From an uncultured Lachnoclostridium sp. (GTDB taxonomy: Bacteria > Bacillota > Clostridia > Lachnospirales > Lachnospiraceae): a DNA stretch of 64,000 nucleotides. A model generated the notes under the pieces. It was not told where the DNA came from, searched no databases, and saw nothing but the letters and a program-made list of their open reading frames with translations. Where the stretch lies: contig CAMIWE010000003.1 in NCBI GenBank assembly GCA_946402335.1, positions 2,400 to 66,399 on the forward strand, written 5' to 3'. Shown here in pieces: positions 1 to 64,000 of this stretch. The translations under genes and the position numbers were made by a program. Every line of letters begins with the position of its first letter. Position 1 is the first letter of the stretch.

Positions 1-3000
1 CCTCATCGGTTCCCGTATAGATTGCGAAATATGCGGGTTCGCGGTCGTCCATATACTCTGCATCCAGCCAGGTCTTATTGATACGAAGGCCCCAGCCCTT
101 GATGTTGCGGACTTCCACTCGCGGATCCACGCCCTTGACCATAGTCTTTTCAATAACGGATGTGGTGTTAATCGTGTCGCTTCCTTCATGAATGACATAG
201 GTCTGGAAGGAGAAACCATCCGGAATCTCGTAATCACGCTCTTCCACTTTGTATTTGGTTCCTACAAGACGGTCACGGAATTCTACCGTACAGCCAACCG
301 GAATCTTGGAAACGGAGCCATTCATCGAGGTGGTAAAACTTACCGCATCTCTCTGCTGTTTCGTAAGAGAATCGAAATCGCTGACGCCGATGGACTGGAA
401 TCCGTTGGCCTGGGACCAGCTGCAGTAATTGCCCTGGGCATCCCGCACATGATACGTTACCATGTTGGCCGCGGTACATTCGTCATCAAACTGGCCTGCA
501 AAATATACTCTGAAGGCAAATACAGCAGAATCGTTCAAGATTTCCGTCACGCCGTCTGCCTGATACAACCGCTTCTCTACGGTAAGAACATTGATGGAAT
601 CCGGATCCACATGGTTGACATAGGCAACACGCGGACGGTATCTTACCATCTCAAACGGAATTTCAAAATCCTTATAAAGGGACGATTCATGTCCCGTAAT
701 ATCGACGGGATCCAACTGATTGCCGTCTGCCTTAACCCAGTCATAAATATCCGTATCGATACCGCACTCTACGATTTTATAGGATACCGCATCGTCCGGA
801 ATCTGAATTTCAGCTATTTCGTCGGGCTTTAACAGAAATACATGCTCATAGGTGATTCCTTCGGAACCGGGCATCGTAAACGAAGCAACATGCTTTACGG
901 GACGAACGGAATCCTTATAGAACACCTTAATATCGGAGCCGTCAGCCTGCGTAAGAAGAATCGGCTCGGAGACCTCATTCTCTCCTACGGGCGTCTTATA
1001 CCAGATCTGATAAGGATACTCGGCCTGCACGGAATCCTGTGACTCTACGCCGTCCAGTTTCTTGCTGAGTTCCACAGTACCCGGACGAACCGAAGCAAGG
1101 TTAAATCGCATATAAAGGTTGGATGCACCGCCGCCACGCTCCATGAAGAAGATTCGCATCGTATGGCTTGTGTAATCCTTAAAGACATAATCGCCGTTCG
1201 CATTTTGCTCAAAGATACCGTTTACATAATCAAGAGCTTCCTGCTCCGTGCAATTCTCACGGTTCTTGTAGTTGGTCTTGAAGATGTTATAAAGCGTATC
1301 CTCTCGCTGATGATTCTTTGCATCAATTGCATACTTTACACGGCCGGTACTGTAGTTTACGGTACCTCCTACCGCACTTCGCATACCGCCGAGGTCGAGG
1401 ATCAGTTCTCCGTCAACATAAAGCCAGAAATCATCGTCACCGGTGAACTCATAAATGATATCATGTCCCCAGTCATCCTTACCGCTCGGGGTCTGGGTAA
1501 AGGATGCAGCCATTTCCATACCGAAATAATGGTCCGGATTCTTAATCAGGTATAACTGCTCATTGTATCGCGGATCGCTGGTAGGAAGTGCTTCCTGAAG
1601 GGATGTATACAGGTTCTTCGCGTTCAACTCGGCAAATAAGCCGGCTTCGAGATCGTTAAACGGCATAAACTGGCCATGCTGAAGCGAAGGTCTCTGGCTG
1701 ATACTTGCACCGCTGTCCATCGAGGCGATTTCTTTGTAAACCTTGAAGTTACTGCCGTCAATGGAAGCAAAGTTCTGAGCACTGTCGAACTCGTAGTATC
1801 CGCTGCCGACATAGGTACTCTTAATAAACAGATGGTTTACCGGAAAAGCATTCGCATAAAGCGTTGCCATCGAAACTCCGTCGCCGTTAGTCGGATAACC
1901 GTCGTTACCGAGTTTAGTGGACAAAAGACCGGTTACAAGCGAATCTTTCTTGGTACTCAGAAGGAACGTATCCTGCTCATTGGGGTTATTATTGTTTTTG
2001 GTCGTAAAGTCGATCATTTTCAGGGTCATACCGAGAGACTCGTGATCAACCGTCGGAACCATCGTCAGATTATCGTCCTCGTTGACATCCTCAATGATAG
2101 CGAAATAGAAATCGGCCGCATCGCTCTTCGGACATACCTGCAGCGTTCCACCATCCGCATTCAAGGCGGCATAGCAATAACTGTCATCGTCCCATGCATA
2201 AATCGGCGTATAATAGTATCCGTCTCGGCGGCCGTTCAGGTTGATACCAATCTTCGTGTCGGAAACAATCTGATTGTTATTGTGCTGCGGCGCAATATAA
2301 GTACCGGAATACGGATTGTACAGATCATAGTAGAAGTTCGGATCGGTCGTGCCTTCCCAGTAATACTCGGAAAAATCCCAAAGCATCGTATTAAGACGCG
2401 TGCCCATCCACTGAATGGAATCGCCGTACTCAAAGCACTGTACAAGGCTTCCATCATGGTCCAGTGCATAATACTTATACTTCTTAACCGAATCGTCCCA
2501 GACACGGGTATAAATAATGATTTCCGAACCATTCGTAACTTCGGGATCGGATACGCTGACCTTTCTTGCGGAATAAACCATGTAATAGTCGACAGTCAGT
2601 TCCGAACGGTCCACCAGGTTCAACCATTCCGAACCGGCAGTTCCGCCTTTGCCGAATCCGCCTGCAACACTTCCCATATAGGTAAGCGCACGTCCGCCTG
2701 CGGAAAGGGATATCTGTCCTGTACGGGTTCCGGTTCCCGGAGTCACCTTGATCAAACCGGTATTCACATTAACCGAATCGAGTAATGTTAGACCGCTTGT
2801 CGTAATGTCCAGATATTTCCGCCCATTTGCCGTATTCGTATAAATATGATAGAGGTCTTCCCGAACCCATTCAAAGGTCCAGAAGTCAATATCGGAATCC
2901 TTCGGAACGAAAAGTCTCTGATCCGGGTTATCCTTATGAACCATTACATCCAAAGCCTTCGCTTTTAAGGAACCGGTACCGTTCTGTTCCGAAAGCATCG

Positions 3001-4927
3001 CACGACCGGTAACGCTTCCGCTCCAGTTAAGCAGTCCGTAGCTGTGTCCGTTAAGGTTATAAGGATCGGTAGCTGTCGCTAAACGACGCCAGATATAAAG
3101 ATTGTTATTAACATCACCGTAAGTACTCCATGCGGCAAATGCATTACCGTTTGCGCCGCCCTGCATATTGATATAGTATCCGGATGGTGCTAAAGCATTG
3201 AACGTATCGGTCTCTTTTAAGCTGATGGTAAATGCCGTACGCTGCGAAACATTGGTCGTCAGGTTCAGACTGTTCGTGGAATTAACGATATACCGCTTGG
3301 TCTCTCCGTCGTCCGCAAGGCAGTAAATATAAAACGTATCGCCGTCAGGCGTGATGCGTTCAAAATAATAGGTAACGGCTGCACCCGGAGGTGTGCTCTG
3401 TGCGGGCTTGGTCTTTGTAATACCGGTACGGGAGGAGGTAATATTGGTAATACCGGAAGTCAGGAAAAAGCCTGTCGTATGACCGATATAAACACCTGTC
3501 GCTCCATACTCTTCCAATTCGTCAAGGTCGGAAATCTTCTTCCAGTCAGCCGAATTACCTGCAGCAGGCCCCTGTACGATAACATAAGCGGAAAATCCTG
3601 CAGTCTCAAAGCTTACCGCGTCGCCCTGCGTCTGTGCGGTCAGTTCTTCCGGTTCCTCGCCGAAGTGGATAACCGAGAAGTCTTCATCGCCGTGCGCTTC
3701 ATCAAGAAGGTCGATGGTTACGGAAACGGGACTCGCGGGAATCAGTTCCGCACCTTCGGAATCGCGAACCGTAATATCAAATACACGTGCATATTGGAAG
3801 CTGTCCGCCCCCATCACACCTGCAGCCTGACGGATGTATTCTTCATATTCCGCTCCGGTCAGTTCGAGAACATCCAAAACCGCATCTGCAGGGAAGCCGG
3901 CAGACTCGTCATAACTTACGGAAATCCGGTAGGACTGCCCATCCGAAGCAACCAGCGTCTCCTGAAGACTCTGGGTACCGGTAAATTCTTTCTGCTTCTC
4001 AACTTCTTCGATTTCGGAGTAATCTTCAATTTCAGAATCCGCATCAGAATCGGAAAAATCGTTCTGATCAACCGTAGCGGAGTCATCATCGCTTACATTG
4101 TTCTCGTTACCATCGGCAACAGAATTGTTATTATCAACGGAGAGTGGATCTTCGTCCGTTATACTGTCATTATCAGACTGATCATTAGAATCGCCTTCAG
4201 AAGGCTCCTGCGTGTCATTATCGGGAACCGTTTCATCGGTTGGTTGTGTCGTTTCCACATCGGGAAGATCGGATTGTACCTCGTCAGAGGGGTCTGTCGA
4301 CGAAGCATCCGTTGCATCGGAGGCATCCGTCTGAGTATCATCTAAAGTATTATCAGAAAGATCGGAAGAATCCGTCGGAGTCTCGTCGGAAGCATTGTCG
4401 GAAAGGGACGTTGCCTCGTTGGAAGAATCCGTAATCTCCTCGCCCGAAGAATGATTAGAAATAGCCGCATCTTCGGAACGAGCCTCATCTTCAGAAGAAT
4501 CCGAAGCATCCTTATCTGCGTCATTCAGCAGCTCAGATCCGTCTGTTACGGTAACATCTGCCTGCGAATCGTTGGTAGCGTTCCCGTCTGCAACTTCGTC
4601 ATTCTGCTGAGCCTGATCGGAAGCACCGACCGCATCAGCATCCGCCTGCGAATCCTCTTGTGAACTCTCACCGGAAGCTACATTCTTGTCCGTCTGGGAT
4701 TCTTCTCCTGAAACTTCATCGGATACAACATCCGTACCCTCATCAAGATGCAAAGCATCTGCAATTGCATCGTTCAGAGGCTGTGCATCGGTATCGGTTT
4801 CATCCGAATTGACAACGTCCAATAAGCGTGCGCCGGAGTCCTCCGTCGCATTAGCGACAGACCTCCTGCCCACGCAGCCGGCCAATAAGCAAATCATTAA
4901 AAATATAGCTGTAAAACGCTTATACAA
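1..4927 (-). CDS. Pilus-associated giant adhesin, N-terminal >1642 aa (3' end lies beyond the left edge of the window)
   Basis: Absent from the ORF track because there is no stop inside the window. My own minus-strand translation gives RBS AAGGAGAG (4933-4940), a TTG start at 4927 and the signal MYKRFTAIFLMICLLAGC. Codon phase is identical at 4927, 3019, 1450, 1159 and 4, and the sequence reads protein-like throughout. It contains an acidic stalk, a PA14/fibro-slime signature and Ig-like (Cna-B/SpaA-like) segments. It starts 18 nt after the sortase stop. Confidence 0.8.
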   Translation of the reverse strand, partial: MYKRFTAIFLMICLLAGCVGRRSVANATEDSGARLLDVVNSDETDTDAQPLNDAIADALHLDEGTDVVSDEVSGEESQTDKNVASGESSQEDSQADADAVGASDQAQQNDEVADGNATNDSQADVTVTDGSELLNDADKDASDSSEDEARSEDAAISNHSSGEEITDSSNEATSLSDNASDETPTDSSDLSDNTLDDTQTDASDATDASSTDPSDEVQSDLPDVETTQPTDETVPDNDTQEPSEGDSNDQSDNDSITDEDPLSVDNNNSVADGNENNVSDDDSATVDQNDFSDSDADSEIEDYSEIEEVEKQKEFTGTQSLQETLVASDGQSYRISVSYDESAGFPADAVLDVLELTGAEYEEYIRQAAGVMGADSFQYARVFDITVRDSEGAELIPASPVSVTIDLLDEAHGDEDFSVIHFGEEPEELTAQTQGDAVSFETAGFSAYVIVQGPAAGNSADWKKISDLDELEEYGATGVYIGHTTGFFLTSGITNITSSRTGITKTKPAQSTPPGAAVTYYFERITPDGDTFYIYCLADDGETKRYIVNSTNSLNLTTNVSQRTAFTISLKETDTFNALAPSGYYINMQGGANGNAFAAWSTYGDVNNNLYIWRRLATATDPYNLNGHSYGLLNWSGSVTGRAMLSEQNGTGSLKAKALDVMVHKDNPDQRLFVPKDSDIDFWTFEWVREDLYHIYTNTANGRKYLDITTSGLTLLDSVNVNTGLIKVTPGTGTRTGQISLSAGGRALTYMGSVAGGFGKGGTAGSEWLNLVDRSELTVDYYMVYSARKVSVSDPEVTNGSEIIIYTRVWDDSVKKYKYYALDHDGSLVQCFEYGDSIQWMGTRLNTMLWDFSEYYWEGTTDPNFYYDLYNPYSGTYIAPQHNNNQIVSDTKIGINLNGRRDGYYYTPIYAWDDDSYCYAALNADGGTLQVCPKSDAADFYFAIIEDVNEDDNLTMVPTVDHESLGMTLKMIDFTTKNNNNPNEQDTFLLSTKKDSLVTGLLSTKLGNDGYPTNGDGVSMATLYANAFPVNHLFIKSTYVGSGYYEFDSAQNFASIDGSNFKVYKEIASMDSGASISQRPSLQHGQFMPFNDLEAGLFAELNAKNLYTSLQEALPTSDPRYNEQLYLIKNPDHYFGMEMAASFTQTPSGKDDWGHDIIYEFTGDDDFWLYVDGELILDLGGMRSAVGGTVNYSTGRVKYAIDAKNHQREDTLYNIFKTNYKNRENCTEQEALDYVNGIFEQNANGDYVFKDYTSHTMRIFFMERGGGASNLYMRFNLASVRPGTVELSKKLDGVESQDSVQAEYPYQIWYKTPVGENEVSEPILLTQADGSDIKVFYKDSVRPVKHVASFTMPGSEGITYEHVFLLKPDEIAEIQIPDDAVSYKIVECGIDTDIYDWVKADGNQLDPVDITGHESSLYKDFEIPFEMVRYRPRVAYVNHVDPDSINVLTVEKRLYQADGVTEILNDSAVFAFRVYFAGQFDDECTAANMVTYHVRDAQGNYCSWSQANGFQSIGVSDFDSLTKQQRDAVSFTTSMNGSVSKIPVGCTVEFRDRLVGTKYKVEERDYEIPDGFSFQTYVIHEGSDTINTTSVIEKTMVKGVDPRVEVRNIKGWGLRINKTWLDAEYMDDREPAYFAIYTGTDE
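1095..2045 (-). other. PA14 / fibro-slime-like lectin domain inside the adhesin
   Basis: Translated motifs: LGMTLKMIDFTT..., HDIIYEFTGDDDFWLYVDGELILDLGGMRSAVGG..., and YTSHTMRIFFMERGGGASNLYMRFNL. The GDDDFW-x-VDG-x-L-x-DLGG and ERGG motifs are the hallmark of PA14/fibro-slime domains. Boundaries are approximate. Confidence 0.6.
4000..4860 (-). other. Hyper-acidic D/S/E/T-rich low-complexity stalk of the adhesin
   Basis: About 290 aa directly after the signal peptide. The sequence runs DETDTDAQPLNDA...SDSSEDEARSEDAA...DSDADSEIEDYSEIEEVEKQ and has almost no hydrophobic or basic residues. Confidence 0.7.
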
Positions 4928-4945
4928 AATGACTCTCCTTATTCC

Positions 4946-6328
4946 TTACGCACCTTGTTCGGCCTTGTCTTTCTGCTCCTCTTCAAGCGCCTTTTTGTAA
5001 CGAGTGAAAAGGAATCCCGCCAACCAGCATAACAGCATCAATACTAACATAATCGGCGTCCAGCGGTCGATGATTGTCATCGGAAGCCGCATGTTCTCGG
5101 TCAGAATGAAAACGATCAGTGCCAGCAGTGATGCCGCTGCCTGAGCTATAATTCCGATCCGGAATTTCTTCGTAAAGGCACTTACGTCATAATACATATT
5201 TTCAATTGCTTCTTTGAAATCCTGCTCCGTGATCTCTCCGCCTTTATAGCCGTGGTGCAGAAGTGCTTTCGCCATAATCTTCTCACGTTCCGCCTGCTTC
5301 TCGGGAGTCAGATTTTCCTCATCCCAGAGCATTGCCTTCTTTTCATTGAAGGCCTTCATATTGCGGATCCGTCCGTATTTGGCTCTCAGATGGAACAATG
5401 GGAACAGAATATAAATCGTAACAATCAGGCAGATCAGATTGAGCAGGGCCCAGGCTTTCTTTCCGTAAGAAGATCCGCCCGGGTTAAAGATACGGTCCCA
5501 AAGGGATTCTTTCTTCGTTTCCGTCTGCTTGTCAGGAACCACCGCTTCTCCGGTCGGTTTCGGCGTGATGGTCGGCTCCGGAACAACTCCGTCGGGGTCT
5601 TCCATGCAGAATACCACAAGGCGGCCGTTGGTTGTCGCATCCGCACAGGTGGATAATGCGATGATCTTCGTAACCGGATCAATGTTCACCTTTTCCTCAA
5701 CCTTTGCCTTTGAGGAGATATACTCCATCAGTTCCGAAAGGTCACGGTCACCGACCGTATAGATGTTCTCATCATAGGCGTCCGTGATGATTGCGGCAAA
5801 TACGACTACGTTAAACGTTCTCTCGGGACTGATAATGATACCTTTCTGATGGGTCTTCAGATAGTCTTCTTCAAGATAACGGTCAAGTCCGCCGAACATG
5901 GCACCGTTATCCATATGATGTCCGAAAAGAACAATATAGTTATCGCTAAGGTCAGCCTTGTTGGCCGATGCCATATAAATCGCTCCGGTCAGACTGCTCT
6001 GTCCGTTTACATCATGATTTGCATAATACAAATCATCCTTGCCCTGCATTACCGGATAATCAATCTTCGTATCCGTAAGACGTATCCAGGCTCTGTAGTC
6101 TTCATATTCCTCTGCAATATTGCTCTGCGATTCAATAATCTCTTCTTCAGATTCAAAGTCGCCGATACCCGATTCAAACGCACGGTTTTGCGTATAAATC
6201 TGCTCATATAACGAATACCCGGCGAAAAGAATCATAAACGATCCGAGTATGGCCGATGCAGCAATCAGGAGACGAACGCCGATAAAACTCGTATAGGAAA
6301 ATATCAATTGTAACTTCGAGTTCCGCAT
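4946..6328 (-). CDS. Class B sortase (pilin polymerase candidate) with a long C-terminal membrane extension
   Basis: 460-aa ORF with an N-terminal TM anchor. Class B-like motifs are YRAWIRLTDTKIDYPVMQG, IVLFGHHMDNGAMFGGL, the catalytic ALSTC and NGRLVV (Arg). It sits between the SipA-like gene and the adhesin gene. Confidence 0.85.
   Translation of the reverse strand: MRNSKLQLIFSYTSFIGVRLLIAASAILGSFMILFAGYSLYEQIYTQNRAFESGIGDFESEEEIIESQSNIAEEYEDYRAWIRLTDTKIDYPVMQGKDDLYYANHDVNGQSSLTGAIYMASANKADLSDNYIVLFGHHMDNGAMFGGLDRYLEEDYLKTHQKGIIISPERTFNVVVFAAIITDAYDENIYTVGDRDLSELMEYISSKAKVEEKVNIDPVTKIIALSTCADATTNGRLVVFCMEDPDGVVPEPTITPKPTGEAVVPDKQTETKKESLWDRIFNPGGSSYGKKAWALLNLICLIVTIYILFPLFHLRAKYGRIRNMKAFNEKKAMLWDEENLTPEKQAEREKIMAKALLHHGYKGGEITEQDFKEAIENMYYDVSAFTKKFRIGIIAQAAASLLALIVFILTENMRLPMTIIDRWTPIMLVLMLLCWLAGFLFTRYKKALEEEQKDKAEQGA
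4949..5565 (-). other. Non-canonical C-terminal extension of the sortase (Pro-rich linker, 3 predicted TM helices, ~90-aa charged loop)
   Basis: Residues ~256-460. The linker is PDGVVPEPTITPKPTGEAVVPDKQ. The TM helices are AWALLNLICLIVTIYILFPLF, IGIIAQAAASLLALIVFILT and WTPIMLVLMLLCWLAGFLFT. The tail is KKALEEEQKDKAEQGA. Confidence 0.6.
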
Positions 6329-6363
6329 TCCTTCTCCTTTCCGATGCAGATTTTTGTAATTTC

Positions 6364-6957
6364 TTACAGATTATTCCGGCGGAATAATGTAATTATCGTA
6401 CCGAGAATGTCTTTCTTCGTAACCGGTCCGAAATAACGGCTGTCCATACCGTTCATCCGGTCGTCGGAAAGAACAAAATACTGTCCTTCTTCGAGCTTGA
6501 TCGGATAAGTGACCTTGTCGCCGCGTTTCGGTGTAATCTTCAGATAATCCTCTGATTCGTTGATCACATTGCCGTTTACAACAAGCAAATTGGATTCGTT
6601 GATGTCAACAGTGTCACCGGGTGTGGCCACGACACGGCCCACAAGAAGCGTTTTCTTTCCGTTTTTCTCCGTATCCATCTCATACAGAATAACTTCACGG
6701 AATTTCGGCTTCTTATCCATCCGGAAGAAAATCAGAAGGTCGCCGGCATCAATCCGCGGCTCCATATCGGATGAAGGCATATGGGTAATTCCGATAATCT
6801 TAAAAAACAGAAGCCATATGACGAAAAGGAATATAACCAGATAAAGAAGAAACCAGCCGGCATTCTTCATCGTCTTTTCCGCTTTTCTGATGTCGGATTT
6901 TAATTTTTCGGACTCTTCTTTCTTCTCCTGAGTCTCTTTTACAGTATCCTCTGCCAT
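6364..6957 (-). CDS. SipA/LepA-like signal-peptidase-I homologue lacking the Ser/Lys dyad (pilus assembly chaperone candidate)
   Basis: 197 aa with an N-terminal TM. Its S26 boxes are PSSDMEPRIDAGDLL (canonical GDSMxPT) and LLVGRVVATPGDTV (canonical KRVIGLPGD). Asp64 (codon 6766-6768) sits at the catalytic Ser position and Gly107 at the Lys position. The C-terminal box is YFVLSDDRMNGMDSRYFGPV. RBS GGAAGGAG lies 7 nt upstream. Confidence 0.8.
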   Translation of the reverse strand: MAEDTVKETQEKKEESEKLKSDIRKAEKTMKNAGWFLLYLVIFLFVIWLLFFKIIGITHMPSSDMEPRIDAGDLLIFFRMDKKPKFREVILYEMDTEKNGKKTLLVGRVVATPGDTVDINESNLLVVNGNVINESEDYLKITPKRGDKVTYPIKLEEGQYFVLSDDRMNGMDSRYFGPVTKKDILGTIITLFRRNNL

Positions 6958-7068
6958 AAACGGCTCCTTCCTTATTGAACGGGAAAAGACCCGACAGCCC
7001 TATAGAAACTATACAGCCATCGGATCTTTTGACACCCTGACTGTTCGTAAGGGTATTCAATTTCGGTT

Positions 7069-8466
7069 TTAGTAAACTGCCTCTTCCTCTCTTCTGTTAC
7101 GCTTGAAAAGAAGTACGCAGAACATGATCAGCAATCCGCCCGCGAAGAGAATCATGAGGTAAGGCGCAAACCGGAGGATAACACCGGTAGGCGAAATGTT
7201 CTCAAACGTATTGGTAACAGCTACGGTGTGATCAACGGTATCGGCCTGATCTGCAGTCGTTGCGATCGTAACCATGGTGGACTCGTAAGCAGCTTTGGCA
7301 GACTGAACAACAGCCGACGAAGGTGCGCTTCCGCTTGTTACACCGCTGTCACTGGTCGTAGCATCCGAATCCACAACCGTCTGAACCTTGTAGGTAACAC
7401 CGGTCTGGTTGTTGGTCTCATATACCTGTGTGGTGGTGCCTGCAGGAATACCGATATATTTGATGGAGCCGCCGTCCATGATGAGGGCAACTACACCGAT
7501 CTCATTGCTGGTAAATGCAGCAAGTGCAGGATCATAGGATCCGTCAACCTTATCGCTGTTATTCGGCGTTGCGATAATATCAACCTGTCTGGTAATCGTG
7601 CTGTTCGTAAATACTACGGTGAACGGATACTTAGCTGTCAATGCGCCGTATGCGTCTCCCACAACCGTCTTCGATACCGTTACGTTGTAGGTATAGTATT
7701 TGTCGGCTGCGGTAATCAAATCACCGGAAGTCGGGTCTGTCTTGGAAACAAAACCGGTCGTCTTAACGGCAACGGTTCCCTTGTTCGCATCCGTAAAGGT
7801 TTCATTGTTAAAGAAGCAGGTATATCCGTAAATATCCCAGTCGGTTGCAGACTGACCGTTATTGGTCATTCCATCCGGATTCGGACGAACATATACATCG
7901 ATGTAACGGGTATCTGCAAGTTCGGTATCCGTAACGCCGGAAGTAGCGAATGTATATCCATCCGTAAGATTCTCGGTCAATACATAGCGGTATACGCCTG
8001 CACCGGTAAATACAACATTCGAAAAATCAATACCGAAAGCCTTGGTATTGGCTACACCATCCGTTCCTGCCGTAATCGTCTCGGAAGGCGACCAGCTTAC
8101 CGCGCCCGTTACGGTAGCTCCGGTGATGCCGGCCTTAACTGTAGCAATAACCGAGCCCGAAGGATTATGCTTGTCGGCTGCGTCAGTAACCGTGGTTCCG
8201 TCCGTTACGGTTGCCGGAGCAATCGTATAAGTATAACTGATGTCCGGAGCGTTCACGGTAATATTGTCCACAGCATTATATGCCCGCAGTTCCTTAGCAA
8301 GATACAGCGTCTTCGACTGTGAAACCGGTGTATCGGGGCTCGTAAAAGCGCCCTGCTCGCCGTTATTGTCAATCGAAGGCGTCGGCGGTGTTGAAGCAAA
8401 TGTCTGTGCGCACATTGCCATCACCATAACAACGGTTAAAATGACTGAAAAAATACGTTTACGCAT
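7069..8466 (-). CDS. Backbone pilin candidate with a non-LPXTG (ISPTG) cell-wall sorting signal
   Basis: 465 aa with signal peptide MRKRIFSVILTVVMVMAMCAQTFA. The body is T/V/G/A-rich and beta-strand-like. The C-terminus reads ENISPTG followed by a hydrophobic helix and KRNRREEE. It is the first gene of the operon, behind a 336-nt AT-rich promoter region. Confidence 0.8.
   Translation of the reverse strand: MRKRIFSVILTVVMVMAMCAQTFASTPPTPSIDNNGEQGAFTSPDTPVSQSKTLYLAKELRAYNAVDNITVNAPDISYTYTIAPATVTDGTTVTDAADKHNPSGSVIATVKAGITGATVTGAVSWSPSETITAGTDGVANTKAFGIDFSNVVFTGAGVYRYVLTENLTDGYTFATSGVTDTELADTRYIDVYVRPNPDGMTNNGQSATDWDIYGYTCFFNNETFTDANKGTVAVKTTGFVSKTDPTSGDLITAADKYYTYNVTVSKTVVGDAYGALTAKYPFTVVFTNSTITRQVDIIATPNNSDKVDGSYDPALAAFTSNEIGVVALIMDGGSIKYIGIPAGTTTQVYETNNQTGVTYKVQTVVDSDATTSDSGVTSGSAPSSAVVQSAKAAYESTMVTIATTADQADTVDHTVAVTNTFENISPTGVILRFAPYLMILFAGGLLIMFCVLLFKRNRREEEAVY
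7072..7197 (-). other. Sorting signal: ISPTG motif + TM helix + positively charged tail
   Basis: The ISPTG codons lie at 7183-7197. They are followed by VILRFAPYLMILFAGGLLIMFCVLLF and KRNRREEEAVY. Confidence 0.8.
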
Positions 8467-8576
8467 AAGTCGTTCCCTCTCTTTATGATTTTTTCATATG
8501 GATTTGTGAAAAATCCTTTACGCACATTCCTCAAATAGAGCAATCGCTTTCTGTAATAATAAAATACCACTTTTTG

Positions 8577-8600
8577 CGCTTAATTACAATTAATTAAGCG
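8577..8600. promoter_or_regulatory. Perfect 10-bp inverted repeat CGCTTAATTA-caat-TAATTAAGCG (operator candidate) in the pilus promoter region
   Basis: Read directly from the sequence. It lies 5 nt downstream of the candidate -10 box of the pilin operon. Confidence 0.4.
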
Positions 8601-8604
8601 AAAA

Positions 8605-8634
8605 ATAATACGCTATTCGTATGATTGTATACAA
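8605..8634 (-). promoter_or_regulatory. Candidate sigma-70-type promoter of the pilus operon (-35 TTGTAT, 18-nt spacer, -10 TATTAT)
   Basis: Minus-strand reading: -10 at 8605-8610 and -35 at 8629-8634. The -35 is part of the palindrome TTGTATACAA (8625-8634). Confidence 0.3.
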
Positions 8635-8754
8635 AGTAAATATATTTTAATACCAATTCTGCAAAAAAACTTTACATTTTGTTTACAAATTGCAGGCACT
8701 CTTCTTTGATTCGGAATCGTATATATCGCATTTCGGTCGCCGCCTCGCTTTTTT

Positions 8755-8791
8755 GATATAGAAAAAGGATGTTCTATGGCGAACATCCTTT
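8755..8791 (-). terminator. Rho-independent terminator after the LRR protein gene
   Basis: An 11-bp stem (AAAGGATGTTC / GAACATCCTTT, 8764-8791) is followed on the minus strand by TTTTTCTATATCAAAAAA. Confidence 0.7.
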
Positions 8792-8802
8792 ATTCTTAGG
8801 GA

Positions 8803-9660
8803 TTATTTCTTTTTGTTAATGACCAAAACGACACCGCCGCACAAAACAAGAAACGCTGCTGCAATCCCGAGAATAACCGAGATTTTTACAGGTTTGCCCT
8901 GCTTTTTAGAAGAGTCGACCGCATCAAGATCGGGTACATTACTCGTATCCGGCGAAAGTGTAGGAATCGGTGTAACCGTCGGTGTCGGAGAAAGAATCTC
9001 ATCGAGATTGACATCGATCTCTCCAATCTGGGTTTCCCCTGTAGCGGGAGTCGGTTCCAAAGTCACGGCATCGGTCGGTGCAGGGCTTTCGGTCGGTGTG
9101 GTTCCCGGGGTGATTTTTTCGGTAGGATCCGTCGTCGGAGTGGCCCCGGGAGTAACATTGCCGGTAGGTGCTGTCGTTGTTGTCGGTTCCGGGGTAACCG
9201 GTTCAACCGTAACAGTAGGCGCAGGCGTAACGGTACTCGGTTTCACCGGCTCCGTCGGAATCAGAATACCACCATTCAAGATCAGCTCGGTCGGCGTATC
9301 CTGCGGATGATCGGTATTCGCGTTGTAGATTACCTTCAGTCCGTCCTTGAATGCCCCCTCTTCCACCTTGCAGATCGTATCCGGCAGATTCAGCTTCTTG
9401 ATGTACTTATTGACGGAAAATGCGCCTTTGGCGATCGCATTTACCGGATATCCTCCGATCATCGAAGGAACCGTAACCTCTTCCTGCTTCCCAAAGCACC
9501 CGACAATCGTAATGGATTCATTCGCAATCGTATAATAGAGGGTGCCCTCAGTGTAGACGGTATCCGGATCCGGCTCGGAATCAACTGCAAATGCAGTTGA
9601 ATGCGGCAGAGCCAGGAGGAGGATAAAGGATATAATTAGTAAAGATATAAAACGTTTCAT
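8803..9660 (-). CDS. Secreted BspA-type leucine-rich-repeat protein with Pro/Thr linker and C-terminal TM anchor
   Basis: 285 aa with a signal peptide ending STAFA. The LRR_5-like unit reads ESITIVGCFG...VTVPSMIGGYPVNAIAKGAFSVNKYIKKLNLPDTICKVEEGAF. It has a ~100-aa P/T-rich linker, a TM helix ISVILGIAAAFLVLCGGVVLVI and a KKK tail. It starts 28 nt after the stop of the giant gene. Confidence 0.8.
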   Translation of the reverse strand: MKRFISLLIISFILLLALPHSTAFAVDSEPDPDTVYTEGTLYYTIANESITIVGCFGKQEEVTVPSMIGGYPVNAIAKGAFSVNKYIKKLNLPDTICKVEEGAFKDGLKVIYNANTDHPQDTPTELILNGGILIPTEPVKPSTVTPAPTVTVEPVTPEPTTTTAPTGNVTPGATPTTDPTEKITPGTTPTESPAPTDAVTLEPTPATGETQIGEIDVNLDEILSPTPTVTPIPTLSPDTSNVPDLDAVDSSKKQGKPVKISVILGIAAAFLVLCGGVVLVINKKK

Positions 9661-9688
9661 TAGGACTCCGTTAAGGTACTATAAAAAT

Positions 9689-12600
9689 TTAATCTACCAT
9701 GAACTGCTTATATTGATTAATCAATTCCACTATTTCTTCAAATGTGATTTTTCCGGAATCTACAGCAATCTTAAGGTATTTACCATTCCACTCATCAAAC
9801 TGTTTCTCCGTCACATATTCTGCGAACACACTATAATCATATGTCCCGTATTTTGCAAGAGCCTCTTCGAATTTGGCTGTATCATAACGCATCGTTTCGC
9901 CCATCGGAATCCAGTTGTAGAATTCTTCCGGAGGTGCAACGGTCAATAATCCCGATGCAAATGCATTGGAAGTATATGCTGCAGTGATGGAATATGCATT
10001 CGTAACTTCTTCTGTCACATAAGCGTCAACAAGTTCAACCACATCATACTCATTATTGACGCTCTGCTTCACAAATCGATGACCGATAAAACTCTTGCAA
10101 TTCTCAGGAAAAATATATACAAACTTATTCTGATCAATATCAAACAATCCATGATCTGCTATCGTTCTGAGTGATGTGCCATCCGAGAAAGCAAGATTGG
10201 TTACCTTATATTCTGCTTCGCCGTGGTCAACAAGAATGGAAATATTCTGCGATACGTATTCACCGGTAAAGAAATCCCAACTAAGGATTTGGTCATCAGA
10301 TGAAATCTCTTCGATTGGCTTCTGTGAACCATCTGCAAGAGTAATCATAGTACCGGAAGCGAAGCAACCAGGACTAGGACAAGTATGTGCTGCTCTATAA
10401 TAAGCTACAACATAATAAAATGTATCACCTTTATTATCCGTATAGGAGAAAGATGCATACAATTCACTTTCGGACTTATCACTTCCTAAAGCACCGCTAG
10501 TCCAACCATAAAGATTTTTATATGTACCCGACGACAATTTTCCCTCAGTTCCTGCTTTACCGGACCCTGAAGACCATCCTGTCCCCTTAGAAGGCTTATC
10601 TTCTGTCAGTATATTGACCGAACTAGGACGAGAAGCCTGAGACGAATGATTCACTATCGTAGTAGCATTCTGTGCTGTTCCACCGTTAGCATAATCTTTA
10701 ATATCCACCGCCAGAAAGATCGGATAGAGCCAGTTGAAATCGCTGTAATTATCTTGAAAATCTACATAAACGACCGGACAATACACCGTTATTCCATCTA
10801 CAGTCGTACTTTTAACAGTATTACTTGTCGATGTCACATCAGGCATAACATATTTTTTTCCACCGGATGTGATAACAGTTTTGGATGAATATGTCTGCGA
10901 CGGGGTTTTACTCTCACTATTATATCCGTAAAACGTAAATTCAGCATTTTTTGCAGCTGCTTTTATTGCTGATACAGAAACCATAAAATCTTTTCTATAT
11001 GTTACGCTCGAATCCTTATTTCCCAAACTATTATAATTATATGGGTCAGTATATTCAAATTCCAATTCATATTCCCCAGCTTCAGTAAATGTAACAATTG
11101 AGTTGGCGCAAACTGATCCGCTTAATCTTACAGTATACGATAACGGAATACCGAATTTATTAACAGACAACGCCCCCAAATCTACAGAGTATCCATCAAG
11201 GTTTTCTTCTTCAAATCCAATTTTAACTTTTCTTTCATCGGAATCATAATAACAATAACGGCGTTCCGAAACATGTTCATTGGGCCAATTCCAACTTTCA
11301 GCAGGTATAACCACAGCCTGGCGATTACTAAAATCATCCGAATAATCTAATGAAACAGACTCTAGTGAATTGCCTTCGACCGTATAACATAAGCCGGTTT
11401 TTCCTAAAGCAGTTTTACTAACTCTTGTATAAGGCATGCCAACCTTTTGATCTGAATTTCTTTCATCTAGTAAATTGTTTGCGTTAAGGTTAACATTTTC
11501 ATTAAAATATAAAATACCGGTATTAACATAAGTTTTGTTTTGGTTTTTATACCTAATATTGCTATATGCACTATCGTTAAACAAGCTACCAAGGAAAGAG
11601 TTATAAGTACTAGGAACATCACTCTGCTGGGCCCAGTTATACTGATGAAGATAGCCGTCTAAGATTACCTTGGGAACATCTGATTCAACAATAATTCCCA
11701 TACCATAAGGGGAATCATCATACCCCGGTTGTACAGTTGTAAGGTTCTTTAATACAACTCGTTCTCCACCGCCAATAATCATATTTGCCACAGCGCCACC
11801 GATTATCGACGTATCTTCAATGGTGCTGTTGCCGGTTGTAACATTTACAGCATATTTGCTACCGGTAACCAAGCAATTATATAAACCGGAATTACCACTG
11901 AGACGTATAGTATCCTGATAATATTGATTACTTGTTCCAGACATAACCGCAGTGGGAAAATACTGCCCCAAGAACTGAACATTATTCGCATATCCGTTAG
12001 TAACATTGATCCAACCTTTAGCCCCGGAAGTATCTGTTCTGGTATCAATCACGCTAAAACCGTTACCATACAGCGTCTTACCATTCGAGATACTCATTCC
12101 GCTCGTGGAAACATCGTTTAAAAGAACAATATTTGCGCTTGATGCATTGGTAGCTGTTGTAGCATTATTAGCATTAACCACTTCCAGATTCAGCGTATAC
12201 TCGTCTCCGTTGCCTTCCTTGATGGTAACCTTAACAGGACCCTCGCCGGTGAATTTCAGCGTAGACTGGGTCCAATCAGATGCATTTGCCGAATATACGC
12301 ACTTTGCAGTGCTGCCTTCGGCAAGGTTTGTTCCGGTTCCTTTTACGGAGGAATTGCTCTCAACTGCCACTACTTTAATCGTGACATCCGAAGAAACAGG
12401 CGCACTATCTCCTGCTTCATCTACCTTGAACAACGATCCAAGTTTTACCGTATTTCCGTTACCGACACGATACAGATAACGGTCTACATTAGCGAAATTA
12501 TCACTATGTGTAAATGTATTTGCAGAAGCAATCTCAACCTTCTTTTTGTCCGCGTAGGTGTTATTATTGAAGGAAACCTCAGCAGTATATACCATGTATC

Positions 12601-15600
12601 CTGCATCGTCACCAGTACCGATGGTACCGGTAACCTCAGTTGATACACTGTCGGTATGCGATGCGTTATTTTGACATACGAAGGAAGCCGTTGCGGATGT
12701 ATATCCGTCGGCGTCATTTCCGGTCCAGCTCCAGGTCGGCTCACCCCAGTTGTGTCCAAGTGCAGCTATCTCAACATAGGTAGTGTAGTCACAACGTGAG
12801 CAGGTATCGTAAGCATTCCAGCCAATTTCCGTACAGGTTGCTGCCTGTGCCGCGTGACTAATAAGGTCGTGGCCAAGCGCCGCGATAACCTGGTTTTCTC
12901 TGGAAAGTTCTGCTCCACAGGTATTGCAGTATACCACTGCCTCATAAGAACCGGCTTCAAGGCAAGTTGCCTCTACACGGTTCTCTTCCACAGCTGCCTT
13001 AGGCGTATGCCCAAATGAAGCAATTTCCGCATATGTCGTATAGTCACAACGCAAGCAGGTTTCATAAGCGTTCCAACCTATTTCCGTACACGTTGCTGAC
13101 TGTGCCGCATGACTTATAAGATCATGACCAAGCGCTTCTACTTCACGGGTTTCCGTCTCTCCGCAGCGAGAGCAGGTTCTGGTCTCCTCGCCGGCTTCCG
13201 TGCAGGTCGGCTCTGCAGTTACAGACCAACTACCGAAGGAATGACCAAGTGCAGGATATACAACGATTGATGTATAGTCACATCTTTCGCAAGTGTTGTG
13301 CGGATTCCATCCGTCCTCCGTACAGGTGGCGGCCTTAGGAGCATGATATACCGTCTTATGACCTAACGAACTACCGACTATAATTGTCGTGCGACTTCGC
13401 TGAATACCGCAACGTGTGCAATAAACTACCGCTTCGTAAGTACTAGCCTGTGTACAGGTTGCTTCCTTTATGTTTTCAGCAACTGGCTCCCCATTAAGAT
13501 GTCCCTTCATAGAATCAATTATATGGTTAGATAAAAGCAATTTATTACATCTGTTGCAATAAGCAACCACATCATGAGAACCATTCTCCGTGCAGGTTGG
13601 TTCAACAATATTGATATTAATCAATTGCCCTTGAACATGTCCGAGACGATTTAATGAAATCTTGCCTCTGCTGATTTCCGAATTACATACGGAACAATAT
13701 CTAACTAAATCATAAGAGCCAAACTCTTCACAGGTTGGTTCTACCAGGTTTTCCTGTACAGGATCCATCATTACGTGTCCACTAGCAGGAATTACCATTT
13801 TCGTGGTGCTCAATTTATAGCCACAAACATCACAATATACAACATCATCATAATAACCGGCCTCCGTACAGGTTGCAGGAATTTCATTCTCTCTGACAGC
13901 CGGTAGCGGTGTATGACTCTTCGCCGGGACAACAATATAATCACGGCTTAATTCCGTACCGCATACTTCACAGTAAACAACCAAATCATAAGAGCCTTCT
14001 TCAGTACAGGATTCGCCCTTAACATTCTCCTTAACTGCTTCCGCTTCAAGATGTCCGGGAGCCTCGATCAGGACAAATGTGGTATAGTCGCAACGTTCGC
14101 AGGTATCGTATGCATCCCAGCCGTCCACAAGACAGGTTACCGGCTGAGCAGCATGATGAACAAGATCATGGCCAAGCGCGTCAATCTTCGCATAGGTAGT
14201 ATAATCACAACGTTCACAGGTCACATAAGCATCCCAGCCGATTTCGGTACAAGTTGCTGCCTGTGCCGCATGCTCAACGATCAGATGACCAAGAGCAGGA
14301 ATTACAACCTGCGTCGTATAATCGCAGCGGCTGCAGGCCTCATAAGCATCCCAGCCGTCCTCAGTACAAGTTACAGCCTTGGCATCATATTGCGTCAGAT
14401 CATGTCCGAGCGCACTAACCGGACGAGCCTCTACACCATTACAATACTGGCAGGTTCTGGTTTCTTCACCGTCAGCCGTACAGGTCGGATGCGTGGTTTC
14501 AAACCACATGCCCCAGTTATGGATGCACTGGAGGGTACTCGTCTCATCAATTACATATTCAATTCGGGAAACGGTTACCGCTTCGCTGCGGTCTGCGTCG
14601 GGCGCCCAGATAACAAGCTCAACCGTCATCTTCTTTCCGATGTTCAATGCGGAAAGATTGAATGCACCGCAGTCAAATGTTCCGATATTGAACAGGCAGT
14701 CATTATAGGTGACATTGTCAAGGCCGAACGAACGGAGAAGGTCAAATGTCTCGCCGTCTGCCACATCCTGCGGGAACAGGAATGCGAAGCTCAGGTCGGT
14801 ACCGTATCCGGAATAAGCGCCGTAAAGACCGAAGGATTCTTTTGCAAAATCTCCGTCAAATGTGATTCGGTAATCGCTGTTCCAGTCACGATAATACGCA
14901 AGCGTCTCATCGCTCGGTACATCGGCCGTAAACTCATATTCCACACCAAGGTGATCAACCATAATATGGGTGTCACCGAAAGGATCATTGATATCGATGA
15001 TCGGAACGCCGGTCTGCGGCTCCTTTTCCGTTACCAATGCGGAAGGATACTTCGGAATCGTATGGGTTACACGCTCCAGTTCCGCGCCACAGGTATCACA
15101 ATATACAACCATGTCGTAAGAACCGTCTTCCGAAATGGTGGGCTCTACATAATTTTCTTCAACCGCATCTTTAGGCGTATGACCAAGAGCAGCGATTTCA
15201 ACATACGTTGTATAGTCGCAGCGCGAGCAGGTATCATAGGCATCCCAGCCGATTTCCGTACAGGTCGCAGCCTGTGCCGGATGATTGATAAGGTCATGGC
15301 CGAGGGCGTCAATTACCTTAGGCTCTCTGCTAAGTTCTTCTCCACAGGTATCGCAGTATACGACAGCCTCATAGGAACCGGTCTCGGTACAGGTCGGCTC
15401 TACGCGGTTCTCTTCCACAGCTTCCTTAGGCATATGACCGAGTGCTTCAATCTTTACATAGGTTGAGTACTCACAACGCGAGCAGGTATCGTAAGCATCC
15501 CAGCCAATCTCCGTACAGGTCGCAGCCTGGGCGTCATGATGGATAAAATCATGGCCAAGTGCGTCAATCACCTTAGGCTCTCTGCTGAGTTCCTCTCCAC

Positions 15601-18600
15601 AGGTATCGCAATATACAACAGCATCGTAAGAACCGGTCTCAATACAGGTCGGCTCTACGCGGTTCTCTTCCACAGCTTCCTTAGGCGTATGGCCAAGGGC
15701 TGCAATCTCAGTATAAGTGGTATAATCACAACGTGAGCAGGTATCGTAAGCATCCCAGCCGATTTCCGTGCAGGTCGCAGCCTGAGAGTCGTGATGGATA
15801 TAATCATGACCGAGCGCATCAACCGGTCTGGTTTCGGAAGCGTTACAATATTCGCAGACTCTGGTTTCCTCGCCTTCCGTAATGCAGTCCGGTGCAGTCG
15901 TAACATACCAACCGCCCCAATTGTGTACGCAATCAACGTTGGACCGGTCATCAAAAGTATATTCAATTGCCACGATTGTCTTCGCGGAATCGCGATCGGA
16001 ATCAGGTGCCCACATGATCAGCTCAACGGTCATCTTCTTGCCGAGATTGAGTGCGGAAACATTAAATACGCCGCAGACAAATGTATTAATATCACTGCGG
16101 ATATCTCTGTAAGTAACATTTTCAAGACCGGCAGCCTGAAGAAGGTACACTTCGTCTCCTGCAACAACATTGTTCGGGAACAGGAATGCCAGGCTGTATG
16201 TAGTTCCGAAGCCGCTGTATTCGCCGAACAAACCGAAGGAATTCTCAAGGAAATCATCGGCAAATGTTACACGATAGTCGCAATTCCAGTCTTTATAATA
16301 ATCGTAAGTTGCATCTTCCGGAGTAACCGATGTAAAGGAATACTCTGCATTCAGCTTGTCAACGGTTTTATGCAGATCTTCATTAAGGTTTCGGATGTTA
16401 ACAAGTGGCAGATTCGTCCGTGGCTCCAGCTCGTCAACCTGTGCAGAAGGATACTTCGGAATCGTGTGGGTTACACGCTCAAGCACTTCACCGCAGGTGT
16501 CACAGTATACAACCATGTCATAAGAGCCGTCGGCCTCACAGGTCGCCTCAACATAGTTTTCTTCTACTGCTTCGTTCGGGGTATGGCCAAATGCTTCGAT
16601 CTTTACATATGTTGAATAATAACAACGCGAGCAGGTATCGTAAGCATTCCAGCCATTTTCCGTACAGGTCGCAGCCTGGGCGTCATGATGGATAAGGTCG
16701 TGTCCGAGAGCATCAATCACTGTAGCTGTTCTGCTGAGCTCTTCTCCGCAGGTATCACAGTAAACGACAGCATCATAGGAACCGGCCGCAATACAAGTCG
16801 GCTCTACACGATTCTCTTCTACAGCCGCCTTCGGGGTATGTCCGAACGCTTCAATCTTTACATATGTTGAATAATAACAACGCGAGCAGGTATCGTAAGC
16901 ATCCCAGCCAACCTCCGTACAGGTGGCAGCCTGAGCGTCATGATGGATAAGGTCGTGTCCGAGTGCATCGATAGTTTTAGGTTCTCTGCTGAGTTCCTCT
17001 CCGCAAGTTTCACAATATACAACAGCATCATAAGACCCGGCCGCAATACAAGTCGGCTCTACGCGATTTTCTTCTACAGCCGCCTTCGGGGTATGGCCAA
17101 ATGCTTCAATCTTTACATATGTTGAATAATAACAACGCGAGCAGGTATCGTAAGCATCCCAGCCAACCTCCGTACAGGTCGCTGCCTGAGCGTCATGATG
17201 GATAAGGTCGTGACCGAGTGCATCAATCACCTGGTGATTTCTGCTGAGTTCCTCTCCGCAAGTGTCACAATATACAACAGCATCATAAGACCCGGCTGCA
17301 ATACAAGTCGGCTCTACGCGATTTTCTTCTACAGCCGCCTTCGGGGTATGTCCGAATGCTTCAATCTTCACATATGTTGAATAATAACAACGCGAGCAGG
17401 TATCGTAAGCATCCCAGCCAACCTCCGTGCAGGTGGCAGCCTGCGCATCATGATGGATAAGGTCGTGACCGAGTGCATCAATCGCTCTGGTCTCGATTTC
17501 ATCACAGTTCGCACAGACTCTTGTCTCTTCGCCGTCTTCCAGGCAGGAAGCTTCCTTGGAAACGGTCCAATTGCTCCAGTTGTGGATGCAGTCAAGCTTC
17601 GTTGCCCCGGCAAACGTGTAGCTCTTTTGAGCAACAACATAAGCATCTTTAGGATCCGTACCGGGCTCCCACATAACCAGTTCCACGGTAACCGTAGTCC
17701 CGATATTGGCATCGGAAATGTTAAAAGCACCGCAGATGAACTCCGGAATATTCGTATAAATGTCATGATAAGTTACATTCGAAAGGCCGAGTGACTGAAG
17801 CAGAAAAAGGCTGTCCCCCTCTGCAAACCCAACAGGGCTGAGAAAGGCAGCCTCAAAGTCTGTTCCGAAACCGGAATAAGCTCCGTAAAAGCCGAAGCTT
17901 CCCGCAGCAATATCATGATCAAAGGAAACGCGGTAGTCACAGTTCCAGTCCGCGTAATATTCTTTCGTCTTGTCCTCAACGGAATCCGCAGTATAGGAAT
18001 ATACACCGTCAATCGAGCGAACGGTTTTCGTAACCGGATTCAATGTGGAAGGATCGTACAGCTGCACATTTTCCAAAGGTGCAACCTCTGTAACGATTGC
18101 CGTAGGCATGTCAGGCGCCGGAATCGGCACGGGCTCAAAGACAGGATTATAGACCGCATCGGCCGTTACCGGTGCAAGTTCCGGATCCCATCCGATAAAG
18201 TTATAGGTATACTCGTCATCTTCTGCTTTTACGGGCTCTTCGCCTTCATAAACAGGCATCTGACCCATCAAAACATCGGAAGTCTGCAGTGCATTGCCTT
18301 CCGCATCATTGAAGGTAACCGTATAATATACTCCGTTCAGACTGTTATAGGAGAACGAATTGATATCCGAATAAATCGTATGAAGGGCACCGTCTTTATC
18401 ACGGTAGGATACATATGCCCGGATATACAAAACGATATTCGGATCTGTAGTCGAAAGGTTATAGGTATATACACCCTTCTGGGTCGTAAGGCCGGATTTG
18501 AGTTGGCGAACATCCACGCCGCCCAATACAAGATTCTGCGCCGCGTCTTCCCCTCCGAACAAGGTTCCGTTTACGCCAAATACAAAGCCGGAGACGCTGA

Positions 18601-19807
18601 CAACGCAATCGGCAGGAACATAATACTGCATTGTGTTCGAAAGGATATATTTAACGGTATCATTTTGAACCTGTTTTGAGGAATAAGACTGCGTGATAAC
18701 GACAAGTGCCTGATCTTCAATCGGCTCAAGACCGTAAACCGCCTGAAGCGTAACCGTACCGGTAAGCGCGCAGCGAACAGATACGCTTGTGGCGTAACTG
18801 GTAATCTGACCGTCCTGCATCCAGTAATGGAATACATAGCCGTCTATCGCCGGTGCTGTGAATGATTTTACTTCACCAATGGAAAGAATCTTGGAAACAG
18901 ACGGAGCAAGTTCATTCTCTCCGTCCGTATAAAGCACATTAACCGTACATTCTTCTCCGCTCGCTACGTAAGCAGGAACAATGACAATGGCATTCTTCTC
19001 GGCCATCGCGGCATGAATGGATTCATCCGTAGCTTCAATATCGGAAGGATTTCCGTTGTCATCCGCAAGATACCATCCCTTAAAGATACTGCCCATCTTA
19101 ATCGGAATATCGACAGGGAAATCGATAGTCTCAGATGTGGAATAGGTTCTTGATGAGAACAACTGGCTGTAAGCATTTCGGAAATATACTACGCCCTGAT
19201 TGGGGCGGTCTTCCTTCGGAGTATAATAAGCAATCAGTTTGGTTTCACCGGAAAAGATAAAAGAATAATCCTTATTAGACGAAACAATGTTGCCGGAACC
19301 ATTAACCCAATAACGGAAATCCATAGTATCATCCACGAATGATACAAACATTTTCTCGCCGGAATTGAAATTCTGTTTGAAAGAAATGAATTGTACGGCA
19401 CCATTGTTTACTTTAAATTCGGAGCCGGAGACTTCGAACTTGAAAGCAGAGCCGCTCTTCTTTTCATAGAGAGCTACCAGATCCCGATCGGAATTTACGG
19501 TAAAAGCATAGTCCTGACTAATGCTCAAGCGGTTCGAATAAGAAGTATCTGCGGCATCATACCAGCCAAGGAAGCTATATCCCGTGCGGGAATATGCTAT
19601 CACGGTTGCAGATGAACCGTCAGCATATAAACCGCCTCCGGAAACACGCGAAACGGTCGTAGTACCTCCTTTTACTCTGGTTGTGGCGGTAATCACATAC
19701 CCTTCTTCCTCTTCACCTGCCGCCTTAGAAACAGACGGGAACAGAATAAATGCGAGGAAAAGAATGCAGATACCGTATAGAATCCTTGCTTTCAAATGAT
19801 TTTTCAT
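9689..19807 (-). CDS. Giant (3372 aa) secreted modular surface protein
   Basis: Single ORF from the track. Signal peptide is MKNHLKARILYGICILFLAFILFPSVSKA. It has GW(Y/D)-type B-repeat motifs (GYSFLGWY, FKGWYLADDNG, YNFIGWDPEL), 3 DW-C-DY modules, about 30 GH...C...CxxC mini-modules, a beta-helix and a C-terminal Hint domain (sub-features below). There is no LPXTG-like motif, C-terminal TM, SLH or choline-binding motif. Confidence 0.9.
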   Translation of the reverse strand: MKNHLKARILYGICILFLAFILFPSVSKAAGEEEEGYVITATTRVKGGTTTVSRVSGGGLYADGSSATVIAYSRTGYSFLGWYDAADTSYSNRLSISQDYAFTVNSDRDLVALYEKKSGSAFKFEVSGSEFKVNNGAVQFISFKQNFNSGEKMFVSFVDDTMDFRYWVNGSGNIVSSNKDYSFIFSGETKLIAYYTPKEDRPNQGVVYFRNAYSQLFSSRTYSTSETIDFPVDIPIKMGSIFKGWYLADDNGNPSDIEATDESIHAAMAEKNAIVIVPAYVASGEECTVNVLYTDGENELAPSVSKILSIGEVKSFTAPAIDGYVFHYWMQDGQITSYATSVSVRCALTGTVTLQAVYGLEPIEDQALVVITQSYSSKQVQNDTVKYILSNTMQYYVPADCVVSVSGFVFGVNGTLFGGEDAAQNLVLGGVDVRQLKSGLTTQKGVYTYNLSTTDPNIVLYIRAYVSYRDKDGALHTIYSDINSFSYNSLNGVYYTVTFNDAEGNALQTSDVLMGQMPVYEGEEPVKAEDDEYTYNFIGWDPELAPVTADAVYNPVFEPVPIPAPDMPTAIVTEVAPLENVQLYDPSTLNPVTKTVRSIDGVYSYTADSVEDKTKEYYADWNCDYRVSFDHDIAAGSFGFYGAYSGFGTDFEAAFLSPVGFAEGDSLFLLQSLGLSNVTYHDIYTNIPEFICGAFNISDANIGTTVTVELVMWEPGTDPKDAYVVAQKSYTFAGATKLDCIHNWSNWTVSKEASCLEDGEETRVCANCDEIETRAIDALGHDLIHHDAQAATCTEVGWDAYDTCSRCYYSTYVKIEAFGHTPKAAVEENRVEPTCIAAGSYDAVVYCDTCGEELSRNHQVIDALGHDLIHHDAQAATCTEVGWDAYDTCSRCYYSTYVKIEAFGHTPKAAVEENRVEPTCIAAGSYDAVVYCETCGEELSREPKTIDALGHDLIHHDAQAATCTEVGWDAYDTCSRCYYSTYVKIEAFGHTPKAAVEENRVEPTCIAAGSYDAVVYCDTCGEELSRTATVIDALGHDLIHHDAQAATCTENGWNAYDTCSRCYYSTYVKIEAFGHTPNEAVEENYVEATCEADGSYDMVVYCDTCGEVLERVTHTIPKYPSAQVDELEPRTNLPLVNIRNLNEDLHKTVDKLNAEYSFTSVTPEDATYDYYKDWNCDYRVTFADDFLENSFGLFGEYSGFGTTYSLAFLFPNNVVAGDEVYLLQAAGLENVTYRDIRSDINTFVCGVFNVSALNLGKKMTVELIMWAPDSDRDSAKTIVAIEYTFDDRSNVDCVHNWGGWYVTTAPDCITEGEETRVCEYCNASETRPVDALGHDYIHHDSQAATCTEIGWDAYDTCSRCDYTTYTEIAALGHTPKEAVEENRVEPTCIETGSYDAVVYCDTCGEELSREPKVIDALGHDFIHHDAQAATCTEIGWDAYDTCSRCEYSTYVKIEALGHMPKEAVEENRVEPTCTETGSYEAVVYCDTCGEELSREPKVIDALGHDLINHPAQAATCTEIGWDAYDTCSRCDYTTYVEIAALGHTPKDAVEENYVEPTISEDGSYDMVVYCDTCGAELERVTHTIPKYPSALVTEKEPQTGVPIIDINDPFGDTHIMVDHLGVEYEFTADVPSDETLAYYRDWNSDYRITFDGDFAKESFGLYGAYSGYGTDLSFAFLFPQDVADGETFDLLRSFGLDNVTYNDCLFNIGTFDCGAFNLSALNIGKKMTVELVIWAPDADRSEAVTVSRIEYVIDETSTLQCIHNWGMWFETTHPTCTADGEETRTCQYCNGVEARPVSALGHDLTQYDAKAVTCTEDGWDAYEACSRCDYTTQVVIPALGHLIVEHAAQAATCTEIGWDAYVTCERCDYTTYAKIDALGHDLVHHAAQPVTCLVDGWDAYDTCERCDYTTFVLIEAPGHLEAEAVKENVKGESCTEEGSYDLVVYCEVCGTELSRDYIVVPAKSHTPLPAVRENEIPATCTEAGYYDDVVYCDVCGYKLSTTKMVIPASGHVMMDPVQENLVEPTCEEFGSYDLVRYCSVCNSEISRGKISLNRLGHVQGQLININIVEPTCTENGSHDVVAYCNRCNKLLLSNHIIDSMKGHLNGEPVAENIKEATCTQASTYEAVVYCTRCGIQRSRTTIIVGSSLGHKTVYHAPKAATCTEDGWNPHNTCERCDYTSIVVYPALGHSFGSWSVTAEPTCTEAGEETRTCSRCGETETREVEALGHDLISHAAQSATCTEIGWNAYETCLRCDYTTYAEIASFGHTPKAAVEENRVEATCLEAGSYEAVVYCNTCGAELSRENQVIAALGHDLISHAAQAATCTEIGWNAYDTCSRCDYTTYVEIAALGHNWGEPTWSWTGNDADGYTSATASFVCQNNASHTDSVSTEVTGTIGTGDDAGYMVYTAEVSFNNNTYADKKKVEIASANTFTHSDNFANVDRYLYRVGNGNTVKLGSLFKVDEAGDSAPVSSDVTIKVVAVESNSSVKGTGTNLAEGSTAKCVYSANASDWTQSTLKFTGEGPVKVTIKEGNGDEYTLNLEVVNANNATTATNASSANIVLLNDVSTSGMSISNGKTLYGNGFSVIDTRTDTSGAKGWINVTNGYANNVQFLGQYFPTAVMSGTSNQYYQDTIRLSGNSGLYNCLVTGSKYAVNVTTGNSTIEDTSIIGGAVANMIIGGGERVVLKNLTTVQPGYDDSPYGMGIIVESDVPKVILDGYLHQYNWAQQSDVPSTYNSFLGSLFNDSAYSNIRYKNQNKTYVNTGILYFNENVNLNANNLLDERNSDQKVGMPYTRVSKTALGKTGLCYTVEGNSLESVSLDYSDDFSNRQAVVIPAESWNWPNEHVSERRYCYYDSDERKVKIGFEEENLDGYSVDLGALSVNKFGIPLSYTVRLSGSVCANSIVTFTEAGEYELEFEYTDPYNYNSLGNKDSSVTYRKDFMVSVSAIKAAAKNAEFTFYGYNSESKTPSQTYSSKTVITSGGKKYVMPDVTSTSNTVKSTTVDGITVYCPVVYVDFQDNYSDFNWLYPIFLAVDIKDYANGGTAQNATTIVNHSSQASRPSSVNILTEDKPSKGTGWSSGSGKAGTEGKLSSGTYKNLYGWTSGALGSDKSESELYASFSYTDNKGDTFYYVVAYYRAAHTCPSPGCFASGTMITLADGSQKPIEEISSDDQILSWDFFTGEYVSQNISILVDHGEAEYKVTNLAFSDGTSLRTIADHGLFDIDQNKFVYIFPENCKSFIGHRFVKQSVNNEYDVVELVDAYVTEEVTNAYSITAAYTSNAFASGLLTVAPPEEFYNWIPMGETMRYDTAKFEEALAKYGTYDYSVFAEYVTEKQFDEWNGKYLKIAVDSGKITFEEIVELINQYKQFMVD
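9692..9937 (-). other. 82-aa C-terminal tail following the Hint domain (function unknown)
   Basis: Sequence: APPEEFYNWIPMGETMRYDTAKFEEALAKYGTYDYSVFAEYVTEKQFDEWNGKYLKIAVDSGKITFEEIVELINQYKQFMVD. It is acidic and aromatic and looks helical. I recognise no toxin or enzyme motif. Confidence 0.5.
9938..10366 (-). other. Hint (Hedgehog/intein-like, bacterial intein-like) autoprocessing domain
   Basis: The junction is ...HTCPSPG|CFASGTMITLADGSQKPIEEISSDDQILS..., with the Cys codon at 10364-10366. A block-B-like DGTSLRTIADHGLF is present. The domain ends NAFASGLLTVAPP, with no terminal His-Asn and no +1 nucleophile. Confidence 0.75.
11630..12100 (-). other. Right-handed parallel beta-helix-like region
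   Basis: Short repeats rich in G/N/T/V with a periodicity of about 22 aa. They include NGKTLYGNGFSVIDTR, NVTNGYANNVQFLG, IRLSGNSGLYNCLVTGSKYAVNVTTGNSTIEDTSIIGGAVANMIIGGGERVVLKNL. Confidence 0.5.
12770..14530 (-). repeat. Array 3 of His/Cys3 mini-modules (about 14 copies, divergent)
   Basis: The recurring pattern is (A/S)(L/F)GH-x(11-15)-C(T)E-x-G-x(5-8)-C-x2-C, roughly every 40-45 aa. Examples are ALGHDLVHHAAQPVTCLVDGWDAYDTCERCDY and ASGHVMMDPVQENLVEPTCEEFGSYDLVRYCSVCNSE. Confidence 0.8.
14535..15070 (-). other. DW-C-DY module copy A3 (variant with Ser in place of the first Cys)
   Basis: Sequence: IPKYPSALVTEKEP...YYRDWNSDYRITFDGDFAKESFGLYGAYSGYG...FDCGAFNLSALNIGKKMTVELVIWAPD. Confidence 0.7.
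15070..15935 (-). repeat. Array 2 of His/Cys3 mini-modules (7 copies; about 2.5 DNA copies of a 255-bp unit at roughly 85-90% identity)
   Basis: The antisense shadow ORFs at 15536 and 15791 are exactly 255 nt apart. The protein repeats read IDALGHD(F/L/Y)IHHD(A/S)QAATCTEIGWDAYDTCSRC(D/E)Y and ALGH(T/M)PKEAVEENRVEPTC.ETGSY.AVVYCDTCGEELSREPKV. Confidence 0.8.
15935..16465 (-). other. DW-C-DY module copy A2
   Basis: Sequence: IPKYPSAQVDELEP...YYKDWNCDYRVTFADDFLENSFGLFGEYSGFG...FVCGVFNVSALNLGKKMTVELIMWAPD. Confidence 0.7.
16606..17480 (-). repeat. Near-identical in-frame tandem repeat, 255-bp unit, about 3.4 copies (85 aa = two His/Cys3 mini-modules per unit)
   Basis: Units begin with CATATGTTGAATAATAACAACGCGAGCAGG at 16606, 16861, 17116 and 17371, an exact 255-nt period. 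Aligned by eye they differ at only a few positions. The protein repeat is IDALGHDLIHHDAQAATCTEVGWDAYDTCSRCYYSTYVKIEAFGHTPKAAVEENRVEPTCIAAGSYDAVVYC(D/E)TCGEELSR. Confidence 0.9.
17600..18120 (-). other. DW-C-DY module copy A1
   Basis: Sequence: PAPDMPTAIVTEVAP...YYADWNCDYRVSFDHDIAAGSFGFYGAYSGFG...FICGAFNISDANIGTTVTVELVMWEPG. Confidence 0.7.
18335..18705 (-). other. About 120-aa domain shared with the C-terminus of the 1356-aa protein
   Basis: VVITQSYSSKQ...YILSNTMQYYVPADCVVSVSGFVFG...LYIRAYVSYRDKDGALHTIYSD aligns by eye with SITQMYASQVDGNYILSTTMRYFVPEGCQLLESGFVYS...LYIRAYIIYTDSEGSVVTRYSD. Confidence 0.6.
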
Positions 19808-19843
19808 ATAACCTCCGGCCCTCTTTATTATATAACACGCAAA

Positions 19844-19866
19844 GGAGCGGCTAGATGAGCCGCTCC
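19844..19866 (-). terminator. Hairpin (GGAGCGGC-7-GCCGCTCC) between the small ORF and the giant gene; weak terminator or attenuator candidate
   Basis: An 8-bp GC-rich stem followed on the minus strand only by TTTG. It lies 37 nt upstream of the ATG at 19807. Confidence 0.35.
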
Positions 19867-19891
19867 TAAATTAAACTTAATTGACAAACTA

Positions 19892-19996
19892 TTACAGGTT
19901 ACCCTGACTCTCGCTTGTTCCAGTAGAATCAGTAATAACATCCGTCTCAACAAGCGTAACAACTTCCAACTCAAAACTAAGGAATTCTTCTTTCAT
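19892..19996 (-). CDS. Small acidic ORF (34 aa) between the two giant genes
   Basis: Too short for the ORF track. AGGAG lies 7 nt upstream of the ATG at 19996, and the ORF starts 17 nt after the stop of the 1356-aa gene. Translation: MKEEFLSFELEVVTLVETDVITDSTGTSESQGNL, stop TAA at 19892-19894. Confidence 0.4.
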   Translation of the reverse strand: MKEEFLSFELEVVTLVETDVITDSTGTSESQGNL

Positions 19997-20013
19997 AAAA
20001 ACACTCCTATTCA

Positions 20014-23000
20014 TTACTGATGCAGGGTATCATAACTACCATAAGAAACGTCACTATATCTAGTTACAACAGATCCTTCACTATCAGTATATATTATATA
20101 CGCACGAATGTAAAGTGTCAATGCATTTCTGCTTCCGGCATTTGCATGGAATGTATAGATGCCGGTAGCAGTCGTCAAAATGGAGACATTCTTCGCCGTT
20201 CCGGTAGCTCCGATAACCAGATCGTCCAGAGCGTTCGCATATATGCTGTTGGTGCTGTATACGAAACCACTTTCAAGAAGCTGGCATCCTTCCGGCACAA
20301 AGTAGCGCATCGTAGTGGAAAGGATATAATTGCCGTCAACCTGCGAAGCATACATCTGCGTGATGGATACACCGGATTCGGGTTCAAGAGTTCCCTCATA
20401 GTTAAATACTGCAGTTACTTCAATCGAACCGCCGACAGCGACAACCGTATACTGAGACTGTGTGGATGCAATCGTTGCTCCGCCGTCAGTGCTCCAGAAT
20501 GCGAATTCATCCGTATCCTCAAGTCCGAAATCAGAAACGATGTCATCTAGCGTAATCTTTACGGTCTTACCGGCTGCATAAGAAACATCGGTATATGCAT
20601 CCAGTGTGAGTTCTTCGGTTCCCTTCAATACCTTAACGGTAAGGGTATAGGTCTCACCACTTTCGCTTGCAACATAGGTCGGGACTACTTCAACGCACTT
20701 CTCTCCGAGCGCAAGAATTGCATCGCCGGTTGCTTCGGTGCTTGTTCCCTTGATTACCCACTTATCGAAGGTATAACCCATCTTTGTAGGAGAAACCTCA
20801 GCAAGGAAGTCATCAATATCGAATGCATCCTCATAGGTTCCTTCAGCAAGTACCTGCTTATAAGCATTCAATACAACAACCTTAACACTGGATCCGCTTG
20901 CAGTCGATACAACCAGTTTAAGGATCGAATCACTTGCCATGGTAAAGGTATAATCCGGACTGGTGCTTACAATATTATCAGATTCGTTGGTCCAATACAG
21001 GAAATCTTCACCGGTATAGGAAACGGTAACGCTGGTTCCCACTTTCTTACGGAAATCACCGGCAGCTTCCTGAATCTCGGAATCATCAACCTTATATAAT
21101 ACACCGTCTACATGCAGATTTGCAGAAACATCGTTAACCGTATACTTTGCAACCAGGTCGGTATCGGCCGTTACGTTAAACGTATAACTGCTCTCGGTAG
21201 CAACACGTTCGCCGGCAACATACCATCCGTCAAATGTGTAATTGGTAACTTCAGGAGCCGTTACGGTAACTTCCTCGTTGTAAGCATACTCTCCGCCGCC
21301 GGTAAGGGTTGCAACATTCTGATTGTTGTTGTTATCAACAGAAGAAAGCGTAACCGTGCAGGTAGCGGGATGAACCGTGGTAGGCTCGCCAAATGTATAG
21401 GTTACAGGAGCACAAAGATCGATATATTCGGGATTCTCAAGGCTTGCATCCCAGATAACCAGACGAACCGTCATCTGTGTGCCAACATTGGCCGCATCGA
21501 GGTTGAATGCGCCGCAATTGAACACCTGAACGTCATCGTAAATTTCTTTATAACTGCATTCGTTGCCAAGTACATCCTTCATAAGGAAGTACTCGGTGTT
21601 GGCCGTAATCGGGCCAAGTCCGACTATAGCAAAATCGTAATTTGCATATGCACCGTAAAGGCCATAGGTATTATTGGCAAGATCATCCGAGAAGCTGATG
21701 ATATAATCACAACGCCACTGCTTGAAATAATCGTACTGCTCGTCGGTAGCCTCGTCCATAGAGAACTTGTACTCTACACCGATCGCGTCAACGACATTGT
21801 CCGTTCCCTGTACGGGAACAAGCGTGGAAGGATTCTCAACGGAAACAACCGTAGCGGTAGGATATTCCGGAACGATATCACGGATCGTGGTAGGCTCTTC
21901 GAAAACATAGCTGTCTTCGTAAATCACTACGGCATCATCACGGTCACCATCAGCAGGATACATGATCAGCTGGATGGTCATCGTCGTACCGATATTATCA
22001 TCGGAAAGATTCAATGCGCCGCAAATGAAATCCTGAACCGATGTTCTTACATAATCATATGTGCAAAGATCTGCGTCGTTCAGAACACCTGCCATAAGAA
22101 GAATCTTCTCGCCGGCCGTAATGGCATTCGGATAAGCAAATGCTCTCTCGTAGTCGGCGTATTTGCCGTAAAGGCCAATGGAACCGGCAGCAATATCATC
22201 GCTGAAGGAAACAGCGAAATCGCACTTCCAGTTTCCGTAATAAGCAATCTGCTCATCGGTTGCATCGTCTGCAGTAAACATAACAGCCTTGGCAACATCC
22301 GTAAGCTTGTTCAGATCATTACCGTTTGCATCCCAAACCGGAACATCGGTAGGAGCAGGGGTAACATCCGTAACCGTAGCCGTAGGAAGCTCGGGAGCAA
22401 TCATACTAAGCTCGGTAAGATCATCGAAGCCGTACTCGGTCTCGGTAAGAACAACTGCGTCAGCAGCGGAACCGTCAACAGGCCAGAGAATCAGGCGGAC
22501 ATCAATCGTGCTGTCAGCGTTATCCTCATCGAGATTGAAGATACCGCAGGTGAACGGACTTACAACATTCAAAAGTTCCGTATAAGTCAGTGTCGTACCT
22601 GCTAATGCAGACTCCAAAAGACGTACGCTGTCGCCGGCGGAAACGTCCTGCGGATACAGGAATGCATACTCATAACTGCCATATGCGCCGTAAAGGCCAA
22701 ATGACTCGGTTGCTACGTCATCGTTAAATACGATTTCGTAATCGCAATACCAGTCTTTATAGAAGTCAAGCACTTCTGCAGAAGGCTGATCTGCGGTAAA
22801 GATGTATTCCTTACCAAGGTCAGCAGTCTTATTCAAAGAAGTAAAGCTGCCGTTAGCAAGGGAATAAACTTCCACATCAGTTGCAGGATTGGTTACTTCT
22901 TCAACCGTAGCGGTCGGAAGCAGTTTCTTATACGGGATTGCCAGTACATTGTCCGCCTCATTATCAGTAATTAACAGCGCCGGGTTGGATGCACGGGTAA

Positions 23001-24045
23001 GAAGGAAGCCATCATAAACAAGGTTCGAAGGATCATGTACCTTCGTAGCCTCGATGGTCGAGCCGAGAGTAGCCTCGCCTTCTTCACGCTCAGCGATTTC
23101 AATCTCCGTTCCGTCTAATACGAAACGGATTTCGAAGAACTCGCGATCAACAGCAATATTAATCTCGGGATTGTTTGCAGTGGAAGGCGTATTGCCGGAA
23201 ACACTTGCAATATCTTCCACAACAACGCTTGCTCCCTGAGCAGCATAAATACCGCCGCCGATTCCCTGCTGAGTGCTGTTGGAATTATTTACATTATTGT
23301 TTGTGATTCTCGCATCCTCTTCCACGATAACGGAACCATTCTCAGCAACATAGATGCCGCCGCCAGCTCCTGACGTAATATTTCTCTCGCGGAAAGTCGA
23401 ATAGTTATCACAGATGTTACCGCTTTCAAAGATAAATGTACCGTCTTCGACATATACACCGCCACCGTTGGTCTTAGGAGGCGTAATCGTCATTCCGTCA
23501 AAAGTCCAGGTATCTTTACCGCTTGTACCCTTATTCATACCTCCGGAAATCTGACCGGTCATACCGGTGCTGGAATCACGGATGGTAAGTGTCGCGCCGT
23601 TCCGAATCCAGATAACCATACCTGCGGAATGTACACCCATTTTTTTTCTGTCATTAAACTCTCTTCGAATCGTATGACCTGCAAGATCAATAACGGTATC
23701 CTGTACAATCAAAACAGGGCCGAGGCCTTCGTAATACGGATAAGAATCCGGATCATCCGGGTCCGAATAAACCAAAATATTAAAGGAAGCTTTATAATCA
23801 CGGTCTGCTTCATTAATATTGTCGATATCCGAAAAATCACTGTCCAGACGGAAAGAACCGCCTTTGTACAGGGCTCTCAAAAAGTCATCCCAGCTTAAAT
23901 CCGAGCCAAGTACGGTTACCTCGTCGGGTTCGCCCTCTGCATAAGCCTTAGGAGCCTTCACGGAAAGAACGCTCGTAAGGACAAGCACGGCTACGGAAAG
24001 CCCGACTACAACTTTCTTACATTTGCCGGTTAAAAATCCAAGCAT
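20014..24045 (-). CDS. Giant (about 1343-1356 aa) secreted modular surface protein, paralogous in module content to the 3372-aa protein
   Basis: The ORF track gives 20014..24084. I prefer the ATG at 24045 (MLGFLTGKCKKVVVGLSVAVLVLTSVLSVKAPKAYA), which follows RBS AAGAGGAG. The first ATG at 24084 lies only 5 nt after the serS stop. It contains GGG(I/V)Y beta-helix repeats, 3 DW-C-DY modules and B-repeat motifs (YTFDGWYVAG, FLYWTNESD, YTFDKWVIKG, FAFWSTDGG). No anchor motif is visible. Confidence 0.85.
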   Translation of the reverse strand: MLGFLTGKCKKVVVGLSVAVLVLTSVLSVKAPKAYAEGEPDEVTVLGSDLSWDDFLRALYKGGSFRLDSDFSDIDNINEADRDYKASFNILVYSDPDDPDSYPYYEGLGPVLIVQDTVIDLAGHTIRREFNDRKKMGVHSAGMVIWIRNGATLTIRDSSTGMTGQISGGMNKGTSGKDTWTFDGMTITPPKTNGGGVYVEDGTFIFESGNICDNYSTFRERNITSGAGGGIYVAENGSVIVEEDARITNNNVNNSNSTQQGIGGGIYAAQGASVVVEDIASVSGNTPSTANNPEINIAVDREFFEIRFVLDGTEIEIAEREEGEATLGSTIEATKVHDPSNLVYDGFLLTRASNPALLITDNEADNVLAIPYKKLLPTATVEEVTNPATDVEVYSLANGSFTSLNKTADLGKEYIFTADQPSAEVLDFYKDWYCDYEIVFNDDVATESFGLYGAYGSYEYAFLYPQDVSAGDSVRLLESALAGTTLTYTELLNVVSPFTCGIFNLDEDNADSTIDVRLILWPVDGSAADAVVLTETEYGFDDLTELSMIAPELPTATVTDVTPAPTDVPVWDANGNDLNKLTDVAKAVMFTADDATDEQIAYYGNWKCDFAVSFSDDIAAGSIGLYGKYADYERAFAYPNAITAGEKILLMAGVLNDADLCTYDYVRTSVQDFICGALNLSDDNIGTTMTIQLIMYPADGDRDDAVVIYEDSYVFEEPTTIRDIVPEYPTATVVSVENPSTLVPVQGTDNVVDAIGVEYKFSMDEATDEQYDYFKQWRCDYIISFSDDLANNTYGLYGAYANYDFAIVGLGPITANTEYFLMKDVLGNECSYKEIYDDVQVFNCGAFNLDAANVGTQMTVRLVIWDASLENPEYIDLCAPVTYTFGEPTTVHPATCTVTLSSVDNNNNQNVATLTGGGEYAYNEEVTVTAPEVTNYTFDGWYVAGERVATESSYTFNVTADTDLVAKYTVNDVSANLHVDGVLYKVDDSEIQEAAGDFRKKVGTSVTVSYTGEDFLYWTNESDNIVSTSPDYTFTMASDSILKLVVSTASGSSVKVVVLNAYKQVLAEGTYEDAFDIDDFLAEVSPTKMGYTFDKWVIKGTSTEATGDAILALGEKCVEVVPTYVASESGETYTLTVKVLKGTEELTLDAYTDVSYAAGKTVKITLDDIVSDFGLEDTDEFAFWSTDGGATIASTQSQYTVVAVGGSIEVTAVFNYEGTLEPESGVSITQMYASQVDGNYILSTTMRYFVPEGCQLLESGFVYSTNSIYANALDDLVIGATGTAKNVSILTTATGIYTFHANAGSRNALTLYIRAYIIYTDSEGSVVTRYSDVSYGSYDTLHQ
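20017..20385 (-). other. C-terminal ~120-aa domain shared with residues ~365-490 of the 3372-aa protein
   Basis: See the feature at 18335-18705. Confidence 0.6.
21385..22925 (-). other. Three tandem DW-C-DY modules (B1 22410-22925, B2 21885-22400, B3 21385-21875)
   Basis: B1: FYKDWYCDYEIVFNDDVATESFGLYGAYGSY...FTCGIFNLDEDNADSTIDVRLILWP. B2: YYGNWKCDFAVSFSDDIAAGSIGLYGKYADY...FICGALNLSDDNIGTTMTIQLIMYP. B3: YFKQWRCDYIISFSDDLANNTYGLYGAYANY...FNCGAFNLDAANVGTQMTVRLVIWD. Each is preceded by a P(E/L)(Y/L)PTATV linker. Confidence 0.7.
23190..23700 (-). other. Pmp-like parallel beta-helix region (GGGxY repeats)
   Basis: Repeats are NGGGVYVEDGTFIFESGNI, SGAGGGIYVAENGSVIVEEDARI and GIGGGIYAAQGASVVVEDIASV. 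Confidence 0.55.
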
Positions 24046-24089
24046 AAACAACACTTCTCCTCTTACATATTTATCAAAAAGCATTTCTG

Positions 24090-25370
24090 CTATCTGATTT
24101 CACTCTTACCGCCCATATACGGTCTCAATACTTCCGGAATGCGGATGCTTCCGTCTGCCTGCAGGTTGTTCTCAAGGAACGCAATCAGCATACGGGGCGG
24201 AGCCACAACCGTATTGTTAAGGGTATGGGCAAAATACTTACTGCCATCAGCACCCTGCACACGGATCTGCAAACGGCGTGCCTGCGCGTCGCCGAGCGTG
24301 GAACAGGAGCCGACTTCAAAATACTTCTTCTGACGGGGAGACCATGCTTCCACGTCACAGCTCTTAACCTTCAGATCGGCAAGATCTCCGGAGCAGCACT
24401 CAAGCGTTCTTACCGGAATATCCATGGAGCGGAACAGGTCAACCGTGTTCTTCCACAGCTTGTTGTACCAGGTCATGCTGTCCTCAGGCTTACAGATGAC
24501 GATCATCTCCTGCTTCTCAAACTGATGGATACGGTATACGCCGCGCTCTTCGATTCCGTGCGCGCCTTTCTCCTTACGGAAGCAAGGCGAATAGCTCGTC
24601 AGCGTGTACGGAAGGTCAGCCTCCTGATTGATGCTGTCGATGAATTTACCGATCATGGAATGCTCACTGGTACCGATCAGGTAAAGATCCTCTCCCTCGA
24701 TCTTGTACATCATGTTCTCCATCTCGGCAAAACTCATAACGCCGCTTACCACTTCGCCGTGAATCATGAACGGAGGCACTACATAGGTAAAGCCGCGGTC
24801 AATCATGAAGTCACGCGCATAAGCGATCACTGCGGAATGCAGTCTTGCGATATCACCCATGAGATAATAAAATCCGTTACCGGCAACTCTTCTGGCAGCA
24901 TCCAGGTCAATACCGTTAAATCGTTCCATAATCTCGGTGTGATAAGGAATCTCAAAATCCGGAACAACGGGCTCGCCGAACTTTTCAATCTCCACGTTCT
25001 GCGAATCGTCTTTACCGATTGGAACGCTCGGATCGATGATGTTCGGGATAACCATCATTCTCTTCTTAACTTCTGCGGAGTATTCCTCCTCCAGTTTCTC
25101 AAGTTCTGCGAGACGCTCGGAGAAAGCATTCACCTTCCGCTTCATCTCTTCAGCCTCTTCCTTCTTGCCCTGAGCCATCAAAGCACCGATGGATTTGCTG
25201 ATCTTGTTGCGGTCAGAACGCAACTGGTCGGCCTCCTGCTTGGCCGCACGGTTCTTGCGGTCAAAATCTATTACCTCATCCACAAGCACAAGCTTGGCAT
25301 CCTGGAACTTCTTACGGATGTTTTCTTTTACTGCCTCGGGGTTCTCCCGGACGAATTTAATATCTAACAT
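24090..25370 (-). CDS. serS: Seryl-tRNA synthetase
   Basis: 426 aa. It has the N-terminal coiled-coil arm (MLDIKFVRENPEAVKENIRKK...) and a class II core typical of bacterial SerRS. Confidence 0.95.
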   Translation of the reverse strand: MLDIKFVRENPEAVKENIRKKFQDAKLVLVDEVIDFDRKNRAAKQEADQLRSDRNKISKSIGALMAQGKKEEAEEMKRKVNAFSERLAELEKLEEEYSAEVKKRMMVIPNIIDPSVPIGKDDSQNVEIEKFGEPVVPDFEIPYHTEIMERFNGIDLDAARRVAGNGFYYLMGDIARLHSAVIAYARDFMIDRGFTYVVPPFMIHGEVVSGVMSFAEMENMMYKIEGEDLYLIGTSEHSMIGKFIDSINQEADLPYTLTSYSPCFRKEKGAHGIEERGVYRIHQFEKQEMIVICKPEDSMTWYNKLWKNTVDLFRSMDIPVRTLECCSGDLADLKVKSCDVEAWSPRQKKYFEVGSCSTLGDAQARRLQIRVQGADGSKYFAHTLNNTVVAPPRMLIAFLENNLQADGSIRIPEVLRPYMGGKSEIR

Positions 25371-25430
25371 CTTGCTACCTCTTTTTACTTCATTTAGTAC
25401 TTAAAATACTACGAACACAAAGATATAGTT

Positions 25431-25459
25431 ATTATACCATTTCTGCCCGATATATTCAA
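25431..25459 (-). promoter_or_regulatory. Strong sigma-70-like promoter for serS (-35 TTGAAT, 17 nt, -10 TATAAT)
   Basis: Minus-strand reading is TTGAATatatcgggcagaaatggTATAAT. It leaves a 5' UTR of only about 55 nt. Confidence 0.55.
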
Positions 25460-25628
25460 GCACATTTACCCCGCAAAATCCGGAAAATGTGCGAAAAAAG
25501 ACCAAAATCACTTGTGTATTTAATGTGATTTTAATGAAGTCATAATTGAAAAAACAGGATTGATAACTTATAATGCTATTGAATATAAAAGAAAGAACCG
25601 ACGGCTGTCGATTCCGTCGTACATAATC

Positions 25629-26498
25629 ATGTTTGAATTTATTGTTTTCATCATAATTGTCAGTATCATCCGGAATGCCGTTGCCAACGACAAGCAAAAG
25701 TCCAACCGCGGCAAGAACCCGTATTCCGGCGGATACTCTGCCAATCAGCGTGCACGGATGCAGGAACAGAGACGCCGTCAGCAGGAACTGTTAAACAATC
25801 TCCGGCAGATCCAGCGTCCCGGCTCCGTCAATACGAATCCGTATTCAAATCCGTACCGTCAGCAAAACGGCTCGTCCTATTCGAGACAAAATCCCTATGC
25901 AGGTTATAACCGCAATTTGACCAACTACGGCTCTCCTGTTATGCCGCAGACGACCCCGACCAACACGGTTAACTCCTACGGTCTCCCGTCAGCGCAGCGG
26001 AAACGTAAGAAGATTGTTCAGAAATTCAGCGACAAGCACGGATTGAATCTTACCGCACAGGATATTGAACAGATTGTCTCCGCTTCCTATATGAACACCA
26101 ACTGGGCCCGTGAGATCTGCTTCATGAACCGCAAATACGAAACCGTTTACGAATGGTTCGGTACCGGTTCCCAGTGGTTAAAGGCATATCTGTATGCGTT
26201 TCCGCTTCAGCAGGTTTCCACTGATTTCAATATGCAGGAACAGATTGTATACGCCGCATTTGACGAAGTCTTTAATGACATTCTGTCAAAACCCGGAATT
26301 ACCGTTCCGGAAGCCATCTGGGAGATCAACACCAAGTATTTCACGCAGTTTGACGAATCCACGTTTATGATTGCCTACCGTTTCATGGAAGCCAAAGGCA
26401 AGAAGTACGCTTTGAATATCGGCAACGTCATACATGATACAAGCGATATCGACGATCTCCTCTCCAAATACGAGCAGACCGGTACGCCGATGCGTTAG
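25629..26498 (+). CDS. Hypothetical membrane-anchored protein with Q/N/R/P-rich linker
   Basis: The track ORF is 25560..26498 with a TTG start. The ATG at 25629 opens directly on a TM helix (MFEFIVFIIIVSIIRNAV). A low-complexity Q/N/P/Y-rich region follows, then a ~170-aa globular domain of no family I recognise. The start is uncertain. Confidence 0.6.
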   Translation: MFEFIVFIIIVSIIRNAVANDKQKSNRGKNPYSGGYSANQRARMQEQRRRQQELLNNLRQIQRPGSVNTNPYSNPYRQQNGSSYSRQNPYAGYNRNLTNYGSPVMPQTTPTNTVNSYGLPSAQRKRKKIVQKFSDKHGLNLTAQDIEQIVSASYMNTNWAREICFMNRKYETVYEWFGTGSQWLKAYLYAFPLQQVSTDFNMQEQIVYAAFDEVFNDILSKPGITVPEAIWEINTKYFTQFDESTFMIAYRFMEAKGKKYALNIGNVIHDTSDIDDLLSKYEQTGTPMR

Positions 26499-26559
26499 GC
26501 AAATGCTTCATTATACGAACGTCTTCCAACAATTCCAAAAGATTATTGTAAAAACAACA

Positions 26560-26594
26560 ACGTCCCCCGCAATCTGCAGGGGACGTACTTTTTT
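26560..26594. terminator. Bidirectional terminator between convergent genes
   Basis: The stem is ACGTCCCC / GGGGACGT. It is followed by TTTTTTATTTT on the plus strand and by TGTTGTTTTT on the minus strand. Confidence 0.65.
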
Positions 26595-27372
26595 ATTTTC
26601 TTTTCTTCTTCGGAAGAAGCGAACGGTAAGGAATATCCCCGCCGAACAGGGATAAGGCGCTTCCGATCGTATAGTTCAGTTTCCCGTCGGATACTTCCTC
26701 GATCATTTTCACATCTTCCATCGAATGGATTCCACCGGCATAGGTAATCCGATTCCCGCGCTTATAGTTCGAAAGCAGGCGGATCAGGGCTTTGTCGGGG
26801 CCTTTCCGCTTTCCTTCCACATCGACGCCATGAATCAGGAACTCATCGCAGTATTCGGTCAACTTATTTAATAATGTCAGATTCAGTCTGGACTTCGTTA
26901 TATGCTGCCAGCGGTCGGTCGCCACATAATAGTCCTTGCCGACCCTTTTACAGCTCAGGTCAATTACGAGGTGCTCCTTGCCGACGGCGTCACGCATCTT
27001 AATAAGCCGTTCTTCATCCAGCTCTCCGTCCACGAACAGATAAGACGTCACGATAACATGGCTCGCGCCTGCGGCAATGTAGTCTATCGCATTAGATGCA
27101 TTTATGCCTCCGCCGATCTGCAGCCCCTGCGGATACGCCTTAAGCGCCTCCAAGGCCTGTTCTCTTGTCGCGGAATAATATTCCGTTCCCTCTTTATTGA
27201 GAAGAATAATATGACCGCCCGAAAGTCCGTCCTTTTGATACATACGGGCATAATCGGCTGCGGACAATTCCGAAACGAAATTCTCCTTCGCAAAAGAGCC
27301 GGCGTCCTTCAGCGAACCGCCGACAATCTGCTTCACCTGTCCGTTGTGAATGTCAATACATGGTCTGAACAT
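26593..27372 (-). CDS. hisA: ProFAR isomerase of the eukaryotic His6 type (HisA family)
   Basis: 259 aa. MFRPCIDIHNGQVKQIVGGSL...LQIGGGIN...VIVTSYLF...LVIDLSCK...EFLIHGVDVEGKRKG...ITYAGGIHSMEDV...YTIGSALSLFGG is collinear with yeast His6 as I recall it. Confidence 0.75.
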   Translation of the reverse strand: MFRPCIDIHNGQVKQIVGGSLKDAGSFAKENFVSELSAADYARMYQKDGLSGGHIILLNKEGTEYYSATREQALEALKAYPQGLQIGGGINASNAIDYIAAGASHVIVTSYLFVDGELDEERLIKMRDAVGKEHLVIDLSCKRVGKDYYVATDRWQHITKSRLNLTLLNKLTEYCDEFLIHGVDVEGKRKGPDKALIRLLSNYKRGNRITYAGGIHSMEDVKMIEEVSDGKLNYTIGSALSLFGGDIPYRSLLPKKKRK

Positions 27373-27383
27373 CGAAAACCTCT

Positions 27384-27863
27384 TTATTTATGGTATGGTT
27401 CATGATTGCTGATGCGGCAGGCACGGTATATCTGCTCCGCAAGAATCACACGCATCAGCTGGTGCGGAAACGTCATATCCGAAAAGCTCAGCTTCCTGTC
27501 CGCTTTCTTTACAACCTCGGGTGACAGTCCCAGAGACCCGCCGATAATAAACTGGATATGGCTGAAGCCGTCCAGTTTGATCTTGTCGATCATTTTGGCA
27601 AATCCGACCGAATCCGTCTTCGTTCCGTCAATGCAAAGCGCAATCTTATAAGCTTCGTCGCTCAGATGCTTTAATATTCTCTCGCCCTCGGTCATAAGCA
27701 CCTGGCGTTCCTCCGCCGGGGAAGCATTATCAAGCGTCTTCTCATCTGCCACCTCCGCGATATCCAAAGTAACATACCGGCTAAGGCGTTTCGCATATTC
27801 CGAAAGTGCCTCCCGGTAGAACGATTCCTTGATTTTACCGACACATACGATGGTTATCTTCAT
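27384..27863 (-). CDS. rlmH: 23S rRNA (pseudouridine1915-N3)-methyltransferase
   Basis: 159 aa of SPOUT family. It starts MKITIVCVGKIKESFYREALSEYAKRL and ends HQLMRVILAEQIYRACRI..EPYHK. Confidence 0.9.
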   Translation of the reverse strand: MKITIVCVGKIKESFYREALSEYAKRLSRYVTLDIAEVADEKTLDNASPAEERQVLMTEGERILKHLSDEAYKIALCIDGTKTDSVGFAKMIDKIKLDGFSHIQFIIGGSLGLSPEVVKKADRKLSFSDMTFPHQLMRVILAEQIYRACRISNHEPYHK

Positions 27864-28729
27864 TGCTGTCCCTGCTTATTTCCTTCCTTGCGAAGCGGCG
27901 TGATCTTCACCTGGTTCACCATCTTATGCTTACAGGAAAGGATGTCAAATACGTACCCTCCGTACGGAATGACGGCCTTCTCATTGTCCGCAGGCACATG
28001 ATCTAAAAGCGAAGTAAGAAGTCCGTTCAGCGTTTCAAAATTCGACCGGTCCGTTTCCGTTACTTCCCAGTCGGGAATCTTCTCCATTAATTCCTCAAGC
28101 GGCACGCTGCCCTTTACGAATAAGGCGTCGCCCTTTTTCTTGGCTACGATTTCTTCCTTATCGTATTCGTCCTGAATATCGCCTACGATTTCCTCGAGAA
28201 TGTCCTCCATGCAGACGATTCCGGACGTCTGACCGTATTCGTCGATTACGACCGCCATATGAATCTTTTTGCTCTGCATCTCATCGAAAAGCGTATCAAG
28301 AGGCAGCGTCTCCGGCACGCAGAACGGTGCACGGGCAATCTCGGAAAGCGGCGTATTGCGGTCGCCTTCCAGGTACGCGAGCATAACGTCCTTCAGATAC
28401 AGAATACCGATAATGTTATCATTGGTCGTATCGTAAAGAGGATACCGCGTATAATTGCAGTGCAGCATGTGATGCAGTGCCTTCTCCATCGAAGTATCCT
28501 TGGAGATCGCGTCCATACGGCTGCGGTGCGTCATGATATCCTTTGCCTGGGTGTCGGAAAATTCCATGATATGCGAGATCATCTCGACCTCGCCTTCCTC
28601 CAGTGCGCCCTGGTTTTTGTAATCATTTACGATCGATAAGATTTCCTCGTCGGCATTGTCTTCATTCTTTCTGCCGCGCAGCTTGTCACGGAGCCTCTCA
28701 AACAGGCCCGTACTTTCTTTTTCTTCCAT
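27860..28729 (-). CDS. CBS-pair + CorC/HlyC C-terminal domain protein (CorC-like, no membrane domain)
   Basis: 289 aa. EGEVEMISHIMEFSDTQAKDIMTHRSRM opens the CBS pair, and a transporter-associated C-terminal domain follows. It overlaps rlmH by 4 nt. Confidence 0.8.
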   Translation of the reverse strand: MEEKESTGLFERLRDKLRGRKNEDNADEEILSIVNDYKNQGALEEGEVEMISHIMEFSDTQAKDIMTHRSRMDAISKDTSMEKALHHMLHCNYTRYPLYDTTNDNIIGILYLKDVMLAYLEGDRNTPLSEIARAPFCVPETLPLDTLFDEMQSKKIHMAVVIDEYGQTSGIVCMEDILEEIVGDIQDEYDKEEIVAKKKGDALFVKGSVPLEELMEKIPDWEVTETDRSNFETLNGLLTSLLDHVPADNEKAVIPYGGYVFDILSCKHKMVNQVKITPLRKEGNKQGQQ

Positions 28730-28782
28730 TCCATCCTCCGGATATTACAGCATTAATGTTTCACGAAAAGGGACACTGCGTG

Positions 28783-30309
28783 TCAGCAGCCCTTCAAAAC
28801 GGTTCCGACCGCATCGGCGATATCGCCTGCCATCGTGCCGTGGCTGCCGATGGTTTCCTTACAATAATCACCGGCCAGACCGTGAATAAATACCGCAGCA
28901 CTGGCTGCATGTGCCATCGGCCAGTCCGCCGCGGCAAGCGCACCGCAAACACCCGACAGGACATCTCCACTGCCTGCGGTTCCCATGGCCTCATTGCCGC
29001 TTCGGTTCAGATAATATCCTCTCTCACTGACGACAATGGAGCAGGAATCCTTCCAAACCCATATAAACTCACAATATTTGCGGATCATCTTCGTAAGAAC
29101 AAGCGGATCACTCTTCAGCTCTGAAACCGGAATGTTCAGAAGTCTGCTGATCTCGCCCGGATGCGGCGTAATGATCGTATCGTTCGGAAGCCAGTCGTTT
29201 AAAAGATGCAGTCTGTGCTCCGGATCCGCGCTCATACGGTCCAGTCTTGCCGCAAGAATATTCAATGCATCCGCATCAAGAACAAGACGCTTGCCGTATT
29301 GGATGGCAAGGTCTACAAGCCTCTCCGCTTCGTCGTCGGTACCGAGTCCCGGACCAATCACGATCACATTATCAAAACCCTCAAAGGGGTTGGTTTTATG
29401 AAACGCCTCTTCTCTTGATACGGCGATTGCTTCAGGTACATAGCCGTGAAGCGTAGGCAATACTTCCGATGCCGTAATGACACGGACAAGTCCGGCACCG
29501 CTCCGGTACATCGCCTTTGCCGCAAGACAGGCTGCCCCGGGCATCCCGGCAGATCCGGCAACAAGCGAAATCTTGCCGAAACTTCCTTTGTTGCCGTCCA
29601 TATCCCGCTCCGGCAGTCCGCAGTCTTCGATTGAGTCAAATGTCACATATTCGGGGATTTCATCGCTCTCGGGAAGTCCGATATCCGCAATCACAAGTTT
29701 CCCGACATACTTCTTTCCGGGATACAATAACAGTCCGCTCTTCGGATAGGAAAATGTGACCGTCACATCGGCCCGTAACGCTCCTCCGAGTACTTTACCG
29801 CAGGTCGCGTCCACACCGGAAGGAATATCAATTGCCACAACCTTCGGACGTTTTGCAAGGCGGTTGATCCGTTCAAAAACACGGACAATGTCCCCATTTA
29901 CCGCTCGGTTAAGCCCGATTCCGAAAACACCGTCCAGAATAGAGTCATAACGAACGAAATCCGGCAGATTGGTCGTATAATTGAAAACCTCAAACGGGTA
30001 TCCGTATGCCTTCAAAAGTTCCCACTGCTCATTCAGTTCCTTACAGTTGTTCTCATAGTAAAAGGTCATGAAATCACAGGGAATGCCCTTTCCGAGCAAC
30101 AGCCTACCGGCTGCTACGGCATCGCCGCCGTTCTTACCGGCTCCGACAAGAATCAATACCCGCGAAGCCCCTGCTGCTTCCTTCACAACGGCCATAGCGG
30201 CATGCTCCATCAGCAAAGCCGAGGAAATCTCGTGATTGGAAATAAAAGAAGCCTCAATTGCCTTCATCTGCTCGGCCGTAACTACTCTGTCACCGAATCT
30301 CTCGTTCAT
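28783..30309 (-). CDS. nnr: Bifunctional NAD(P)H-hydrate repair enzyme (epimerase + ADP-dependent dehydratase)
   Basis: 508 aa. It has an N-terminal YjeF_N domain (VLILVGAGKNGGDAVAAG) and a C-terminal carbohydrate-kinase-like domain (GTAGSGDVLSGV). Confidence 0.9.
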   Translation of the reverse strand: MNERFGDRVVTAEQMKAIEASFISNHEISSALLMEHAAMAVVKEAAGASRVLILVGAGKNGGDAVAAGRLLLGKGIPCDFMTFYYENNCKELNEQWELLKAYGYPFEVFNYTTNLPDFVRYDSILDGVFGIGLNRAVNGDIVRVFERINRLAKRPKVVAIDIPSGVDATCGKVLGGALRADVTVTFSYPKSGLLLYPGKKYVGKLVIADIGLPESDEIPEYVTFDSIEDCGLPERDMDGNKGSFGKISLVAGSAGMPGAACLAAKAMYRSGAGLVRVITASEVLPTLHGYVPEAIAVSREEAFHKTNPFEGFDNVIVIGPGLGTDDEAERLVDLAIQYGKRLVLDADALNILAARLDRMSADPEHRLHLLNDWLPNDTIITPHPGEISRLLNIPVSELKSDPLVLTKMIRKYCEFIWVWKDSCSIVVSERGYYLNRSGNEAMGTAGSGDVLSGVCGALAAADWPMAHAASAAVFIHGLAGDYCKETIGSHGTMAGDIADAVGTVLKGC

Positions 30310-30321
30310 CAGAAATCCTCC

Positions 30322-31032
30322 TTAGCGGATCTCGCTTCCGCCCCACTCAACTACGGTAAAACCGGTTCTTTCGGGTGCCGTCAGTTCCTGCGCCGGAATC
30401 TCAACAGGCTTTTTGCTTCCGTACCATGCCATGAATACACGGATCACGGTATCGGGTTCAGGGCTGATCTGCAACCCGGCCCTGTCGGTATAAGCTTCCT
30501 TCTGGAAACTGATCACATTGTACGCGTTCTCTTCCATAAGCGGCAGCCAGTATACGATAAATTCATTGGCTTCCCTTCTGGTAAGGCCGAGCTTCGCAAG
30601 GGCCTCCTCAAGGAATGCTGCCGTCTCGCTGCCCTTCACACAAAAGCCCTTGGACATGTCATACACGCTATCGTCTTCTCCTTCCCAGTAAAGGTAATTA
30701 TATACTTTTCCGTCTGCATCGGTAAGCGTGCCGTCCGGTTGCGCCATAACAGTCCAGCCATCCTGATAGGAAGGATAAGTGCAGGTCAGTTTTCCCGCGA
30801 AATCCAGTTTAACCGATACATCGGTTGTTTCCTCCGGATATAGATAGATAACCGGTTTTCTAACCTTCAACTGCCTGCTCGCCCACCACTCATAAATAAA
30901 TAATCCAAATACAATCGCAACCAAAGCAAGAATTGCAATCACGGCGACTTTCCGGCCTTTCTTACGCTTTTCTTCCTTCTTCAGTTCCATCGCAATACGC
31001 TGTTCTTCACTCATCGGATAATCATCATCCAT
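30322..31032 (-). CDS. Hypothetical single-pass membrane protein
   Basis: 236 aa with a charged N-terminus, a TM helix VAVIAILALVAIVFGLFIY and a ~170-aa extracytoplasmic domain. No family recognised. Confidence 0.7.
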   Translation of the reverse strand: MDDDYPMSEEQRIAMELKKEEKRKKGRKVAVIAILALVAIVFGLFIYEWWASRQLKVRKPVIYLYPEETTDVSVKLDFAGKLTCTYPSYQDGWTVMAQPDGTLTDADGKVYNYLYWEGEDDSVYDMSKGFCVKGSETAAFLEEALAKLGLTRREANEFIVYWLPLMEENAYNVISFQKEAYTDRAGLQISPEPDTVIRVFMAWYGSKKPVEIPAQELTAPERTGFTVVEWGGSEIR

Positions 31033-31195
31033 AGTAAGCCCCTCCCCAAGATTTATTATTGTGTCCTATAAAATATATTATAAGAAAATGAACCTCCTCC
31101 GTCAAGGAGAAGCGCGAAGCGGTTGCATTTTCCGGCATAATCCTTTAGAATAGATGAGGCGCACCGGCGCCAGATTAGGAAACGGAATTATCATT

Positions 31196-33112
31196 ATGAT
31201 TTTACAGGTTAACAATATAAGCAAAGCGTTCGGGGAAGAAGTCGTACTTTCTAACGTCAGCTTCCATATGAACGAGCACGATAAAGTTGCGCTTATCGGT
31301 CGCAACGGCGCAGGCAAAACGACGCTTCTAAGGATCATCCTCGGGGAACTTTCCGCGGACGAAGGCGAGATCACGATTGCCAAAACGACGACCATCGGCT
31401 ACCTTTCCCAGCACCAGGACCTTTCCGGGAACCGCACCATCTACGAGGAAGTGCTTTCCGCCAAGGAACACCTTGTGGAAATTGAAGCCCGCCTTCGTGA
31501 AATTGAAAAGGAAATGAAGCACTTAAGCGGTGCGGAGCTTGACGCCAAATACAAAGAATATGAGCGTCTGAATCATACCTTCGAACAGGAGAACGGCTAT
31601 GCCCTCCGCTCCGAGGTGACCGGTATCATTAAAGGTCTCGGATTCAGTGAAGAGGAATTCAACAAACCCGTTTCGGTGCTCTCCGGCGGTCAGAAGACTA
31701 GAGTTGCCCTTGGAAAGCTTCTTCTCTCCTCCCCGGAACTGATCATCCTCGATGAGCCGACCAACCATCTGGATATGGCAAGCATTGCGTGGCTTGAGAA
31801 CTATCTTGCCCTTTACAAGGGGTCCGTTCTGATCGTATCCCATGACCGGTATTTCTTAAACCGGATCGTCAACCGTGTTGTGGAGATCGAATTCGGCCGA
31901 TCCATGATGTACGAAGGCAATTACGATGCATTTTACGAAAAGAAAGCCCAGGCCCGCGAGGCGCAGAGACGCCAGTATCTGAACCAGCAGGCCTACATCA
32001 AGCATCAGGAGGAAGTCATTGCGAAGCTTCGCTCCTTCAACCGTGAGAAGTCCATCAAACGTGCCGAAAGCCGCGTAAAGATGCTTGAGAAGATCGAACG
32101 TGTTGAGAAACCGCAGGACGAGGAACAGGGCATGCGTATCCATCTCGTACCGTGCGTAGAAAGCGGCAAGGACGTTCTGACCGTGACCGGGCTTACAAAG
32201 TCATTTCCCGGCAATCCGCTCTTCCATGACATCAGTTTTCTGATAAAAAAAGGCGAGCGGGTCGCTCTTTTAGGGGAAAATGGAACCGGCAAAACAACAA
32301 TGCTTAAGATCATCCGCGGCCTGATGCCTGCCGATTCGGGAACGATTCGGGAAGGTGCCAAGGTTTATATCGGTTATTACGACCAGGAGCAGCAGAACTT
32401 TAACGAGGACAATACGGTCTTTGAGGAAATCAGTGACGACCATCCCGAGATGAACAATACCGAGATCCGGAATACCCTCGCTTCTTTCCTTTTCACCGGC
32501 GACGACGTGTTTAAACCGATTCCGACACTGTCGGGCGGTGAACGCGGACGCCTCTCCCTTGTAAAGCTGATGCTTTCGGAAGCCAATTTCCTGCTTTTAG
32601 ATGAGCCGACCAACCATCTGGACATCACGAGTAAGGAAATCCTGGAGGATGCCTTAAACGGCTACGAAGGAACGGTCTTCTACGTTTCCCACGACCGTTA
32701 TTTCGTCAACAAAACGGCTACCAGGATTCTCGACCTGACGCATGAGACCGTCATCTCCTACGAAGGCAATTATGAGTCTTATCTTGAACAGAAAGACCGT
32801 AAGGAAGCCGCCGCGGGGATTCGTTCGGAAGTTACGACGTCGACTGCTTCCGCTGCGCCTCCGACGGCCAATAAAGCCAACTGGATGGAGCAGAAAGCCA
32901 AAGACGCCCAGGATCGTAAGATCAAAAACCGGATTGCGAAGCTTGAGGAACTGATTGCCGGCTACGAGGCGCGGTTAAAAGAGATTGACGAAGCCATGCT
33001 GGCTCCCGAAAACTGTACGAACTCCTTCGCCCTCAATCAACTGACCGAGGAGAAAAACAAGGTTGAGGAAGCGCTGTTTGAAGCCATGACCGAGTGGGAA
33101 GAATTGAGCTGA
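31196..33112 (+). CDS. ABC-F family ATPase (translation factor / ribosome-protection type) with C-terminal coiled-coil
   Basis: It has two NBDs (GRNGAGKTTLL, LSGGQKTRV; GENGTGKTTML, LSGGERGRL) joined by a charged linker and has no TM domain. I prefer the ATG at 31196 (MILQVNNISKAFG), the usual ABC-F N-terminus. The track start is 31154. Confidence 0.9.
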   Translation: MILQVNNISKAFGEEVVLSNVSFHMNEHDKVALIGRNGAGKTTLLRIILGELSADEGEITIAKTTTIGYLSQHQDLSGNRTIYEEVLSAKEHLVEIEARLREIEKEMKHLSGAELDAKYKEYERLNHTFEQENGYALRSEVTGIIKGLGFSEEEFNKPVSVLSGGQKTRVALGKLLLSSPELIILDEPTNHLDMASIAWLENYLALYKGSVLIVSHDRYFLNRIVNRVVEIEFGRSMMYEGNYDAFYEKKAQAREAQRRQYLNQQAYIKHQEEVIAKLRSFNREKSIKRAESRVKMLEKIERVEKPQDEEQGMRIHLVPCVESGKDVLTVTGLTKSFPGNPLFHDISFLIKKGERVALLGENGTGKTTMLKIIRGLMPADSGTIREGAKVYIGYYDQEQQNFNEDNTVFEEISDDHPEMNNTEIRNTLASFLFTGDDVFKPIPTLSGGERGRLSLVKLMLSEANFLLLDEPTNHLDITSKEILEDALNGYEGTVFYVSHDRYFVNKTATRILDLTHETVISYEGNYESYLEQKDRKEAAAGIRSEVTTSTASAAPPTANKANWMEQKAKDAQDRKIKNRIAKLEELIAGYEARLKEIDEAMLAPENCTNSFALNQLTEEKNKVEEALFEAMTEWEELS

Positions 33113-33181
33113 TGCCCGGAAGCCGAATTCCGGCGAAACCGGGGCTCTGATGCCCGAACCTTTCCTAAACAAACATAAAAT

Positions 33182-33221
33182 ACCCCTTCTCTGCACCGCT
33201 GCAAAGAAGGGGTCGTTTTTT
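33182..33221. terminator. Bidirectional terminator between the ABC-F and GntR genes
   Basis: The stem is ACCCCTTCT / AGAAGGGGT (33182-33213), followed by TTTTTT. Confidence 0.7.
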
Positions 33222-33921
33222 ACTTATCCTGTGCCAGATTATGATTGTTGATGTTGCTGATCGTACGGATAATGTGCTCATGCGCCAGCTTCTCGGCAAG
33301 ATCCGCGTCACGCTTGCGAATGGCTTCAAGCATTGCCTGATGCTCTGCATTCGAGTTGGCCGCTCTTTCCGGATCGGAAAGCGTGATCTTACGAAGGCTG
33401 TGCACATACTGGTGATAGTCACGAAGCAGATGCCCTAAGATCTTGCTGCCGCTTGATGCATACAGCATCTCATGGAACTTCGAGTCCAGTTCGACAATCT
33501 GGTCAAAATGCTTTTTCTTAACGTGAAAATCGGCCAGATAGATAACTTCTTCAATCTCGTCAATCTGCTCCTCCGTAATATTCTCGCACGCCCATCTCGC
33601 GCACAAGCCTTCCAGGTAGGAACGGATCATGTAAATATCATGAATATCTTTATTGGAAATGCCGGCAACATAAGCTCCCTTGTTCGGAATAATCTTTACA
33701 AGACCTTCCAGTTCCAGCTGACGGAGTGCCTCACGAACCGGGGTACGGCTTACGCCGAGTTCCTCACCGATCGCTATCTCCTTTAATTCTTCTCCGGCTT
33801 CGTATTTGCCGGCAAGAATGTCTTCACGAAGTTTTGTAAAAACCATGCCCCGAAGGGAATACTTATCCGCGCTTTCTTTCGAAAAAACCTGCTCGTCCAT
33901 ATCATGCCTCTGTTCTTTCAT
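33220..33921 (-). CDS. GntR family transcriptional regulator, FadR/FCD subfamily
   Basis: It has an N-terminal wHTH (LKEIAIGEELGVSRTPVREALRQLELEGLV) and an all-helical FCD-like C-terminal domain. An alternative start at 33900 has the better RBS (AGAGG). Confidence 0.85.
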   Translation of the reverse strand: MKEQRHDMDEQVFSKESADKYSLRGMVFTKLREDILAGKYEAGEELKEIAIGEELGVSRTPVREALRQLELEGLVKIIPNKGAYVAGISNKDIHDIYMIRSYLEGLCARWACENITEEQIDEIEEVIYLADFHVKKKHFDQIVELDSKFHEMLYASSGSKILGHLLRDYHQYVHSLRKITLSDPERAANSNAEHQAMLEAIRKRDADLAEKLAHEHIIRTISNINNHNLAQDK

Positions 33922-33949
33922 TCATGCTTTCTAAAAGCATCCAAACAGA

Positions 33950-33959
33950 TTGTATACAC
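33950..33959. promoter_or_regulatory. Palindromic GntR-type operator candidate TTGTATACAC (core TGTATACA)
   Basis: The perfect 8-bp palindrome at 33951-33958 lies 30-50 nt upstream of the GntR start. It fits the generic GT-N-AC operator core of the GntR family. Confidence 0.4.
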
Positions 33960-33984
33960 AGATACAAGAAAAGTCAAGTAAATC

Positions 33985-34020
33985 CGAAAAAATCCCCCGT
34001 GCCTTGTGACACGGGGGATT
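33985..34020 (-). terminator. Rho-independent terminator of the pot operon
   Basis: The stem is AATCCCCCGTG / CACGGGGGATT, followed on the minus strand by TTTTTTCGG. Confidence 0.8.
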
Positions 34021-34062
34021 CGTGCATTGCATTTTAACCTTTTCAGCGGATAACCGAAGCGG

Positions 34063-35112
34063 TTAGTTCGTTGCCACAACCTTGATCCAAAGCTCGCCGA
34101 GCTTCTTTCTCAGGTTCTCATTGTCGTGGAAAATCTCATCCTTCTCATAATTACGGGGCAGATAAGCCTCGTTGTCCGCATATTCACCGTCGGCAGCAGT
34201 CACCTTTGCAAGGACGTCCTTGTTCGGAGAGGTATATCCTACGGTCTCGGTTCCGTCCATGCACTGGTCATAGTTCAGCATGAAGTTGATGAACTTGTTT
34301 GCAAGCTCCGGATTCTCTGCATTCTTCGGAATAACCATGGAATCATACCATACATTGGTGCCGCAAGCGGGCGTATAGTAACCCATGTTCGGGTTCTCGC
34401 TGATGATATCAACGGCGTCTCCGGAATAAACGATTGCAAGATCCATACGCTCAGCCTTCATGTTGTCGATAACTTCGTCGGTAACATATACGGGCTTCGT
34501 CGTCTTGTTCATCTCAATCAGCCAGTTGTATGCCTCTTCGATTTCGGCATCATCCTCGGTGTTGCAGGAATAGCCAAGCGTCTTTAAAGCGATCATGAAG
34601 CCGTCACGTGCGGAATCATACATATAAACGCGGTCCTTGTACTTCGGATCCTTAAAGATTGCGAAGCCCTCAGCCTCAAGGTCGGACAAAGGAACGTTCT
34701 TCTTGTTGTAGATGATACCTACGGTGCCCCAGAAATAAGGGATGGAATAATCATTGTCAGGGTCAAAGGAAAGGTTCTTCACCTGATCGGCAAGATTGCC
34801 CATGTTTGTGATTGCATCCTTATCGAGCTTCTGAAGATAGTTTTCCTTCAAAAGGCGCTCAATCGTGTAATCGGACGGAATCAATACGTCGTATTTGTCT
34901 CCGGCCTGAAGCTTGGTGTACATAGACTCGTTGGAGTCAAAGTTCTCAATGATAACCTGACAGTTATACTCTTTTTCAAAGTCAGCGATAACATTTTCTC
35001 CGAGATACTCGCCGGGAAGGAACAACTTCAGTTTTTCTTTCTTCTTTCCGCAGCCGGTCATTGCAAGCATGGCAATCACGACAAGGGAAACCATTACAAT
35101 AGCTTTCTTCAT
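34063..35112 (-). CDS. potD: Spermidine/putrescine ABC transporter substrate-binding lipoprotein
   Basis: The start ATG at 35112 follows GGAGG at 8 nt. The signal is MKKAIVMVSLVVIAMLAMTGC (lipobox). The body is PotD-like and sits in the potABCD gene order. Confidence 0.85.
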   Translation of the reverse strand: MKKAIVMVSLVVIAMLAMTGCGKKKEKLKLFLPGEYLGENVIADFEKEYNCQVIIENFDSNESMYTKLQAGDKYDVLIPSDYTIERLLKENYLQKLDKDAITNMGNLADQVKNLSFDPDNDYSIPYFWGTVGIIYNKKNVPLSDLEAEGFAIFKDPKYKDRVYMYDSARDGFMIALKTLGYSCNTEDDAEIEEAYNWLIEMNKTTKPVYVTDEVIDNMKAERMDLAIVYSGDAVDIISENPNMGYYTPACGTNVWYDSMVIPKNAENPELANKFINFMLNYDQCMDGTETVGYTSPNKDVLAKVTAADGEYADNEAYLPRNYEKDEIFHDNENLRKKLGELWIKVVATN

Positions 35113-35190
35113 TCTTATACCTCCGAATATTTGGAACAGGGTCTTGCCCGGTTCTGACAGTGTGAGCGGCATATGAAATTGCCTTTTTAA

Positions 35191-36012
35191 TCAATCCGTC
35201 ATCTCCGCCCTAAGGCGCGCTTCTTCACGCTCGCGGCGCTTAGCGTTGATGGCCGAGATCACATTGTAGATAATCAGGCCGAGCGTGATCAGCACGATAA
35301 CAACCGTGGAAAGCGCATTGATGGAAGGATTGGTTCTCTTTCGCATCGTGTAAACGACGATGGAAATGTTGTTCACGCCGTTGCCGGTCGCGAAGTACGA
35401 TATTACAAAGTCATCAAATGACATTGTAAACGCAATCAGGGCGCCGGAAATGATACCCGGCATGATCTGCGGAATGATAACCGAAACAAGCGTGCGCATC
35501 GGTGTTGCACCGAGGTCCATGGCGGCTTCCGCAAGGTTCGGGTCAAGGGAACGAAGCTTCGGCATAATGCTTAGGATCACATACGGGATACAGAACATAA
35601 CATGTGCGATCAGAAGCGTCATAAATCCCTTATTGATATGGAGCGCGCTGAAGAACATCAACAGGCCGATTGCCGTAACGATATCGGGGTTCATCATCGG
35701 CAGCTGGTTCACCTGCTCCACGCAGTTCTTAAGAATACGGTGGGATTTGGAAAGACCGATTGCGGTAAGCGTACCGATGATCGTGGAAACGATCGTGGCG
35801 ATTACGGCGATCAAAATGGTATATTTGATACCATCGATCATGTTCCGGTCATTTAACATCTTCTCAAACCAGCGGGTCGAGAAGCCTGCAAACTTTGTCA
35901 GCGACTTACTGGAATTAAAGGAAAATACGATCGTGTAAACAATCGGCGCATACAAAAAGATCACAAGAAGGATCATAAGGATGCCGCCGAATATGCGTTT
36001 CTTCGGTTTCAT
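35191..36012 (-). CDS. potC: Spermidine/putrescine ABC transporter permease
   Basis: 273 aa with 6 TM helices and an EAA-loop (EAAMDLGATPMRTL). Confidence 0.85.
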   Translation of the reverse strand: MKPKKRIFGGILMILLVIFLYAPIVYTIVFSFNSSKSLTKFAGFSTRWFEKMLNDRNMIDGIKYTILIAVIATIVSTIIGTLTAIGLSKSHRILKNCVEQVNQLPMMNPDIVTAIGLLMFFSALHINKGFMTLLIAHVMFCIPYVILSIMPKLRSLDPNLAEAAMDLGATPMRTLVSVIIPQIMPGIISGALIAFTMSFDDFVISYFATGNGVNNISIVVYTMRKRTNPSINALSTVVIVLITLGLIIYNVISAINAKRREREEARLRAEMTD

Positions 36013-36013
36013 C

Positions 36014-36844
36014 TTACGCCTCCTTCTTCTCGGTTACATCCACCTTCTTGGTGATGTACATCGAGACAATGATAATGATTGCCATGATCATCGAAATCGC
36101 ACTTCCGAAGTTCCAGTCACCGGAATGTAAGAAGTACTGCTCAATAACGTTACCGACGAGCATGTACTGTCCGCCTCCGAGCATGCTCGGAATACAGAAA
36201 CTGGATACCGCAGGCAGGAATACAAGCGTGATGCCGCTGATGATTCCCGGAAGCGACAACGGAAGCGTTACCCGAAGGAAGCTCTGGAACTTATTCGCTC
36301 CGAGATCATTGGCAGCCTCCAAAAGACTTCCGTCCATCTTCGTTAAGGACGTATAAATCTGCAGGATCATGAACGGAATAAAGTTATAAACCATGCCGAC
36401 GATTACGGCAAATTCCGTATACATCATCTGAATCGGACCGATGCCGATCCAGCCAAGCACCATGTTGATGATTCCGTCGTCCTGGAGGATACCGATCCAT
36501 GCGTAAGTACGCACAAGCATGTTGATCCAGGTCGGGAACGTAATGATCAGAACCCAGCGCATTTTAAAGGTCTCGCTGCATTTGGCGATATAATAGGCCG
36601 GATAATACCCGAGCAGCAGGCAGGCAATCGTCGTGATCGCAGCTACCTTCAGGGACCGGAGCAGCACCTTCAGAAACAGACTGTCGCTGAAGAACCGCGC
36701 AAAGTTATGCAGCGTAAATCTTGTTGTAACGACATCATTTCCCTTGGTCGTAAAAGCGTACAGAACGATCAAAAGCATCGGAGCCACGATCAGGATCAGC
36801 GCCCATACGATGTAGGGATATGTCATTCTTCGAAACTGTTTCAT
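36014..36844 (-). CDS. potB: Spermidine/putrescine ABC transporter permease
   Basis: 276 aa with an EAA-loop (EAANDLGANKFQSF). Confidence 0.85.
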   Translation of the reverse strand: MKQFRRMTYPYIVWALILIVAPMLLIVLYAFTTKGNDVVTTRFTLHNFARFFSDSLFLKVLLRSLKVAAITTIACLLLGYYPAYYIAKCSETFKMRWVLIITFPTWINMLVRTYAWIGILQDDGIINMVLGWIGIGPIQMMYTEFAVIVGMVYNFIPFMILQIYTSLTKMDGSLLEAANDLGANKFQSFLRVTLPLSLPGIISGITLVFLPAVSSFCIPSMLGGGQYMLVGNVIEQYFLHSGDWNFGSAISMIMAIIIIVSMYITKKVDVTEKKEA

Positions 36845-36860
36845 AGTATCCCTTTCCGCC

Positions 36861-38495
36861 TCAACCGATCTGCGACTTTTCCATGATGTGAAGATCTTCC
36901 GGATCGAAGGTCAGTCCGACAACCGAACCGATCTCGGTTTCCTTCGTGGTGTCTACACGGTATTCATAACCGCGGGTCTTAAAGGTTACGGGATACGTGC
37001 CCGGCGCTACGTTCGCCGGATCAAAATCATATTCTACGGAAACGATCTCAACAGGGTTTCCGTCCTCCAGGTCAAATGCCTGCGCATTGGCCCAGATCTT
37101 CAGGTCGGTCTCAAGCGCTACGCTCTCACCGATTTCGTCGGCCTTCTTAAAGAAGTTAACGGCGTAAATCTCTTCTCCGTGCTCTTCCGCTACGAAACGG
37201 TTCGGCTCCTGAACGATCATGTCGGCCGTCACACTGGTACCTGCGGAAGTATGGAACGTTACGGGGTAACGGCCGTTCTTCGTGCTCAGCTCATAATCCA
37301 GCTTCGTAATGGAAATACGTTCGTCGGTCGTTGGATTCCATGCCTGTGCATCCGCACGGTCGATAATGATTGCGTCCGCACTTCCCGGATTCTCGATCAT
37401 CTCGGAAACGTCGTCGGCATCCACATAAAAATCATTGGCGCTCATCATCTCGCCGGCAGCCTCATTGACAACCGGGCGGTCTTCGGAAACAATCATTTCC
37501 ACGGTGATGCTCGTACCGGCCTTCGTTTCAACTACGGTCTCATAGTGAACACCCTTGAAGAGCGTGGAACGAACGATTCCGCGAAGCTTGCCTTCCTTCA
37601 CCGGAACAATGTCCAGATCCTCGGGACGGATCACAACGTCAACCTTCTCATTGGTTCCGAAACCGGCATCCACGCAGTCAAACTGACGGTCCTCAAACAT
37701 AACCTTGTGGTCTTTGATCATAATGCCGTCCACGATGTTACTCTCGCCGATGAAGTTTGCAACGTAGCGGTTTACGGGCTCGTTGTAAATATCGGTCGGG
37801 GAACCGATCTGCTGGATGTTACCGTCCTTCATAATGACGATCTTGTCCGACATCGTCAAAGCTTCTTCCTGGTCATGGGTTACGAAAATGAAGGTGATTC
37901 CGACTTCCTTCTGAATCTTCTTCAATTCGCGCTGCATGCCTTTACGAAGCTTGGCATCCAAAGCTCCGAGAGGCTCGTCAAGGAGCAGTACCTTCGGCTC
38001 GTTTACAAGCGCACGCGCAATGGCAACACGCTGCTGCTGTCCGCCGGACATTTCGTAAATGGAACGTTTTCCGAAATCCTCAAGGCCGACCAGCTTCAGC
38101 ATACGCATAACCTTCTGATAGATCAGGTCCTTCGGCTCCTTCTTTATCTTTAAGCCAAATGCGACGTTATCAAACACGTTCATATGCGGAAACAATGCAT
38201 ATTTCTGGAACACCGTGTTCAAATCTCTCTTATAAGGAGGCAGGTCCTTGATGTCCACACCGTCGAAGATAACCTCTCCTTCATCGGGCATCAGAAATCC
38301 GCCGAGAATACGAAGAAGCGTCGTCTTGCCGCAGCCGGAAGGTCCGAGCAGCGTAACGAACTCATTCTCGTAAATATCCAGGTTAATACCCTTCAGGACA
38401 ACCTGTCCGTCAAACTTCTTAACAATATTCTTAAAAGAAATCAGCCTCTTGGGCATAATCGTCTCAATCTTTTCTTTCGTCTTTTTCTCACTCAT
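36861..38495 (-). CDS. potA: Spermidine/putrescine ABC transporter ATPase with a ~175-aa insertion in the C-terminal regulatory domain
   Basis: It has Walker [10 protein letters not shown], signature SGGQQQRV and Walker B LLLDEPL. At 544 aa it is far longer than the roughly 350-380 aa I expect for PotA. The usual C-terminal strand [20 protein letters not shown] is retained after the insertion. Confidence 0.85.
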
Positions 38496-38516
38496 CGCGG
38501 TTCCTCCGTATCATAA

Positions 38517-39050
38517 TCAGAAAATAGGCGGCGTGGAAATCCACAGCACCTTGGCGGTCTTTGAACTTTTATTGGAAAGGGTGTGGTCTTCTTTGCCTTT
38601 TAAATAGAAGGTTTCCCCTTTTCTCACAGGATTGGCCTTTCCGCCGACATCCAGGGTCACCATTCCGTCTAAGACAAATCCGAACTCCTCCCCGTTATGA
38701 GGATTTACGACAAAGGAGCGGCTTTTCGGAGGGATCTCGATCAGCACGGGTTCCATTTCATTCTTCTGGGAATTCGGCACGATCCAGTTGACAATGTAAT
38801 CGTCCTTCTCGTCTACGAAGAAATCGTTTTTATGAAATACGATCTTCTCCTGCTTCTCTTCACCGAAAAATTCGCCGAGAGAACTGCCGAGTGCCTCTAA
38901 AATATCATTTAACGTAACAATTGACGGCGAAGTCAGATTCCGTTCCACCTGGGAAAGAAATCCTTTCGTCAGTTCGCACCGGCTTGCCAGCTCTTCCAGC
39001 GTCAGATTCTGGCGCACCCGGATCTGCTTTAATTTGTGACCGATTTCCAT
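38517..39050 (-). CDS. XRE-family HTH + cupin domain transcriptional regulator (PuuR-like)
   Basis: The start ATG at 39050 follows GGAGGG at 6 nt. The HTH reads MEIGHKLKQIRVRQNLTLEELASRCELTKGFLSQVERN, and a C-terminal cupin is present. It lies directly upstream of potA. Confidence 0.8.
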   Translation of the reverse strand: MEIGHKLKQIRVRQNLTLEELASRCELTKGFLSQVERNLTSPSIVTLNDILEALGSSLGEFFGEEKQEKIVFHKNDFFVDEKDDYIVNWIVPNSQKNEMEPVLIEIPPKSRSFVVNPHNGEEFGFVLDGMVTLDVGGKANPVRKGETFYLKGKEDHTLSNKSSKTAKVLWISTPPIF

Positions 39051-39112
39051 GACAGCCCTCCGTTTATGAATACTAAACAAAAAATGTGCAAATAGTAAAC
39101 CAAACGACTACT

Positions 39113-39140
39113 ATTATACACATGTCAGTCCGAAAAGCAA
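39113..39140 (-). promoter_or_regulatory. Candidate promoter of the regulator-potABCD operon (-35 TTGCTT, 16 nt, -10 TATAAT)
   Basis: Minus-strand reading is TTGCTTttcggactgacatgtgTATAAT. Confidence 0.4.
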
Positions 39141-39316
39141 TAGCAAAATATCATTTTATAAAACTTTTTGTTTAGTAATGGAAAACACCATGCTTTTCGG
39201 GCCTTCCGGACCGGTTTACGGTGCGGTTTAAGCCTTAAAACATGGTGTTTCTTATACAATACAATTTGTGATAACAGGAACAGCCCAAAGGTATAACACC
39301 TTCGGGTCGCGATGCT

Positions 39317-40276
39317 TTATTCACTAACTACGTTTCGTTTGATTCCCATCAGATACGCCCGGATATTCAGGTATACTTCGTAGGCGCAGCGCTGTCTCGC
39401 TTCCTTCGTCGCCCAGCCGATATGCGGCGTAATGATCAGCTTCGTGGAATCCTTGATCGGATACAGGGGACAGTTCACGGACATCGGTTCCTCGCACAAT
39501 ACGTCAAGGCCTGCCCCGGCAATGAGTCCGTCCTGCAGGGCGTCTGCCAGATCCTCTTCGTTAATGATCGGTCCGCGCCCGAGATTCAGAAGAATTGCTG
39601 TCGGCTTCATCATCTTAAACTGCTCTCTTCGCATCATATCGCGGGTATTCAGATTTAGCGGCGCATGAATGGATACAATATCGGACAGGTGCAGCAGTTC
39701 GTTAAGACTCTTCCGTTCATACAAATCACAGTTATGTCGACCGCTGGTGCTGTAATAGATTACCTTACAACCGAATGCTTTCGCAATCTCCGCAACACGC
39801 ATGCCGATGGTTCCAAGCCCGATGATTCCCCAGGTCTTTCCGTGCAGTTCCCGAAACGGCATCGTAAAATGGCTGAAGACGTCATTTCTCGCGTATCCGC
39901 CCGTTTTTACGAAATTGTCATAGTAGGCAAGCTTCTCATACAGATAAAACAGTAACGCAAATGTATGCTGCACGACGCTTTCCGTCGAGTACCCTTTTAC
40001 ATTGGCCACATCGATTCCACGGCTGTTCGTGTACTCAAAATCCACATTGTTCGTTCCCGTTGCCGTAAGGCATACCAGCTTCACGTTCGGAGCGTTCTTA
40101 AGAAGCGATTCATTGACCGGAATCTTGTTCACCACAATGATATCCGCATCCTTGATGCGGTTCGCATTCTGTGACGGATCGGAAAGCGGATACGTCACAA
40201 CTTCCCCGAAATGTTCGAACATCTCAAGCGTCACGTCATCCCCAAGCGTATTGACTTCCAAAAAAACGATTTTCAT
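39317..40276 (-). CDS. D-isomer-specific 2-hydroxyacid dehydrogenase (glycerate/hydroxypyruvate reductase-like)
   Basis: 319 aa with the NAD-binding motif GIIGLGTIGMRVA and catalytic-region motifs (LNLGRGPIINE, TPHIGWAT). Confidence 0.85.
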   Translation of the reverse strand: MKIVFLEVNTLGDDVTLEMFEHFGEVVTYPLSDPSQNANRIKDADIIVVNKIPVNESLLKNAPNVKLVCLTATGTNNVDFEYTNSRGIDVANVKGYSTESVVQHTFALLFYLYEKLAYYDNFVKTGGYARNDVFSHFTMPFRELHGKTWGIIGLGTIGMRVAEIAKAFGCKVIYYSTSGRHNCDLYERKSLNELLHLSDIVSIHAPLNLNTRDMMRREQFKMMKPTAILLNLGRGPIINEEDLADALQDGLIAGAGLDVLCEEPMSVNCPLYPIKDSTKLIITPHIGWATKEARQRCAYEVYLNIRAYLMGIKRNVVSE

Positions 40277-40456
40277 AGGCGGTAACCCTCCTATATCACA
40301 GATTTCATAGGCATTTCGTGCATACCCGGCATGTTATTTGTGCCGTTCCCGACTTCATTATACACTACCTTTTCCCGAAATGAAATGCGGCATGTTATAA
40401 TTTCTGTCATTCTCTGAAAAATCTGTGTCCAACCTACGGAAAATACAAGTTTTTAT

Positions 40457-40485
40457 TTGAAATAATTCCTTTCCGGGACTATAAT
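40457..40485 (+). promoter_or_regulatory. Candidate sigma-70 promoter of luxS (-35 TTGAAA, 17 nt, -10 TATAAT)
   Basis: TTGAAA lies at 40457-40462 and TATAAT at 40480-40485. The RBS AGGAGG is 8 nt before the ATG at 40522. Confidence 0.5.
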
Positions 40486-40521
40486 AGGTATATTAAAGAA
40501 TTCATTTTAGGAGGTCTTCCT

Positions 40522-41004
40522 ATGAAACTCATAGAAAGTTTTAAAGTTGATCATACCCGCCTTCTGCCGGGTATTTACGTTTCCAGAAAGGACGATGTAA
40601 ACGGCAACGTCGTTACCACATTTGACATCCGCGTAACCCGTCCGAATTACGAACCCGCCATGAACACCGCCGAAGTTCATGCCATTGAGCATCTCGGCGC
40701 CACATTTGTCCGCAACGATCCCGAGTGGCAGTCCAAAGTTATCTATTTCGGACCCATGGGATGCCGCACCGGCTTCTATCTCATTCTGACCGGCGACCTG
40801 AAGGCTACGGATATCTATGATCTTGTAAAGAACATGTTTACGTTTATCCGTAATTATGATTCCGATATTCCGGGTGCTACGCCTGACTGCTGCGGCAACT
40901 ACCTCGACTTCAACCTGCCGATGGCAAGCTTTTATGCCGAGAAGTTCACGAATGAAGTACTGAACAACTTCACTCCCGAGCATTACACTTATCCGGAAGG
41001 CTGA
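40522..41004 (+). CDS. luxS: S-ribosylhomocysteine lyase (autoinducer-2 synthase)
   Basis: 160 aa: FKVDHTRL...HAIEHLGATF...GPMGCRTGFYL, with the HxxEH and Cys metal ligands. Confidence 0.95.
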   Translation: MKLIESFKVDHTRLLPGIYVSRKDDVNGNVVTTFDIRVTRPNYEPAMNTAEVHAIEHLGATFVRNDPEWQSKVIYFGPMGCRTGFYLILTGDLKATDIYDLVKNMFTFIRNYDSDIPGATPDCCGNYLDFNLPMASFYAEKFTNEVLNNFTPEHYTYPEG

Positions 41005-41070
41005 GTAAACCATGTAAGAAATGCTTCTGACTGCAGGAATTCACACTGCATAATCTAAGGACATAAGCAA

Positions 41071-41107
41071 CAAGACCACCGACTTTGGCCGGTGGTCTTG
41101 TTCTATT
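41071..41107 (+). terminator. luxS terminator
   Basis: The stem is CAAGACCACCG / CGGTGGTCTTG, followed by TTCTATT. Confidence 0.6.
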
Positions 41108-41149
41108 ACAAAATAGCAATGCCCTTCCCGGGAGGTCGGGAGGGCATTG
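41105..41149 (-). terminator. Terminator of the sugar ABC transporter operon
   Basis: An imperfect stem CAATGCCCT(T)CCCG / CGGGAGGGCATTG is followed on the minus strand by CTATTTTGT. Confidence 0.55.
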
Positions 41150-41192
41150 TATGCTGCCAGTATGACAGCCGCGAGGAGATTATGAAAAAAAA

Positions 41193-42227
41193 TCAGGTCT
41201 TCCTTTTCTTTGCCCGTTTACCGAGCACGATGCTCTGCAGCAGGATAAAGAAGCAAAGCATACCACCGGTAGTGATACTCTGCCACCACGGATCATTCAG
41301 TCCGCTGGCTACTACGATTTTCTTGATCGTAGTAAGGATCATCGTTCCGAAGAACGATCCGATGACATTTCCCACACCGCCCGTTAAAAGGGTTCCGCCG
41401 ATGATGGCCGAAGCAATTGCATTCATTTCCATTCCGGCAGCATTCGTCGAGTTTCCGGCGCCCGTGTGCATCATAAATACGAAACCGGCAATACCGCTTA
41501 ACAGACCGCTCAGGATATAACTTAAGAAGCGGGTTCTTTTTACATTGATTCCTAACATCAGCGCGCTCTGCTGGTTACCACCCATAGCGTAAAAGTTTCT
41601 TCCGAGACGGACATATTTTAATAACATCCACACAAGAATGACACAGGCCAAAGCAATAACGACACCCAGTTCCATTCGCGCGGGGATTTTGTTTCCGTTA
41701 TTGGCCGTGTACCCAAGCCAGGGAATCACAATTCTCTTTTCACGGAATGTATTGAAAGCCACATGGCTGACCTTCTGCGGATTAACCGAAAGGATGGTCG
41801 TCATTCCTCTTGCGAAGAACATTCCGGCAAGCGTAACGATGAACGGCTGAATTTCCAAATAACTGACAAGAAATCCGTGCACCAGCCCGAAAGCGAGTCC
41901 GATACCGACAGCCAGCAGTACCGCAACAAAGATATTTCCGCCTTTGTTCAGGTATAAAACGCAACTCATTACGACAAGCGACGTGACCGCGCCTACACTG
42001 ATGTCGATGCCGCCTCCAATCATGACAATCGTCAGACCGCAGGTCACAATGATAAGACTCGCGTTATCGTTCAGCATGTCGAAAACCTGCTGCACGTGCA
42101 GAAATCCGCCGCCGAACAGGATCATTGCAAGGATATACATTACAAAAAAGATTACGATTGTTATCGTCATCAGGAGCTGCGTATCATTTAACGGCTCTTT
42201 TCTTTTCCAAAATGCTTTATTCATCAC
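41193..42227 (-). CDS. Sugar ABC transporter permease (ribose/galactofuranose YjfF-like family)
   Basis: 344 aa, polytopic, of the BPD_transp_2 type. It overlaps the upstream permease by 4 nt. Confidence 0.85.
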   Translation of the reverse strand: MMNKAFWKRKEPLNDTQLLMTITIVIFFVMYILAMILFGGGFLHVQQVFDMLNDNASLIIVTCGLTIVMIGGGIDISVGAVTSLVVMSCVLYLNKGGNIFVAVLLAVGIGLAFGLVHGFLVSYLEIQPFIVTLAGMFFARGMTTILSVNPQKVSHVAFNTFREKRIVIPWLGYTANNGNKIPARMELGVVIALACVILVWMLLKYVRLGRNFYAMGGNQQSALMLGINVKRTRFLSYILSGLLSGIAGFVFMMHTGAGNSTNAAGMEMNAIASAIIGGTLLTGGVGNVIGSFFGTMILTTIKKIVVASGLNDPWWQSITTGGMLCFFILLQSIVLGKRAKKRKT

Positions 42228-43300
42228 TCTTGCGCTCCTTTCGCCGGACCTTCTTTTCGGGAGGAAGTAAGGTGCCGTATCATTTTCCCGAAACGTTCCT
42301 TAATGACCGGTGAGCCGATGACTACAAGCAATACGATGACAATCGCTTTGTAAGCTTTGACATCCGTAGACGAAACCTTCATCGCATAAAGCGTGATGGT
42401 AAGCATTTGAATGACATACGCGCCGATGATACTGCCGCTCAGTTTGAATTTGCCGCCTCCGAGACTGTTTCCGCCGATAGCAACGGCAAGAATCGTATCC
42501 ATTTCGATATCGATCAACAATGTCTCATGGTTGATCAATCCAAGTCTCGATACCCCGATACATGCGGAAACCGAAACACAGATGCCGAGAATAATGAAGC
42601 TAAGCAATTTGATAAAGGTTGCGTTAATGCCATTCAGTCTGGCCGCGCTTCCGTTAATTCCGACTGACTGTGTAAACAGTCCGAGCGCTGAAAACCGGAA
42701 CAACAGCCGGAACAGAACTGCCATAACAATCACAATGATAACCGGTGTCGGAACGGGAATTCCGGGGATGAATCCGCCGATTGAGGTAATAATCGGGCTT
42801 GAAACCGTCGGCGTCGCGCCACCATTAATCCAGTATGCAATCGACCTTCCGCATGTAAACAGGATCAAGGTCGCAATCATAGGCTGAATCTTAAATACCG
42901 CAACAAGCGTTCCGTTAAATGACCCGAAAAGCATTGCTACAACGCAGGAACACAAAAAGGCAAGAATAACGGTTCCGATATTGATCTGGGAAGCGCCTTT
43001 TAACACCTTTACAAACACGCTCCCGGCAATTGCAGCCGCTGCGCCGACACTGATATCCTGTCCGCCGCAGGCCGCCGTAACCAGCGTCATTCCCATCGCA
43101 AGGATTGCCAGTTCGCTAGCTCCATTGATAATCGTAATAATATTTCCGGAAAGTACTGCATTTCCGTTACTGTTATGGCTGATTGCGATTTTGAAGAACC
43201 CGGGATCGCGGATCAGGTTAAATATCACAAGAAGAGCGATTGCGATTAACGGAATGGTAAGCTGCCCGAAGCCGCTAAAGGATAACTTTCTTTTCTTCAT
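42224..43300 (-). CDS. Sugar ABC transporter permease (YtfT-like family)
   Basis: Polytopic. I prefer the ATG at 43300 (MKKRKLSF), which has GGAGGTG 9 nt upstream. The track start is 43321. Confidence 0.85.
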   Translation of the reverse strand: MKKRKLSFSGFGQLTIPLIAIALLVIFNLIRDPGFFKIAISHNSNGNAVLSGNIITIINGASELAILAMGMTLVTAACGGQDISVGAAAAIAGSVFVKVLKGASQINIGTVILAFLCSCVVAMLFGSFNGTLVAVFKIQPMIATLILFTCGRSIAYWINGGATPTVSSPIITSIGGFIPGIPVPTPVIIVIVMAVLFRLLFRFSALGLFTQSVGINGSAARLNGINATFIKLLSFIILGICVSVSACIGVSRLGLINHETLLIDIEMDTILAVAIGGNSLGGGKFKLSGSIIGAYVIQMLTITLYAMKVSSTDVKAYKAIVIVLLVVIGSPVIKERFGKMIRHLTSSRKEGPAKGAQE

Positions 43301-43301
43301 G

Positions 43302-44801
43302 TTAAGCTTCACCTCCGGCAATGGTCTTCATAACCTTGGTCTGATTCAGGTCTTTCCCGGTAAGTTCTCCGACTACATGGCGGTCACGCATGACAATCAG
43401 ACGACTGCACGTACGGAGCATTTCTTCTACTTCCGAAGAGATAAATGTTACGCTGACGCCTTCCTCAGCCAGTTTCAGCACCAGTTTCTGAATCTCAAGT
43501 TTTGTTCCGACATCGATACCTCTGGTCGGTTCGTCAAGAATCAGATAATCCGGATGAGTTAACAGCCATCTGGCTAAGATTACTTTCTGCTGGTTCCCGC
43601 CGCTTAGCGACCCGACCGGGGTTTCCATGCTTGCGGTTTTGATGTTCAGGACCTTTATGTATTCGTCGGCAAATGCCTCCGACTCGTTCCTGTTAATCGG
43701 CCGGAACATGCCGTTCATTACCTGAAGGGCAAGTATGATATTTTCCCGCACGCTTAATTCCGCAATGATTCCGTCCCGTTTCCGGTCTTCCGAGAGATAT
43801 CCGATGCCGTGCCGCATGGCGTCAATCGGACGGTCGATCTTCACAGGCTCGCCGTTAACGGTGACTTCTCCGCCGGTAACCTTATCGGCGCCGAATATGG
43901 CGCGAACGCTTTCGCTACGGCCGGATCCGAGAAGACCGGTAAACCCGTTAACTTCGCCTTTCCGGATTGAAAAATCAAACGGAAGTGCCTCGTTGCTGGA
44001 GATTCCTTTCGCCTCGTAAAAGACCGGTTTATCTCCGAACATAATATCCTCTGTTTCTCCGAGGCTGCCGAGTTCTTCGAGTTCTTTGCCAATCATCTTT
44101 GAAACAAGCTGAACTTGCGGTAAATCTTCGGTGAGATACTCTCCGACCAGTTCCCCGTTTCGAAGCACCGTAATCCGGTCGCTGACCTCATATACCTGAT
44201 CCAGAAAATGTGTAACAAATATAATGCCGACTCCCTGCGCCTTTAAATCGCGCATGAGCCCGAACAGCCGCTTTACTTCCTTGTCATCCAAAGAAGATGT
44301 CGGCTCATCTAAAATAAGGACCTTACAGTTCATGTCAACGGCTCTTGCAATCGCAACCATCTGCTGCACGGCAAGGGAACAGCTTCCGAGAAGCTGCGTA
44401 CTTCTTGCCGGGATACCGAGCCTTGTAAGGATTTCATCTGCCTTCTTTTCAAGATCTCTCCGCTTAACCCATGCGCCGCATCTGCCGATAAACATATTCT
44501 CCGAAACGGTCAGATTCGGGCACAGGGTAATTTCCTGATAAACCGTGCTGATTCCTTTATTCTGGGCGTCCTGCGGAGACTTTATTGCAATCTTTTCACC
44601 GTCTACCCGGATTTCGCCGCCATCCATCTGATATACGCCTGTAAGAACCTTGATAAGGGTTGACTTTCCGGCGCCGTTTTCGCCCATCAGGGCGTGGATT
44701 TCACCCTTGCGAAGCGAAAAATCCACTCCGTTTAAGGCAAGGACGCCCGGGAATCGTTTTTCTATATGACGCATTGTCAGCAAGTATTCTTCCTGCATCA
44801 T
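43302..44801 (-). CDS. Sugar ABC transporter ATPase (duplicated NBD, RbsA/YtfR-like)
   Basis: 499 aa with GENGAGKSTL, LAVQQMVAIARA and LILDEPT. A second, degenerate NBD carries LSGGNQQKV. Confidence 0.9.
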   Translation of the reverse strand: MMQEEYLLTMRHIEKRFPGVLALNGVDFSLRKGEIHALMGENGAGKSTLIKVLTGVYQMDGGEIRVDGEKIAIKSPQDAQNKGISTVYQEITLCPNLTVSENMFIGRCGAWVKRRDLEKKADEILTRLGIPARSTQLLGSCSLAVQQMVAIARAVDMNCKVLILDEPTSSLDDKEVKRLFGLMRDLKAQGVGIIFVTHFLDQVYEVSDRITVLRNGELVGEYLTEDLPQVQLVSKMIGKELEELGSLGETEDIMFGDKPVFYEAKGISSNEALPFDFSIRKGEVNGFTGLLGSGRSESVRAIFGADKVTGGEVTVNGEPVKIDRPIDAMRHGIGYLSEDRKRDGIIAELSVRENIILALQVMNGMFRPINRNESEAFADEYIKVLNIKTASMETPVGSLSGGNQQKVILARWLLTHPDYLILDEPTRGIDVGTKLEIQKLVLKLAEEGVSVTFISSEVEEMLRTCSRLIVMRDRHVVGELTGKDLNQTKVMKTIAGGEA

Positions 44802-44883
44802 AAACCTCCATGTACCGCTTTGAAAAAGCGCAGCTGAGCAAAAGTTCTTTGCCCGGCTGCGCCTCTTTCATCGGATTAAGAAA

Positions 44884-45846
44884 TTATTCGCCTAAACCGT
44901 AAGTGTCGATATCGTTCTGAGTAAGAGTCTTTGCGTCAAAGCCCTTCTCTTCGTTGATAATCTTCTTGGTCGCAGGAGCCTTACCGGAAGTGATCAGATC
45001 GCTGATAATCTTAGCCTGGAACGGGCTGCACTGTCCGTCGTAGTTCCATTTTCCTGCAAGAAGTTCACGAAGAGCCCACTTATTGCAGTCAAATCCCATT
45101 ACGATTACCTTACCGTCTACACCATGCGTAATGCCGGCTTCGTCAAGTGCTGCAACGGCACCCTTTGCCATACCGTCATTCTCTGCATAGATAACGTTGA
45201 AATCCTCACCGCTGTTGATAACAGATTCTACGATCTTCTTTGCTTCCGCTTCATCCCAGGATGCAGTCTGCTGAATAACCTTCTTCATCTTGCCGGATGC
45301 GAACTGTGCGTCCAAAGCACCGGTACGTCCGATCTGTGCGTCGGAACCCATAGCTCCCTGGATGTGGATAACCTTGTACTCAGGAAGATTCTGCGCAAGA
45401 AGCCAGTTCACTGCGGTATCGCCTTCCTTTGCCATGTCGGAAACAACTGCCGCTTCATAAAGGCTGGCATCTACATTGATCATACGGTCAAAGAGATAAA
45501 CCTTAATGCCGGCTTCCTTTGCCTTCTTAAGCACTTCATCCCAACCGGTCGTCTCAGCTGCGGAAATCAGCAGATAATCAACGCCATCGGTAATGAAGCT
45601 GTTGGCCGCCTGAAGCTGCTCATCGTTCTTCTGGCTGTAAAATGTCCTCAGGTCATATCCGTTATCCTTGGAGAAAACTTTCTCCATGTCCTTTACATTG
45701 GCTTCACGGTAGCCGGACTCTGACGGAGGGTTATTTACAACACCGATTTTGATCTTGCCGTCACCCTTGTCTTTCTTTGAACATGCGGTTGCCATACAGC
45801 AGATGATCAGTACTGCAACCAGGAACAAAGCTTTAAACTTTCTCAT
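44884..45846 (-). CDS. Sugar ABC transporter substrate-binding lipoprotein (PBP type I)
   Basis: The signal is MRKFKALFLVAVLIICCMATAC (lipobox). The body has a periplasmic-binding-protein type I fold pattern. Confidence 0.85.
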   Translation of the reverse strand: MRKFKALFLVAVLIICCMATACSKKDKGDGKIKIGVVNNPPSESGYREANVKDMEKVFSKDNGYDLRTFYSQKNDEQLQAANSFITDGVDYLLISAAETTGWDEVLKKAKEAGIKVYLFDRMINVDASLYEAAVVSDMAKEGDTAVNWLLAQNLPEYKVIHIQGAMGSDAQIGRTGALDAQFASGKMKKVIQQTASWDEAEAKKIVESVINSGEDFNVIYAENDGMAKGAVAALDEAGITHGVDGKVIVMGFDCNKWALRELLAGKWNYDGQCSPFQAKIISDLITSGKAPATKKIINEEKGFDAKTLTQNDIDTYGLGE

Positions 45847-45993
45847 GTTACCTTCCTCCTTTTAGGGTCGTCATCGACCTTCCGGATATAAGGATAAAAC
45901 ATAAGACATTTCAGGTAAATCAACGTTCATATCGACTAGGTTCAATTTTATATCGTTTTTATACTGTACCTCCCGTTAACGGTTAATTATTTT

Positions 45994-47244
45994 TCACTCC
46001 GGTTGATTTTGATACTTAAGCCGGTAATCGGACGGAGTCATACCGGTGTTCTTTTTGAAGATATAACTGAAATAATGCGCGTCGTTATATCCGACTTCCC
46101 CGGCGATCTGAGAGCTACGCTCCGAAGTGTTTCTGAGCAATTCCTTTGCCTTCTTAAGCCGAAGCGTTACCAGATATTCCGTAAAAGTCTGCCCGTTCTG
46201 CTGGGAAAATACCGTCGAAAAACGGCTGCTGCTCATATTTACGGCTTTCGCGACATCCTGCAGCATCAGACTGGGATCCGCATAATGCATTGACATGTAA
46301 AGCTTTGCTTCACTGATGACCGCAGGCGTCTTTTCATCGGCAGGCTCTCCCATCTCACGGGTCCCGAGAATGATCGCATTCTCGTCCGTTTTTTCCACCA
46401 AAAGATGCCGGATATGCCTTGCGGACTTAAAACTTTGAATAATATCCTCGGGCCTGTTTACAATCTCTCCGATTCCGACGCGGATTTCCTTCTCACCGGA
46501 ACGTTCGAGTTCTCTTACAAGCGTTGTGGCAAATGCGTACGCCTTTTCCTCTACATCTCCGACGCTCTCCCCGGGAATCAGGAACCGTGTTCCTACGCGT
46601 CCCGGCGACTGAAGCGCGCTCTCGTTGCTTTCCGAAATAGCCTCTGCAACACCCTGCCCTTCCTCAACAGGGGAAAATGCGGCGTCAATCACTGTATAAA
46701 ACGGAGCCGGAACCGGACATTCCATTGTCGAAAGCTGCTGAAGCACTTCCTTTGCGTCCTTTTCGACTGCCTCGCTGTTAAATAAAGAGCCGATCAGCTT
46801 TTCCTTAACCAGCTTCCCGCCGCTCTCCATTCTTGCCCGAAGACTTGCAGCGTGCAAAAACGTATTACGCTCCGCCTGAAGCTGCGCGCTTACCTTATCA
46901 AGCGTTTCCTTTAAGGCATCCGCGTTAATCGGTTTTAACATATATTCCCGGACTCCCAGCTGGATACACTGTCTTGCATACTCAAACTCATCATAACCGC
47001 TTAAAACGATGACCCCGATCCAGGGCATCTGCTTCTGCATGATCCGGCAAAGTTCTATGCCGTCCATGAACGGCATCTTGATATCCGTGATGACAATATC
47101 CGGATTCGTGTCGCGGATCATCGGCAGAGCCATCTCCCCGTCAGGCGCTTCCCCTACCAGTACATACGGAGTCTCATCCCACGGAAATGACTCACGGATT
47201 CCTTCCCTGACGACAATTTCATCGTCAACCAGAAACACTTTCAT
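45994..47244 (-). CDS. Two-component response regulator with AraC-type HTH output (YesN-like)
   Basis: The start ATG at 47244 (MKVFLVDDE) follows GAGAGGAGA. It has a REC domain with the phospho-acceptor region IVITDIKMP and a C-terminal AraC HTH. Confidence 0.9.
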   Translation of the reverse strand: MKVFLVDDEIVVREGIRESFPWDETPYVLVGEAPDGEMALPMIRDTNPDIVITDIKMPFMDGIELCRIMQKQMPWIGVIVLSGYDEFEYARQCIQLGVREYMLKPINADALKETLDKVSAQLQAERNTFLHAASLRARMESGGKLVKEKLIGSLFNSEAVEKDAKEVLQQLSTMECPVPAPFYTVIDAAFSPVEEGQGVAEAISESNESALQSPGRVGTRFLIPGESVGDVEEKAYAFATTLVRELERSGEKEIRVGIGEIVNRPEDIIQSFKSARHIRHLLVEKTDENAIILGTREMGEPADEKTPAVISEAKLYMSMHYADPSLMLQDVAKAVNMSSSRFSTVFSQQNGQTFTEYLVTLRLKKAKELLRNTSERSSQIAGEVGYNDAHYFSYIFKKNTGMTPSDYRLKYQNQPE

Positions 47245-48691
47245 TCGCAAAAATCTCCTCTCTGGTTCTAAGCGGCACCTTAAAGCTGACCGTCGTTCCT
47301 TCCGTACCGCTCTCAATCATCAAATCGTCCGCCTGATTATAGTACAGCCGGATACGCATATTTACATTCACAAGTCCGAATCCGCCGTTTCCTTCGCTTA
47401 CAGACGGCTGTCCCTGCCGCATTCGTTCTTTCAAAGCCTCAAGTTGTTCGGGGCTCATCCCGAGTCCGGTGTCCCGTACAGAGCACACAAGCATACCGTC
47501 TTCCAATTTGCCGGAAACATATATTCCGCCACCGCCACGTTTGATCTTAACCCCGTGGTACAGCGCATTTTCCACAAGCGGCTGAAGCAGTAGTTTCAGA
47601 ATATAGTAATCACCGATTTCATCCGGAATATCGATTTCATACTTCATGATGTCACGGTACCTTGTCTGCTGGATTTTCAGATATCCTTCGATATGCTTTT
47701 TCTCCTGACTGATCGGAATCCAGTCGGCACCGGACGAAAGACTGATCCGGAAGAAGTCGGAAAGCGCGCTTGTCAGCTGGATAACTTCATCCTTTTCCCC
47801 CGCCTCTGCTTTCCATACAATCGCATCAAGCGTATTATACAGAAAATGCGGATTGATCTGCGCCTGCAGCGTACGAAGTTCCGCTTTTCTAAGGTTCCGC
47901 GCGTCCAGACTGCTTTTCTTCATCATTTCCTTCAGCCTGTCGGCCATGGTGTTAACCTGTAAGGTAAGGTTTCTCAGCTCCGTTACATCCGTATCCTCTA
48001 TTTTCGCATCAAGGGATCCTTCGGCGATTCGTGCAGCCGCTTCCTCCAAGCGTTCAATCGGAAGCCGTACGGACGAAGCCGTCACCTTAACGGACCGGTT
48101 TCTTACGAGCAAAGCAACCAAAACGATTAACGCTTCGGCAACAGCCGTGATCAAAACCCACATTCTTAAACTGAAACTCATTCTTGCGGTTGTATTGATT
48201 TCCGCCGAAATATAATCGTTCAACATGCTGTCGACAAGTTTTGCAACCCCGCGGACTTCTTCTAAAACTGCTTCATTGTCCACAACGGGAACGTCGGCCT
48301 CGATATTGTCACGGATCCGGTTTACGTAATTCTCAAGCGTCTGCATGGTCCGCCCGGCAACAATCAGGGAAAGGCTGTTTTCCTCCGCGGTCTGTTCCGA
48401 GATGGCACCGATTGTGTCCTTTACTTTCTGAATGGAAACATAAATACGGCTTTCCGAAAAAGTCGTCCGGCCGCTTACGATATTCCAGGCATTTTCCGGA
48501 ATCTCCTCCGTTACGACTTTCTTGATACTTGCAACCGTTTCCATGCGTTCGATGGAGTTGTGGTATTTCTGCGCGTAGAAAAGCATCAAAACAAGGCTGA
48601 TGATAATCGGAAAGACAAGCATCAGCACGAGTTTATGACTCAAGTCATTGATCTGCCCGAGAATACTCTTCTCTTTATTAATCTTTCCCAT
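47225..48691 (-). CDS. Sensor histidine kinase, YesM/LytS-type (HAMP + His_kinase + HATPase)
   Basis: 488 aa with two TM helices, a HAMP domain and the NPHFLYNTLDAI H-box. Its ATPase motifs are NALYHG and GGFGLVNV. Confidence 0.9.
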   Translation of the reverse strand: MGKINKEKSILGQINDLSHKLVLMLVFPIIISLVLMLFYAQKYHNSIERMETVASIKKVVTEEIPENAWNIVSGRTTFSESRIYVSIQKVKDTIGAISEQTAEENSLSLIVAGRTMQTLENYVNRIRDNIEADVPVVDNEAVLEEVRGVAKLVDSMLNDYISAEINTTARMSFSLRMWVLITAVAEALIVLVALLVRNRSVKVTASSVRLPIERLEEAAARIAEGSLDAKIEDTDVTELRNLTLQVNTMADRLKEMMKKSSLDARNLRKAELRTLQAQINPHFLYNTLDAIVWKAEAGEKDEVIQLTSALSDFFRISLSSGADWIPISQEKKHIEGYLKIQQTRYRDIMKYEIDIPDEIGDYYILKLLLQPLVENALYHGVKIKRGGGGIYVSGKLEDGMLVCSVRDTGLGMSPEQLEALKERMRQGQPSVSEGNGGFGLVNVNMRIRLYYNQADDLMIESGTEGTTVSFKVPLRTREEIFANESVSG

Positions 48692-48711
48692 ATGTTCCCT
48701 GCTTTCTGTGC

Positions 48712-49698
48712 TTAATACCCTCTCGGAGCAATCAGCGAAACATCTGTTTCGTCACTGAATACCTGCTCCTCCGGATGAATGATCTTTTCAACGGATTCAT
48801 TGTTTTTAAGCCTGATCGCAGTTTCCATAAGCGCCTTCCCGAGTTTCGGCGTGCACTCCACGACACAGTTTATCTTGCCTTCTTTCAGCACATTGATTGC
48901 TTCCTGTCCGCCGTCGATGGAAATGATCAGCATATCTTTTCCGGGGGCCAGTCCGGCTTTTTCAATTTCAGGAATTGCACCGATCGTCATCTCATCGTTA
49001 TGGGAAAATACGACATCGATCTCGTCCCCGTACTTATCTAAGAAATATCGCATACACTCGGCGCCTCGGCTCTTTAAGAAGTCACCGTCAATGCTTTCAA
49101 GCACCTGCATACGCGGATCTTTTTCGATGGTATCCATAAAGCCCGCATGTCGCTGTCGCATCGGCGTGGAATTTTCCGTACCGGTTATTTCCGCAATGCG
49201 GACCTGCTCCAACCCGAGCGCATCCGCCTTACGGATCAGATACTCGGCCGCCATCACGCCTTCTTTGTAGAAATCGGCACCGATCAGACAAGTCGTAAGA
49301 TCCTGCTCACCGGCATTAATATCCCGGTCGACGAGAATAATCGGGATTCCCGCCTCTTTCGCTTCTTTCAGCACATTGTCCCAGCCTTCCTCAACGACAG
49401 GGGAAAATGCGATGACATCTACCCGGTAAGCGATAAATCGGCGGATAGCGGCAATCTGGTTGTCCTGCTTCTGGTTGGCGTTTTCAAGCATCAGACCGAT
49501 TCCGTATGCCTCCGCCTGTTCTTCAATATCCTTTGTGTTTCCGATGCGCCATGCGCTTTCGCTTCCGATCTGGCTGAAGCCGAGAACAAGACCGGTATCC
49601 GTCCGTTCCTCTCCGGCTTTTTTACACCCCGAAAGGGACAGAATGAATATCGCCAGAATCAGTAAAAAAACATTTCTCTTAATCATAGTAAACCTCAA
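48712..49698 (-). CDS. Periplasmic sugar-binding protein-like lipoprotein, probable ligand sensor partner of the kinase
   Basis: The signal is LAIFILSLSGC (lipobox) and the body is PBP type I. It is the first gene of the binding-protein/kinase/regulator trio next to the ABC transporter. Confidence 0.8.
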   Translation of the reverse strand: MRFTMIKRNVFLLILAIFILSLSGCKKAGEERTDTGLVLGFSQIGSESAWRIGNTKDIEEQAEAYGIGLMLENANQKQDNQIAAIRRFIAYRVDVIAFSPVVEEGWDNVLKEAKEAGIPIILVDRDINAGEQDLTTCLIGADFYKEGVMAAEYLIRKADALGLEQVRIAEITGTENSTPMRQRHAGFMDTIEKDPRMQVLESIDGDFLKSRGAECMRYFLDKYGDEIDVVFSHNDEMTIGAIPEIEKAGLAPGKDMLIISIDGGQEAINVLKEGKINCVVECTPKLGKALMETAIRLKNNESVEKIIHPEEQVFSDETDVSLIAPRGY

Positions 49699-49769
49699 AC
49701 CTCTTTACATTACGTTAACGCAAAACCCTGTGCCTGTAACTTCTTACAAAGCACCTTTTTGTTATTGTA

Positions 49770-49806
49770 TCAAAACAGCCGACGCTTTACAAGAAAGCAT
49801 CGGCTG
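49770..49806 (-). terminator. leuS terminator
   Basis: The stem is CAGCCGA(C/T)GC / GCATCGGCTG with one mismatch, followed on the minus strand by TTTTGATAC. Confidence 0.55.
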
Positions 49807-49879
49807 TTTTTAACTCATTATTCTATCAATTCATTTTATCCAGGATGAACATTTCTTAAGGAAATGCCGTCCGCCCGGA

Positions 49880-52321
49880 TTACTGAGGCTTCACAACAAG
49901 GTTGAAAATCTTACCCTTAACGTAAATCTTCTTCACAATCGTAACATCCGTCAGGAAACGGGCCGCGTCGCTTTCCATAATCTTGTCAAATACGGCTGCC
50001 TCGTCGTCTTCCATCGTAACGTTGACCTTGGCACGTACTTTACCGTTAACCTGTACGGCAATTTCGATCGTATCTTCCTTGGTCTTAGCCTCGTCATATA
50101 CGGGCCATGCCTCGTAGGCAAGGGTTCCTTCGTGACCGAGGATGTTCCAGATTTCCTCGCAGATATGCGGGCTGATGCAGCTGAGCATCTTTACGAAGCC
50201 CTCTGCATATTCCTTCGGGCAGCTGCCGGTCTTGTAGCAGGCATTTACGAAGATCATCATCTGGCTGATTGCGGTATTAAACGCAATCTTTTCGAAGTCG
50301 TTCGTAACCTTCTTGACCGTCTGATGGTAAACCTTCTCGAGTTCCTTTGCAGCATCGTCTTTGATGTTCGCAGGCTCGGTAAAGAATGTCCATACGCGGT
50401 TCAGGAACTTCTTCGCGCCTTCTACGCCGGTGTTGCTCCAGGGCTTGCTGACCTCAAGCGGTCCCATGAACATCAGGTACAGACGAAGCGTATCCGCGCC
50501 GAAATCACGAACGATATCGCTCGGATTGACAACATATTCGGGGAAACGCTTACCCATCTTAATGCCGTTCGAACCGAGGATCATGCCCTGGTGGATCAGC
50601 TTCTTGAACGGTTCCTTGGTCGGCGCGATGCCTTTGTCGTATAAGAAACGGTTCCAGATACGGCTGTACATCAGATGTCCTACCGCATGCTCCGGTCCGC
50701 CGATGTAAAGGTCAACCGGCATCCAGTGCTTCAAAAGCTCGGGGTCCGCAAGCTGCTTATCGTTGTGCGGATCGATATAACGAAGGAAATACCAGGAAGA
50801 ACCTGCGGAACCGGGCATCGTAGAAGTCTCGCGGGTACCCTTGATTCCGTTATGGTCGTATTTCTTCCATTCGGTCGCATTTTCAAGCGGAGCCTTGCCG
50901 TTGTGGCCCTTATAGTCGTCAAGTTCAGGCAGAACAAGCGGCAACTCATCATCATCCAAAACATGGATGCCGCCGTCCTCGGTGTGAACGACCGGTACGG
51001 GCTCGCCCCAGTAACGCTGACGGGCGAAAATCCATTCACGGAAATGATAGTTGACGGTACGCTTTGCTACGCCCATCTTCTCAAGCTTTGAGGTGATGGC
51101 TTCCTTGGCTTCCTCAACAGTCAGTCCGGTGAACTCCTCGGAATTGATCAGGCGGTAGCCTTTTCCGAGATAATCACCCTTTTCGAAAGCCTGGCCGCTT
51201 ACGTCAACGTGGCCGAGCTTCTCGTCGCCATCGATTACCTGAAGCATATCGATATTGTGCGCAATTGCATATTCAAAGTCTCTCTGGTCATGGGAAGGAA
51301 CCGCCATAACGGCACCGGTTCCGTAATTGGCAAGTACGAAATCACCGATGAACATGCGAACTTCGCGGCCGTTTACGGGATTGATACAGGTAACGCCCTT
51401 CAGCTCGCAGCCGGACTTCGTCTTGTTGAGCTCGGTACGGTCCATGTCGTTCTTCTTAAGCGTTTCCGCAATATAAGCGTCAACCTCCGCGCGGTTCTGT
51501 ACGCGGTCAAGAAGCGTCTTTACAATCTCTCCGTCGGGAGCAAGAACCATAAAGGTAATACCGTAAATCGTCTCGATACAGGTCGTAAAGATAGAGAACT
51601 CCCCGCCTCCGACGATTTGGAATTTTACCTCAACACCGGTGGACTTGCCGATCCAGTTCTGCTGCATGAGTTTCGTGGATTCGGGCCAGTCAATCTCCTC
51701 AAGGCCCTGTAACAGCTGCTCTGCGAATGCAGGCTGGTCAATAACCCACTGCTTCATGTTCTTACGGACAACCGGATAGCCGCCGCGCTCACTCTTGCCG
51801 TCGATAACCTCATCGTTAGAAAGAACGGTTCCGAGCTCTTCACACCAGTTAACCGGCATGTCGATGTATTTAGCATAGCCGGCAAGATACAACTGCTTAA
51901 AGATCCACTGGGTCCATTTATAATACTCAGGATCCGAGGTCGCGATCATCTTCGACCAGTCATAGTCAAATCCGAGTTCCCGAAGCTGCTTTCCGAAGGT
52001 CTTGATGTTCTCCTGCGTAAATCCGTTCGGATGATGTCCGGTCGTAACGGCATACTGCTCCGCCGGAAGTCCGAAGGAGTCATATCCCATCGGATGAAGG
52101 ACGTTGTAGCCCTGCATTCTCTTCATACGGGACATAATATCCGTAGCGGTATATCCTTCGGGATGACCTGCATGAAGGCCTACGCCCGACGGATACGGGA
52201 ACATATCCAACACATAGTATTTCGGTTTCGAGAAATCCCACACGTCCGTCTTAAACGTCTCGTGCTCCTCCCAGTACTTCTGCCATTTCTTTTCAATGGC
52301 GGAATAATCATAAGCAGCCAT
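49880..52321 (-). CDS. leuS: Leucyl-tRNA synthetase
   Basis: 813 aa: MAAYDYSAIEKKWQKYWEE..., with a HIGH-type motif (PYPSGVGLHAGHPEGY) and a KMSKS-type motif (KMGKR). Confidence 0.95.
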   Translation of the reverse strand: MAAYDYSAIEKKWQKYWEEHETFKTDVWDFSKPKYYVLDMFPYPSGVGLHAGHPEGYTATDIMSRMKRMQGYNVLHPMGYDSFGLPAEQYAVTTGHHPNGFTQENIKTFGKQLRELGFDYDWSKMIATSDPEYYKWTQWIFKQLYLAGYAKYIDMPVNWCEELGTVLSNDEVIDGKSERGGYPVVRKNMKQWVIDQPAFAEQLLQGLEEIDWPESTKLMQQNWIGKSTGVEVKFQIVGGGEFSIFTTCIETIYGITFMVLAPDGEIVKTLLDRVQNRAEVDAYIAETLKKNDMDRTELNKTKSGCELKGVTCINPVNGREVRMFIGDFVLANYGTGAVMAVPSHDQRDFEYAIAHNIDMLQVIDGDEKLGHVDVSGQAFEKGDYLGKGYRLINSEEFTGLTVEEAKEAITSKLEKMGVAKRTVNYHFREWIFARQRYWGEPVPVVHTEDGGIHVLDDDELPLVLPELDDYKGHNGKAPLENATEWKKYDHNGIKGTRETSTMPGSAGSSWYFLRYIDPHNDKQLADPELLKHWMPVDLYIGGPEHAVGHLMYSRIWNRFLYDKGIAPTKEPFKKLIHQGMILGSNGIKMGKRFPEYVVNPSDIVRDFGADTLRLYLMFMGPLEVSKPWSNTGVEGAKKFLNRVWTFFTEPANIKDDAAKELEKVYHQTVKKVTNDFEKIAFNTAISQMMIFVNACYKTGSCPKEYAEGFVKMLSCISPHICEEIWNILGHEGTLAYEAWPVYDEAKTKEDTIEIAVQVNGKVRAKVNVTMEDDEAAVFDKIMESDAARFLTDVTIVKKIYVKGKIFNLVVKPQ

Positions 52322-52404
52322 AACTCGTAACTCCTTTAGAACTACACGAAATTTGTATCAAAATATATAACAATCTTACGGAAAATGCAACACCAATCGG
52401 TCAT

Positions 52405-53334
52405 TTACCGTCCGAAAACGGCTCCGTTGATGTCATTCTTCATATCGATCACGGCCTGTCTTGCGGCATCCGCGAAGCCCTTTTCGCCGAAACGGCTCAG
52501 ATAAGGCTCCTTCTTATATGCGGCAATGATTCCGCGGGACGAATTAACGATTGCGCCGAGACCGTCCTTATTGAAGTACGGCTTCAGTCCGTCGGCCGTT
52601 CCGCCCTGCGCGCCGTAACCGGGCACAAGGATGTATGCCTTCGGCATAACTTCCCGGAGCACGCGTCCCATATCGGGATAGGTGGCGCCGACCACGCAGC
52701 CGACATTACTGTAATCTCCGTCCATGCTGAGACTACCCCACTCATTGACCTTCTCGGCAACCCGCTCGTAAAGCGGACAGCCGTCAATCAAGCGGTCCTG
52801 GAACTCGCCGCTACTGGGATTGGACGTCTTAACGAGGAGAAATATTCCGCGGTCGTTCCGGTTGCAGACATCGATGAAAGGCTTTACGCCGTCCGAACCA
52901 AGGTACGGGTTAACCGTTGCGAAATCCTCATCGAAAGGAGCATACGTGTTTGAACCGACGGTAATGGTTCCGAGATGCGCCGTCGCATATGCTGCCGATG
53001 TGGACCCGATATCGCCGCGCTTTACGTCGCCGATGACAACAAGGCCTTTCTCCTTACAATATGCTACCGTCTTCTGATATACGGCAAGCCCGGGGATTCC
53101 GAACTGCTCATACATCGCAATCTGGGGTTTTACGCAGGGGATCAGATCATAGATGGCATCAACAAGTGCCTTATTGTACTGCCATACCGCCTCAGCGGCA
53201 CCCTCCAACGTCTCGCCGTACTTTGCGAAGGCGTCCGCTTTTATGAAATCGTGAATGTACGAAAGCATCGGATCAAGGCCGACAACAATCGGAGCATCCT
53301 TTTTGACAATTTCCTGAATCAGTTTTTTGATCAT
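52405..53334 (-). CDS. pyrF: Orotidine-5'-phosphate decarboxylase (long, type 2)
   Basis: 309 aa with IVVGLDP and VIGDVKRGDIGST motifs. Confidence 0.9.
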   Translation of the reverse strand: MIKKLIQEIVKKDAPIVVGLDPMLSYIHDFIKADAFAKYGETLEGAAEAVWQYNKALVDAIYDLIPCVKPQIAMYEQFGIPGLAVYQKTVAYCKEKGLVVIGDVKRGDIGSTSAAYATAHLGTITVGSNTYAPFDEDFATVNPYLGSDGVKPFIDVCNRNDRGIFLLVKTSNPSSGEFQDRLIDGCPLYERVAEKVNEWGSLSMDGDYSNVGCVVGATYPDMGRVLREVMPKAYILVPGYGAQGGTADGLKPYFNKDGLGAIVNSSRGIIAAYKKEPYLSRFGEKGFADAARQAVIDMKNDINGAVFGR

Positions 53335-53346
53335 GGTTTTCTCCTT

Positions 53347-54654
53347 TTAGAAAAGTACGTCGCAGTCCGGATTCTGATATACCATGCGTCCGTTTACGAA
53401 CGTACGCAGCACCTTACCGAACAGTTTTCTGCCGTGGAACGGCGTATTGTGTCCCATGGAGACAAATGCATTCTTATCAACCACCATCGGCTCTAACGAA
53501 CAAACTGCCAGGTCCGCAGGCTTTCCGACAGCAATCGAGCCGCCGCGGTAACCGATCATTTTCGCGGGATTGGTGCTCATAAGCCGGATCAGGTCGATCA
53601 GCTTCATGCCGCCTTCGAGTACAAGTGTTGTATAGCTTAAGGCAAATGCGGTCTCAAGGCCTGTGATACCGAACGGAGCCTTGAAGAAGCCTTCTTCCTT
53701 TTCCTCTTCCGCATGCGGTGCATGATCGGTGGAAATACAGTCGATAATGCCCTGCTTAAGGCCTTCGCGGATCGCATGCATGTCTTCCTTGCTGCGAAGC
53801 GGAGGATTCATCTTGTAATTGGCATCATTGCCCTTGATATCCTCGTCGCAGAGTGCAAAATGATGAGGACAGGCTTCGGCCGTCACATGGTAGCCGAGCT
53901 TCTTGGCAAGAAGGACAAGCGCAACGCTTTCCTTCGTCGAACAATGGCACAGATGCAGCTTTGCACCAGTTTCGCCGGCAAGAAAGATATCTCTTGCGGT
54001 AATGATATTCTCAACGGCGTTGCTGATTCCGGGAAGTCCGAGTTCCTCCGACTTTGCTCCTTCATTGATCACGCCGCCGGCAACAAGATTCTTCTCTTCG
54101 CAGTGCGCAAAGATCGGAATGTTCTCCTTGGCAGCGATCTTCATGGCCTTCTCGTACAAAGCGATATCCATGACGGATTTGCCGTCTTCGGAAAGCGCTA
54201 CCGCTCCGGCGAGCCGTACGCTCGGGATGTTGACCAGCTCCTTTCCGGCCTGATCCTTTGTGATTGCGGAAATCGGGAAGATATTCACAACCGCCTCATC
54301 CTGTGCACGTTTTAAGAGCATGGAAATCTTCTCCATACTGTCCGTTGCGGGCACCGTGTTCGGCATCGGACATACCGCGGTATAGCCGCCGGCAGCCGCC
54401 GCCTTAGAGCCGCTTTCGAGTTTTTCTTTATAAGTCTGGCCGGGATCGCGGAAATGCACATGCAGATCTACAAAACCGGGGAAAATGTAATGTCCGTCGC
54501 ACCGGATCACCTGATCTTCGGGATGCGGATTAATGTCTTTTTCAATATCGAGAATGATCCCGTCATCCATACGGATATCCATCACCTCGGAAATCCCGGA
54601 TGCAGGGTCAACAATATGACCGCCCTTCAATACGATACGCCCTTCAAATAACAT
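53347..54654 (-). CDS. pyrC: Dihydroorotase
   Basis: 435 aa with FVDLHVHFRDPG and STDHAPH motifs. Confidence 0.9.
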   Translation of the reverse strand: MLFEGRIVLKGGHIVDPASGISEVMDIRMDDGIILDIEKDINPHPEDQVIRCDGHYIFPGFVDLHVHFRDPGQTYKEKLESGSKAAAAGGYTAVCPMPNTVPATDSMEKISMLLKRAQDEAVVNIFPISAITKDQAGKELVNIPSVRLAGAVALSEDGKSVMDIALYEKAMKIAAKENIPIFAHCEEKNLVAGGVINEGAKSEELGLPGISNAVENIITARDIFLAGETGAKLHLCHCSTKESVALVLLAKKLGYHVTAEACPHHFALCDEDIKGNDANYKMNPPLRSKEDMHAIREGLKQGIIDCISTDHAPHAEEEKEEGFFKAPFGITGLETAFALSYTTLVLEGGMKLIDLIRLMSTNPAKMIGYRGGSIAVGKPADLAVCSLEPMVVDKNAFVSMGHNTPFHGRKLFGKVLRTFVNGRMVYQNPDCDVLF

Positions 54655-54763
54655 ACTGTTCTCCTTTCCGTTATGACATTAAAAGGTCATAGACATCTTA
54701 CCACAAGAGGTCCTTTCCCGCAACCGAAAATCCCTTCCGGATACGCTTTGAAAAGCATACGGT

Positions 54764-56515
54764 TCAGTTGTTTTGCGGAAACTGATAATGCTCAAGCGTC
54801 AGTTCGATTTCGCCGCTGTAGCTGCTCTTCTGCGCCGAGAAAAGAATATGAAACCGCATCGTTCCCCGCGCCGCATAAGCTTCGTCCACCGCCGACTGAC
54901 CGAACTGTTCTATAAGATCGGCGATGATTTCGTCGGATTTGCCGAAATAGACGGCCTGAATACGGCTGCCCTGCTCATCCTCGAGAAGGAATCGCGTATA
55001 TCTTACCGAACGGCCGAAATGACTGATCTTACGGATTATAACATTGCGGGAGGCTAGCACCGGTTTCGGGTTTCCTTTGCCGAAGGGCTCCATACGGCCC
55101 ATCTCCGCAATAAACTGCTCGGAAAGGTCGGCAAAATTCAGCACAAGATCGATTACGATCTTCTCTGTTCCGCCTTCCCCGTTTTGTTTGAAATGCTCCC
55201 ACAGCTTCGTACGAAATGCCTCGAGATTCATGGCCTCAAGAGTAAGCCCGCACGCCTGGGAATGTCCGCCGTATTTCACAAGATATTCGCTGCAGGCCTG
55301 CAGCCCCTCGAAAATGTTATATTCTTCGATGCTGCGTCCGGATCCCTTCAAAAGATCCGGATATTCTTCGCTCTTACATAACACGATTGCGGGTACATAA
55401 TAGCGTTCGCGCAATTTGCCGGCAACGATTCCGGCAATGCTCTCATGACAGTCCTCCGAAACATATACGATTGGCAGAATTTCTTCGTCAGCCCTTTCGT
55501 CAATCTCCTGACAGGCTTTTTCGATGGACCGGGCCGTCATATCCTTCCGGACGCCATTGGCCGCCACAAGGGATTCCGCAAGCCGCATGGCCTCGTCTTC
55601 GTTCTGCTCCTTTAAAAGCGCCACGCCCGGATCGGCCTTCTTAAGCCGTCCCAGAGCATTGATGCACGGTGCAAGGACAAATCCGAGGGAATAAGCCTTC
55701 GGTTCGGTTTTCAAGCCATTGGCTACCGCCAGACATCTAAGACCGGTATTCCAGAATTCTAACGGTTTTGCAAGTCCCTTTTTCACGATGACGCGGTTCT
55801 CCCCCGTCAGTTCCATAACATCGGCCACCGTTGAAAGGGCTAAGATTTCCATATATTCGTAGAGGAAGCCTTCCTGCCCGTCTTTTTTAAGGAGCAGATC
55901 GGCAAGCTTCGCCGCAACGACCGCACCGGAAACGGCATCTCCCGGGTAGCCGGGATTGACCTTAAAGTCCACAATCGCATCCGCTTGCGGTAGCTCCTTC
56001 TGCGGCTCGTGATGGTCCGTAATCAGTACGGTAAGCCCCTTCTCTTTGGCAAGGCGAACCTGTTCCACGGCTGCGATACCGTTATCGACCGTGATCAAAA
56101 GGCCGATTCCGTCCTTTACCGCTTCCTCCACCATTCCGATGCTGATTCCGTATCCGTCCGTAATGCGGTCCGGGATCCGGTAATCTGCCTCGATGCCGAA
56201 GCGGCGGAGTCCTTCCGTCATTAAAAACGTAGCCGTTACGCCGTCCACGTCATAATCGCCGATTACACGGACTCTGACGCCTTTCTCTCTCGCCTGCAAT
56301 AAAAAAGCGCAAAACCGTTCTGCATCCGGCAAAGCCTCCGCAGGTTTCAGTTCCGCGCCGTCCGGGTACAAAAAGGCGGCCGCCGACTCTGCGGAATCAT
56401 ATCCTCTTCCGCAGAGAATTCTGGCGAATGCCGGCGTAAGGCCGAGCTGGGAGACCATGTCTTCCATGGCCCCGCCCCGTCTTTTAATAACCCATTTTTC
56501 GTTCTTAATTTTCAT
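54764..56515 (-). CDS. recJ: Single-stranded-DNA-specific exonuclease RecJ
   Basis: 583 aa with DHH motifs (GDYDVDGVT, ITVDNG, ITDHHEP) and a DHHA1 domain. Confidence 0.9.
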   Translation of the reverse strand: MKIKNEKWVIKRRGGAMEDMVSQLGLTPAFARILCGRGYDSAESAAAFLYPDGAELKPAEALPDAERFCAFLLQAREKGVRVRVIGDYDVDGVTATFLMTEGLRRFGIEADYRIPDRITDGYGISIGMVEEAVKDGIGLLITVDNGIAAVEQVRLAKEKGLTVLITDHHEPQKELPQADAIVDFKVNPGYPGDAVSGAVVAAKLADLLLKKDGQEGFLYEYMEILALSTVADVMELTGENRVIVKKGLAKPLEFWNTGLRCLAVANGLKTEPKAYSLGFVLAPCINALGRLKKADPGVALLKEQNEDEAMRLAESLVAANGVRKDMTARSIEKACQEIDERADEEILPIVYVSEDCHESIAGIVAGKLRERYYVPAIVLCKSEEYPDLLKGSGRSIEEYNIFEGLQACSEYLVKYGGHSQACGLTLEAMNLEAFRTKLWEHFKQNGEGGTEKIVIDLVLNFADLSEQFIAEMGRMEPFGKGNPKPVLASRNVIIRKISHFGRSVRYTRFLLEDEQGSRIQAVYFGKSDEIIADLIEQFGQSAVDEAYAARGTMRFHILFSAQKSSYSGEIELTLEHYQFPQNN

Positions 56516-56543
56516 TCTTCATTCCGAATCGTGCCCCGAAGGA

Positions 56544-58811
56544 TCACGCCTTCTTGCCGAATTTCGTTTTAAAGCCGTACCAGAGCGTACCGGTCAGGCA
56601 AATGGAAGAATAGGTACCGCAAACCAGACCGATGGCAAGCGGAATTGCAAATATCCGGATGGAATCCACGCCGAGGATGATCAAAACCACAACCGTAAGA
56701 AGCGTTGTCAGGGAAGTATTGATACTTCTCGTAAAAGTTTCGGAAATGCTTCGGTTAACAACATCCTTAAGTGCATCCTTCTTCTTCATTATGGAACCTG
56801 CCGTAAGTGCCAGGTTCTCACGGATACGGTCGAAAATAACGATGGTCGCGTTAATGCTGTAACCGACAAGGGTAAGCATACATGCGATGAAGGACGTATC
56901 AACCGTTACGCGGAACAGTGCATAAACGCCAAGTACGACGAGAACGTCGTGTACGAGTGCGATAACCGCGCCGGAAGCAAATGCAAGGTTCTTAAACCGG
57001 ATCCAGATGTATAACAGCATGCAGATCGTCGCGATTAAAACGGCCTTGATGGCGTCGCTCTTCATCTCGTCGGAAACGCTTCCGCTGATCGTCTCGGTTT
57101 CGATGTTGCCTTCCGCAACGCCGTATTTGTCCATAAATGCCTGCTTGAGGTCGTTCAGCTTGCCTTCGTCCTCAAGGAATGCCTTCGTCTTAATAATGAT
57201 GGCATTCTCGCCCTTAACTTCGGAAACGGAACAGTTCTCATCGATAGCTGATTTCACAAGGGATTCCACATCGCCCTGCGAAGGAACGGCACCGTCAAAA
57301 CGAACCTGAACGGACGAACCGCCGACAAAGTCAAGACCGTAATTGAGGATGTTGCCGATCTTACTGCTGTTTACGAACAGCATTACGATGCAGATGATGA
57401 TCATGGCACCGGAAATCACAACATACTTCTTCCAGTTCTCAACAACCTTGAGCGTCTTCGTCTTCTTGGCTACGCCGTACATTCCGACGGAATCCGCACC
57501 GAGGTTGTAGAAGCATTTCAGGATCAGACGGGTGATAACCAGACCGCTGAACATGGATACGACAATACCGATACCGAGCGTGATCGCAAAACCTTTGATT
57601 ACGCCGGAACCGAGGAAATACAATACCAGTGCCGCGATCAAAGTGGTAATGTTACCGTCAACGATTGCGGACGTAGCCTTGCTGAAACCAAGCTGGATGG
57701 AAGAACGAACCGTCTTTCCGGTTGCAAGCTCTTCACGAATACGGGTAAAGATAATGACATTGGCATCCACCGCCATACCGACTGACAGGATAATACCGGC
57801 AATACCGGGAAGCGTCAGGGTAACTTCAAACAGCAGAAGCAGTGCAACCATGATGCCGAGATAGAAAATCAGGCTCAGGGAAGCAACAAAACCGGGGAGA
57901 CGGTAGATAATGATCATGAACACACATACAAGGGCAAATCCGATGATGCCTGCGATCAAGCTGGTCTCAAGCGCTCTGCTTCCGAGGGTTGCGCCGACGA
58001 TGTTGGAACGGATCGGCTGCATTTCAACCGGAAGAGCACCGATACGGATGAACGTTGCAAGGTTCTGCGCCTCTTCCAAAGACTCCATGCCTTCTACCTG
58101 CGCCTTACCGCCGGAAATACCGGAGTTAACGCCGGGGCAGCTGAGAACTTCATTATCAAATACGATGGCAAGACGGTTCTGCATATTGCTATGCTGTGCG
58201 CACCAGGACGTCGCGTCATAAAATGCGCCGGCACCGGATGCCGTAAACTCAAGGGAAACGATGTTCTGGATGGCGCCGCTCTCTTCCTTGATCGCTACGC
58301 CTTCCGCTCTGCTGACCATGGTTCCGTCAATCGGAGCATCTCCGTCGGCAATGATTTCATCCATGGACCGTGTAAGAACATATGTGCCGTCAGCAGCGTA
58401 ACTTACATTGGTTTTGCCGCTCGGGCCTTCTGCATAAACAAAATAAATCTTACCTGCCGAACCAAGTGATTCGAGAACCTTCTGGGCATCCTTTGCACCC
58501 GGAATATCGACATTGATTCGCTGGCTTCCTTCCAAATAAACATTACTCTCGGTGGAGAACGCTTCCGCTCTCTTCTGGAGTTTGGAAAGGGCGTCGGTCA
58601 TCTGCTGCTCGGTTGCATTCTTGTCAACCGTCTCATACGTGATGCTTACGCCGCCGCTCAGATCGAGTCCGCGCTTGATTTCCTGCGGACGGAATCCGAA
58701 CTTGTACTCAAAGCTGAAGAACATCCAGACACCAAGGCCTGCCAGCAGCAGAATAATCACCGCGAGACCCCAAAATCCGGACTTTTTGTTACTTCTTTCT
58801 TTCATGTTCAC
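56544..58811 (-). CDS. secDF: Protein translocase subunit SecDF (fused)
   Basis: 755 aa with 12 TM helices. The periplasmic domain follows TM1, and SecD and SecF halves are fused. Confidence 0.9.
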   Translation of the reverse strand: MNMKERSNKKSGFWGLAVIILLLAGLGVWMFFSFEYKFGFRPQEIKRGLDLSGGVSITYETVDKNATEQQMTDALSKLQKRAEAFSTESNVYLEGSQRINVDIPGAKDAQKVLESLGSAGKIYFVYAEGPSGKTNVSYAADGTYVLTRSMDEIIADGDAPIDGTMVSRAEGVAIKEESGAIQNIVSLEFTASGAGAFYDATSWCAQHSNMQNRLAIVFDNEVLSCPGVNSGISGGKAQVEGMESLEEAQNLATFIRIGALPVEMQPIRSNIVGATLGSRALETSLIAGIIGFALVCVFMIIIYRLPGFVASLSLIFYLGIMVALLLLFEVTLTLPGIAGIILSVGMAVDANVIIFTRIREELATGKTVRSSIQLGFSKATSAIVDGNITTLIAALVLYFLGSGVIKGFAITLGIGIVVSMFSGLVITRLILKCFYNLGADSVGMYGVAKKTKTLKVVENWKKYVVISGAMIIICIVMLFVNSSKIGNILNYGLDFVGGSSVQVRFDGAVPSQGDVESLVKSAIDENCSVSEVKGENAIIIKTKAFLEDEGKLNDLKQAFMDKYGVAEGNIETETISGSVSDEMKSDAIKAVLIATICMLLYIWIRFKNLAFASGAVIALVHDVLVVLGVYALFRVTVDTSFIACMLTLVGYSINATIVIFDRIRENLALTAGSIMKKKDALKDVVNRSISETFTRSINTSLTTLLTVVVLIILGVDSIRIFAIPLAIGLVCGTYSSICLTGTLWYGFKTKFGKKA

Positions 58812-59056
58812 ATCCCTCTCTTAACACGTGCATCTTATGTTTGGGCATAAAAATGCACTGACTGTCAAGCATTATATCACAAAAGCCCCTACGTGAAAAG
58901 ATTTTTTTACAGATAATGAAACACAACTTTTTAAAAATTCCTTCTTGCTTGTTTGGGACTGATATGATAAGATAACTAATGTGGTTTTAAAAACTACATA
59001 CAAGGTTAATGTGAATCCCGATATTCCGTTAATCATTTCTTCTTATGGAGGTTTTC

Positions 59057-59923
59057 ATGTCCGATTTCGTTATTACAACTGAATCCACAGCCGACCTTCC
59101 CGCATGGTACTCGGCCGACCACGATATCGTTATCATTCCGTTGACGTTTACCTTTGACGGAGTAAACATTCTCGGAGAAAAAGAACACGTCGATTTAAAA
59201 TCTTTTTATACGCGCATGCGGAACAATGAGCTTCCGAAGACAATGGCAAGCAACATTGATACGGTTCTTAAGACGTTCCGCTCTGTACTGGATACCGGAA
59301 AGGATGTTTTGCACATCGCATTTTCCTCCGGATTAAGCAGCTCCTGCAACAACGCACAGATTGCAGCGGGAATGCTTAAGGACGAATACCCCGACCGTAA
59401 GATAGCCGTTGTGGATTCGCTCTGTGCTTCCCTCGGACAGGGTCTTTTCGTAGACGGTGCCGTCCGCAAGCGTGACGAAGGCTGCAGTCTCGAAGAAACC
59501 GTTTCGTGGCTTGAAGAGAATAAGCTTCATGTGTGCCACATTTTCACTGTTGATGATTTGAAATATCTGAAGAACGGCGGACGGATCAGCCGCACGACCG
59601 CAATTCTCGGTACTCTGATCAATGTTAAACCGGTTCTTCATATGGATAACGAAGGGCATCTTGTTCCGCTCTTCAACGTACGAGGCCGTAAGAAAGCACT
59701 CACCAGTCTGGTGGACAAAATGGAGGAAACCGTAGGACAATACAAAAACGTACGCGTCTTCATCTCCCACGCAGACAGCATGGACGACGCAAAGTTCGTC
59801 GGCGAGCTCGTATCCAAACGGTTCGGCATCAGCGAGATTATGTACGGTGATATCGGACCCGTCATCGGTTCCCATTCCGGTCCGGGAACCCTGGCACTCT
59901 TCTACTTCGGCGAATCCCGCTAA
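59057..59923 (+). CDS. DegV family fatty-acid-binding protein
   Basis: The start ATG at 59057 follows GGAGG. The sequence MSDFVITTESTADLP...SSGLSSS...ISHADS follows the DegV pattern. The track start is 59045. Confidence 0.85.
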   Translation: MSDFVITTESTADLPAWYSADHDIVIIPLTFTFDGVNILGEKEHVDLKSFYTRMRNNELPKTMASNIDTVLKTFRSVLDTGKDVLHIAFSSGLSSSCNNAQIAAGMLKDEYPDRKIAVVDSLCASLGQGLFVDGAVRKRDEGCSLEETVSWLEENKLHVCHIFTVDDLKYLKNGGRISRTTAILGTLINVKPVLHMDNEGHLVPLFNVRGRKKALTSLVDKMEETVGQYKNVRVFISHADSMDDAKFVGELVSKRFGISEIMYGDIGPVIGSHSGPGTLALFYFGESR

Positions 59924-59931
59924 TTGATTTT

Positions 59932-60963
59932 TCATAGCATGCAGTCTCCCCGTTCCGCAACATAAGAATGCGCAACCGGGAGGCTGTATTGTTTTGCAAA
60001 GGGATCGGTATTCCGCGCTTTAAACAAGTCCCGCATATCCTCATAACGGAGCTTTTCCTCATTTTTCCCATGGCGCATTACGGAAAATGCCAGGTATCCG
60101 ATCTGCCTGACCAGCTGACGGTTCGGCTCGTTGTTTTCGTTCCGCTGTGTATAGGCGAAATCGGAAACCCTTCCGATGCGGATGGCTTCCTTCAGGTCGT
60201 CCGTGACCGGAATATAATGCATTCTTTCCCGGTGGGCCGGGTATTTCTTGCGCATGCGCCTTAAAAAAGCCGATTTCGGATCCCCGCAAAATACGATCAA
60301 AGATTTGGAAAGCAGCGATGAATATCGCTCTAAAAGAATTTCGAATACCCACTCCGCAGCGGGCAGACAGATCACGGCCAGATCACAGACGTTAAGAAGC
60401 GTCTTCGTACTCAGGTTGCCATTGCTGGCCGTATTTAAGAAAAGAAAGTCAAAATGTGCCGTGCTGAAATCCCGAATATCCGGGAATTCCCGTTCGAAGC
60501 TGTATTCGTAAATATCGCTCCTAAGACACTGGTTCAGCGGCAGGTAATACAGATGGTCCTGCATGATCTCAAGCGTTCTGCCGAGACAGACCGCTTTTCC
60601 GGTTTTCTTTCGCAGGTATTTCAGGAAAGAATCACCCCGTTCATAGAACCCCGACTGGTACCGGTCATAGTCCCGCCGCATTCGGTTGTACGTATCACCG
60701 AACAGACAATGACCGATGTTGTCAAGCCCGATATAATTTTCCGCCATCACAACCTTACACAGGAAATTCCTGCATCCGGCTATTGCCGTCAACACCCCTA
60801 GACAGCTGACATACTCATTCCTTACCGGTGACCAAAATGATACAATCATACCCCAATTCACCTCCAAAGGATAGTAGGGTTCAATTATAGCGGTGGCATT
60901 TTTCGTAAGTAAAGCGCCGACTGTAACAGGTTTTGTCACAGACGACGCTTTTTCTTTTTTCAC
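59932..60963 (-). CDS. Hypothetical protein with MinD/ParA-like layout but degenerate Walker A and B
   Basis: 343 aa. MIVSFWSPVRNEYVSCLGVLTAIA occupies the place of hhhhSxKGGxGK(S/T)T. FDFLFLNTASNG occupies the place of hhhhDTPPG. MHYIPVTDDLKEAIRIGRV resembles the MinD/ParA C-terminal IPxD...G motif. Assigned by eye only. Confidence 0.55.
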   Translation of the reverse strand: MKKEKASSVTKPVTVGALLTKNATAIIEPYYPLEVNWGMIVSFWSPVRNEYVSCLGVLTAIAGCRNFLCKVVMAENYIGLDNIGHCLFGDTYNRMRRDYDRYQSGFYERGDSFLKYLRKKTGKAVCLGRTLEIMQDHLYYLPLNQCLRSDIYEYSFEREFPDIRDFSTAHFDFLFLNTASNGNLSTKTLLNVCDLAVICLPAAEWVFEILLERYSSLLSKSLIVFCGDPKSAFLRRMRKKYPAHRERMHYIPVTDDLKEAIRIGRVSDFAYTQRNENNEPNRQLVRQIGYLAFSVMRHGKNEEKLRYEDMRDLFKARNTDPFAKQYSLPVAHSYVAERGDCML

Positions 60964-60999
60964 AATATCCGGCCGCAGAATACCTACGCAGACCGTAGA

Positions 61000-61524
61000 T
61001 TATCGGGAAACCATCCCGTAACGGCTGATTTCCGTAAGAAACGCTTCGATTTCCTCCTCACTCATCGAAAGCAGATGCGTGTTCCGAAACCTGCGGTCGT
61101 CCGAAACATCCTTTGAAAACCAGGTCGGAACCGGAAGCGTCCGGGCATCCGCCTCATCCCGGTATTCGATTTCCGCAAAAACCAGTCCCTCAAGGCTTCC
61201 GTGGAATTCGTCAACCTCGATCGTATGTCCGAGATACGGAATCCGCGTTCTGGTTTTGGTAAGAAAACCGCTCACGGCCAGCTGCTTTAATGCTTCATAG
61301 GAAGCCTCCGGGATTTCCGTCTCAAACTCTTCGTTGATGATCATTCCCGATACCTTCTGCGCGGGGTCCTTCCGCTTTAATGTCAGAAAACAGGTATCGT
61401 TCTGCCTGCGGATCCGAAGCGTGCAGCCCTGTGTAATCAGGTAGCCCTGCTCCATTTCCAGTTTTTCATAACGGTCAAAGTATTCCGGCAGGCCGGACAG
61501 CAGAAATTTCCGTTCGATTTCCAT
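61000..61524 (-). CDS. CYTH-domain protein (triphosphate tunnel metalloenzyme / CyaB-like)
   Basis: 174 aa starting MEIERKFLL, which is the ExExK signature. Confidence 0.85.
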   Translation of the reverse strand: MEIERKFLLSGLPEYFDRYEKLEMEQGYLITQGCTLRIRRQNDTCFLTLKRKDPAQKVSGMIINEEFETEIPEASYEALKQLAVSGFLTKTRTRIPYLGHTIEVDEFHGSLEGLVFAEIEYRDEADARTLPVPTWFSKDVSDDRRFRNTHLLSMSEEEIEAFLTEISRYGMVSR

Positions 61525-61606
61525 GGTTTCCTTCCTTTTCCGCCGTTTGCTCCCTTGTCCGGATCCGGAAAATGTGTTATCTTAATTCCGGCAAGGAGGC
61601 AAAGTC

Positions 61607-62431
61607 ATGCTGCATTTTTATTATTCATTTACCAATCCGCAAAGCGAAGAGATTCCGGCCTTCCTCGAAAATGCTTCCGACGGCGAAATTCTCTTATATC
61701 CTTATGAAGGCAAAAAGCCTCAAAAAAACGACATTCTGATTTCCGATGATGCGGATGTGATCCGCAAATGGCAGGCCGACGGCGGTCTCGTGATCGGTTA
61801 CGAGCACGACGGCATCCGGCCGGAAACCGGCGAATGCATCACCGACATCAGCGAAGTGTATGCCGAAGACCTTTCGGAAATCGCCGACTACCTGACGGAA
61901 AGCCGCCATCTTCTGTTCTTCTCGGGCAATTACGACTTCTACACACCCGGTTTTGAAGATTATAAATCTCTTTACAAACAGATGCAGGGGGAGGCTTATC
62001 TCCTGTCTTCAAACCTAAAGAACCTAAGCGATGAAGAACTTCACGATTTCTATCAAAACAGTATCCATATGACGAGAATGAATCCGGCTCTTGCAATGTG
62101 TGCATATACCGCAAAGGATTCCGACCGCCTTTTAGGGCAGGTTTCCGTTGAAGTATCCGACCTGACCGATAAAGCATACAACCTGTCCTATTATCTGGCT
62201 CCCGACATGAGAGCTCAGGGCATCGGAACGTCAGCCGTGAAAGCGTTTCTAGCGCGGATGCTCCCGCGGCTTGACAAACCGTTACTCGCCGTGATCCACC
62301 GCTCAAACAGCGTATCCGTCGCCGTCGCTAAGGCATGCGGCTTCACCGTACTTCCCGCAAACCAGCAGATACTCGTACAAAGACCGGAAGGCTTCCTTAC
62401 GATGATTTACGAGAATTCCGCGGATGCCTAG
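61607..62431 (+). CDS. GNAT-family N-acetyltransferase with an unknown ~150-aa N-terminal domain
   Basis: The C-terminal part has motif A, MRAQGIGTSAVKAFL, and the strand SNSVSVAVAKACGF. Confidence 0.7.
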   Translation: MLHFYYSFTNPQSEEIPAFLENASDGEILLYPYEGKKPQKNDILISDDADVIRKWQADGGLVIGYEHDGIRPETGECITDISEVYAEDLSEIADYLTESRHLLFFSGNYDFYTPGFEDYKSLYKQMQGEAYLLSSNLKNLSDEELHDFYQNSIHMTRMNPALAMCAYTAKDSDRLLGQVSVEVSDLTDKAYNLSYYLAPDMRAQGIGTSAVKAFLARMLPRLDKPLLAVIHRSNSVSVAVAKACGFTVLPANQQILVQRPEGFLTMIYENSADA

Positions 62432-63949
62432 ATTCACGGCCGTCGCAAGATTGTCCTCGCGGTCATCTAAGAATACGCATTCTTCGGGCTTCAGATGATA
62501 CCGGTCAAGCAACAGCCGGTACATCTCCTCATCGGGTTTTGCGGTCTTTTCGAGTGCCGAAATGACTGCTCCGTCGGTTTCCCGGATAAACCCGAGGATC
62601 GGCTGATGCATCGCATACAGATCTTCGGGATAGTTTGACAGAATATAAACTTCGTATCCGGACTTCTTAAGCCCTTTAATGATCCGTTCGGAATCTTCAT
62701 AGGTCCGGATGATTCCCTCGATGTTGTCAAAAAAGACACGGATTGGCTTCTCATATGCCGGATACTGTTTTGCCAAAATATCGGATGCCTCCGGAATCGT
62801 ATAAAGCCCCCGGTCCATCTTCTTCCAAAGGTCCGAAAGCACGATGTGATCCCTGAAGAACTGCGCGGTTTCCTCATCAAAACCGATTTCGTTCATATAT
62901 GCATCATACCGGAAGTCCACCAATACGTTTCCGAGATCGAAAATCACCGCCCGCACGCTGCGGTCCTCATGTCTTTTTTGTAATCGTTCGGCAAATACCG
63001 CCATATCGTCTCTGACCTCTTTCGGTTCCACAATCTTTACATCTTCCCCAAGCCCGGCAATCCATCCGAAGAACACATCGGTCACGGCAACATGAAACCG
63101 GAGCCGGAACCGTTCCCCTTTTCCGATGATGGAAATATCTTCCCCGAAACGGTCGATAAACGGGCCCAGATTGGCCTTTCCGCACTCTGCGCATACAACG
63201 CTCTTTTCACCTGCGAACATGGAAAAGCGCTGTTCCACATAGGTTTCCGCTTCGGCGGCGTCGAACACGTTCCTGCCCTCCCGCGGCACATCCAACACAT
63301 TAACGGAGCGCATCTTGTCAACCCGGTAATGACGCAGGTCGTCCTTCTCGGGGTCATAGGCAACCAGATAATAGAATTCGTTGTCCCAGACAAGCGCCCA
63401 GGGACTGATCCGTTCCTTATTGCCGTCCTTTCTCGGTACCAGATTCCGTTTTGCATCCCACTCAAGGTAGGTAAACGAAATCGCACGGTCTTCGGCGATG
63501 GCGGAATAGATGACGTCGATGTTGATGAAGATGTTCTCGTTCATCATTTTCACGCGCCCTGCAACCCTCACCTGCCGCTTAAGCAGCGACGCCTCGTAAC
63601 GGCTTAACATCTTCTCAAGCTTCGCGGAAAGTTCCTCGGAGCGTTTTTTCGTCAAAAATCGGGAAGACTGTACTGCATCTACAAGCAGTTTCAGCTCCCC
63701 GACCGAAAAGTCGCGACTGCTGAGGGAATACCCGGTGGTGCGTCCGTTCTTCTCTTTGAAGATATCAAATCCGAACTGCTCCAACATGGCAAGATCGTCA
63801 TAAATGCTCTTCCGTTCGGCCTCAATGCCGAAGGAACCGAGCTTGCGGATGATCTCCTCCATGGACAGGCTGTGACTGTCATCGGTTTCTTCCCACAGAA
63901 TCTTTAACAAATATAAAATTTTCAGTTTCTGGTATACTGACTTAGCCAT
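62303..63949 (-). CDS. WYL-domain transcriptional regulator fused to a YihX-like HAD phosphatase domain
   Basis: 548 aa. It has an N-terminal wHTH (LSMEEIIRKLGSFGIEAERKSIYDDLAMLEQFG) and a WYL region (NEFYYLVAYDPEKDDLRHYRVDKM). The HAD part reads AVIFDLGNVLVDF ... ILSNY ... KPDEEMY ... VFLDDREDN. Its 3' end overlaps the convergent GNAT gene by 129 nt. Confidence 0.7.
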   Translation of the reverse strand: MAKSVYQKLKILYLLKILWEETDDSHSLSMEEIIRKLGSFGIEAERKSIYDDLAMLEQFGFDIFKEKNGRTTGYSLSSRDFSVGELKLLVDAVQSSRFLTKKRSEELSAKLEKMLSRYEASLLKRQVRVAGRVKMMNENIFINIDVIYSAIAEDRAISFTYLEWDAKRNLVPRKDGNKERISPWALVWDNEFYYLVAYDPEKDDLRHYRVDKMRSVNVLDVPREGRNVFDAAEAETYVEQRFSMFAGEKSVVCAECGKANLGPFIDRFGEDISIIGKGERFRLRFHVAVTDVFFGWIAGLGEDVKIVEPKEVRDDMAVFAERLQKRHEDRSVRAVIFDLGNVLVDFRYDAYMNEIGFDEETAQFFRDHIVLSDLWKKMDRGLYTIPEASDILAKQYPAYEKPIRVFFDNIEGIIRTYEDSERIIKGLKKSGYEVYILSNYPEDLYAMHQPILGFIRETDGAVISALEKTAKPDEEMYRLLLDRYHLKPEECVFLDDREDNLATAVNLGIRGILVNHRKEAFRSLYEYLLVCGKYGEAACLSDGDGYAV

Positions 63950-64000
63950 ATTCCCCTGTTATGAATGAACGTATCCGTAATAAATGAAGAACAGGGAAAT

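What the first reader, a model, noticed from the sequence alone, without database searches (positions are those of the whole stretch)
8803..24084. Candidate new surface system: two anchorless giant modular exoproteins, an acidic micro-ORF and an LRR membrane protein as one transcription unit
Seen: four co-directional genes lie at 24045-20014, 19996-19892, 19807-9689 and 9660-8803. The gaps are 17, 84 and 28 nt. The only clear terminator is at 8755-8791, after the LRR gene.

Both giants have signal peptides, beta-helix segments, B-repeats and the shared unknown modules, but no wall or membrane anchor. The last gene encodes a type I membrane protein with an extracellular BspA-type LRR and a Pro/Thr stalk.

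Inference: the LRR protein could be the cell-bound receptor or dock for the giants. The Hint domain would provide processing or covalent coupling. The FCT-like pilus operon lies immediately downstream in the same orientation. The combination does not match any described adhesin or toxin system I know.
Basis: inference. Interest (0 to 1): 0.7.

Follow-up and report, generated by a model that had tools for sequence, protein, structure and literature searches.

The report
Giant exoproteins, micropeptide, mini-LRR anchor cassette
Two huge secreted proteins, a 34-residue peptide gene and a small membrane-anchored LRR protein form a gene cassette that recurs in gut and rumen Clostridia. The grouping is therefore real and undescribed. 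Its job is still inferred; the most likely one is displaying variable adhesin-like fibres on a conserved stalk.

Summary
The four genes, their gaps, signal peptides, shared modules, lack of anchors, the LRR/stalk/TM protein and the Hint domain are all confirmed.

All 80 related LRR loci with enough upstream sequence have one of two things directly upstream. Either a protein ends in the same Hint+tail module (21 loci), or a giant ends in the G1-type C-terminal domain and is followed by a homologous micro-ORF (57 loci). The full G1–micro–G2–LRR order recurs in a relative whose LRR is only 47% identical.

New findings:
- G2's C-terminus is a Hedgehog-like unit: a BIL-type Hint with no C-terminal Asn, plus a conserved four-helix tail. 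It belongs to a family of about 2,000 clusters, always at the C-terminus of varied secreted proteins.
- The Hint+tail cassette is swapped between strains while the LRR stays 96% identical. This argues against a toxin–immunity pair.
- The micro-ORF is a real gene family under purifying selection. Its N-terminus resembles an RRE-binding RiPP leader. In about five lineages PqqD, HprK-like and S26-like genes lie beside the cassette, but not in this window.

"One transcription unit" is uncertain, and docking of the giants on the LRR protein is untested.

The parts
20014..24045 (-). G1, a 1343-aa secreted giant. Order: signal peptide, N-terminal region with three GGG[IV]Y motifs (22918-23934), three DW-C-DY modules (21361-22917), Flg_new_2-type B-repeats (20422-21354), C-terminal 'C-dom' (20017-20421).
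   Evidence: C-dom is homologous to the C-terminal domain of Dysosmobacter-type giants at 28-41% identity. It has no Pfam or PDB sequence match.
19892..19996 (-). Micro-ORF, 34 aa and acidic (8 D/E, 1 K/R), with no signal peptide. It starts 17 nt after the G1 stop and has its own AGGAG RBS. The N-terminal half is conserved and the tail is variable.
   Evidence: The family has 77 clusters of 30-46 aa with no Pfam match or name. Homologues sit in the same position in L086-88, L171-174, L175-180 and about 50 metagenome loci. pN/pS is 0.26. hhalign against lasso precursor leaders gives P=7e-5.
19844..19866 (-). GC-rich stem-loop (10-bp stem, 5-nt loop) followed by UUUGCGUGUU, between the micro-ORF and G2. 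It may be a weak terminator or an RNA-stabilising hairpin.
   Evidence: Stem-loops lie in the same place in L086/87 (15 bp) and in Dysosmobacter-type loci (15 bp, -35 kcal/mol).
20093..20121 (-). Perfect sigma-70 consensus (TTGACA-17-TATAAT) inside the 3' end of G1, about 100 nt upstream of the micro-ORF.
   Evidence: It is not evidently conserved in L087 or L175, so its function is uncertain.
9689..19807 (-). G2, a 3372-aa secreted giant. Order: signal peptide, B-repeats plus internal C-dom (18335-19693), three DW-C-DY modules (17573-18124, 15914-16486, 14510-15085) alternating with Cys-rich 85-aa repeat blocks (16487-17572, 15086-15913, 12338-14509), an unassigned region (10367-12337), then Hint plus tail.
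   Evidence: The same G2-type layout is seen in L086 and L181.
9938..10366 (-). Hint (BIL-type) autoprocessing domain of G2, aa 3148-3290. The predicted scissile bond is Gly3147|Cys3148. There is no C-terminal His-Asn.
   Evidence: Pfam Hint is weak. A family profile hits PDB 6y75 at E=5e-6 and Hedgehog 1at0 at 4.5e-4. AF2 pLDDT is 92. Foldseek TM to target is 0.75-0.83 for BIL2, mini-inteins, Hedgehog and the C. thermocellum BIL. Cys1 and the block-B His are conserved in all aligned members.
9692..9937 (-). Conserved, roughly 80-aa four-helix 'tail' after the Hint domain, aa 3291-3372. It occupies the position of the Hedgehog SRR/ARR.
   Evidence: Helices at model residues 171-230 with pLDDT around 90, not covered by any Hint match. 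The tail is conserved with Hint in every family member. The top 150 of 1,993 strong hits all carry the whole module at the extreme C-terminus.
8803..9660 (-). LRR-TM protein, 285 aa. Order: signal peptide, highly conserved ~95-aa BspA/TpLRR-type mini-LRR (9286-9585), Pro/Thr/acidic linker (8899-9285), TM plus KKK (8806-8898).
   Evidence: The family has at least 118 clusters. All 80 loci examined are preceded by a Hint+tail ORF or by C-dom plus micro-ORF. Some members carry SLH repeats or a dockerin instead of the TM.
8764..8791 (-). Intrinsic-terminator-like hairpin (11-bp stem plus T-run) that closes the cassette.

Best explanation
The four genes are the local version of a conserved, mosaic cell-surface cassette of gut and rumen Clostridia. 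It is found in a Lachnospiraceae-like organism here and in Oscillospiraceae such as Dysosmobacter.

The core has four parts:
1. A Sec-exported, strain-hypervariable giant whose constant parts are its signal peptide and N-terminus and a beta-rich 'C-dom'.
2. A closely following 33-47-aa acidic peptide gene.
3. A stem-loop.
4. A small protein that presents a very conserved BspA-type mini-LRR on a disordered stalk. The stalk is fixed to the cell by a TM helix, or in some lineages by SLH repeats or a dockerin.

In the window's version a second giant (G2) is inserted between the peptide gene and the LRR gene. G2 ends in a Hedgehog-like C-terminal autoprocessing unit: a BIL-type Hint plus a conserved four-helix tail.

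Most likely working (inferred):
- Both giants are secreted and act as variable adhesin-like or fibre-like surface proteins.
- The invariant LRR-stalk protein is their conserved cell-bound partner. It would hold them through a constant part such as C-dom.
- G2 undergoes an N-to-S acyl shift at Gly3147|Cys3148. The thioester is then resolved, detaching the ~3,147-aa passenger from the 225-aa Hint+tail. This gives either release or transfer to a nucleophile.
- The micro-ORF encodes a peptide with an RRE-binding, RiPP-leader-like N-terminus. PqqD, HprK-like and S26-like genes would mature it. They flank the cassette in other lineages and must lie elsewhere, if at all, in this genome.

Shown: the architecture, the synteny, the Hint fold with its catalytic residues, and coding selection on the peptide. 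Inferred: docking, cleavage, and peptide maturation.
For: Synteny:
- L086-88 carry G1 (1529 aa), micro-ORF (33 aa), G2 (3069-3108 aa) and an LRR of 47% identity.
- L089 and L090 carry giant then LRR.
- Dysosmobacter-type loci carry giant (2248-3170 aa at one locus), micro-ORF, 15-bp hairpin, then LRR-TM.
- All 80 LRR loci have a Hint+tail ORF or C-dom plus micro-ORF directly upstream.

Conservation pattern:
- The LRR domain is 55-65% identical across families.
- C-dom is 28-41% identical.
- The giants' middles vary in length between strains.

Interchangeable anchors on the LRR domain: TM, SLH or dockerin.

Hint:
- Fold and PDB profile hits.
- Cys1 is present in all aligned members that cover it and the block-B His is invariant. 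The C-terminal Asn is absent.
- The module is always C-terminal, on subtilases, camelysin-like and Flg_new passengers.

Micro-ORF:
- 77 clusters and pN/pS 0.26.
- Leader-like match to lasso precursors (sequences from PMC7533575).
- PqqD, HprK-like and S26-like genes beside the cassette in L181, L096 and L120; a PqqD homologue alone is detectable beside it in the short loci L104 and L106.

Precedents:
- Hog is Hint plus SRR/ARR (PMC2362128).
- BIL domains occur in hypervariable secreted proteins (PMC7765530).
Against: - No interaction, expression or localisation data exist.
- The LRR protein does not co-vary with the Hint+tail cassette. It also exists without any Hint protein in Dysosmobacter-type loci, so it is not a Hint-specific partner.
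- The three Hint+tail proteins sampled from the Hint side had no LRR neighbour.
- C-dom is internal in G2, and its structure could not be modelled confidently.
- Many of the 80 loci are the same species from different samples, so the number of independent lineages is about ten.
- No PqqD, HprK-like or S26-like maturation genes lie in the 64-kb window.
- The leader similarity is short and weak: hhalign probability 63%, NCBIfam E=0.026.
- The hairpin and the internal promoter make joint transcription uncertain.
- A tiny 1.5-repeat LRR could simply be a small adhesin of its own.
Confidence: 0.4

Rival explanations
1. Hint-driven covalent anchoring. The thioester formed at the passenger's C-terminus is not hydrolysed. 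Guided by the helical tail, as the SRR guides Hedgehog, it is attacked by an envelope nucleophile. Candidates are a Lys or Thr of the LRR-stalk protein, a lipid II amine or a glycolipid. G2 would then become covalently fixed to the cell without a sortase.
For: - The Hint lacks the C-terminal Asn, so only N-terminal chemistry is possible.
- The conserved tail sits in the SRR/ARR position (PMC2362128).
- The closest solved structure, BIL2, makes isopeptide conjugates without ATP (PMC8616854).
- The giants have no other anchor.
- In 21 of 21 class-A loci the LRR-stalk gene directly follows the Hint+tail ORF.
Against: - The LRR is unchanged when the Hint+tail cassette is swapped.
- The LRR also occurs in cassettes without Hint.
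- Hint+tail occurs on soluble-type enzymes such as subtilases and without LRR neighbours.
- No acceptor is identified.
- No paper supporting such anchoring was found.
Confidence: 0.13
2. The LRR-stalk protein is just a small independent adhesin or spacer, co-located and co-regulated with other surface proteins. It neither binds nor anchors the giants.
For: - BspA/TpLRR-type LRRs are typical stand-alone surface proteins.
- A hairpin and possible promoters separate the genes.
- The LRR does not co-vary with the giants.
Against: - Strict adjacency holds in 80 of 80 loci, across two families and across three anchor types.
- The extreme conservation of the LRR domain is unlike a ligand-exposed adhesin next to hypervariable neighbours.
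Confidence: 0.2
3. The cassette is centred on the peptide. The micro-ORF would be a RiPP-like signal or effector matured by PqqD, a kinase, a peptidase and an ABC exporter. The LRR-TM protein would be its receptor, immunity or presentation factor. The giants would be co-regulated cargo.
For: - Leader-like N-terminus and variable C-terminal 'core'.
- PqqD, HprK-like and S26-like genes next to the cassette in L181, L096 and L120, an ABC exporter too in L181 and L120, and a PqqD homologue alone in the short loci L104 and L106.
- Micro-ORF and LRR are adjacent in the Dysosmobacter-type version.
Against: - The maturation genes are absent from the window and from the Dysosmobacter-type and L086 loci.
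- The LRR-TM has no signalling domain, only a KKK tail.
- No lasso B2 or C genes, or any other core-forming enzyme, were found.
- The micro-ORF start lies only 13-26 nt after the giant's stop codon. This points to a link with the giant.
Confidence: 0.15
4. Polymorphic-toxin system. Hint would release a C-terminal toxin (the tail), and the downstream LRR protein would be its immunity protein.
For: - HINT is a known releasing peptidase placed just before toxin domains (PMC3482391).
- A small gene follows directly.
- The C-terminal cassette is swapped between strains.
Against: - The tail is one conserved family across about 2,000 clusters, not a polymorphic set.
- The LRR stays 96% identical while the tail drops to 33%.
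- The LRR is extracellular and membrane-anchored, and occurs without any Hint+tail.
- Padloc/toxin libraries were not scanned. The Pfam and NCBIfam scans list no toxin family among G2's hits.
Confidence: 0.03
5. Chance neighbourhood of unrelated large surface-protein genes.
For: Clostridial genomes carry many Flg_new-rich giants. The 80 serS loci of family-level relatives have none of these genes.
Against: Gene order is conserved at 47% LRR identity and across bacterial families.
Confidence: 0.03

Closest known systems
Hedgehog 'Hog' C-terminal autoprocessing domain (Hint + SRR/ARR)
   Same: It is C-terminal in a secreted protein. It has a Hint fold with Cys1 and the block-B His and no C-terminal Asn, followed by a conserved ~70-80-residue helical region (PMC2362128).
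   Different: Sequence similarity is weak (Pfam Hint 20.6 bits, below the 29.7 cut-off). The tail has no detectable relation to the SRR. No sterol or other adduct is known. The host is a Gram-positive anaerobe.
Bacterial intein-like (BIL) domains, especially B-type; BIL2 of Tetrahymena BUBL
   Same: BIL2 (6y75) is the best structural and profile match. BILs sit in hypervariable, non-conserved secreted proteins, as described in PMC7765530. N-terminal cleavage chemistry is expected.
   Different: Here the domain is strictly terminal and fused to a conserved helical tail. Assignment to A- or B-type was not tested against their motif definitions.
BspA/TpLRR-type (LRR_5) surface proteins
   Same: The family profile matches 4gt6 and TpLRR 6mlx through the N-cap and first repeat.
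   Different: There are only about 1.5 repeats (~95 aa) on a long disordered stalk with a TM, against many repeats in BspA-like proteins. Pfam LRR_5 was not detected in the window protein.
Lasso-peptide / RRE-dependent RiPP precursors (paeninodin-type clusters with PqqD B1, HPr-kinase homologue, nucleotidyltransferase, ABC exporter)
   Same: The leader-like motif K-K-x-aromatic-x-x-P-x-hydrophobic-x-hydrophobic and a Thr two residues before a frequent Gly. PqqD, HprK-like, NTP_transf_5 and ABC genes lie beside the cassette in relatives. Compare PMC7533575.
   Different: No B2 protease or C cyclase occurs anywhere. Many tails lack a Gly1 or an Asp/Glu at positions 7-9. None of these genes is in the window.
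Non-covalent surface display in Gram-positives (SLH, cohesin-dockerin scaffoldin anchoring)
   Same: A variable secreted component goes with a conserved cell-bound partner. LRR family members actually carry SLH or dockerin modules.
   Different: The giants have no cohesin, dockerin or SLH. The proposed LRR-C-dom contact is hypothetical.
Polymorphic toxin systems with HINT releasing peptidase
   Same: A signal peptide, a long repetitive body, a Hint near the C-terminus, a small gene downstream, and cassette swapping.
   Different: The post-Hint domain is conserved rather than polymorphic. The downstream protein does not co-vary and is extracellular.

Membership tests
HINT superfamily | Horseshoe Hint fold | tested here: met
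   AF2 pLDDT 92. Foldseek E=3e-9 to 4e-8, TM to target 0.75-0.83, for BIL2, DnaB and RecA mini-inteins, Hedgehog 1at0 and the C. thermocellum BIL.
HINT superfamily | N-terminal nucleophile (Cys/Ser) at position 1 and block-B His | tested here: met
   Cys3148 (CFASGT) aligns with Cys in every member that covers it. His80 of the alignment is invariant.
Inteins (protein splicing) | C-terminal His-Asn plus a downstream nucleophile, and insertion within a host protein | tested here: not met
   The Hint ends ...SGLLTV/...GMLSMPG with no HN. It is followed by a conserved tail and then the stop codon.
Hog (Hedgehog-type) domain | Hint followed by a C-terminal adduct/sterol recognition region at the protein's C-terminus | tested here: inconclusive
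   The architecture is analogous: a four-helix tail that is always terminal. Homology of the tail to the SRR/ARR was not shown, and Pfam Hint is below its cut-off.
Hog (Hedgehog-type) domain | Transfer of the passenger to a nucleophile such as cholesterol | not testable with these tools
   Needs mass spectrometry of the processed passenger.
Polymorphic toxin / immunity | Diverse C-terminal toxin domains after the releasing peptidase | tested here: not met
   The same tail is present in all top 150 of 1,993 strong hits and in all aligned variants.
Polymorphic toxin / immunity | The downstream immunity gene co-varies with the toxin | tested here: not met
   LRR 96.5% against tail 33% identity between the window and L084, with the breakpoint at the G2 stop.
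Sortase-anchored (LPXTG-type) surface proteins | C-terminal sorting motif, then a hydrophobic segment, then a basic tail | tested here: not met
   G1 and G2 have no C-terminal hydrophobic segment and no motif near the end. The LRR protein has a TM plus KKK, but the family has no conserved motif before it.
BspA/TpLRR-type LRR (Pfam LRR_5) | Profile match to LRR_5-type repeats | tested here: met
   The family profile hits 4gt6 at E=1.3e-18 and TpLRR 6mlx at 1.4e-8. Pfam LRR_5 is seen weakly only in a relative and not in the window protein.
Lasso peptides | Leader with a YxxPxL-like motif and Thr at -2 | tested here: inconclusive
   hhalign probability 63%, P=7e-5 over 17 columns. One member hits the paeninodin model at E=0.026. 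'TTS|G' is frequent.
Lasso peptides | B2 protease and C cyclase in the cluster | tested here: not met
   Neither is among the genes named in L096, L120 and L181. The window was searched only for PqqD, ScmC-like and S26-like homologues (none); no B2 or C model was run on it.
RRE-dependent RiPP precursors (general) | A PqqD-like RRE gene in the neighbourhood | tested here: inconclusive
   Present beside the cassette in L181, L096, L120, L104 and L106. Absent from the 64-kb window and from the Dysosmobacter-type and L086 loci.

The most novel reading that the evidence does not exclude
The C-terminal Hint plus four-helix tail would be a bacterial counterpart of the Hedgehog Hog domain. It would be a self-contained, sortase-independent transferase. 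It would convert the passenger's last peptide bond into a thioester and hand the passenger to an envelope acceptor: the LRR-stalk protein here, or lipid II or a glycolipid elsewhere. About 2,000 clusters of Firmicute exoproteins would then use a previously unknown covalent surface-attachment route. In this cassette it would work together with a RiPP-like micropeptide and a dedicated LRR stalk.
Probability: 0.12. Interest if true: 0.9.

Novelty: new variant of a known kind. Interest (0 to 1): 0.62.

Why it matters
Gut and rumen Clostridia encode many giant, strain-variable surface proteins. How they are held on the cell is unknown.

This cassette offers a testable answer: a small, highly conserved LRR-stalk protein that always accompanies them.

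It also brings three uncharacterised families into view:
- a C-terminal Hint+tail module with about 2,000 clusters;
- a 30-46-aa RiPP-leader-like peptide family;
- the C-dom and DW-C-DY modules.

One version sits in Dysosmobacter, a common human gut genus, where the giant's length differs between strains. The system may therefore bear on strain-level colonisation and host or particle adhesion.

If the Hint+tail transfers rather than merely cleaves, it would be a new way of anchoring proteins to Gram-positive cells.

Tried and rejected
The 80 loci were only family-level relatives and held no G1, G2 or LRR homologues. They were useless for synteny and show only that the cassette is not tied to serS.
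- An exact look-up of the window's LRR protein found nothing.
- The word-indexed Hint+tail search gave only 24 clusters and wrongly suggested rarity. The exhaustive profile search corrected this to 1,993 strong hits.
- Sequence and profile searches of C-dom, DW-C-DY, G1 and the G2 2491-3147 region against PDB and Pfam found nothing.
- AF2 of G1 712-1343 modelled only the DW-C-DY module with confidence (pLDDT about 90). Foldseek with the whole model gave only generic Ig-like strings. MAFFT repeatedly misaligned the C-dom row.
- Rfam found no RNA family, including no T-box before serS.
- The internal perfect promoter is not conserved in other lineages.
- Toxin/immunity and chance-neighbour readings were rejected.
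- A lasso peptide proper was rejected for lack of B2 and C genes.
- One literature search was wasted through loose terms.

Full report
**1. Observation**

The minus strand carries ORFs at 20014-24084, 19892-20014, 9689-19807 and 8803-9660.
- Ribosome-binding sites favour the ATG at 24045 for G1 (1343 aa) and at 19996 for the micro-ORF (34 aa).
- A terminator-like hairpin with a T-run lies at 8791-8764.
- G1 and G2 (3372 aa) each have one N-terminal hydrophobic segment. Neither has a C-terminal TM or a terminal sortase motif.
- The 285-aa protein has a signal peptide, a Pro/Thr-rich linker and a TM at residues 255-284 followed by KKK.
- Pfam sees only Flg_new/Flg_new_2 repeats and a sub-threshold Hint in G2.
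- BLAST shows that G1 898-1342 is homologous to G2 39-491 (33% identity). Each giant has three copies of a ~175-aa 'DW-C-DY' module.
- G2 also holds 255-nt tandem repeats that encode an 85-aa Cys-rich unit.
- Downstream lie a pilin-like protein ending ...ISPTG plus TM, an S26 peptidase and a class B sortase.
- Upstream, serS ends 44 nt before G1.

Three points qualify 'one transcription unit':
- a 10-bp GC-rich hairpin followed by UUUGCGUGUU in the 84-nt gap;
- a 12/12 sigma-70 consensus at 20121-20093;
- no terminator between serS and G1.

The 'beta-helix' claim could not be verified.

**2. Synteny**

The LRR protein belongs to a family of at least 118 clusters of 250-330 aa.
- The ~95-aa N-terminal domain is very conserved.
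- The linker is variable and the C-terminus is a TM plus basic tail.

Contexts of homologues:
- In L086-88 the LRR is 47% identical. The order is G1-like (1529 aa), a 33-aa ORF, G2-like (3069-3108 aa), then LRR.
- L089 and L090 show giant then LRR.
- L084/85 and L171-174 are the same species as the window, at 96-97% nucleotide identity.

A metagenome scan with the LRR alignment returned 80 loci. Together with the context loci, 80 loci have more than 300 nt upstream of the LRR gene.
- In 21 of them an ORF ending in a Hint+tail module stops directly upstream.
- In 57 a giant ending in the G1-type C-dom stops there, and in 56 a micro-ORF homologue follows it.
- None lacks both arrangements.

In the second class, one micro-ORF cluster is named Dysosmobacter sp. 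by NCBI.
- The giant is 2248-3170 aa at one chromosomal locus.
- Its N-terminus and C-dom are conserved.

Many loci are the same species resampled, so I count about ten independent lineages. The pilus operon is not a constant neighbour.

**3. The Hint+tail**

An alignment of homologues shows a ~230-aa module.
- It starts at an invariant Cys (window Cys3148, preceded by Gly).
- It has an invariant block-B His.
- It ends without His-Asn, and a conserved tail follows.

Structure and family:
- AF2 gives pLDDT 92: a Hint fold plus four helices.
- Foldseek finds BIL2 of the Tetrahymena BUBL locus, mini-inteins, Hedgehog 1at0 and the C. thermocellum BIL. All cover only the Hint part.
- A family profile hits the same PDB entries.
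- An exhaustive profile search finds 6,614 proteins at E<1e-3 and 1,993 at E<1e-30.
- In all top 150 the module runs to the last residues of proteins of 237-3072 aa.
- Their passengers include subtilases, camelysin-like domains and Flg_new repeats.

The unit is thus architecturally like the Hedgehog Hog domain, which is Hint plus SRR/ARR (PMC2362128). Only N-terminal chemistry is possible. BIL2 shows that such a thioester can be passed to a lysine (PMC8616854).

Between strains of the window's species the Hint+tail cassette is replaced.
- It is 39% identical at the amino-acid level and has no nucleotide match.
- The breakpoint lies at the G2 stop.
- The LRR gene stays 96.5% identical and the pilin 98% identical.

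This, together with the constancy of the tail, rejects a toxin–immunity reading (compare PMC3482391). Three Hint+tail proteins sampled from the Hint side had no LRR neighbour.

**4. The LRR protein**

Its profile matches the BspA/TpLRR-type structures 4gt6 (E=1e-18) and 6mlx (E=1e-8). It comprises just the N-cap and about 1.5 repeats.

Some family members replace the TM with SLH repeats or a dockerin. The domain is therefore a surface-displayed module with interchangeable anchors.

It is the best-conserved part of the cassette, at 55-65% identity between families.

**5. The micro-ORF**

Homologues form 77 clusters of 30-46 aa with no name or Pfam match.
- They start 13-26 nt after the giant's stop.
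- A stem-loop follows in three lineages.
- The first 25 codons have pN/pS 0.26.
- The pattern is M-x-K-K-x-Y-E-x-P-E-M-x-V-I...E-D-I-I-T-T-S, followed by a variable acidic tail.

In L181 the LRR-SLH variant is preceded by a PqqD gene, a 47-aa micro-ORF and a G2-type Hint giant.
- A ScmC/HprK-like gene, a 150-aa S26-type peptidase and an ABC transporter lie upstream of these.
- A second micro-ORF and a second LRR-TM lie downstream.

Homologues of the PqqD, ScmC and S26 genes lie just after the LRR gene in L096 and L120. L120 also has NTP_transf_5 and an ABC exporter. PqqD is also found in L104 and L106.

The micro-ORF profile aligns with the leaders of rumen lasso precursors from PMC7533575 Table 3. 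The probability is 63% and P=7e-5 over 17 columns. One member hits the paeninodin model at E=0.026.

No lasso B2 or C genes occur in the related loci that carry the PqqD set, and the window holds no PqqD-type maturation gene (B2 and C were not searched for in the window). I read the micro-ORF as an RRE-leader-like peptide, not a lasso peptide. This is an inference.

**6. Unassigned modules**

C-dom and DW-C-DY have no Pfam or PDB sequence match. The DW-C-DY module folds confidently (pLDDT about 90), but no meaningful structural neighbour was found.

**7. Verdict**

The most likely function is surface display of hypervariable giants by a conserved LRR stalk. It would involve Hedgehog-like self-processing of G2 and an associated RiPP-leader-like peptide. 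My confidence in this is about 0.4.

Independent adhesin, peptide-centred and covalent-transfer readings remain open. Toxin–immunity and chance adjacency are rejected.

Noticed in passing
window 9692-10366; L084 1-808: Within one species (97% nt identity elsewhere) the 3' end of G2 that encodes Hint+tail is replaced by a variant of 39% aa identity. The breakpoint lies exactly at the G2 stop / LRR spacer (window ~9673).
   Followed up: yes
L181 226-5443; L096 6786-8290; L120 3655-8742; L104 786-1211; L106 1236-1664: A recurring gene set lies beside the cassette in several lineages but not in the window. It comprises a PqqD-family chaperone, a ScmC/HprK-related P-loop protein and a 150-aa S26-type peptidase. 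L181 and L120 add ABC-transporter genes and L120 an NTP_transf_5 gene. Only the PqqD homologue is seen in the short loci L104 and L106.
   Followed up: partly
P0125/L181 10001-10960; P0097; P0140: Members of the mini-LRR family carry SLH repeats or a type I dockerin in place of the TM helix.
   Followed up: partly
L175-L180 (giant at e.g. L178 475-9987): In Dysosmobacter-type genomes the giant at one fixed locus, next to spoIIE, varies from 2248 to 3170 aa between samples. Its first ~60 residues, its C-dom, the micro-ORF and the LRR-TM stay conserved.
   Followed up: partly
window 16557-17483 and 15078-15822: There are 255-nt tandem repeats of 3.6 and 2.9 copies (90% and 81% matches). They encode an 85-aa Cys-rich unit (GH...CTE...C.RC / ...C...C..CG). 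G2 has 112 Cys and 30 CxxC motifs, with no Pfam family.
   Followed up: no
window 20093-20121 (- strand): A perfect TTGACA-17-TATAAT lies inside the G1 coding sequence, about 100 nt before the micro-ORF. It is not conserved in other lineages.
   Followed up: partly
window 4946-6328 (- strand): A class B sortase (TIGR03064, above cut-off) is fused to a C-terminal membrane region that matches the NCBIfam 'FILTED domain' model. The neighbouring pilin-like protein ends ...ISPTG plus TM.
   Followed up: no
L081 2002-4914: A small Hint+tail protein (P0006) is followed by four TasA/camelysin-like proteins with SipW-type signal peptides. A 2050-aa family member (P0220) has an N-terminal Peptidase_M73 domain. 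This suggests a link between Hint+tail proteins and TasA-like fibres.
   Followed up: no
window 24046-24089 and 25371-25620: serS ends 44 nt before G1 with no terminator between them. No T-box or other Rfam family is detected upstream of serS.
   Followed up: partly
L181 11024-12394: A 456-aa secreted protein with a single DW-C-DY-like module directly precedes a second micro-ORF. The module therefore also exists outside giants.
   Followed up: no

Follow-up and report, generated by a model that had tools for sequence, protein, structure and literature searches.

We describe here a giant secreted protein of 3372 residues from an uncultured Lachnoclostridium sp., encoded on the reverse strand at positions 9689–19807 (stop codon 9689–9691) of the window, the 64-kb stretch of DNA that was analysed; all of the features given below lie on the same strand. 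A signal peptide (aa 1–29, 19721–19807), whose cleavage site MKNHLKARILYGICILFLAFILFPSVSKA|AGEE is placed from the sequence, is the sole hydrophobic segment in the protein, and is followed by a passenger (aa 30–3147, 10367–19720) that has Flg_new repeats at its N-terminus and also contains three 'YYKDWNCDY' modules of ~200 aa each and numerous Cys-rich repeats of 85 aa. The last 225 residues, which map to 10366–9692 at 100% (tblastn), comprise a 143-residue Hint domain (aa 3148–3290, 9938–10366; CFASGTMITLADG ... NAFASGLLTV), supported by Foldseek, the family profile and full-length alignment with the BIL2 domain, and a conserved helical C-terminal tail of 82 residues (aa 3291–3372, 9692–9937; APPEEFYNW...YKQFMVD). 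The junction between passenger and Hint domain reads ...YYRAAHTCPSPG|CFASGTMITLADGSQKPIEEISSDDQIL, with the predicted scissile bond at Gly3147-Cys3148, and residues 3132–3145 directly before it have low model confidence. Cys3148 (10364–10366) is the Hint domain's Cys1 and the predicted thioester nucleophile, and His3219 (10151–10153, in RTIADHG) is the block-B His72; both residues are invariant in the homologues examined. The sequences DGTSLRTIADHGLF and NAFASGLLTVAPP are both found in the protein, and there is no second copy of the Hint-tail module within the 64-kb window.

The protein has no LPXTG-type signal, and thus lacks the combination of LPXTG-like motif, transmembrane (TM) helix and basic tail that marks a sortase substrate; Pfam finds no match to SLH, LysM, CWB or Gram_pos_anchor over the 3372 residues. 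The initial annotation had stated that no other recognisable anchor is present, and the Pfam scan and the check for hydrophobic segments and LPXTG motifs confirm this. Directly downstream lies a gene (8803–9660) whose 285-aa product has a signal peptide and a linker rich in Pro and Thr, and ends in a TM anchor at the C-terminus; it is followed by genes for a 465-aa DUF7601 protein, for a type I signal peptidase and for a sortase of class B (together 4946–8466). The DUF7601 protein (7069–8466) bears the sorting signal ISPTG, a TM segment and KRNRR, the sortase bears a FILTED C-terminal domain, and the signal peptidase is of the bacterial type and not SipW. Clustering of all neighbouring ORFs from 83 sources, as a hunt for partner or immunity genes, gave no such gene common to all loci. 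There are partial associations with a large cluster that has TasA-like proteins among its members (27 loci), with a ~250-aa protein with a TasA-type signal that is mostly directly downstream (14 loci), and with an S26 peptidase (10 loci), and a homologue of the 285-aa TM protein is directly downstream in four loci, the window included. We asked whether the sortase, signal peptidase and pilin genes next to the gene in the window form a recurrent context; they do not, and the DUF7601 gene is likewise not conserved beside the module at other loci.

The HMM searches proposed with the initial annotation were run on the single sequence. Matches to Hint models are present and all sub-threshold, with Pfam Hint at 20.6–21.2 bits against a curated cut-off of 29.7, Hom_end_hint at 22.4 against 32.1, Intein_splicing at 21.3 against 35.8, and TIGR01445 at 20.4 against 24.5 (Pfam/NCBIfam), and just seven of 46 family members match Pfam Hint at E≤1e-4. 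[quoted passage not shown] The identification as a Hint domain stands despite the sub-threshold scores because the family profile matches BIL2 at E 1e-6 and Hedgehog at E 5e-5 to 4e-4, and because an AlphaFold (AF2) model of Hint domain plus tail (pLDDT 88, pTM 0.83) gives a Foldseek E of 6e-9, with TM scores of 0.75–0.85 to BIL2, mini-inteins, Hedgehog HhC and a C. thermocellum BIL. Against the PDB there are 63 Foldseek matches at E≤1e-3, and all 50 of those listed are Hint-fold chains (inteins, BIL domains and Hedgehog HhC), with TMt mostly 0.6–0.85 among the matches listed. The last 225 residues thus open with a genuine Hint-superfamily domain, identified far beyond chance, with Cys1 encoded at 10364–10366 as first noted. 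Of the interpretation first put forward for this protein, the Hint domain, the missing His-Asn and the lack of an anchor are upheld, and an effector role for the tail and membership of a named family are not.

The Hint domain ends ...GLLTV|APP without His-Asn, and lacks the pattern of a class 1 intein (His-Asn with Cys/Ser/Thr at +1). HMMER aligns ...NAFASGLLTV with ...NFFANGVLAH of T. thermophila BIL2, which places Val-Ala in the His-Asn position. The absence of the dipeptide, first noted in the window protein, extends to the family, in that positions 143 and 144, where His-Asn would sit, are M/V/L/I and then P/T/A in 87/87, and a C-terminal Asn is absent from all 87 aligned members. We considered Asn151 as a displaced C-terminal cleavage residue and rejected it because it is not invariant (conserved in 60/87, D or M in 22) and lies seven to eight residues past the end of the Hint fold.

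The catalytic residues needed for the first step of Hint chemistry are retained throughout. Cys1 is invariant in 87/87 modules from GTDB and the window and in 155/155 metagenome proteins, and the block-B His72 in 87/87, which argues that N-S acyl-shift chemistry is under selection; autoprocessing at the Gly-Cys junction is, on these sequence grounds, a well-founded prediction. The residue preceding Cys1 is small, being S or G in 56 of 86. The Thr of the block-B TxxH motif (position 69) is replaced by I or V in 82/87 with the His kept. In block F, which varies across the family, the window protein has Thr in place of the His. Position 46 is D or E in 44/87 and position 48 is H, D or E in 79/87, with at least one of the two so occupied in 84/87 (V46-D47-H48 in the window protein); in an alignment with Hedgehog HhC that is gapless from C1 to H72, position 46 falls on the Hedgehog general-base Asp46, an equivalence that we take as tentative. 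The missing block-B Thr and altered block F count against the Hedgehog-like reading that we favour below, and together with the sub-threshold Pfam scores they would suit a module that does not cleave and that serves either for non-covalent binding or anchoring, with the tail as a possible binding domain, or as a tag for secretion or quality control. We consider such a silent module very improbable, because retention of Cys1 and His72 without exception in more than 240 sequences at ~43% mean identity is hard to explain without catalysis, and because the small residue at -1 suits Hint junctions.

The Hint domain and 82-aa tail are one conserved module, present in ~2,200 clusters of proteins and in 263 species of GTDB, all uncultured Clostridia. 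A tail-only profile matches 2,206 representative proteins (1,832 at E≤1e-10), and in the 168 sequences inspected the tail follows a Hint domain in every one and never occurs without it; it is terminal in all but five, which carry low-complexity extensions. The length from Cys1 to the stop is 220–237 aa in 82/86 homologues. Hint domain and tail evolve at the same rate (mean pairwise identities of 43.4% and 43.5%, r = 0.71), and the linker between them has a pLDDT of 83–89 when the Hint domain is present, compared with 57–70 in a tail-only model. The tail has no match in PDB, BFVD, Pfam or NCBIfam, and Foldseek with the tail-only model finds nothing significant (best E 3.5 and 5.7 in PDB and BFVD); against these databases the tail is a new domain. 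It is acidic (pI 4.4), soluble (GRAVY -0.54) and built of four helices, and we found no likeness to the Hedgehog SRR or to known wall-, lipid- or glycan-binding domains. A weak match to PMBR (pseudomurein-binding repeat) was dismissed as chance because it is seen in one of 14 family members.

The passengers that carry the module are unrelated to one another and of surface type, including S8 subtilases, BspA LRR proteins, Flg_new proteins, M64 peptidases and TasA-like proteins. A signal peptide is present in 60/68 complete host proteins by a crude motif heuristic, and no recognised wall anchor was found in the 46+10 host proteins scanned. Several genomes or loci hold more than one copy of the module on different passengers, as a sorting module would. 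A conserved host with two ligated exteins, as expected of an intein, is not seen, in that members share no related N-terminal part, whereas the last 82 aa have co-evolved with the Hint domain. The plasmid and phage collections contain no real match, the lone one being an intein N-terminus in a Vibrio phage, and no description of the module was found in the literature searched.

This distribution bears directly on a polymorphic-toxin model, in which a PT-HINT domain frees the 82-aa tail to act as a toxin or small effector. In polymorphic toxins exported by Sec, those of Firmicutes among them, HINT peptidases do lie directly ahead of the C-terminal toxin domain (PMC3482391), and the window protein is similarly large, repetitive and secreted. 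Without the Asn, however, cleavage is possible just where the Hint domain begins, and the tail would stay fused to that domain. The tail is also a single family (2,206 matches) with the same degree of conservation as the Hint domain and no sign of cassette swapping, the 83 sources have no conserved immunity-like gene downstream, Pfam PT-HINT has no match at E≤1, and plasmids and phages have no match either. We regard this model as largely refuted and barely credible. The earlier suggestion that the tail is a small effector likewise does not fit, since the tail is not polymorphic but conserved and is not followed by any conserved gene of immunity type. The other role first suggested for the tail, that of a Hedgehog ARR-like region, fits a tail that is always present, of fixed length, co-evolving and never without Hint, and by this analogy the tail is probably an accessory or acceptor-recognition domain. 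The acceptor-recognition role is argued from analogy because the tail is acidic, soluble and without likeness to SRR or known binding domains.

Comparison with Hedgehog and other Hog proteins shows the same architecture. In each, a secreted passenger at the N-terminus is joined through Gly|Cys to a Hint domain of ~145 aa, and a helical region of ~70–80 aa ends the protein, and the module therefore has the Hog arrangement of a Hint domain followed by a C-terminal region at the end of a secreted protein. The profile matches to Hedgehog (E 5e-5 to 4e-4), a TM score of 0.75 and the D/E/H residues at or near the putative Asp46 position point the same way. The profile alignment with Hedgehog does not extend past the first ~93 residues of the Hint domain. 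Both also lack a C-terminal Asn, which would leave just N-terminal cleavage or transfer possible. Diverse passengers with a constant C-terminal module are likewise seen in nematode and protist Hog proteins (PMC2362128). The differences are that Hog proteins are eukaryotic and the module is found in bacteria (Clostridia), that the Hedgehog SRR is amphipathic and hydrophobic whereas the tail is acidic and soluble with no detectable SRR homology, and that the module has neither the Thr of TxxH nor an equivalent of Cys143.

BIL2, from the BUBL1 locus of T. thermophila (PDB 6y75/6tmm), is the best match by both sequence (E 1e-6) and structure (Foldseek E 6e-9, TM 0.82) and aligns over the full length of the Hint domain. 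It differs in ending with His-Asn (the crystal form is N143A according to the PDB title), and in being internal between ubiquitin-like domains in a eukaryotic, intracellular protein, whereas the module is terminal and extracellular and lacks the Asn. BIL2 resolves its thioester with an amine to give an isopeptide (PMC8616854), and the module might conceivably do so within the same molecule. In such a model K199 or K204 of the tail motif ...YLKxAxGKG... would attack the thioester to give an isopeptide-branched product with no release. The formation by BIL2, the closest structure, of a Lys-epsilon isopeptide with the following domain (PMC8616854), and the conservation of the two positions (K199 is K or R in 85/87, and K204 is kept in 86/87), are consistent with it, although the lysines may be structural and the product has no apparent functional rationale; we consider intramolecular branching highly improbable.

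The module also resembles the BIL domains, Hint domains found in variable, non-conserved secreted bacterial proteins, but these are described as internal and without a dedicated conserved C-terminal partner domain such as the module has. The structure of the C. thermocellum BIL (2lwy) has a TM score of 0.85 to the Hint domain, although it has no sequence match at E≤10. A-type BIL domains are defined by a conserved C-terminal His-Asn (PMC7765530), which the module lacks. The B-type, which is described as having the intein motifs minus the C-terminal one and as undergoing N-terminal cleavage (PMC7765530), is compatible in its motif pattern, although Pfam Hint_2 has no match at E≤1 and the module is set beside the B-type by description. 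[quoted passage not shown] The best reading is that the module is a bacterial "Hog-like" autoprocessing module.

We propose that the last 225 residues are a self-contained C-terminal autoprocessing module akin to the Hedgehog Hog region, in which the tail steers transfer to an acceptor, and we give this somewhat better than an even chance. After export by Sec, Cys3148, aided by His3219, would carry out an N-to-S acyl shift at Gly3147-Cys3148, such that the passenger hangs from the Hint domain via a thioester. Splicing and C-terminal cleavage cannot follow because the module lacks both the C-terminal Asn and a nucleophile downstream of it, and the thioester could be resolved by an outside nucleophile alone; the ~3,118-aa passenger would then leave a Hint-tail stub in a single turnover. 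We infer this cleavage, together with a role for the tail, which most likely binds or positions the nucleophile as does the Hedgehog SRR/ARR. The C-terminus of the passenger would pass covalently to an acceptor and not undergo plain hydrolysis; the acceptor may be a component of the cell wall, a lipid component, a protein partner or the surface of a target. There are precedents for different types of acceptor in the transfer by Hedgehog to a hydroxyl (PMC5874633, PMC7765530) and by BIL2 to a Lys epsilon-amine (PMC8616854). The module thus probably detaches the protein C-terminus, or covalently re-attaches it, without a sortase. Anchoring cannot be its universal purpose, however, because TasA-like and type IV pilin-like passengers already attach N-terminally.

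The main competitor is plain hydrolysis, in which the Hint domain and tail are cut off the passenger to release or mature a secreted protein. The evidence from Cys1 and His72 serves this model equally well, N-terminal cleavage is reported for BIL domains (PMC5874633, PMC7765530), and the tail carries no acceptor-binding signature. Among the passengers are many enzymes (S8 subtilases, M64) and proteins of matrix or fibre type, which could work when released, and the tail would be a mere aid to folding, retention or timing, for example by holding the protein at the surface until cleavage. Hydrolysis needs no added domain, yet an 82-aa domain is strictly kept and co-evolving across ~2,200 clusters, and the putative Hedgehog general-base position keeps either an acidic residue or His. 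Passengers of classic wall-anchored types are, moreover, found here without any anchor. We consider hydrolysis unlikely as the whole account, if well short of negligible, and continue to favour tail-directed transfer.

The module also resembles sortase/LPXTG, T9SS CTD and PEP-CTERM systems, in which a C-terminal module is present on many unrelated surface proteins per genome. Types of protein that are usual sortase substrates (subtilases, LRR adhesins) here bear the Hint-tail module instead of LPXTG, and as with sortase the C-terminal module is predicted to be removed via a thioester acyl intermediate. Unlike sortase, the thioester would be made by the substrate itself, in a single turnover and without a separate enzyme, and anchoring is hypothetical. 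We offer tentatively, as a possible rather than a probable outcome, an 'auto-sortase' model in which thousands of surface proteins of Clostridia form their own C-terminal thioesters, and the tail directs them onto a specific acceptor. Candidates would be an amine or hydroxyl of peptidoglycan or wall polymer, a lipid of the membrane, the subunit of a fibre, or a surface of host or dietary origin. If this is correct, bacteria would have an equivalent of Hedgehog cholesteroylation, and the gut microbiota a new means of covalent surface display or adhesion.

If the Hog-like reading holds, giant unannotated surface proteins of uncultured gut and rumen Clostridia gain a shared mechanism of processing or attachment, and the Hog-type architecture, so far treated as eukaryotic, has a widespread bacterial counterpart, which bears on the origin of Hog domains, a question raised by Burglin in 2008. 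The 82-aa tail would then be a new nucleophile-selecting domain for a protein thioester, and could be useful in protein-ligation tools without an added enzyme. Pfam and NCBIfam miss the family because the Hint part is sub-threshold and the tail is absent from both, and a dedicated model would improve the annotation of many MAGs; the source names seen for module proteins are all 'hypothetical protein'. We also note that the initial annotation rested on a single protein, and the module is common to ~2,200 protein clusters.

The protein in question is the product of a 3372-aa open reading frame on the minus strand (9689..19807), which has a Sec signal peptide of typical form at its N-terminus (MKNHLKARILYGICILFLAFILFPSVSKA|AGEE) and ends with a Hint domain (residues 3148-3290, 143 aa) and a tail (residues 3291-3372, 82 aa), the border between the two following from a HMMER alignment to BIL2, a Hint domain of Tetrahymena thermophila. 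The junction between the N-terminal passenger and the Hint domain reads ...YYRAAHTCPSPG|CFASGTMITLADGSQKPIEEISSDDQIL, both DGTSLRTIADHGLF and NAFASGLLTVAPP are found in the protein, and tblastn returns the 225-aa query onto 10366-9692 with 100% identity, placing the Cys1 codon at 10364-10366 on the minus strand. Translation and tblastn show that the initial annotation described the junction, the Cys1 codon and the block-B-like motif accurately. Its claim that a terminal His-Asn is lacking also holds, because ...NAFASGLLTV aligns opposite ...NFFANGVLAH of BIL2, such that Val-Ala occupy the His-Asn positions. The signal peptide is the sole hydrophobic 19-mer window of the protein, no LPXTG-type sorting signal was found in it, and Pfam reports no SLH, LysM, CWB or Gram_pos_anchor domain, in agreement with the earlier view that it has no other anchor.

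HMM searches with the single sequence match only Hint models, but every score lies under its curated cut-off (Pfam Hint, 20.6-21.2 bits against 29.7; Hom_end_hint, 22.4 against 32.1; Intein_splicing, 21.3 against 35.8; TIGR01445, 20.4 against 24.5). The assignment of residues 3148-3290 as a Hint domain is settled, at the level of sequence and predicted structure, by stronger tests. With phmmer against PDB sequences, BIL2 (153 aa, 6y75/6tmm) aligns over the whole domain at E 8e-5, and a profile of 19 homologues recovers BIL2 at E 1e-6 and Hedgehog at 5e-5 (6td6) and 2e-4 (1at0). When the C-terminal 253 residues are modelled with AlphaFold2 (mean pLDDT 88, pTM 0.83), the model has the Hint fold: Foldseek gives 63 matches to the PDB at E<=1e-3, and each of the 50 listed is a chain of this fold. 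Among those listed, BIL2 (E 6e-9, TM 0.82), the Ssp DnaB and Mtu RecA mini-inteins, Hedgehog HhC (TM 0.75) and the C. thermocellum BIL (TM 0.85) match best.

The module belongs to a large family. Word-indexed searching gave just 23 relatives, most of them fragments and each named 'hypothetical protein' at source; when one genome per GTDB species was scanned, 263 relatives came up. The best 80 of the 263, which were fetched, belong without exception to uncultured Bacillota, and almost all of these are Clostridia of gut or rumen (Oscillospiraceae, Acutalibacteraceae, Christensenellales, Faecousia and others), and these loci plus two metagenome contigs yielded 86 homologous modules. Each match begins at a Cys (Cys1 in 86/86) preceded by a small residue (S in 40, G in 16; n=86), and the distance from Cys1 to the stop codon is 220-237 aa in 82 of the 86; the Hint domain and tail therefore always end the protein. 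With the window's own module included (87 sequences), T9, A11, G13, H72, F98 and G174, counted from Cys1, are invariant, and the would-be His-Asn positions hold M/V/L/I and then P/T/A in every sequence. A tail-only profile has 2,206 matches at E<=1e-3 (1,832 at E<=1e-10) among 1.84 billion representative proteins, and the tail, whose variation the initial annotation had proposed to survey, forms one conserved family and is not polymorphic. The Hint domain precedes the tail in 168/168 tail-bearing sequences inspected, with Cys1 present in 155/155 whose domain N-terminus aligns, and the tail is the protein end in all but five of the 168, which have low-complexity extensions; the 80 loci and 150 proteins examined are the best-scoring, and hence biased towards complete modules. 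Mean pairwise identities are 43.4% for the Hint domain and 43.5% for the tail, with values correlated across pairs (r = 0.71), and by these sequence comparisons the two evolve as one unit. The module was not found in plasmid or phage collections. Three of the extended metagenome proteins (P0102, P0119, P0156) continue for 41-49 aa past the tail in a His/Asn/Gly-rich segment (...HGNHNGQGNGNHHGHNNGNGNHNGH...RRRGR) that could bind metal, and two (P0044, P0122) have Pro/Glu/Ala-rich extensions.

In Hint domains the peptide bond preceding Cys1 becomes a thioester. A terminal Asn is then required for C-terminal cleavage or splicing, and for splicing a +1 nucleophile as well; a domain that lacks these can only cleave on its N-terminal side or transfer its passenger to a nucleophile from outside. 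Neither Cys1 nor the block-B His varies among more than 240 sequences averaging about 43% identity, and the Asn is absent throughout. The invariance is strong evidence that the thioester chemistry is kept, and it makes catalytic silence of the module improbable. From the invariant Cys1 and His and the missing Asn we infer self-cleavage at Gly3147|Cys3148, by which the passenger would be freed of a 225-aa stub made up of Hint domain and tail. Inteins and A-type BILs were rejected as identities since the module lacks His-Asn, and it is not PT-HINT. A B-type BIL is a possible identity, with a compatible motif pattern but no Hint_2 match. The suggestion in the initial annotation that the tail is a small effector, and a toxin reading generally, is disfavored: the tail is conserved, no immunity-like gene follows it, and canonical cleavage of tail from Hint is impossible without Asn.

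Modelled on its own with AF2 (pLDDT 83), the tail is a domain of four helices with no PDB match (Foldseek, best E 3.5) or BFVD match (best E 5.7). The tail has no consistent Pfam family (PMBR matches one of 14 members) and no NCBIfam match, and is acidic and hydrophilic (pI 4.4, GRAVY -0.54), with conserved residues that are aromatic or Gly/Lys (Y161, D162, Y173-G174, Y178, F181, F190, K199, K204-G205). The two-domain model (pTM 0.83) suggests a fixed arrangement of Hint and tail, and together with the linker pLDDT (83-89 with the Hint domain present versus 57-70 in the tail-only model) it suggests that the tail packs against the Hint domain. A sequence alignment runs without a gap to the Hedgehog general base, Asp46, whose putative counterpart in the family lies at or near position 46; this position is D/E in 44/87 sequences, position 48 is H/D/E in 79/87, and 84/87 have at least one of the two. 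Hedgehog transfers to cholesterol, positioned by the post-Hint SRR (PMC5874633, PMC7765530, PMC2362128), and BIL2 hands its thioester to a Lys amine, giving an isopeptide (PMC8616854). By analogy, the tail may be an accessory, acceptor-selecting domain, and the passenger would hence be covalently transferred, a reading favored because the tail is strictly retained, because it co-evolves with the Hint domain, because an acidic or His residue lies at or near the putative Asp46 position, and because the passengers are surface-type proteins otherwise lacking an anchor. The tail resembles no known binding domain, however, and simple hydrolysis, releasing or maturing the passenger, is a serious rival to transfer.

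By architecture the module would work like a Hog domain, and BIL2 is nearest to its Hint part in both sequence and structure. Burglin (2008) described proteobacterial secreted proteins ending in a divergent Hint-like domain (PMC2362128), and this is the nearest literature precedent, although the taxonomic range differs and no dedicated tail was described. Our full-text literature search found no description of the Clostridia module, and the tail is not modelled in Pfam-A (2025 copy) or NCBIfam 20.0; we regard the Hint part as a large subfamily that is new, joined to an accessory domain that is new as well.

Host proteins span about 250 to >3,500 aa. With gene starts and signal peptides called by simple heuristics, 60 of 68 complete host proteins have an N-terminal signal (a crude motif heuristic), which in about 17 of those 60 is of the TasA/SipW type ('...GTTFAWFTDS...') and in one resembles a type IV pilin N-terminus; the TasA/camelysin-type, SipW-cognate-like signal (...GTTFAWFTDSV...) starts about a quarter of complete family members (loci L009, L011, L013, L015, L017, L019, L023, L030, L035, L040, L045, L051, L055, L059, L069 and L077). 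At several of these loci an S26 peptidase gene is present too, along with genes for other proteins that bear this signal. Pfam scans of 10 and 46 members reveal unrelated passengers and no recognised wall anchor: Flg_new repeats (14/46), BspA-type LRR (8/46), S8 subtilases (8/46, plus 2/10), and M64 peptidase, beta-helix, DUF285 with Big_3 and one dockerin. In five loci (L014, L022, L025, L041 and L058, the second being on the opposite strand in L058), a pair of module genes that differ in their passengers is found within some 10 kb, and the MAGs JAZRDI, JAZOCA and CAJUOP recur among the best 80; such a distribution is what one would expect of a general module for C-terminal processing or sorting. 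A 1774-aa module protein in L080 (3330-8702) opens with a class III signal resembling that of type IV pilins (MKRKKGFTIVELAIVIAVVAIL...), thus joining a pilin-anchored N-terminus with a C-terminal Hint-tail. Short module proteins (372-441 aa) in L002 (8449-9774) and L001 (9335-10453) have GLUG-like Gly-rich N-termini without an obvious signal peptide, and the L002 gene sits amid mobile-element genes (a REP_ORF2-G2P replication protein and a PcfK-like protein).

Neighbor clustering gave no universal partner gene. A large cluster including TasA-like proteins occurs at 27 loci, a ~250-aa protein with a TasA-type signal at 14, mostly directly downstream, and an S26 peptidase at 10; by sequence, the TasA-type signals and S26 peptidases link the module to putative TasA-like fibre or matrix operons. 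Four same-strand genes follow the 3372-aa protein gene in the window. They include a 285-aa membrane protein, with homologues as neighbors at four loci, and the adjacent sortase cluster (4946-8466, minus) encodes a 465-aa DUF7601 protein (ISPTG, TM and KRNRR sorting signal), a bacterial type I signal peptidase and a class B sortase (TIGR03064, 158 bits); this context is not recurrent. The DUF7601 sorting signal is non-canonical (...NISPTG, a TM helix, then KRNRR), and the sortase has an extra C-terminal membrane region matching the FILTED domain. Upstream, a 1356-aa protein (20014-24084, minus) shares with the 3372-aa protein ~200-aa '...YYKDWxCDY...FGLYGAY...' modules and a Flg_new_2 repeat; it has neither Hint-tail nor recognisable anchor, and looks like a passenger paralogue that lacks the module. 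Within the window's passenger, 255-nt tandem repeats at 15078-15822 and 16557-17483 (2.9 and 3.6 copies; 81% and 90% nucleotide matches) encode 85-aa Cys-rich units (DALGHD...CTExGWDAYDTCSRC...CxxCGEELSR), with 'DALGH' recurring every 85 aa in two runs, and these arrays look like a recent expansion.
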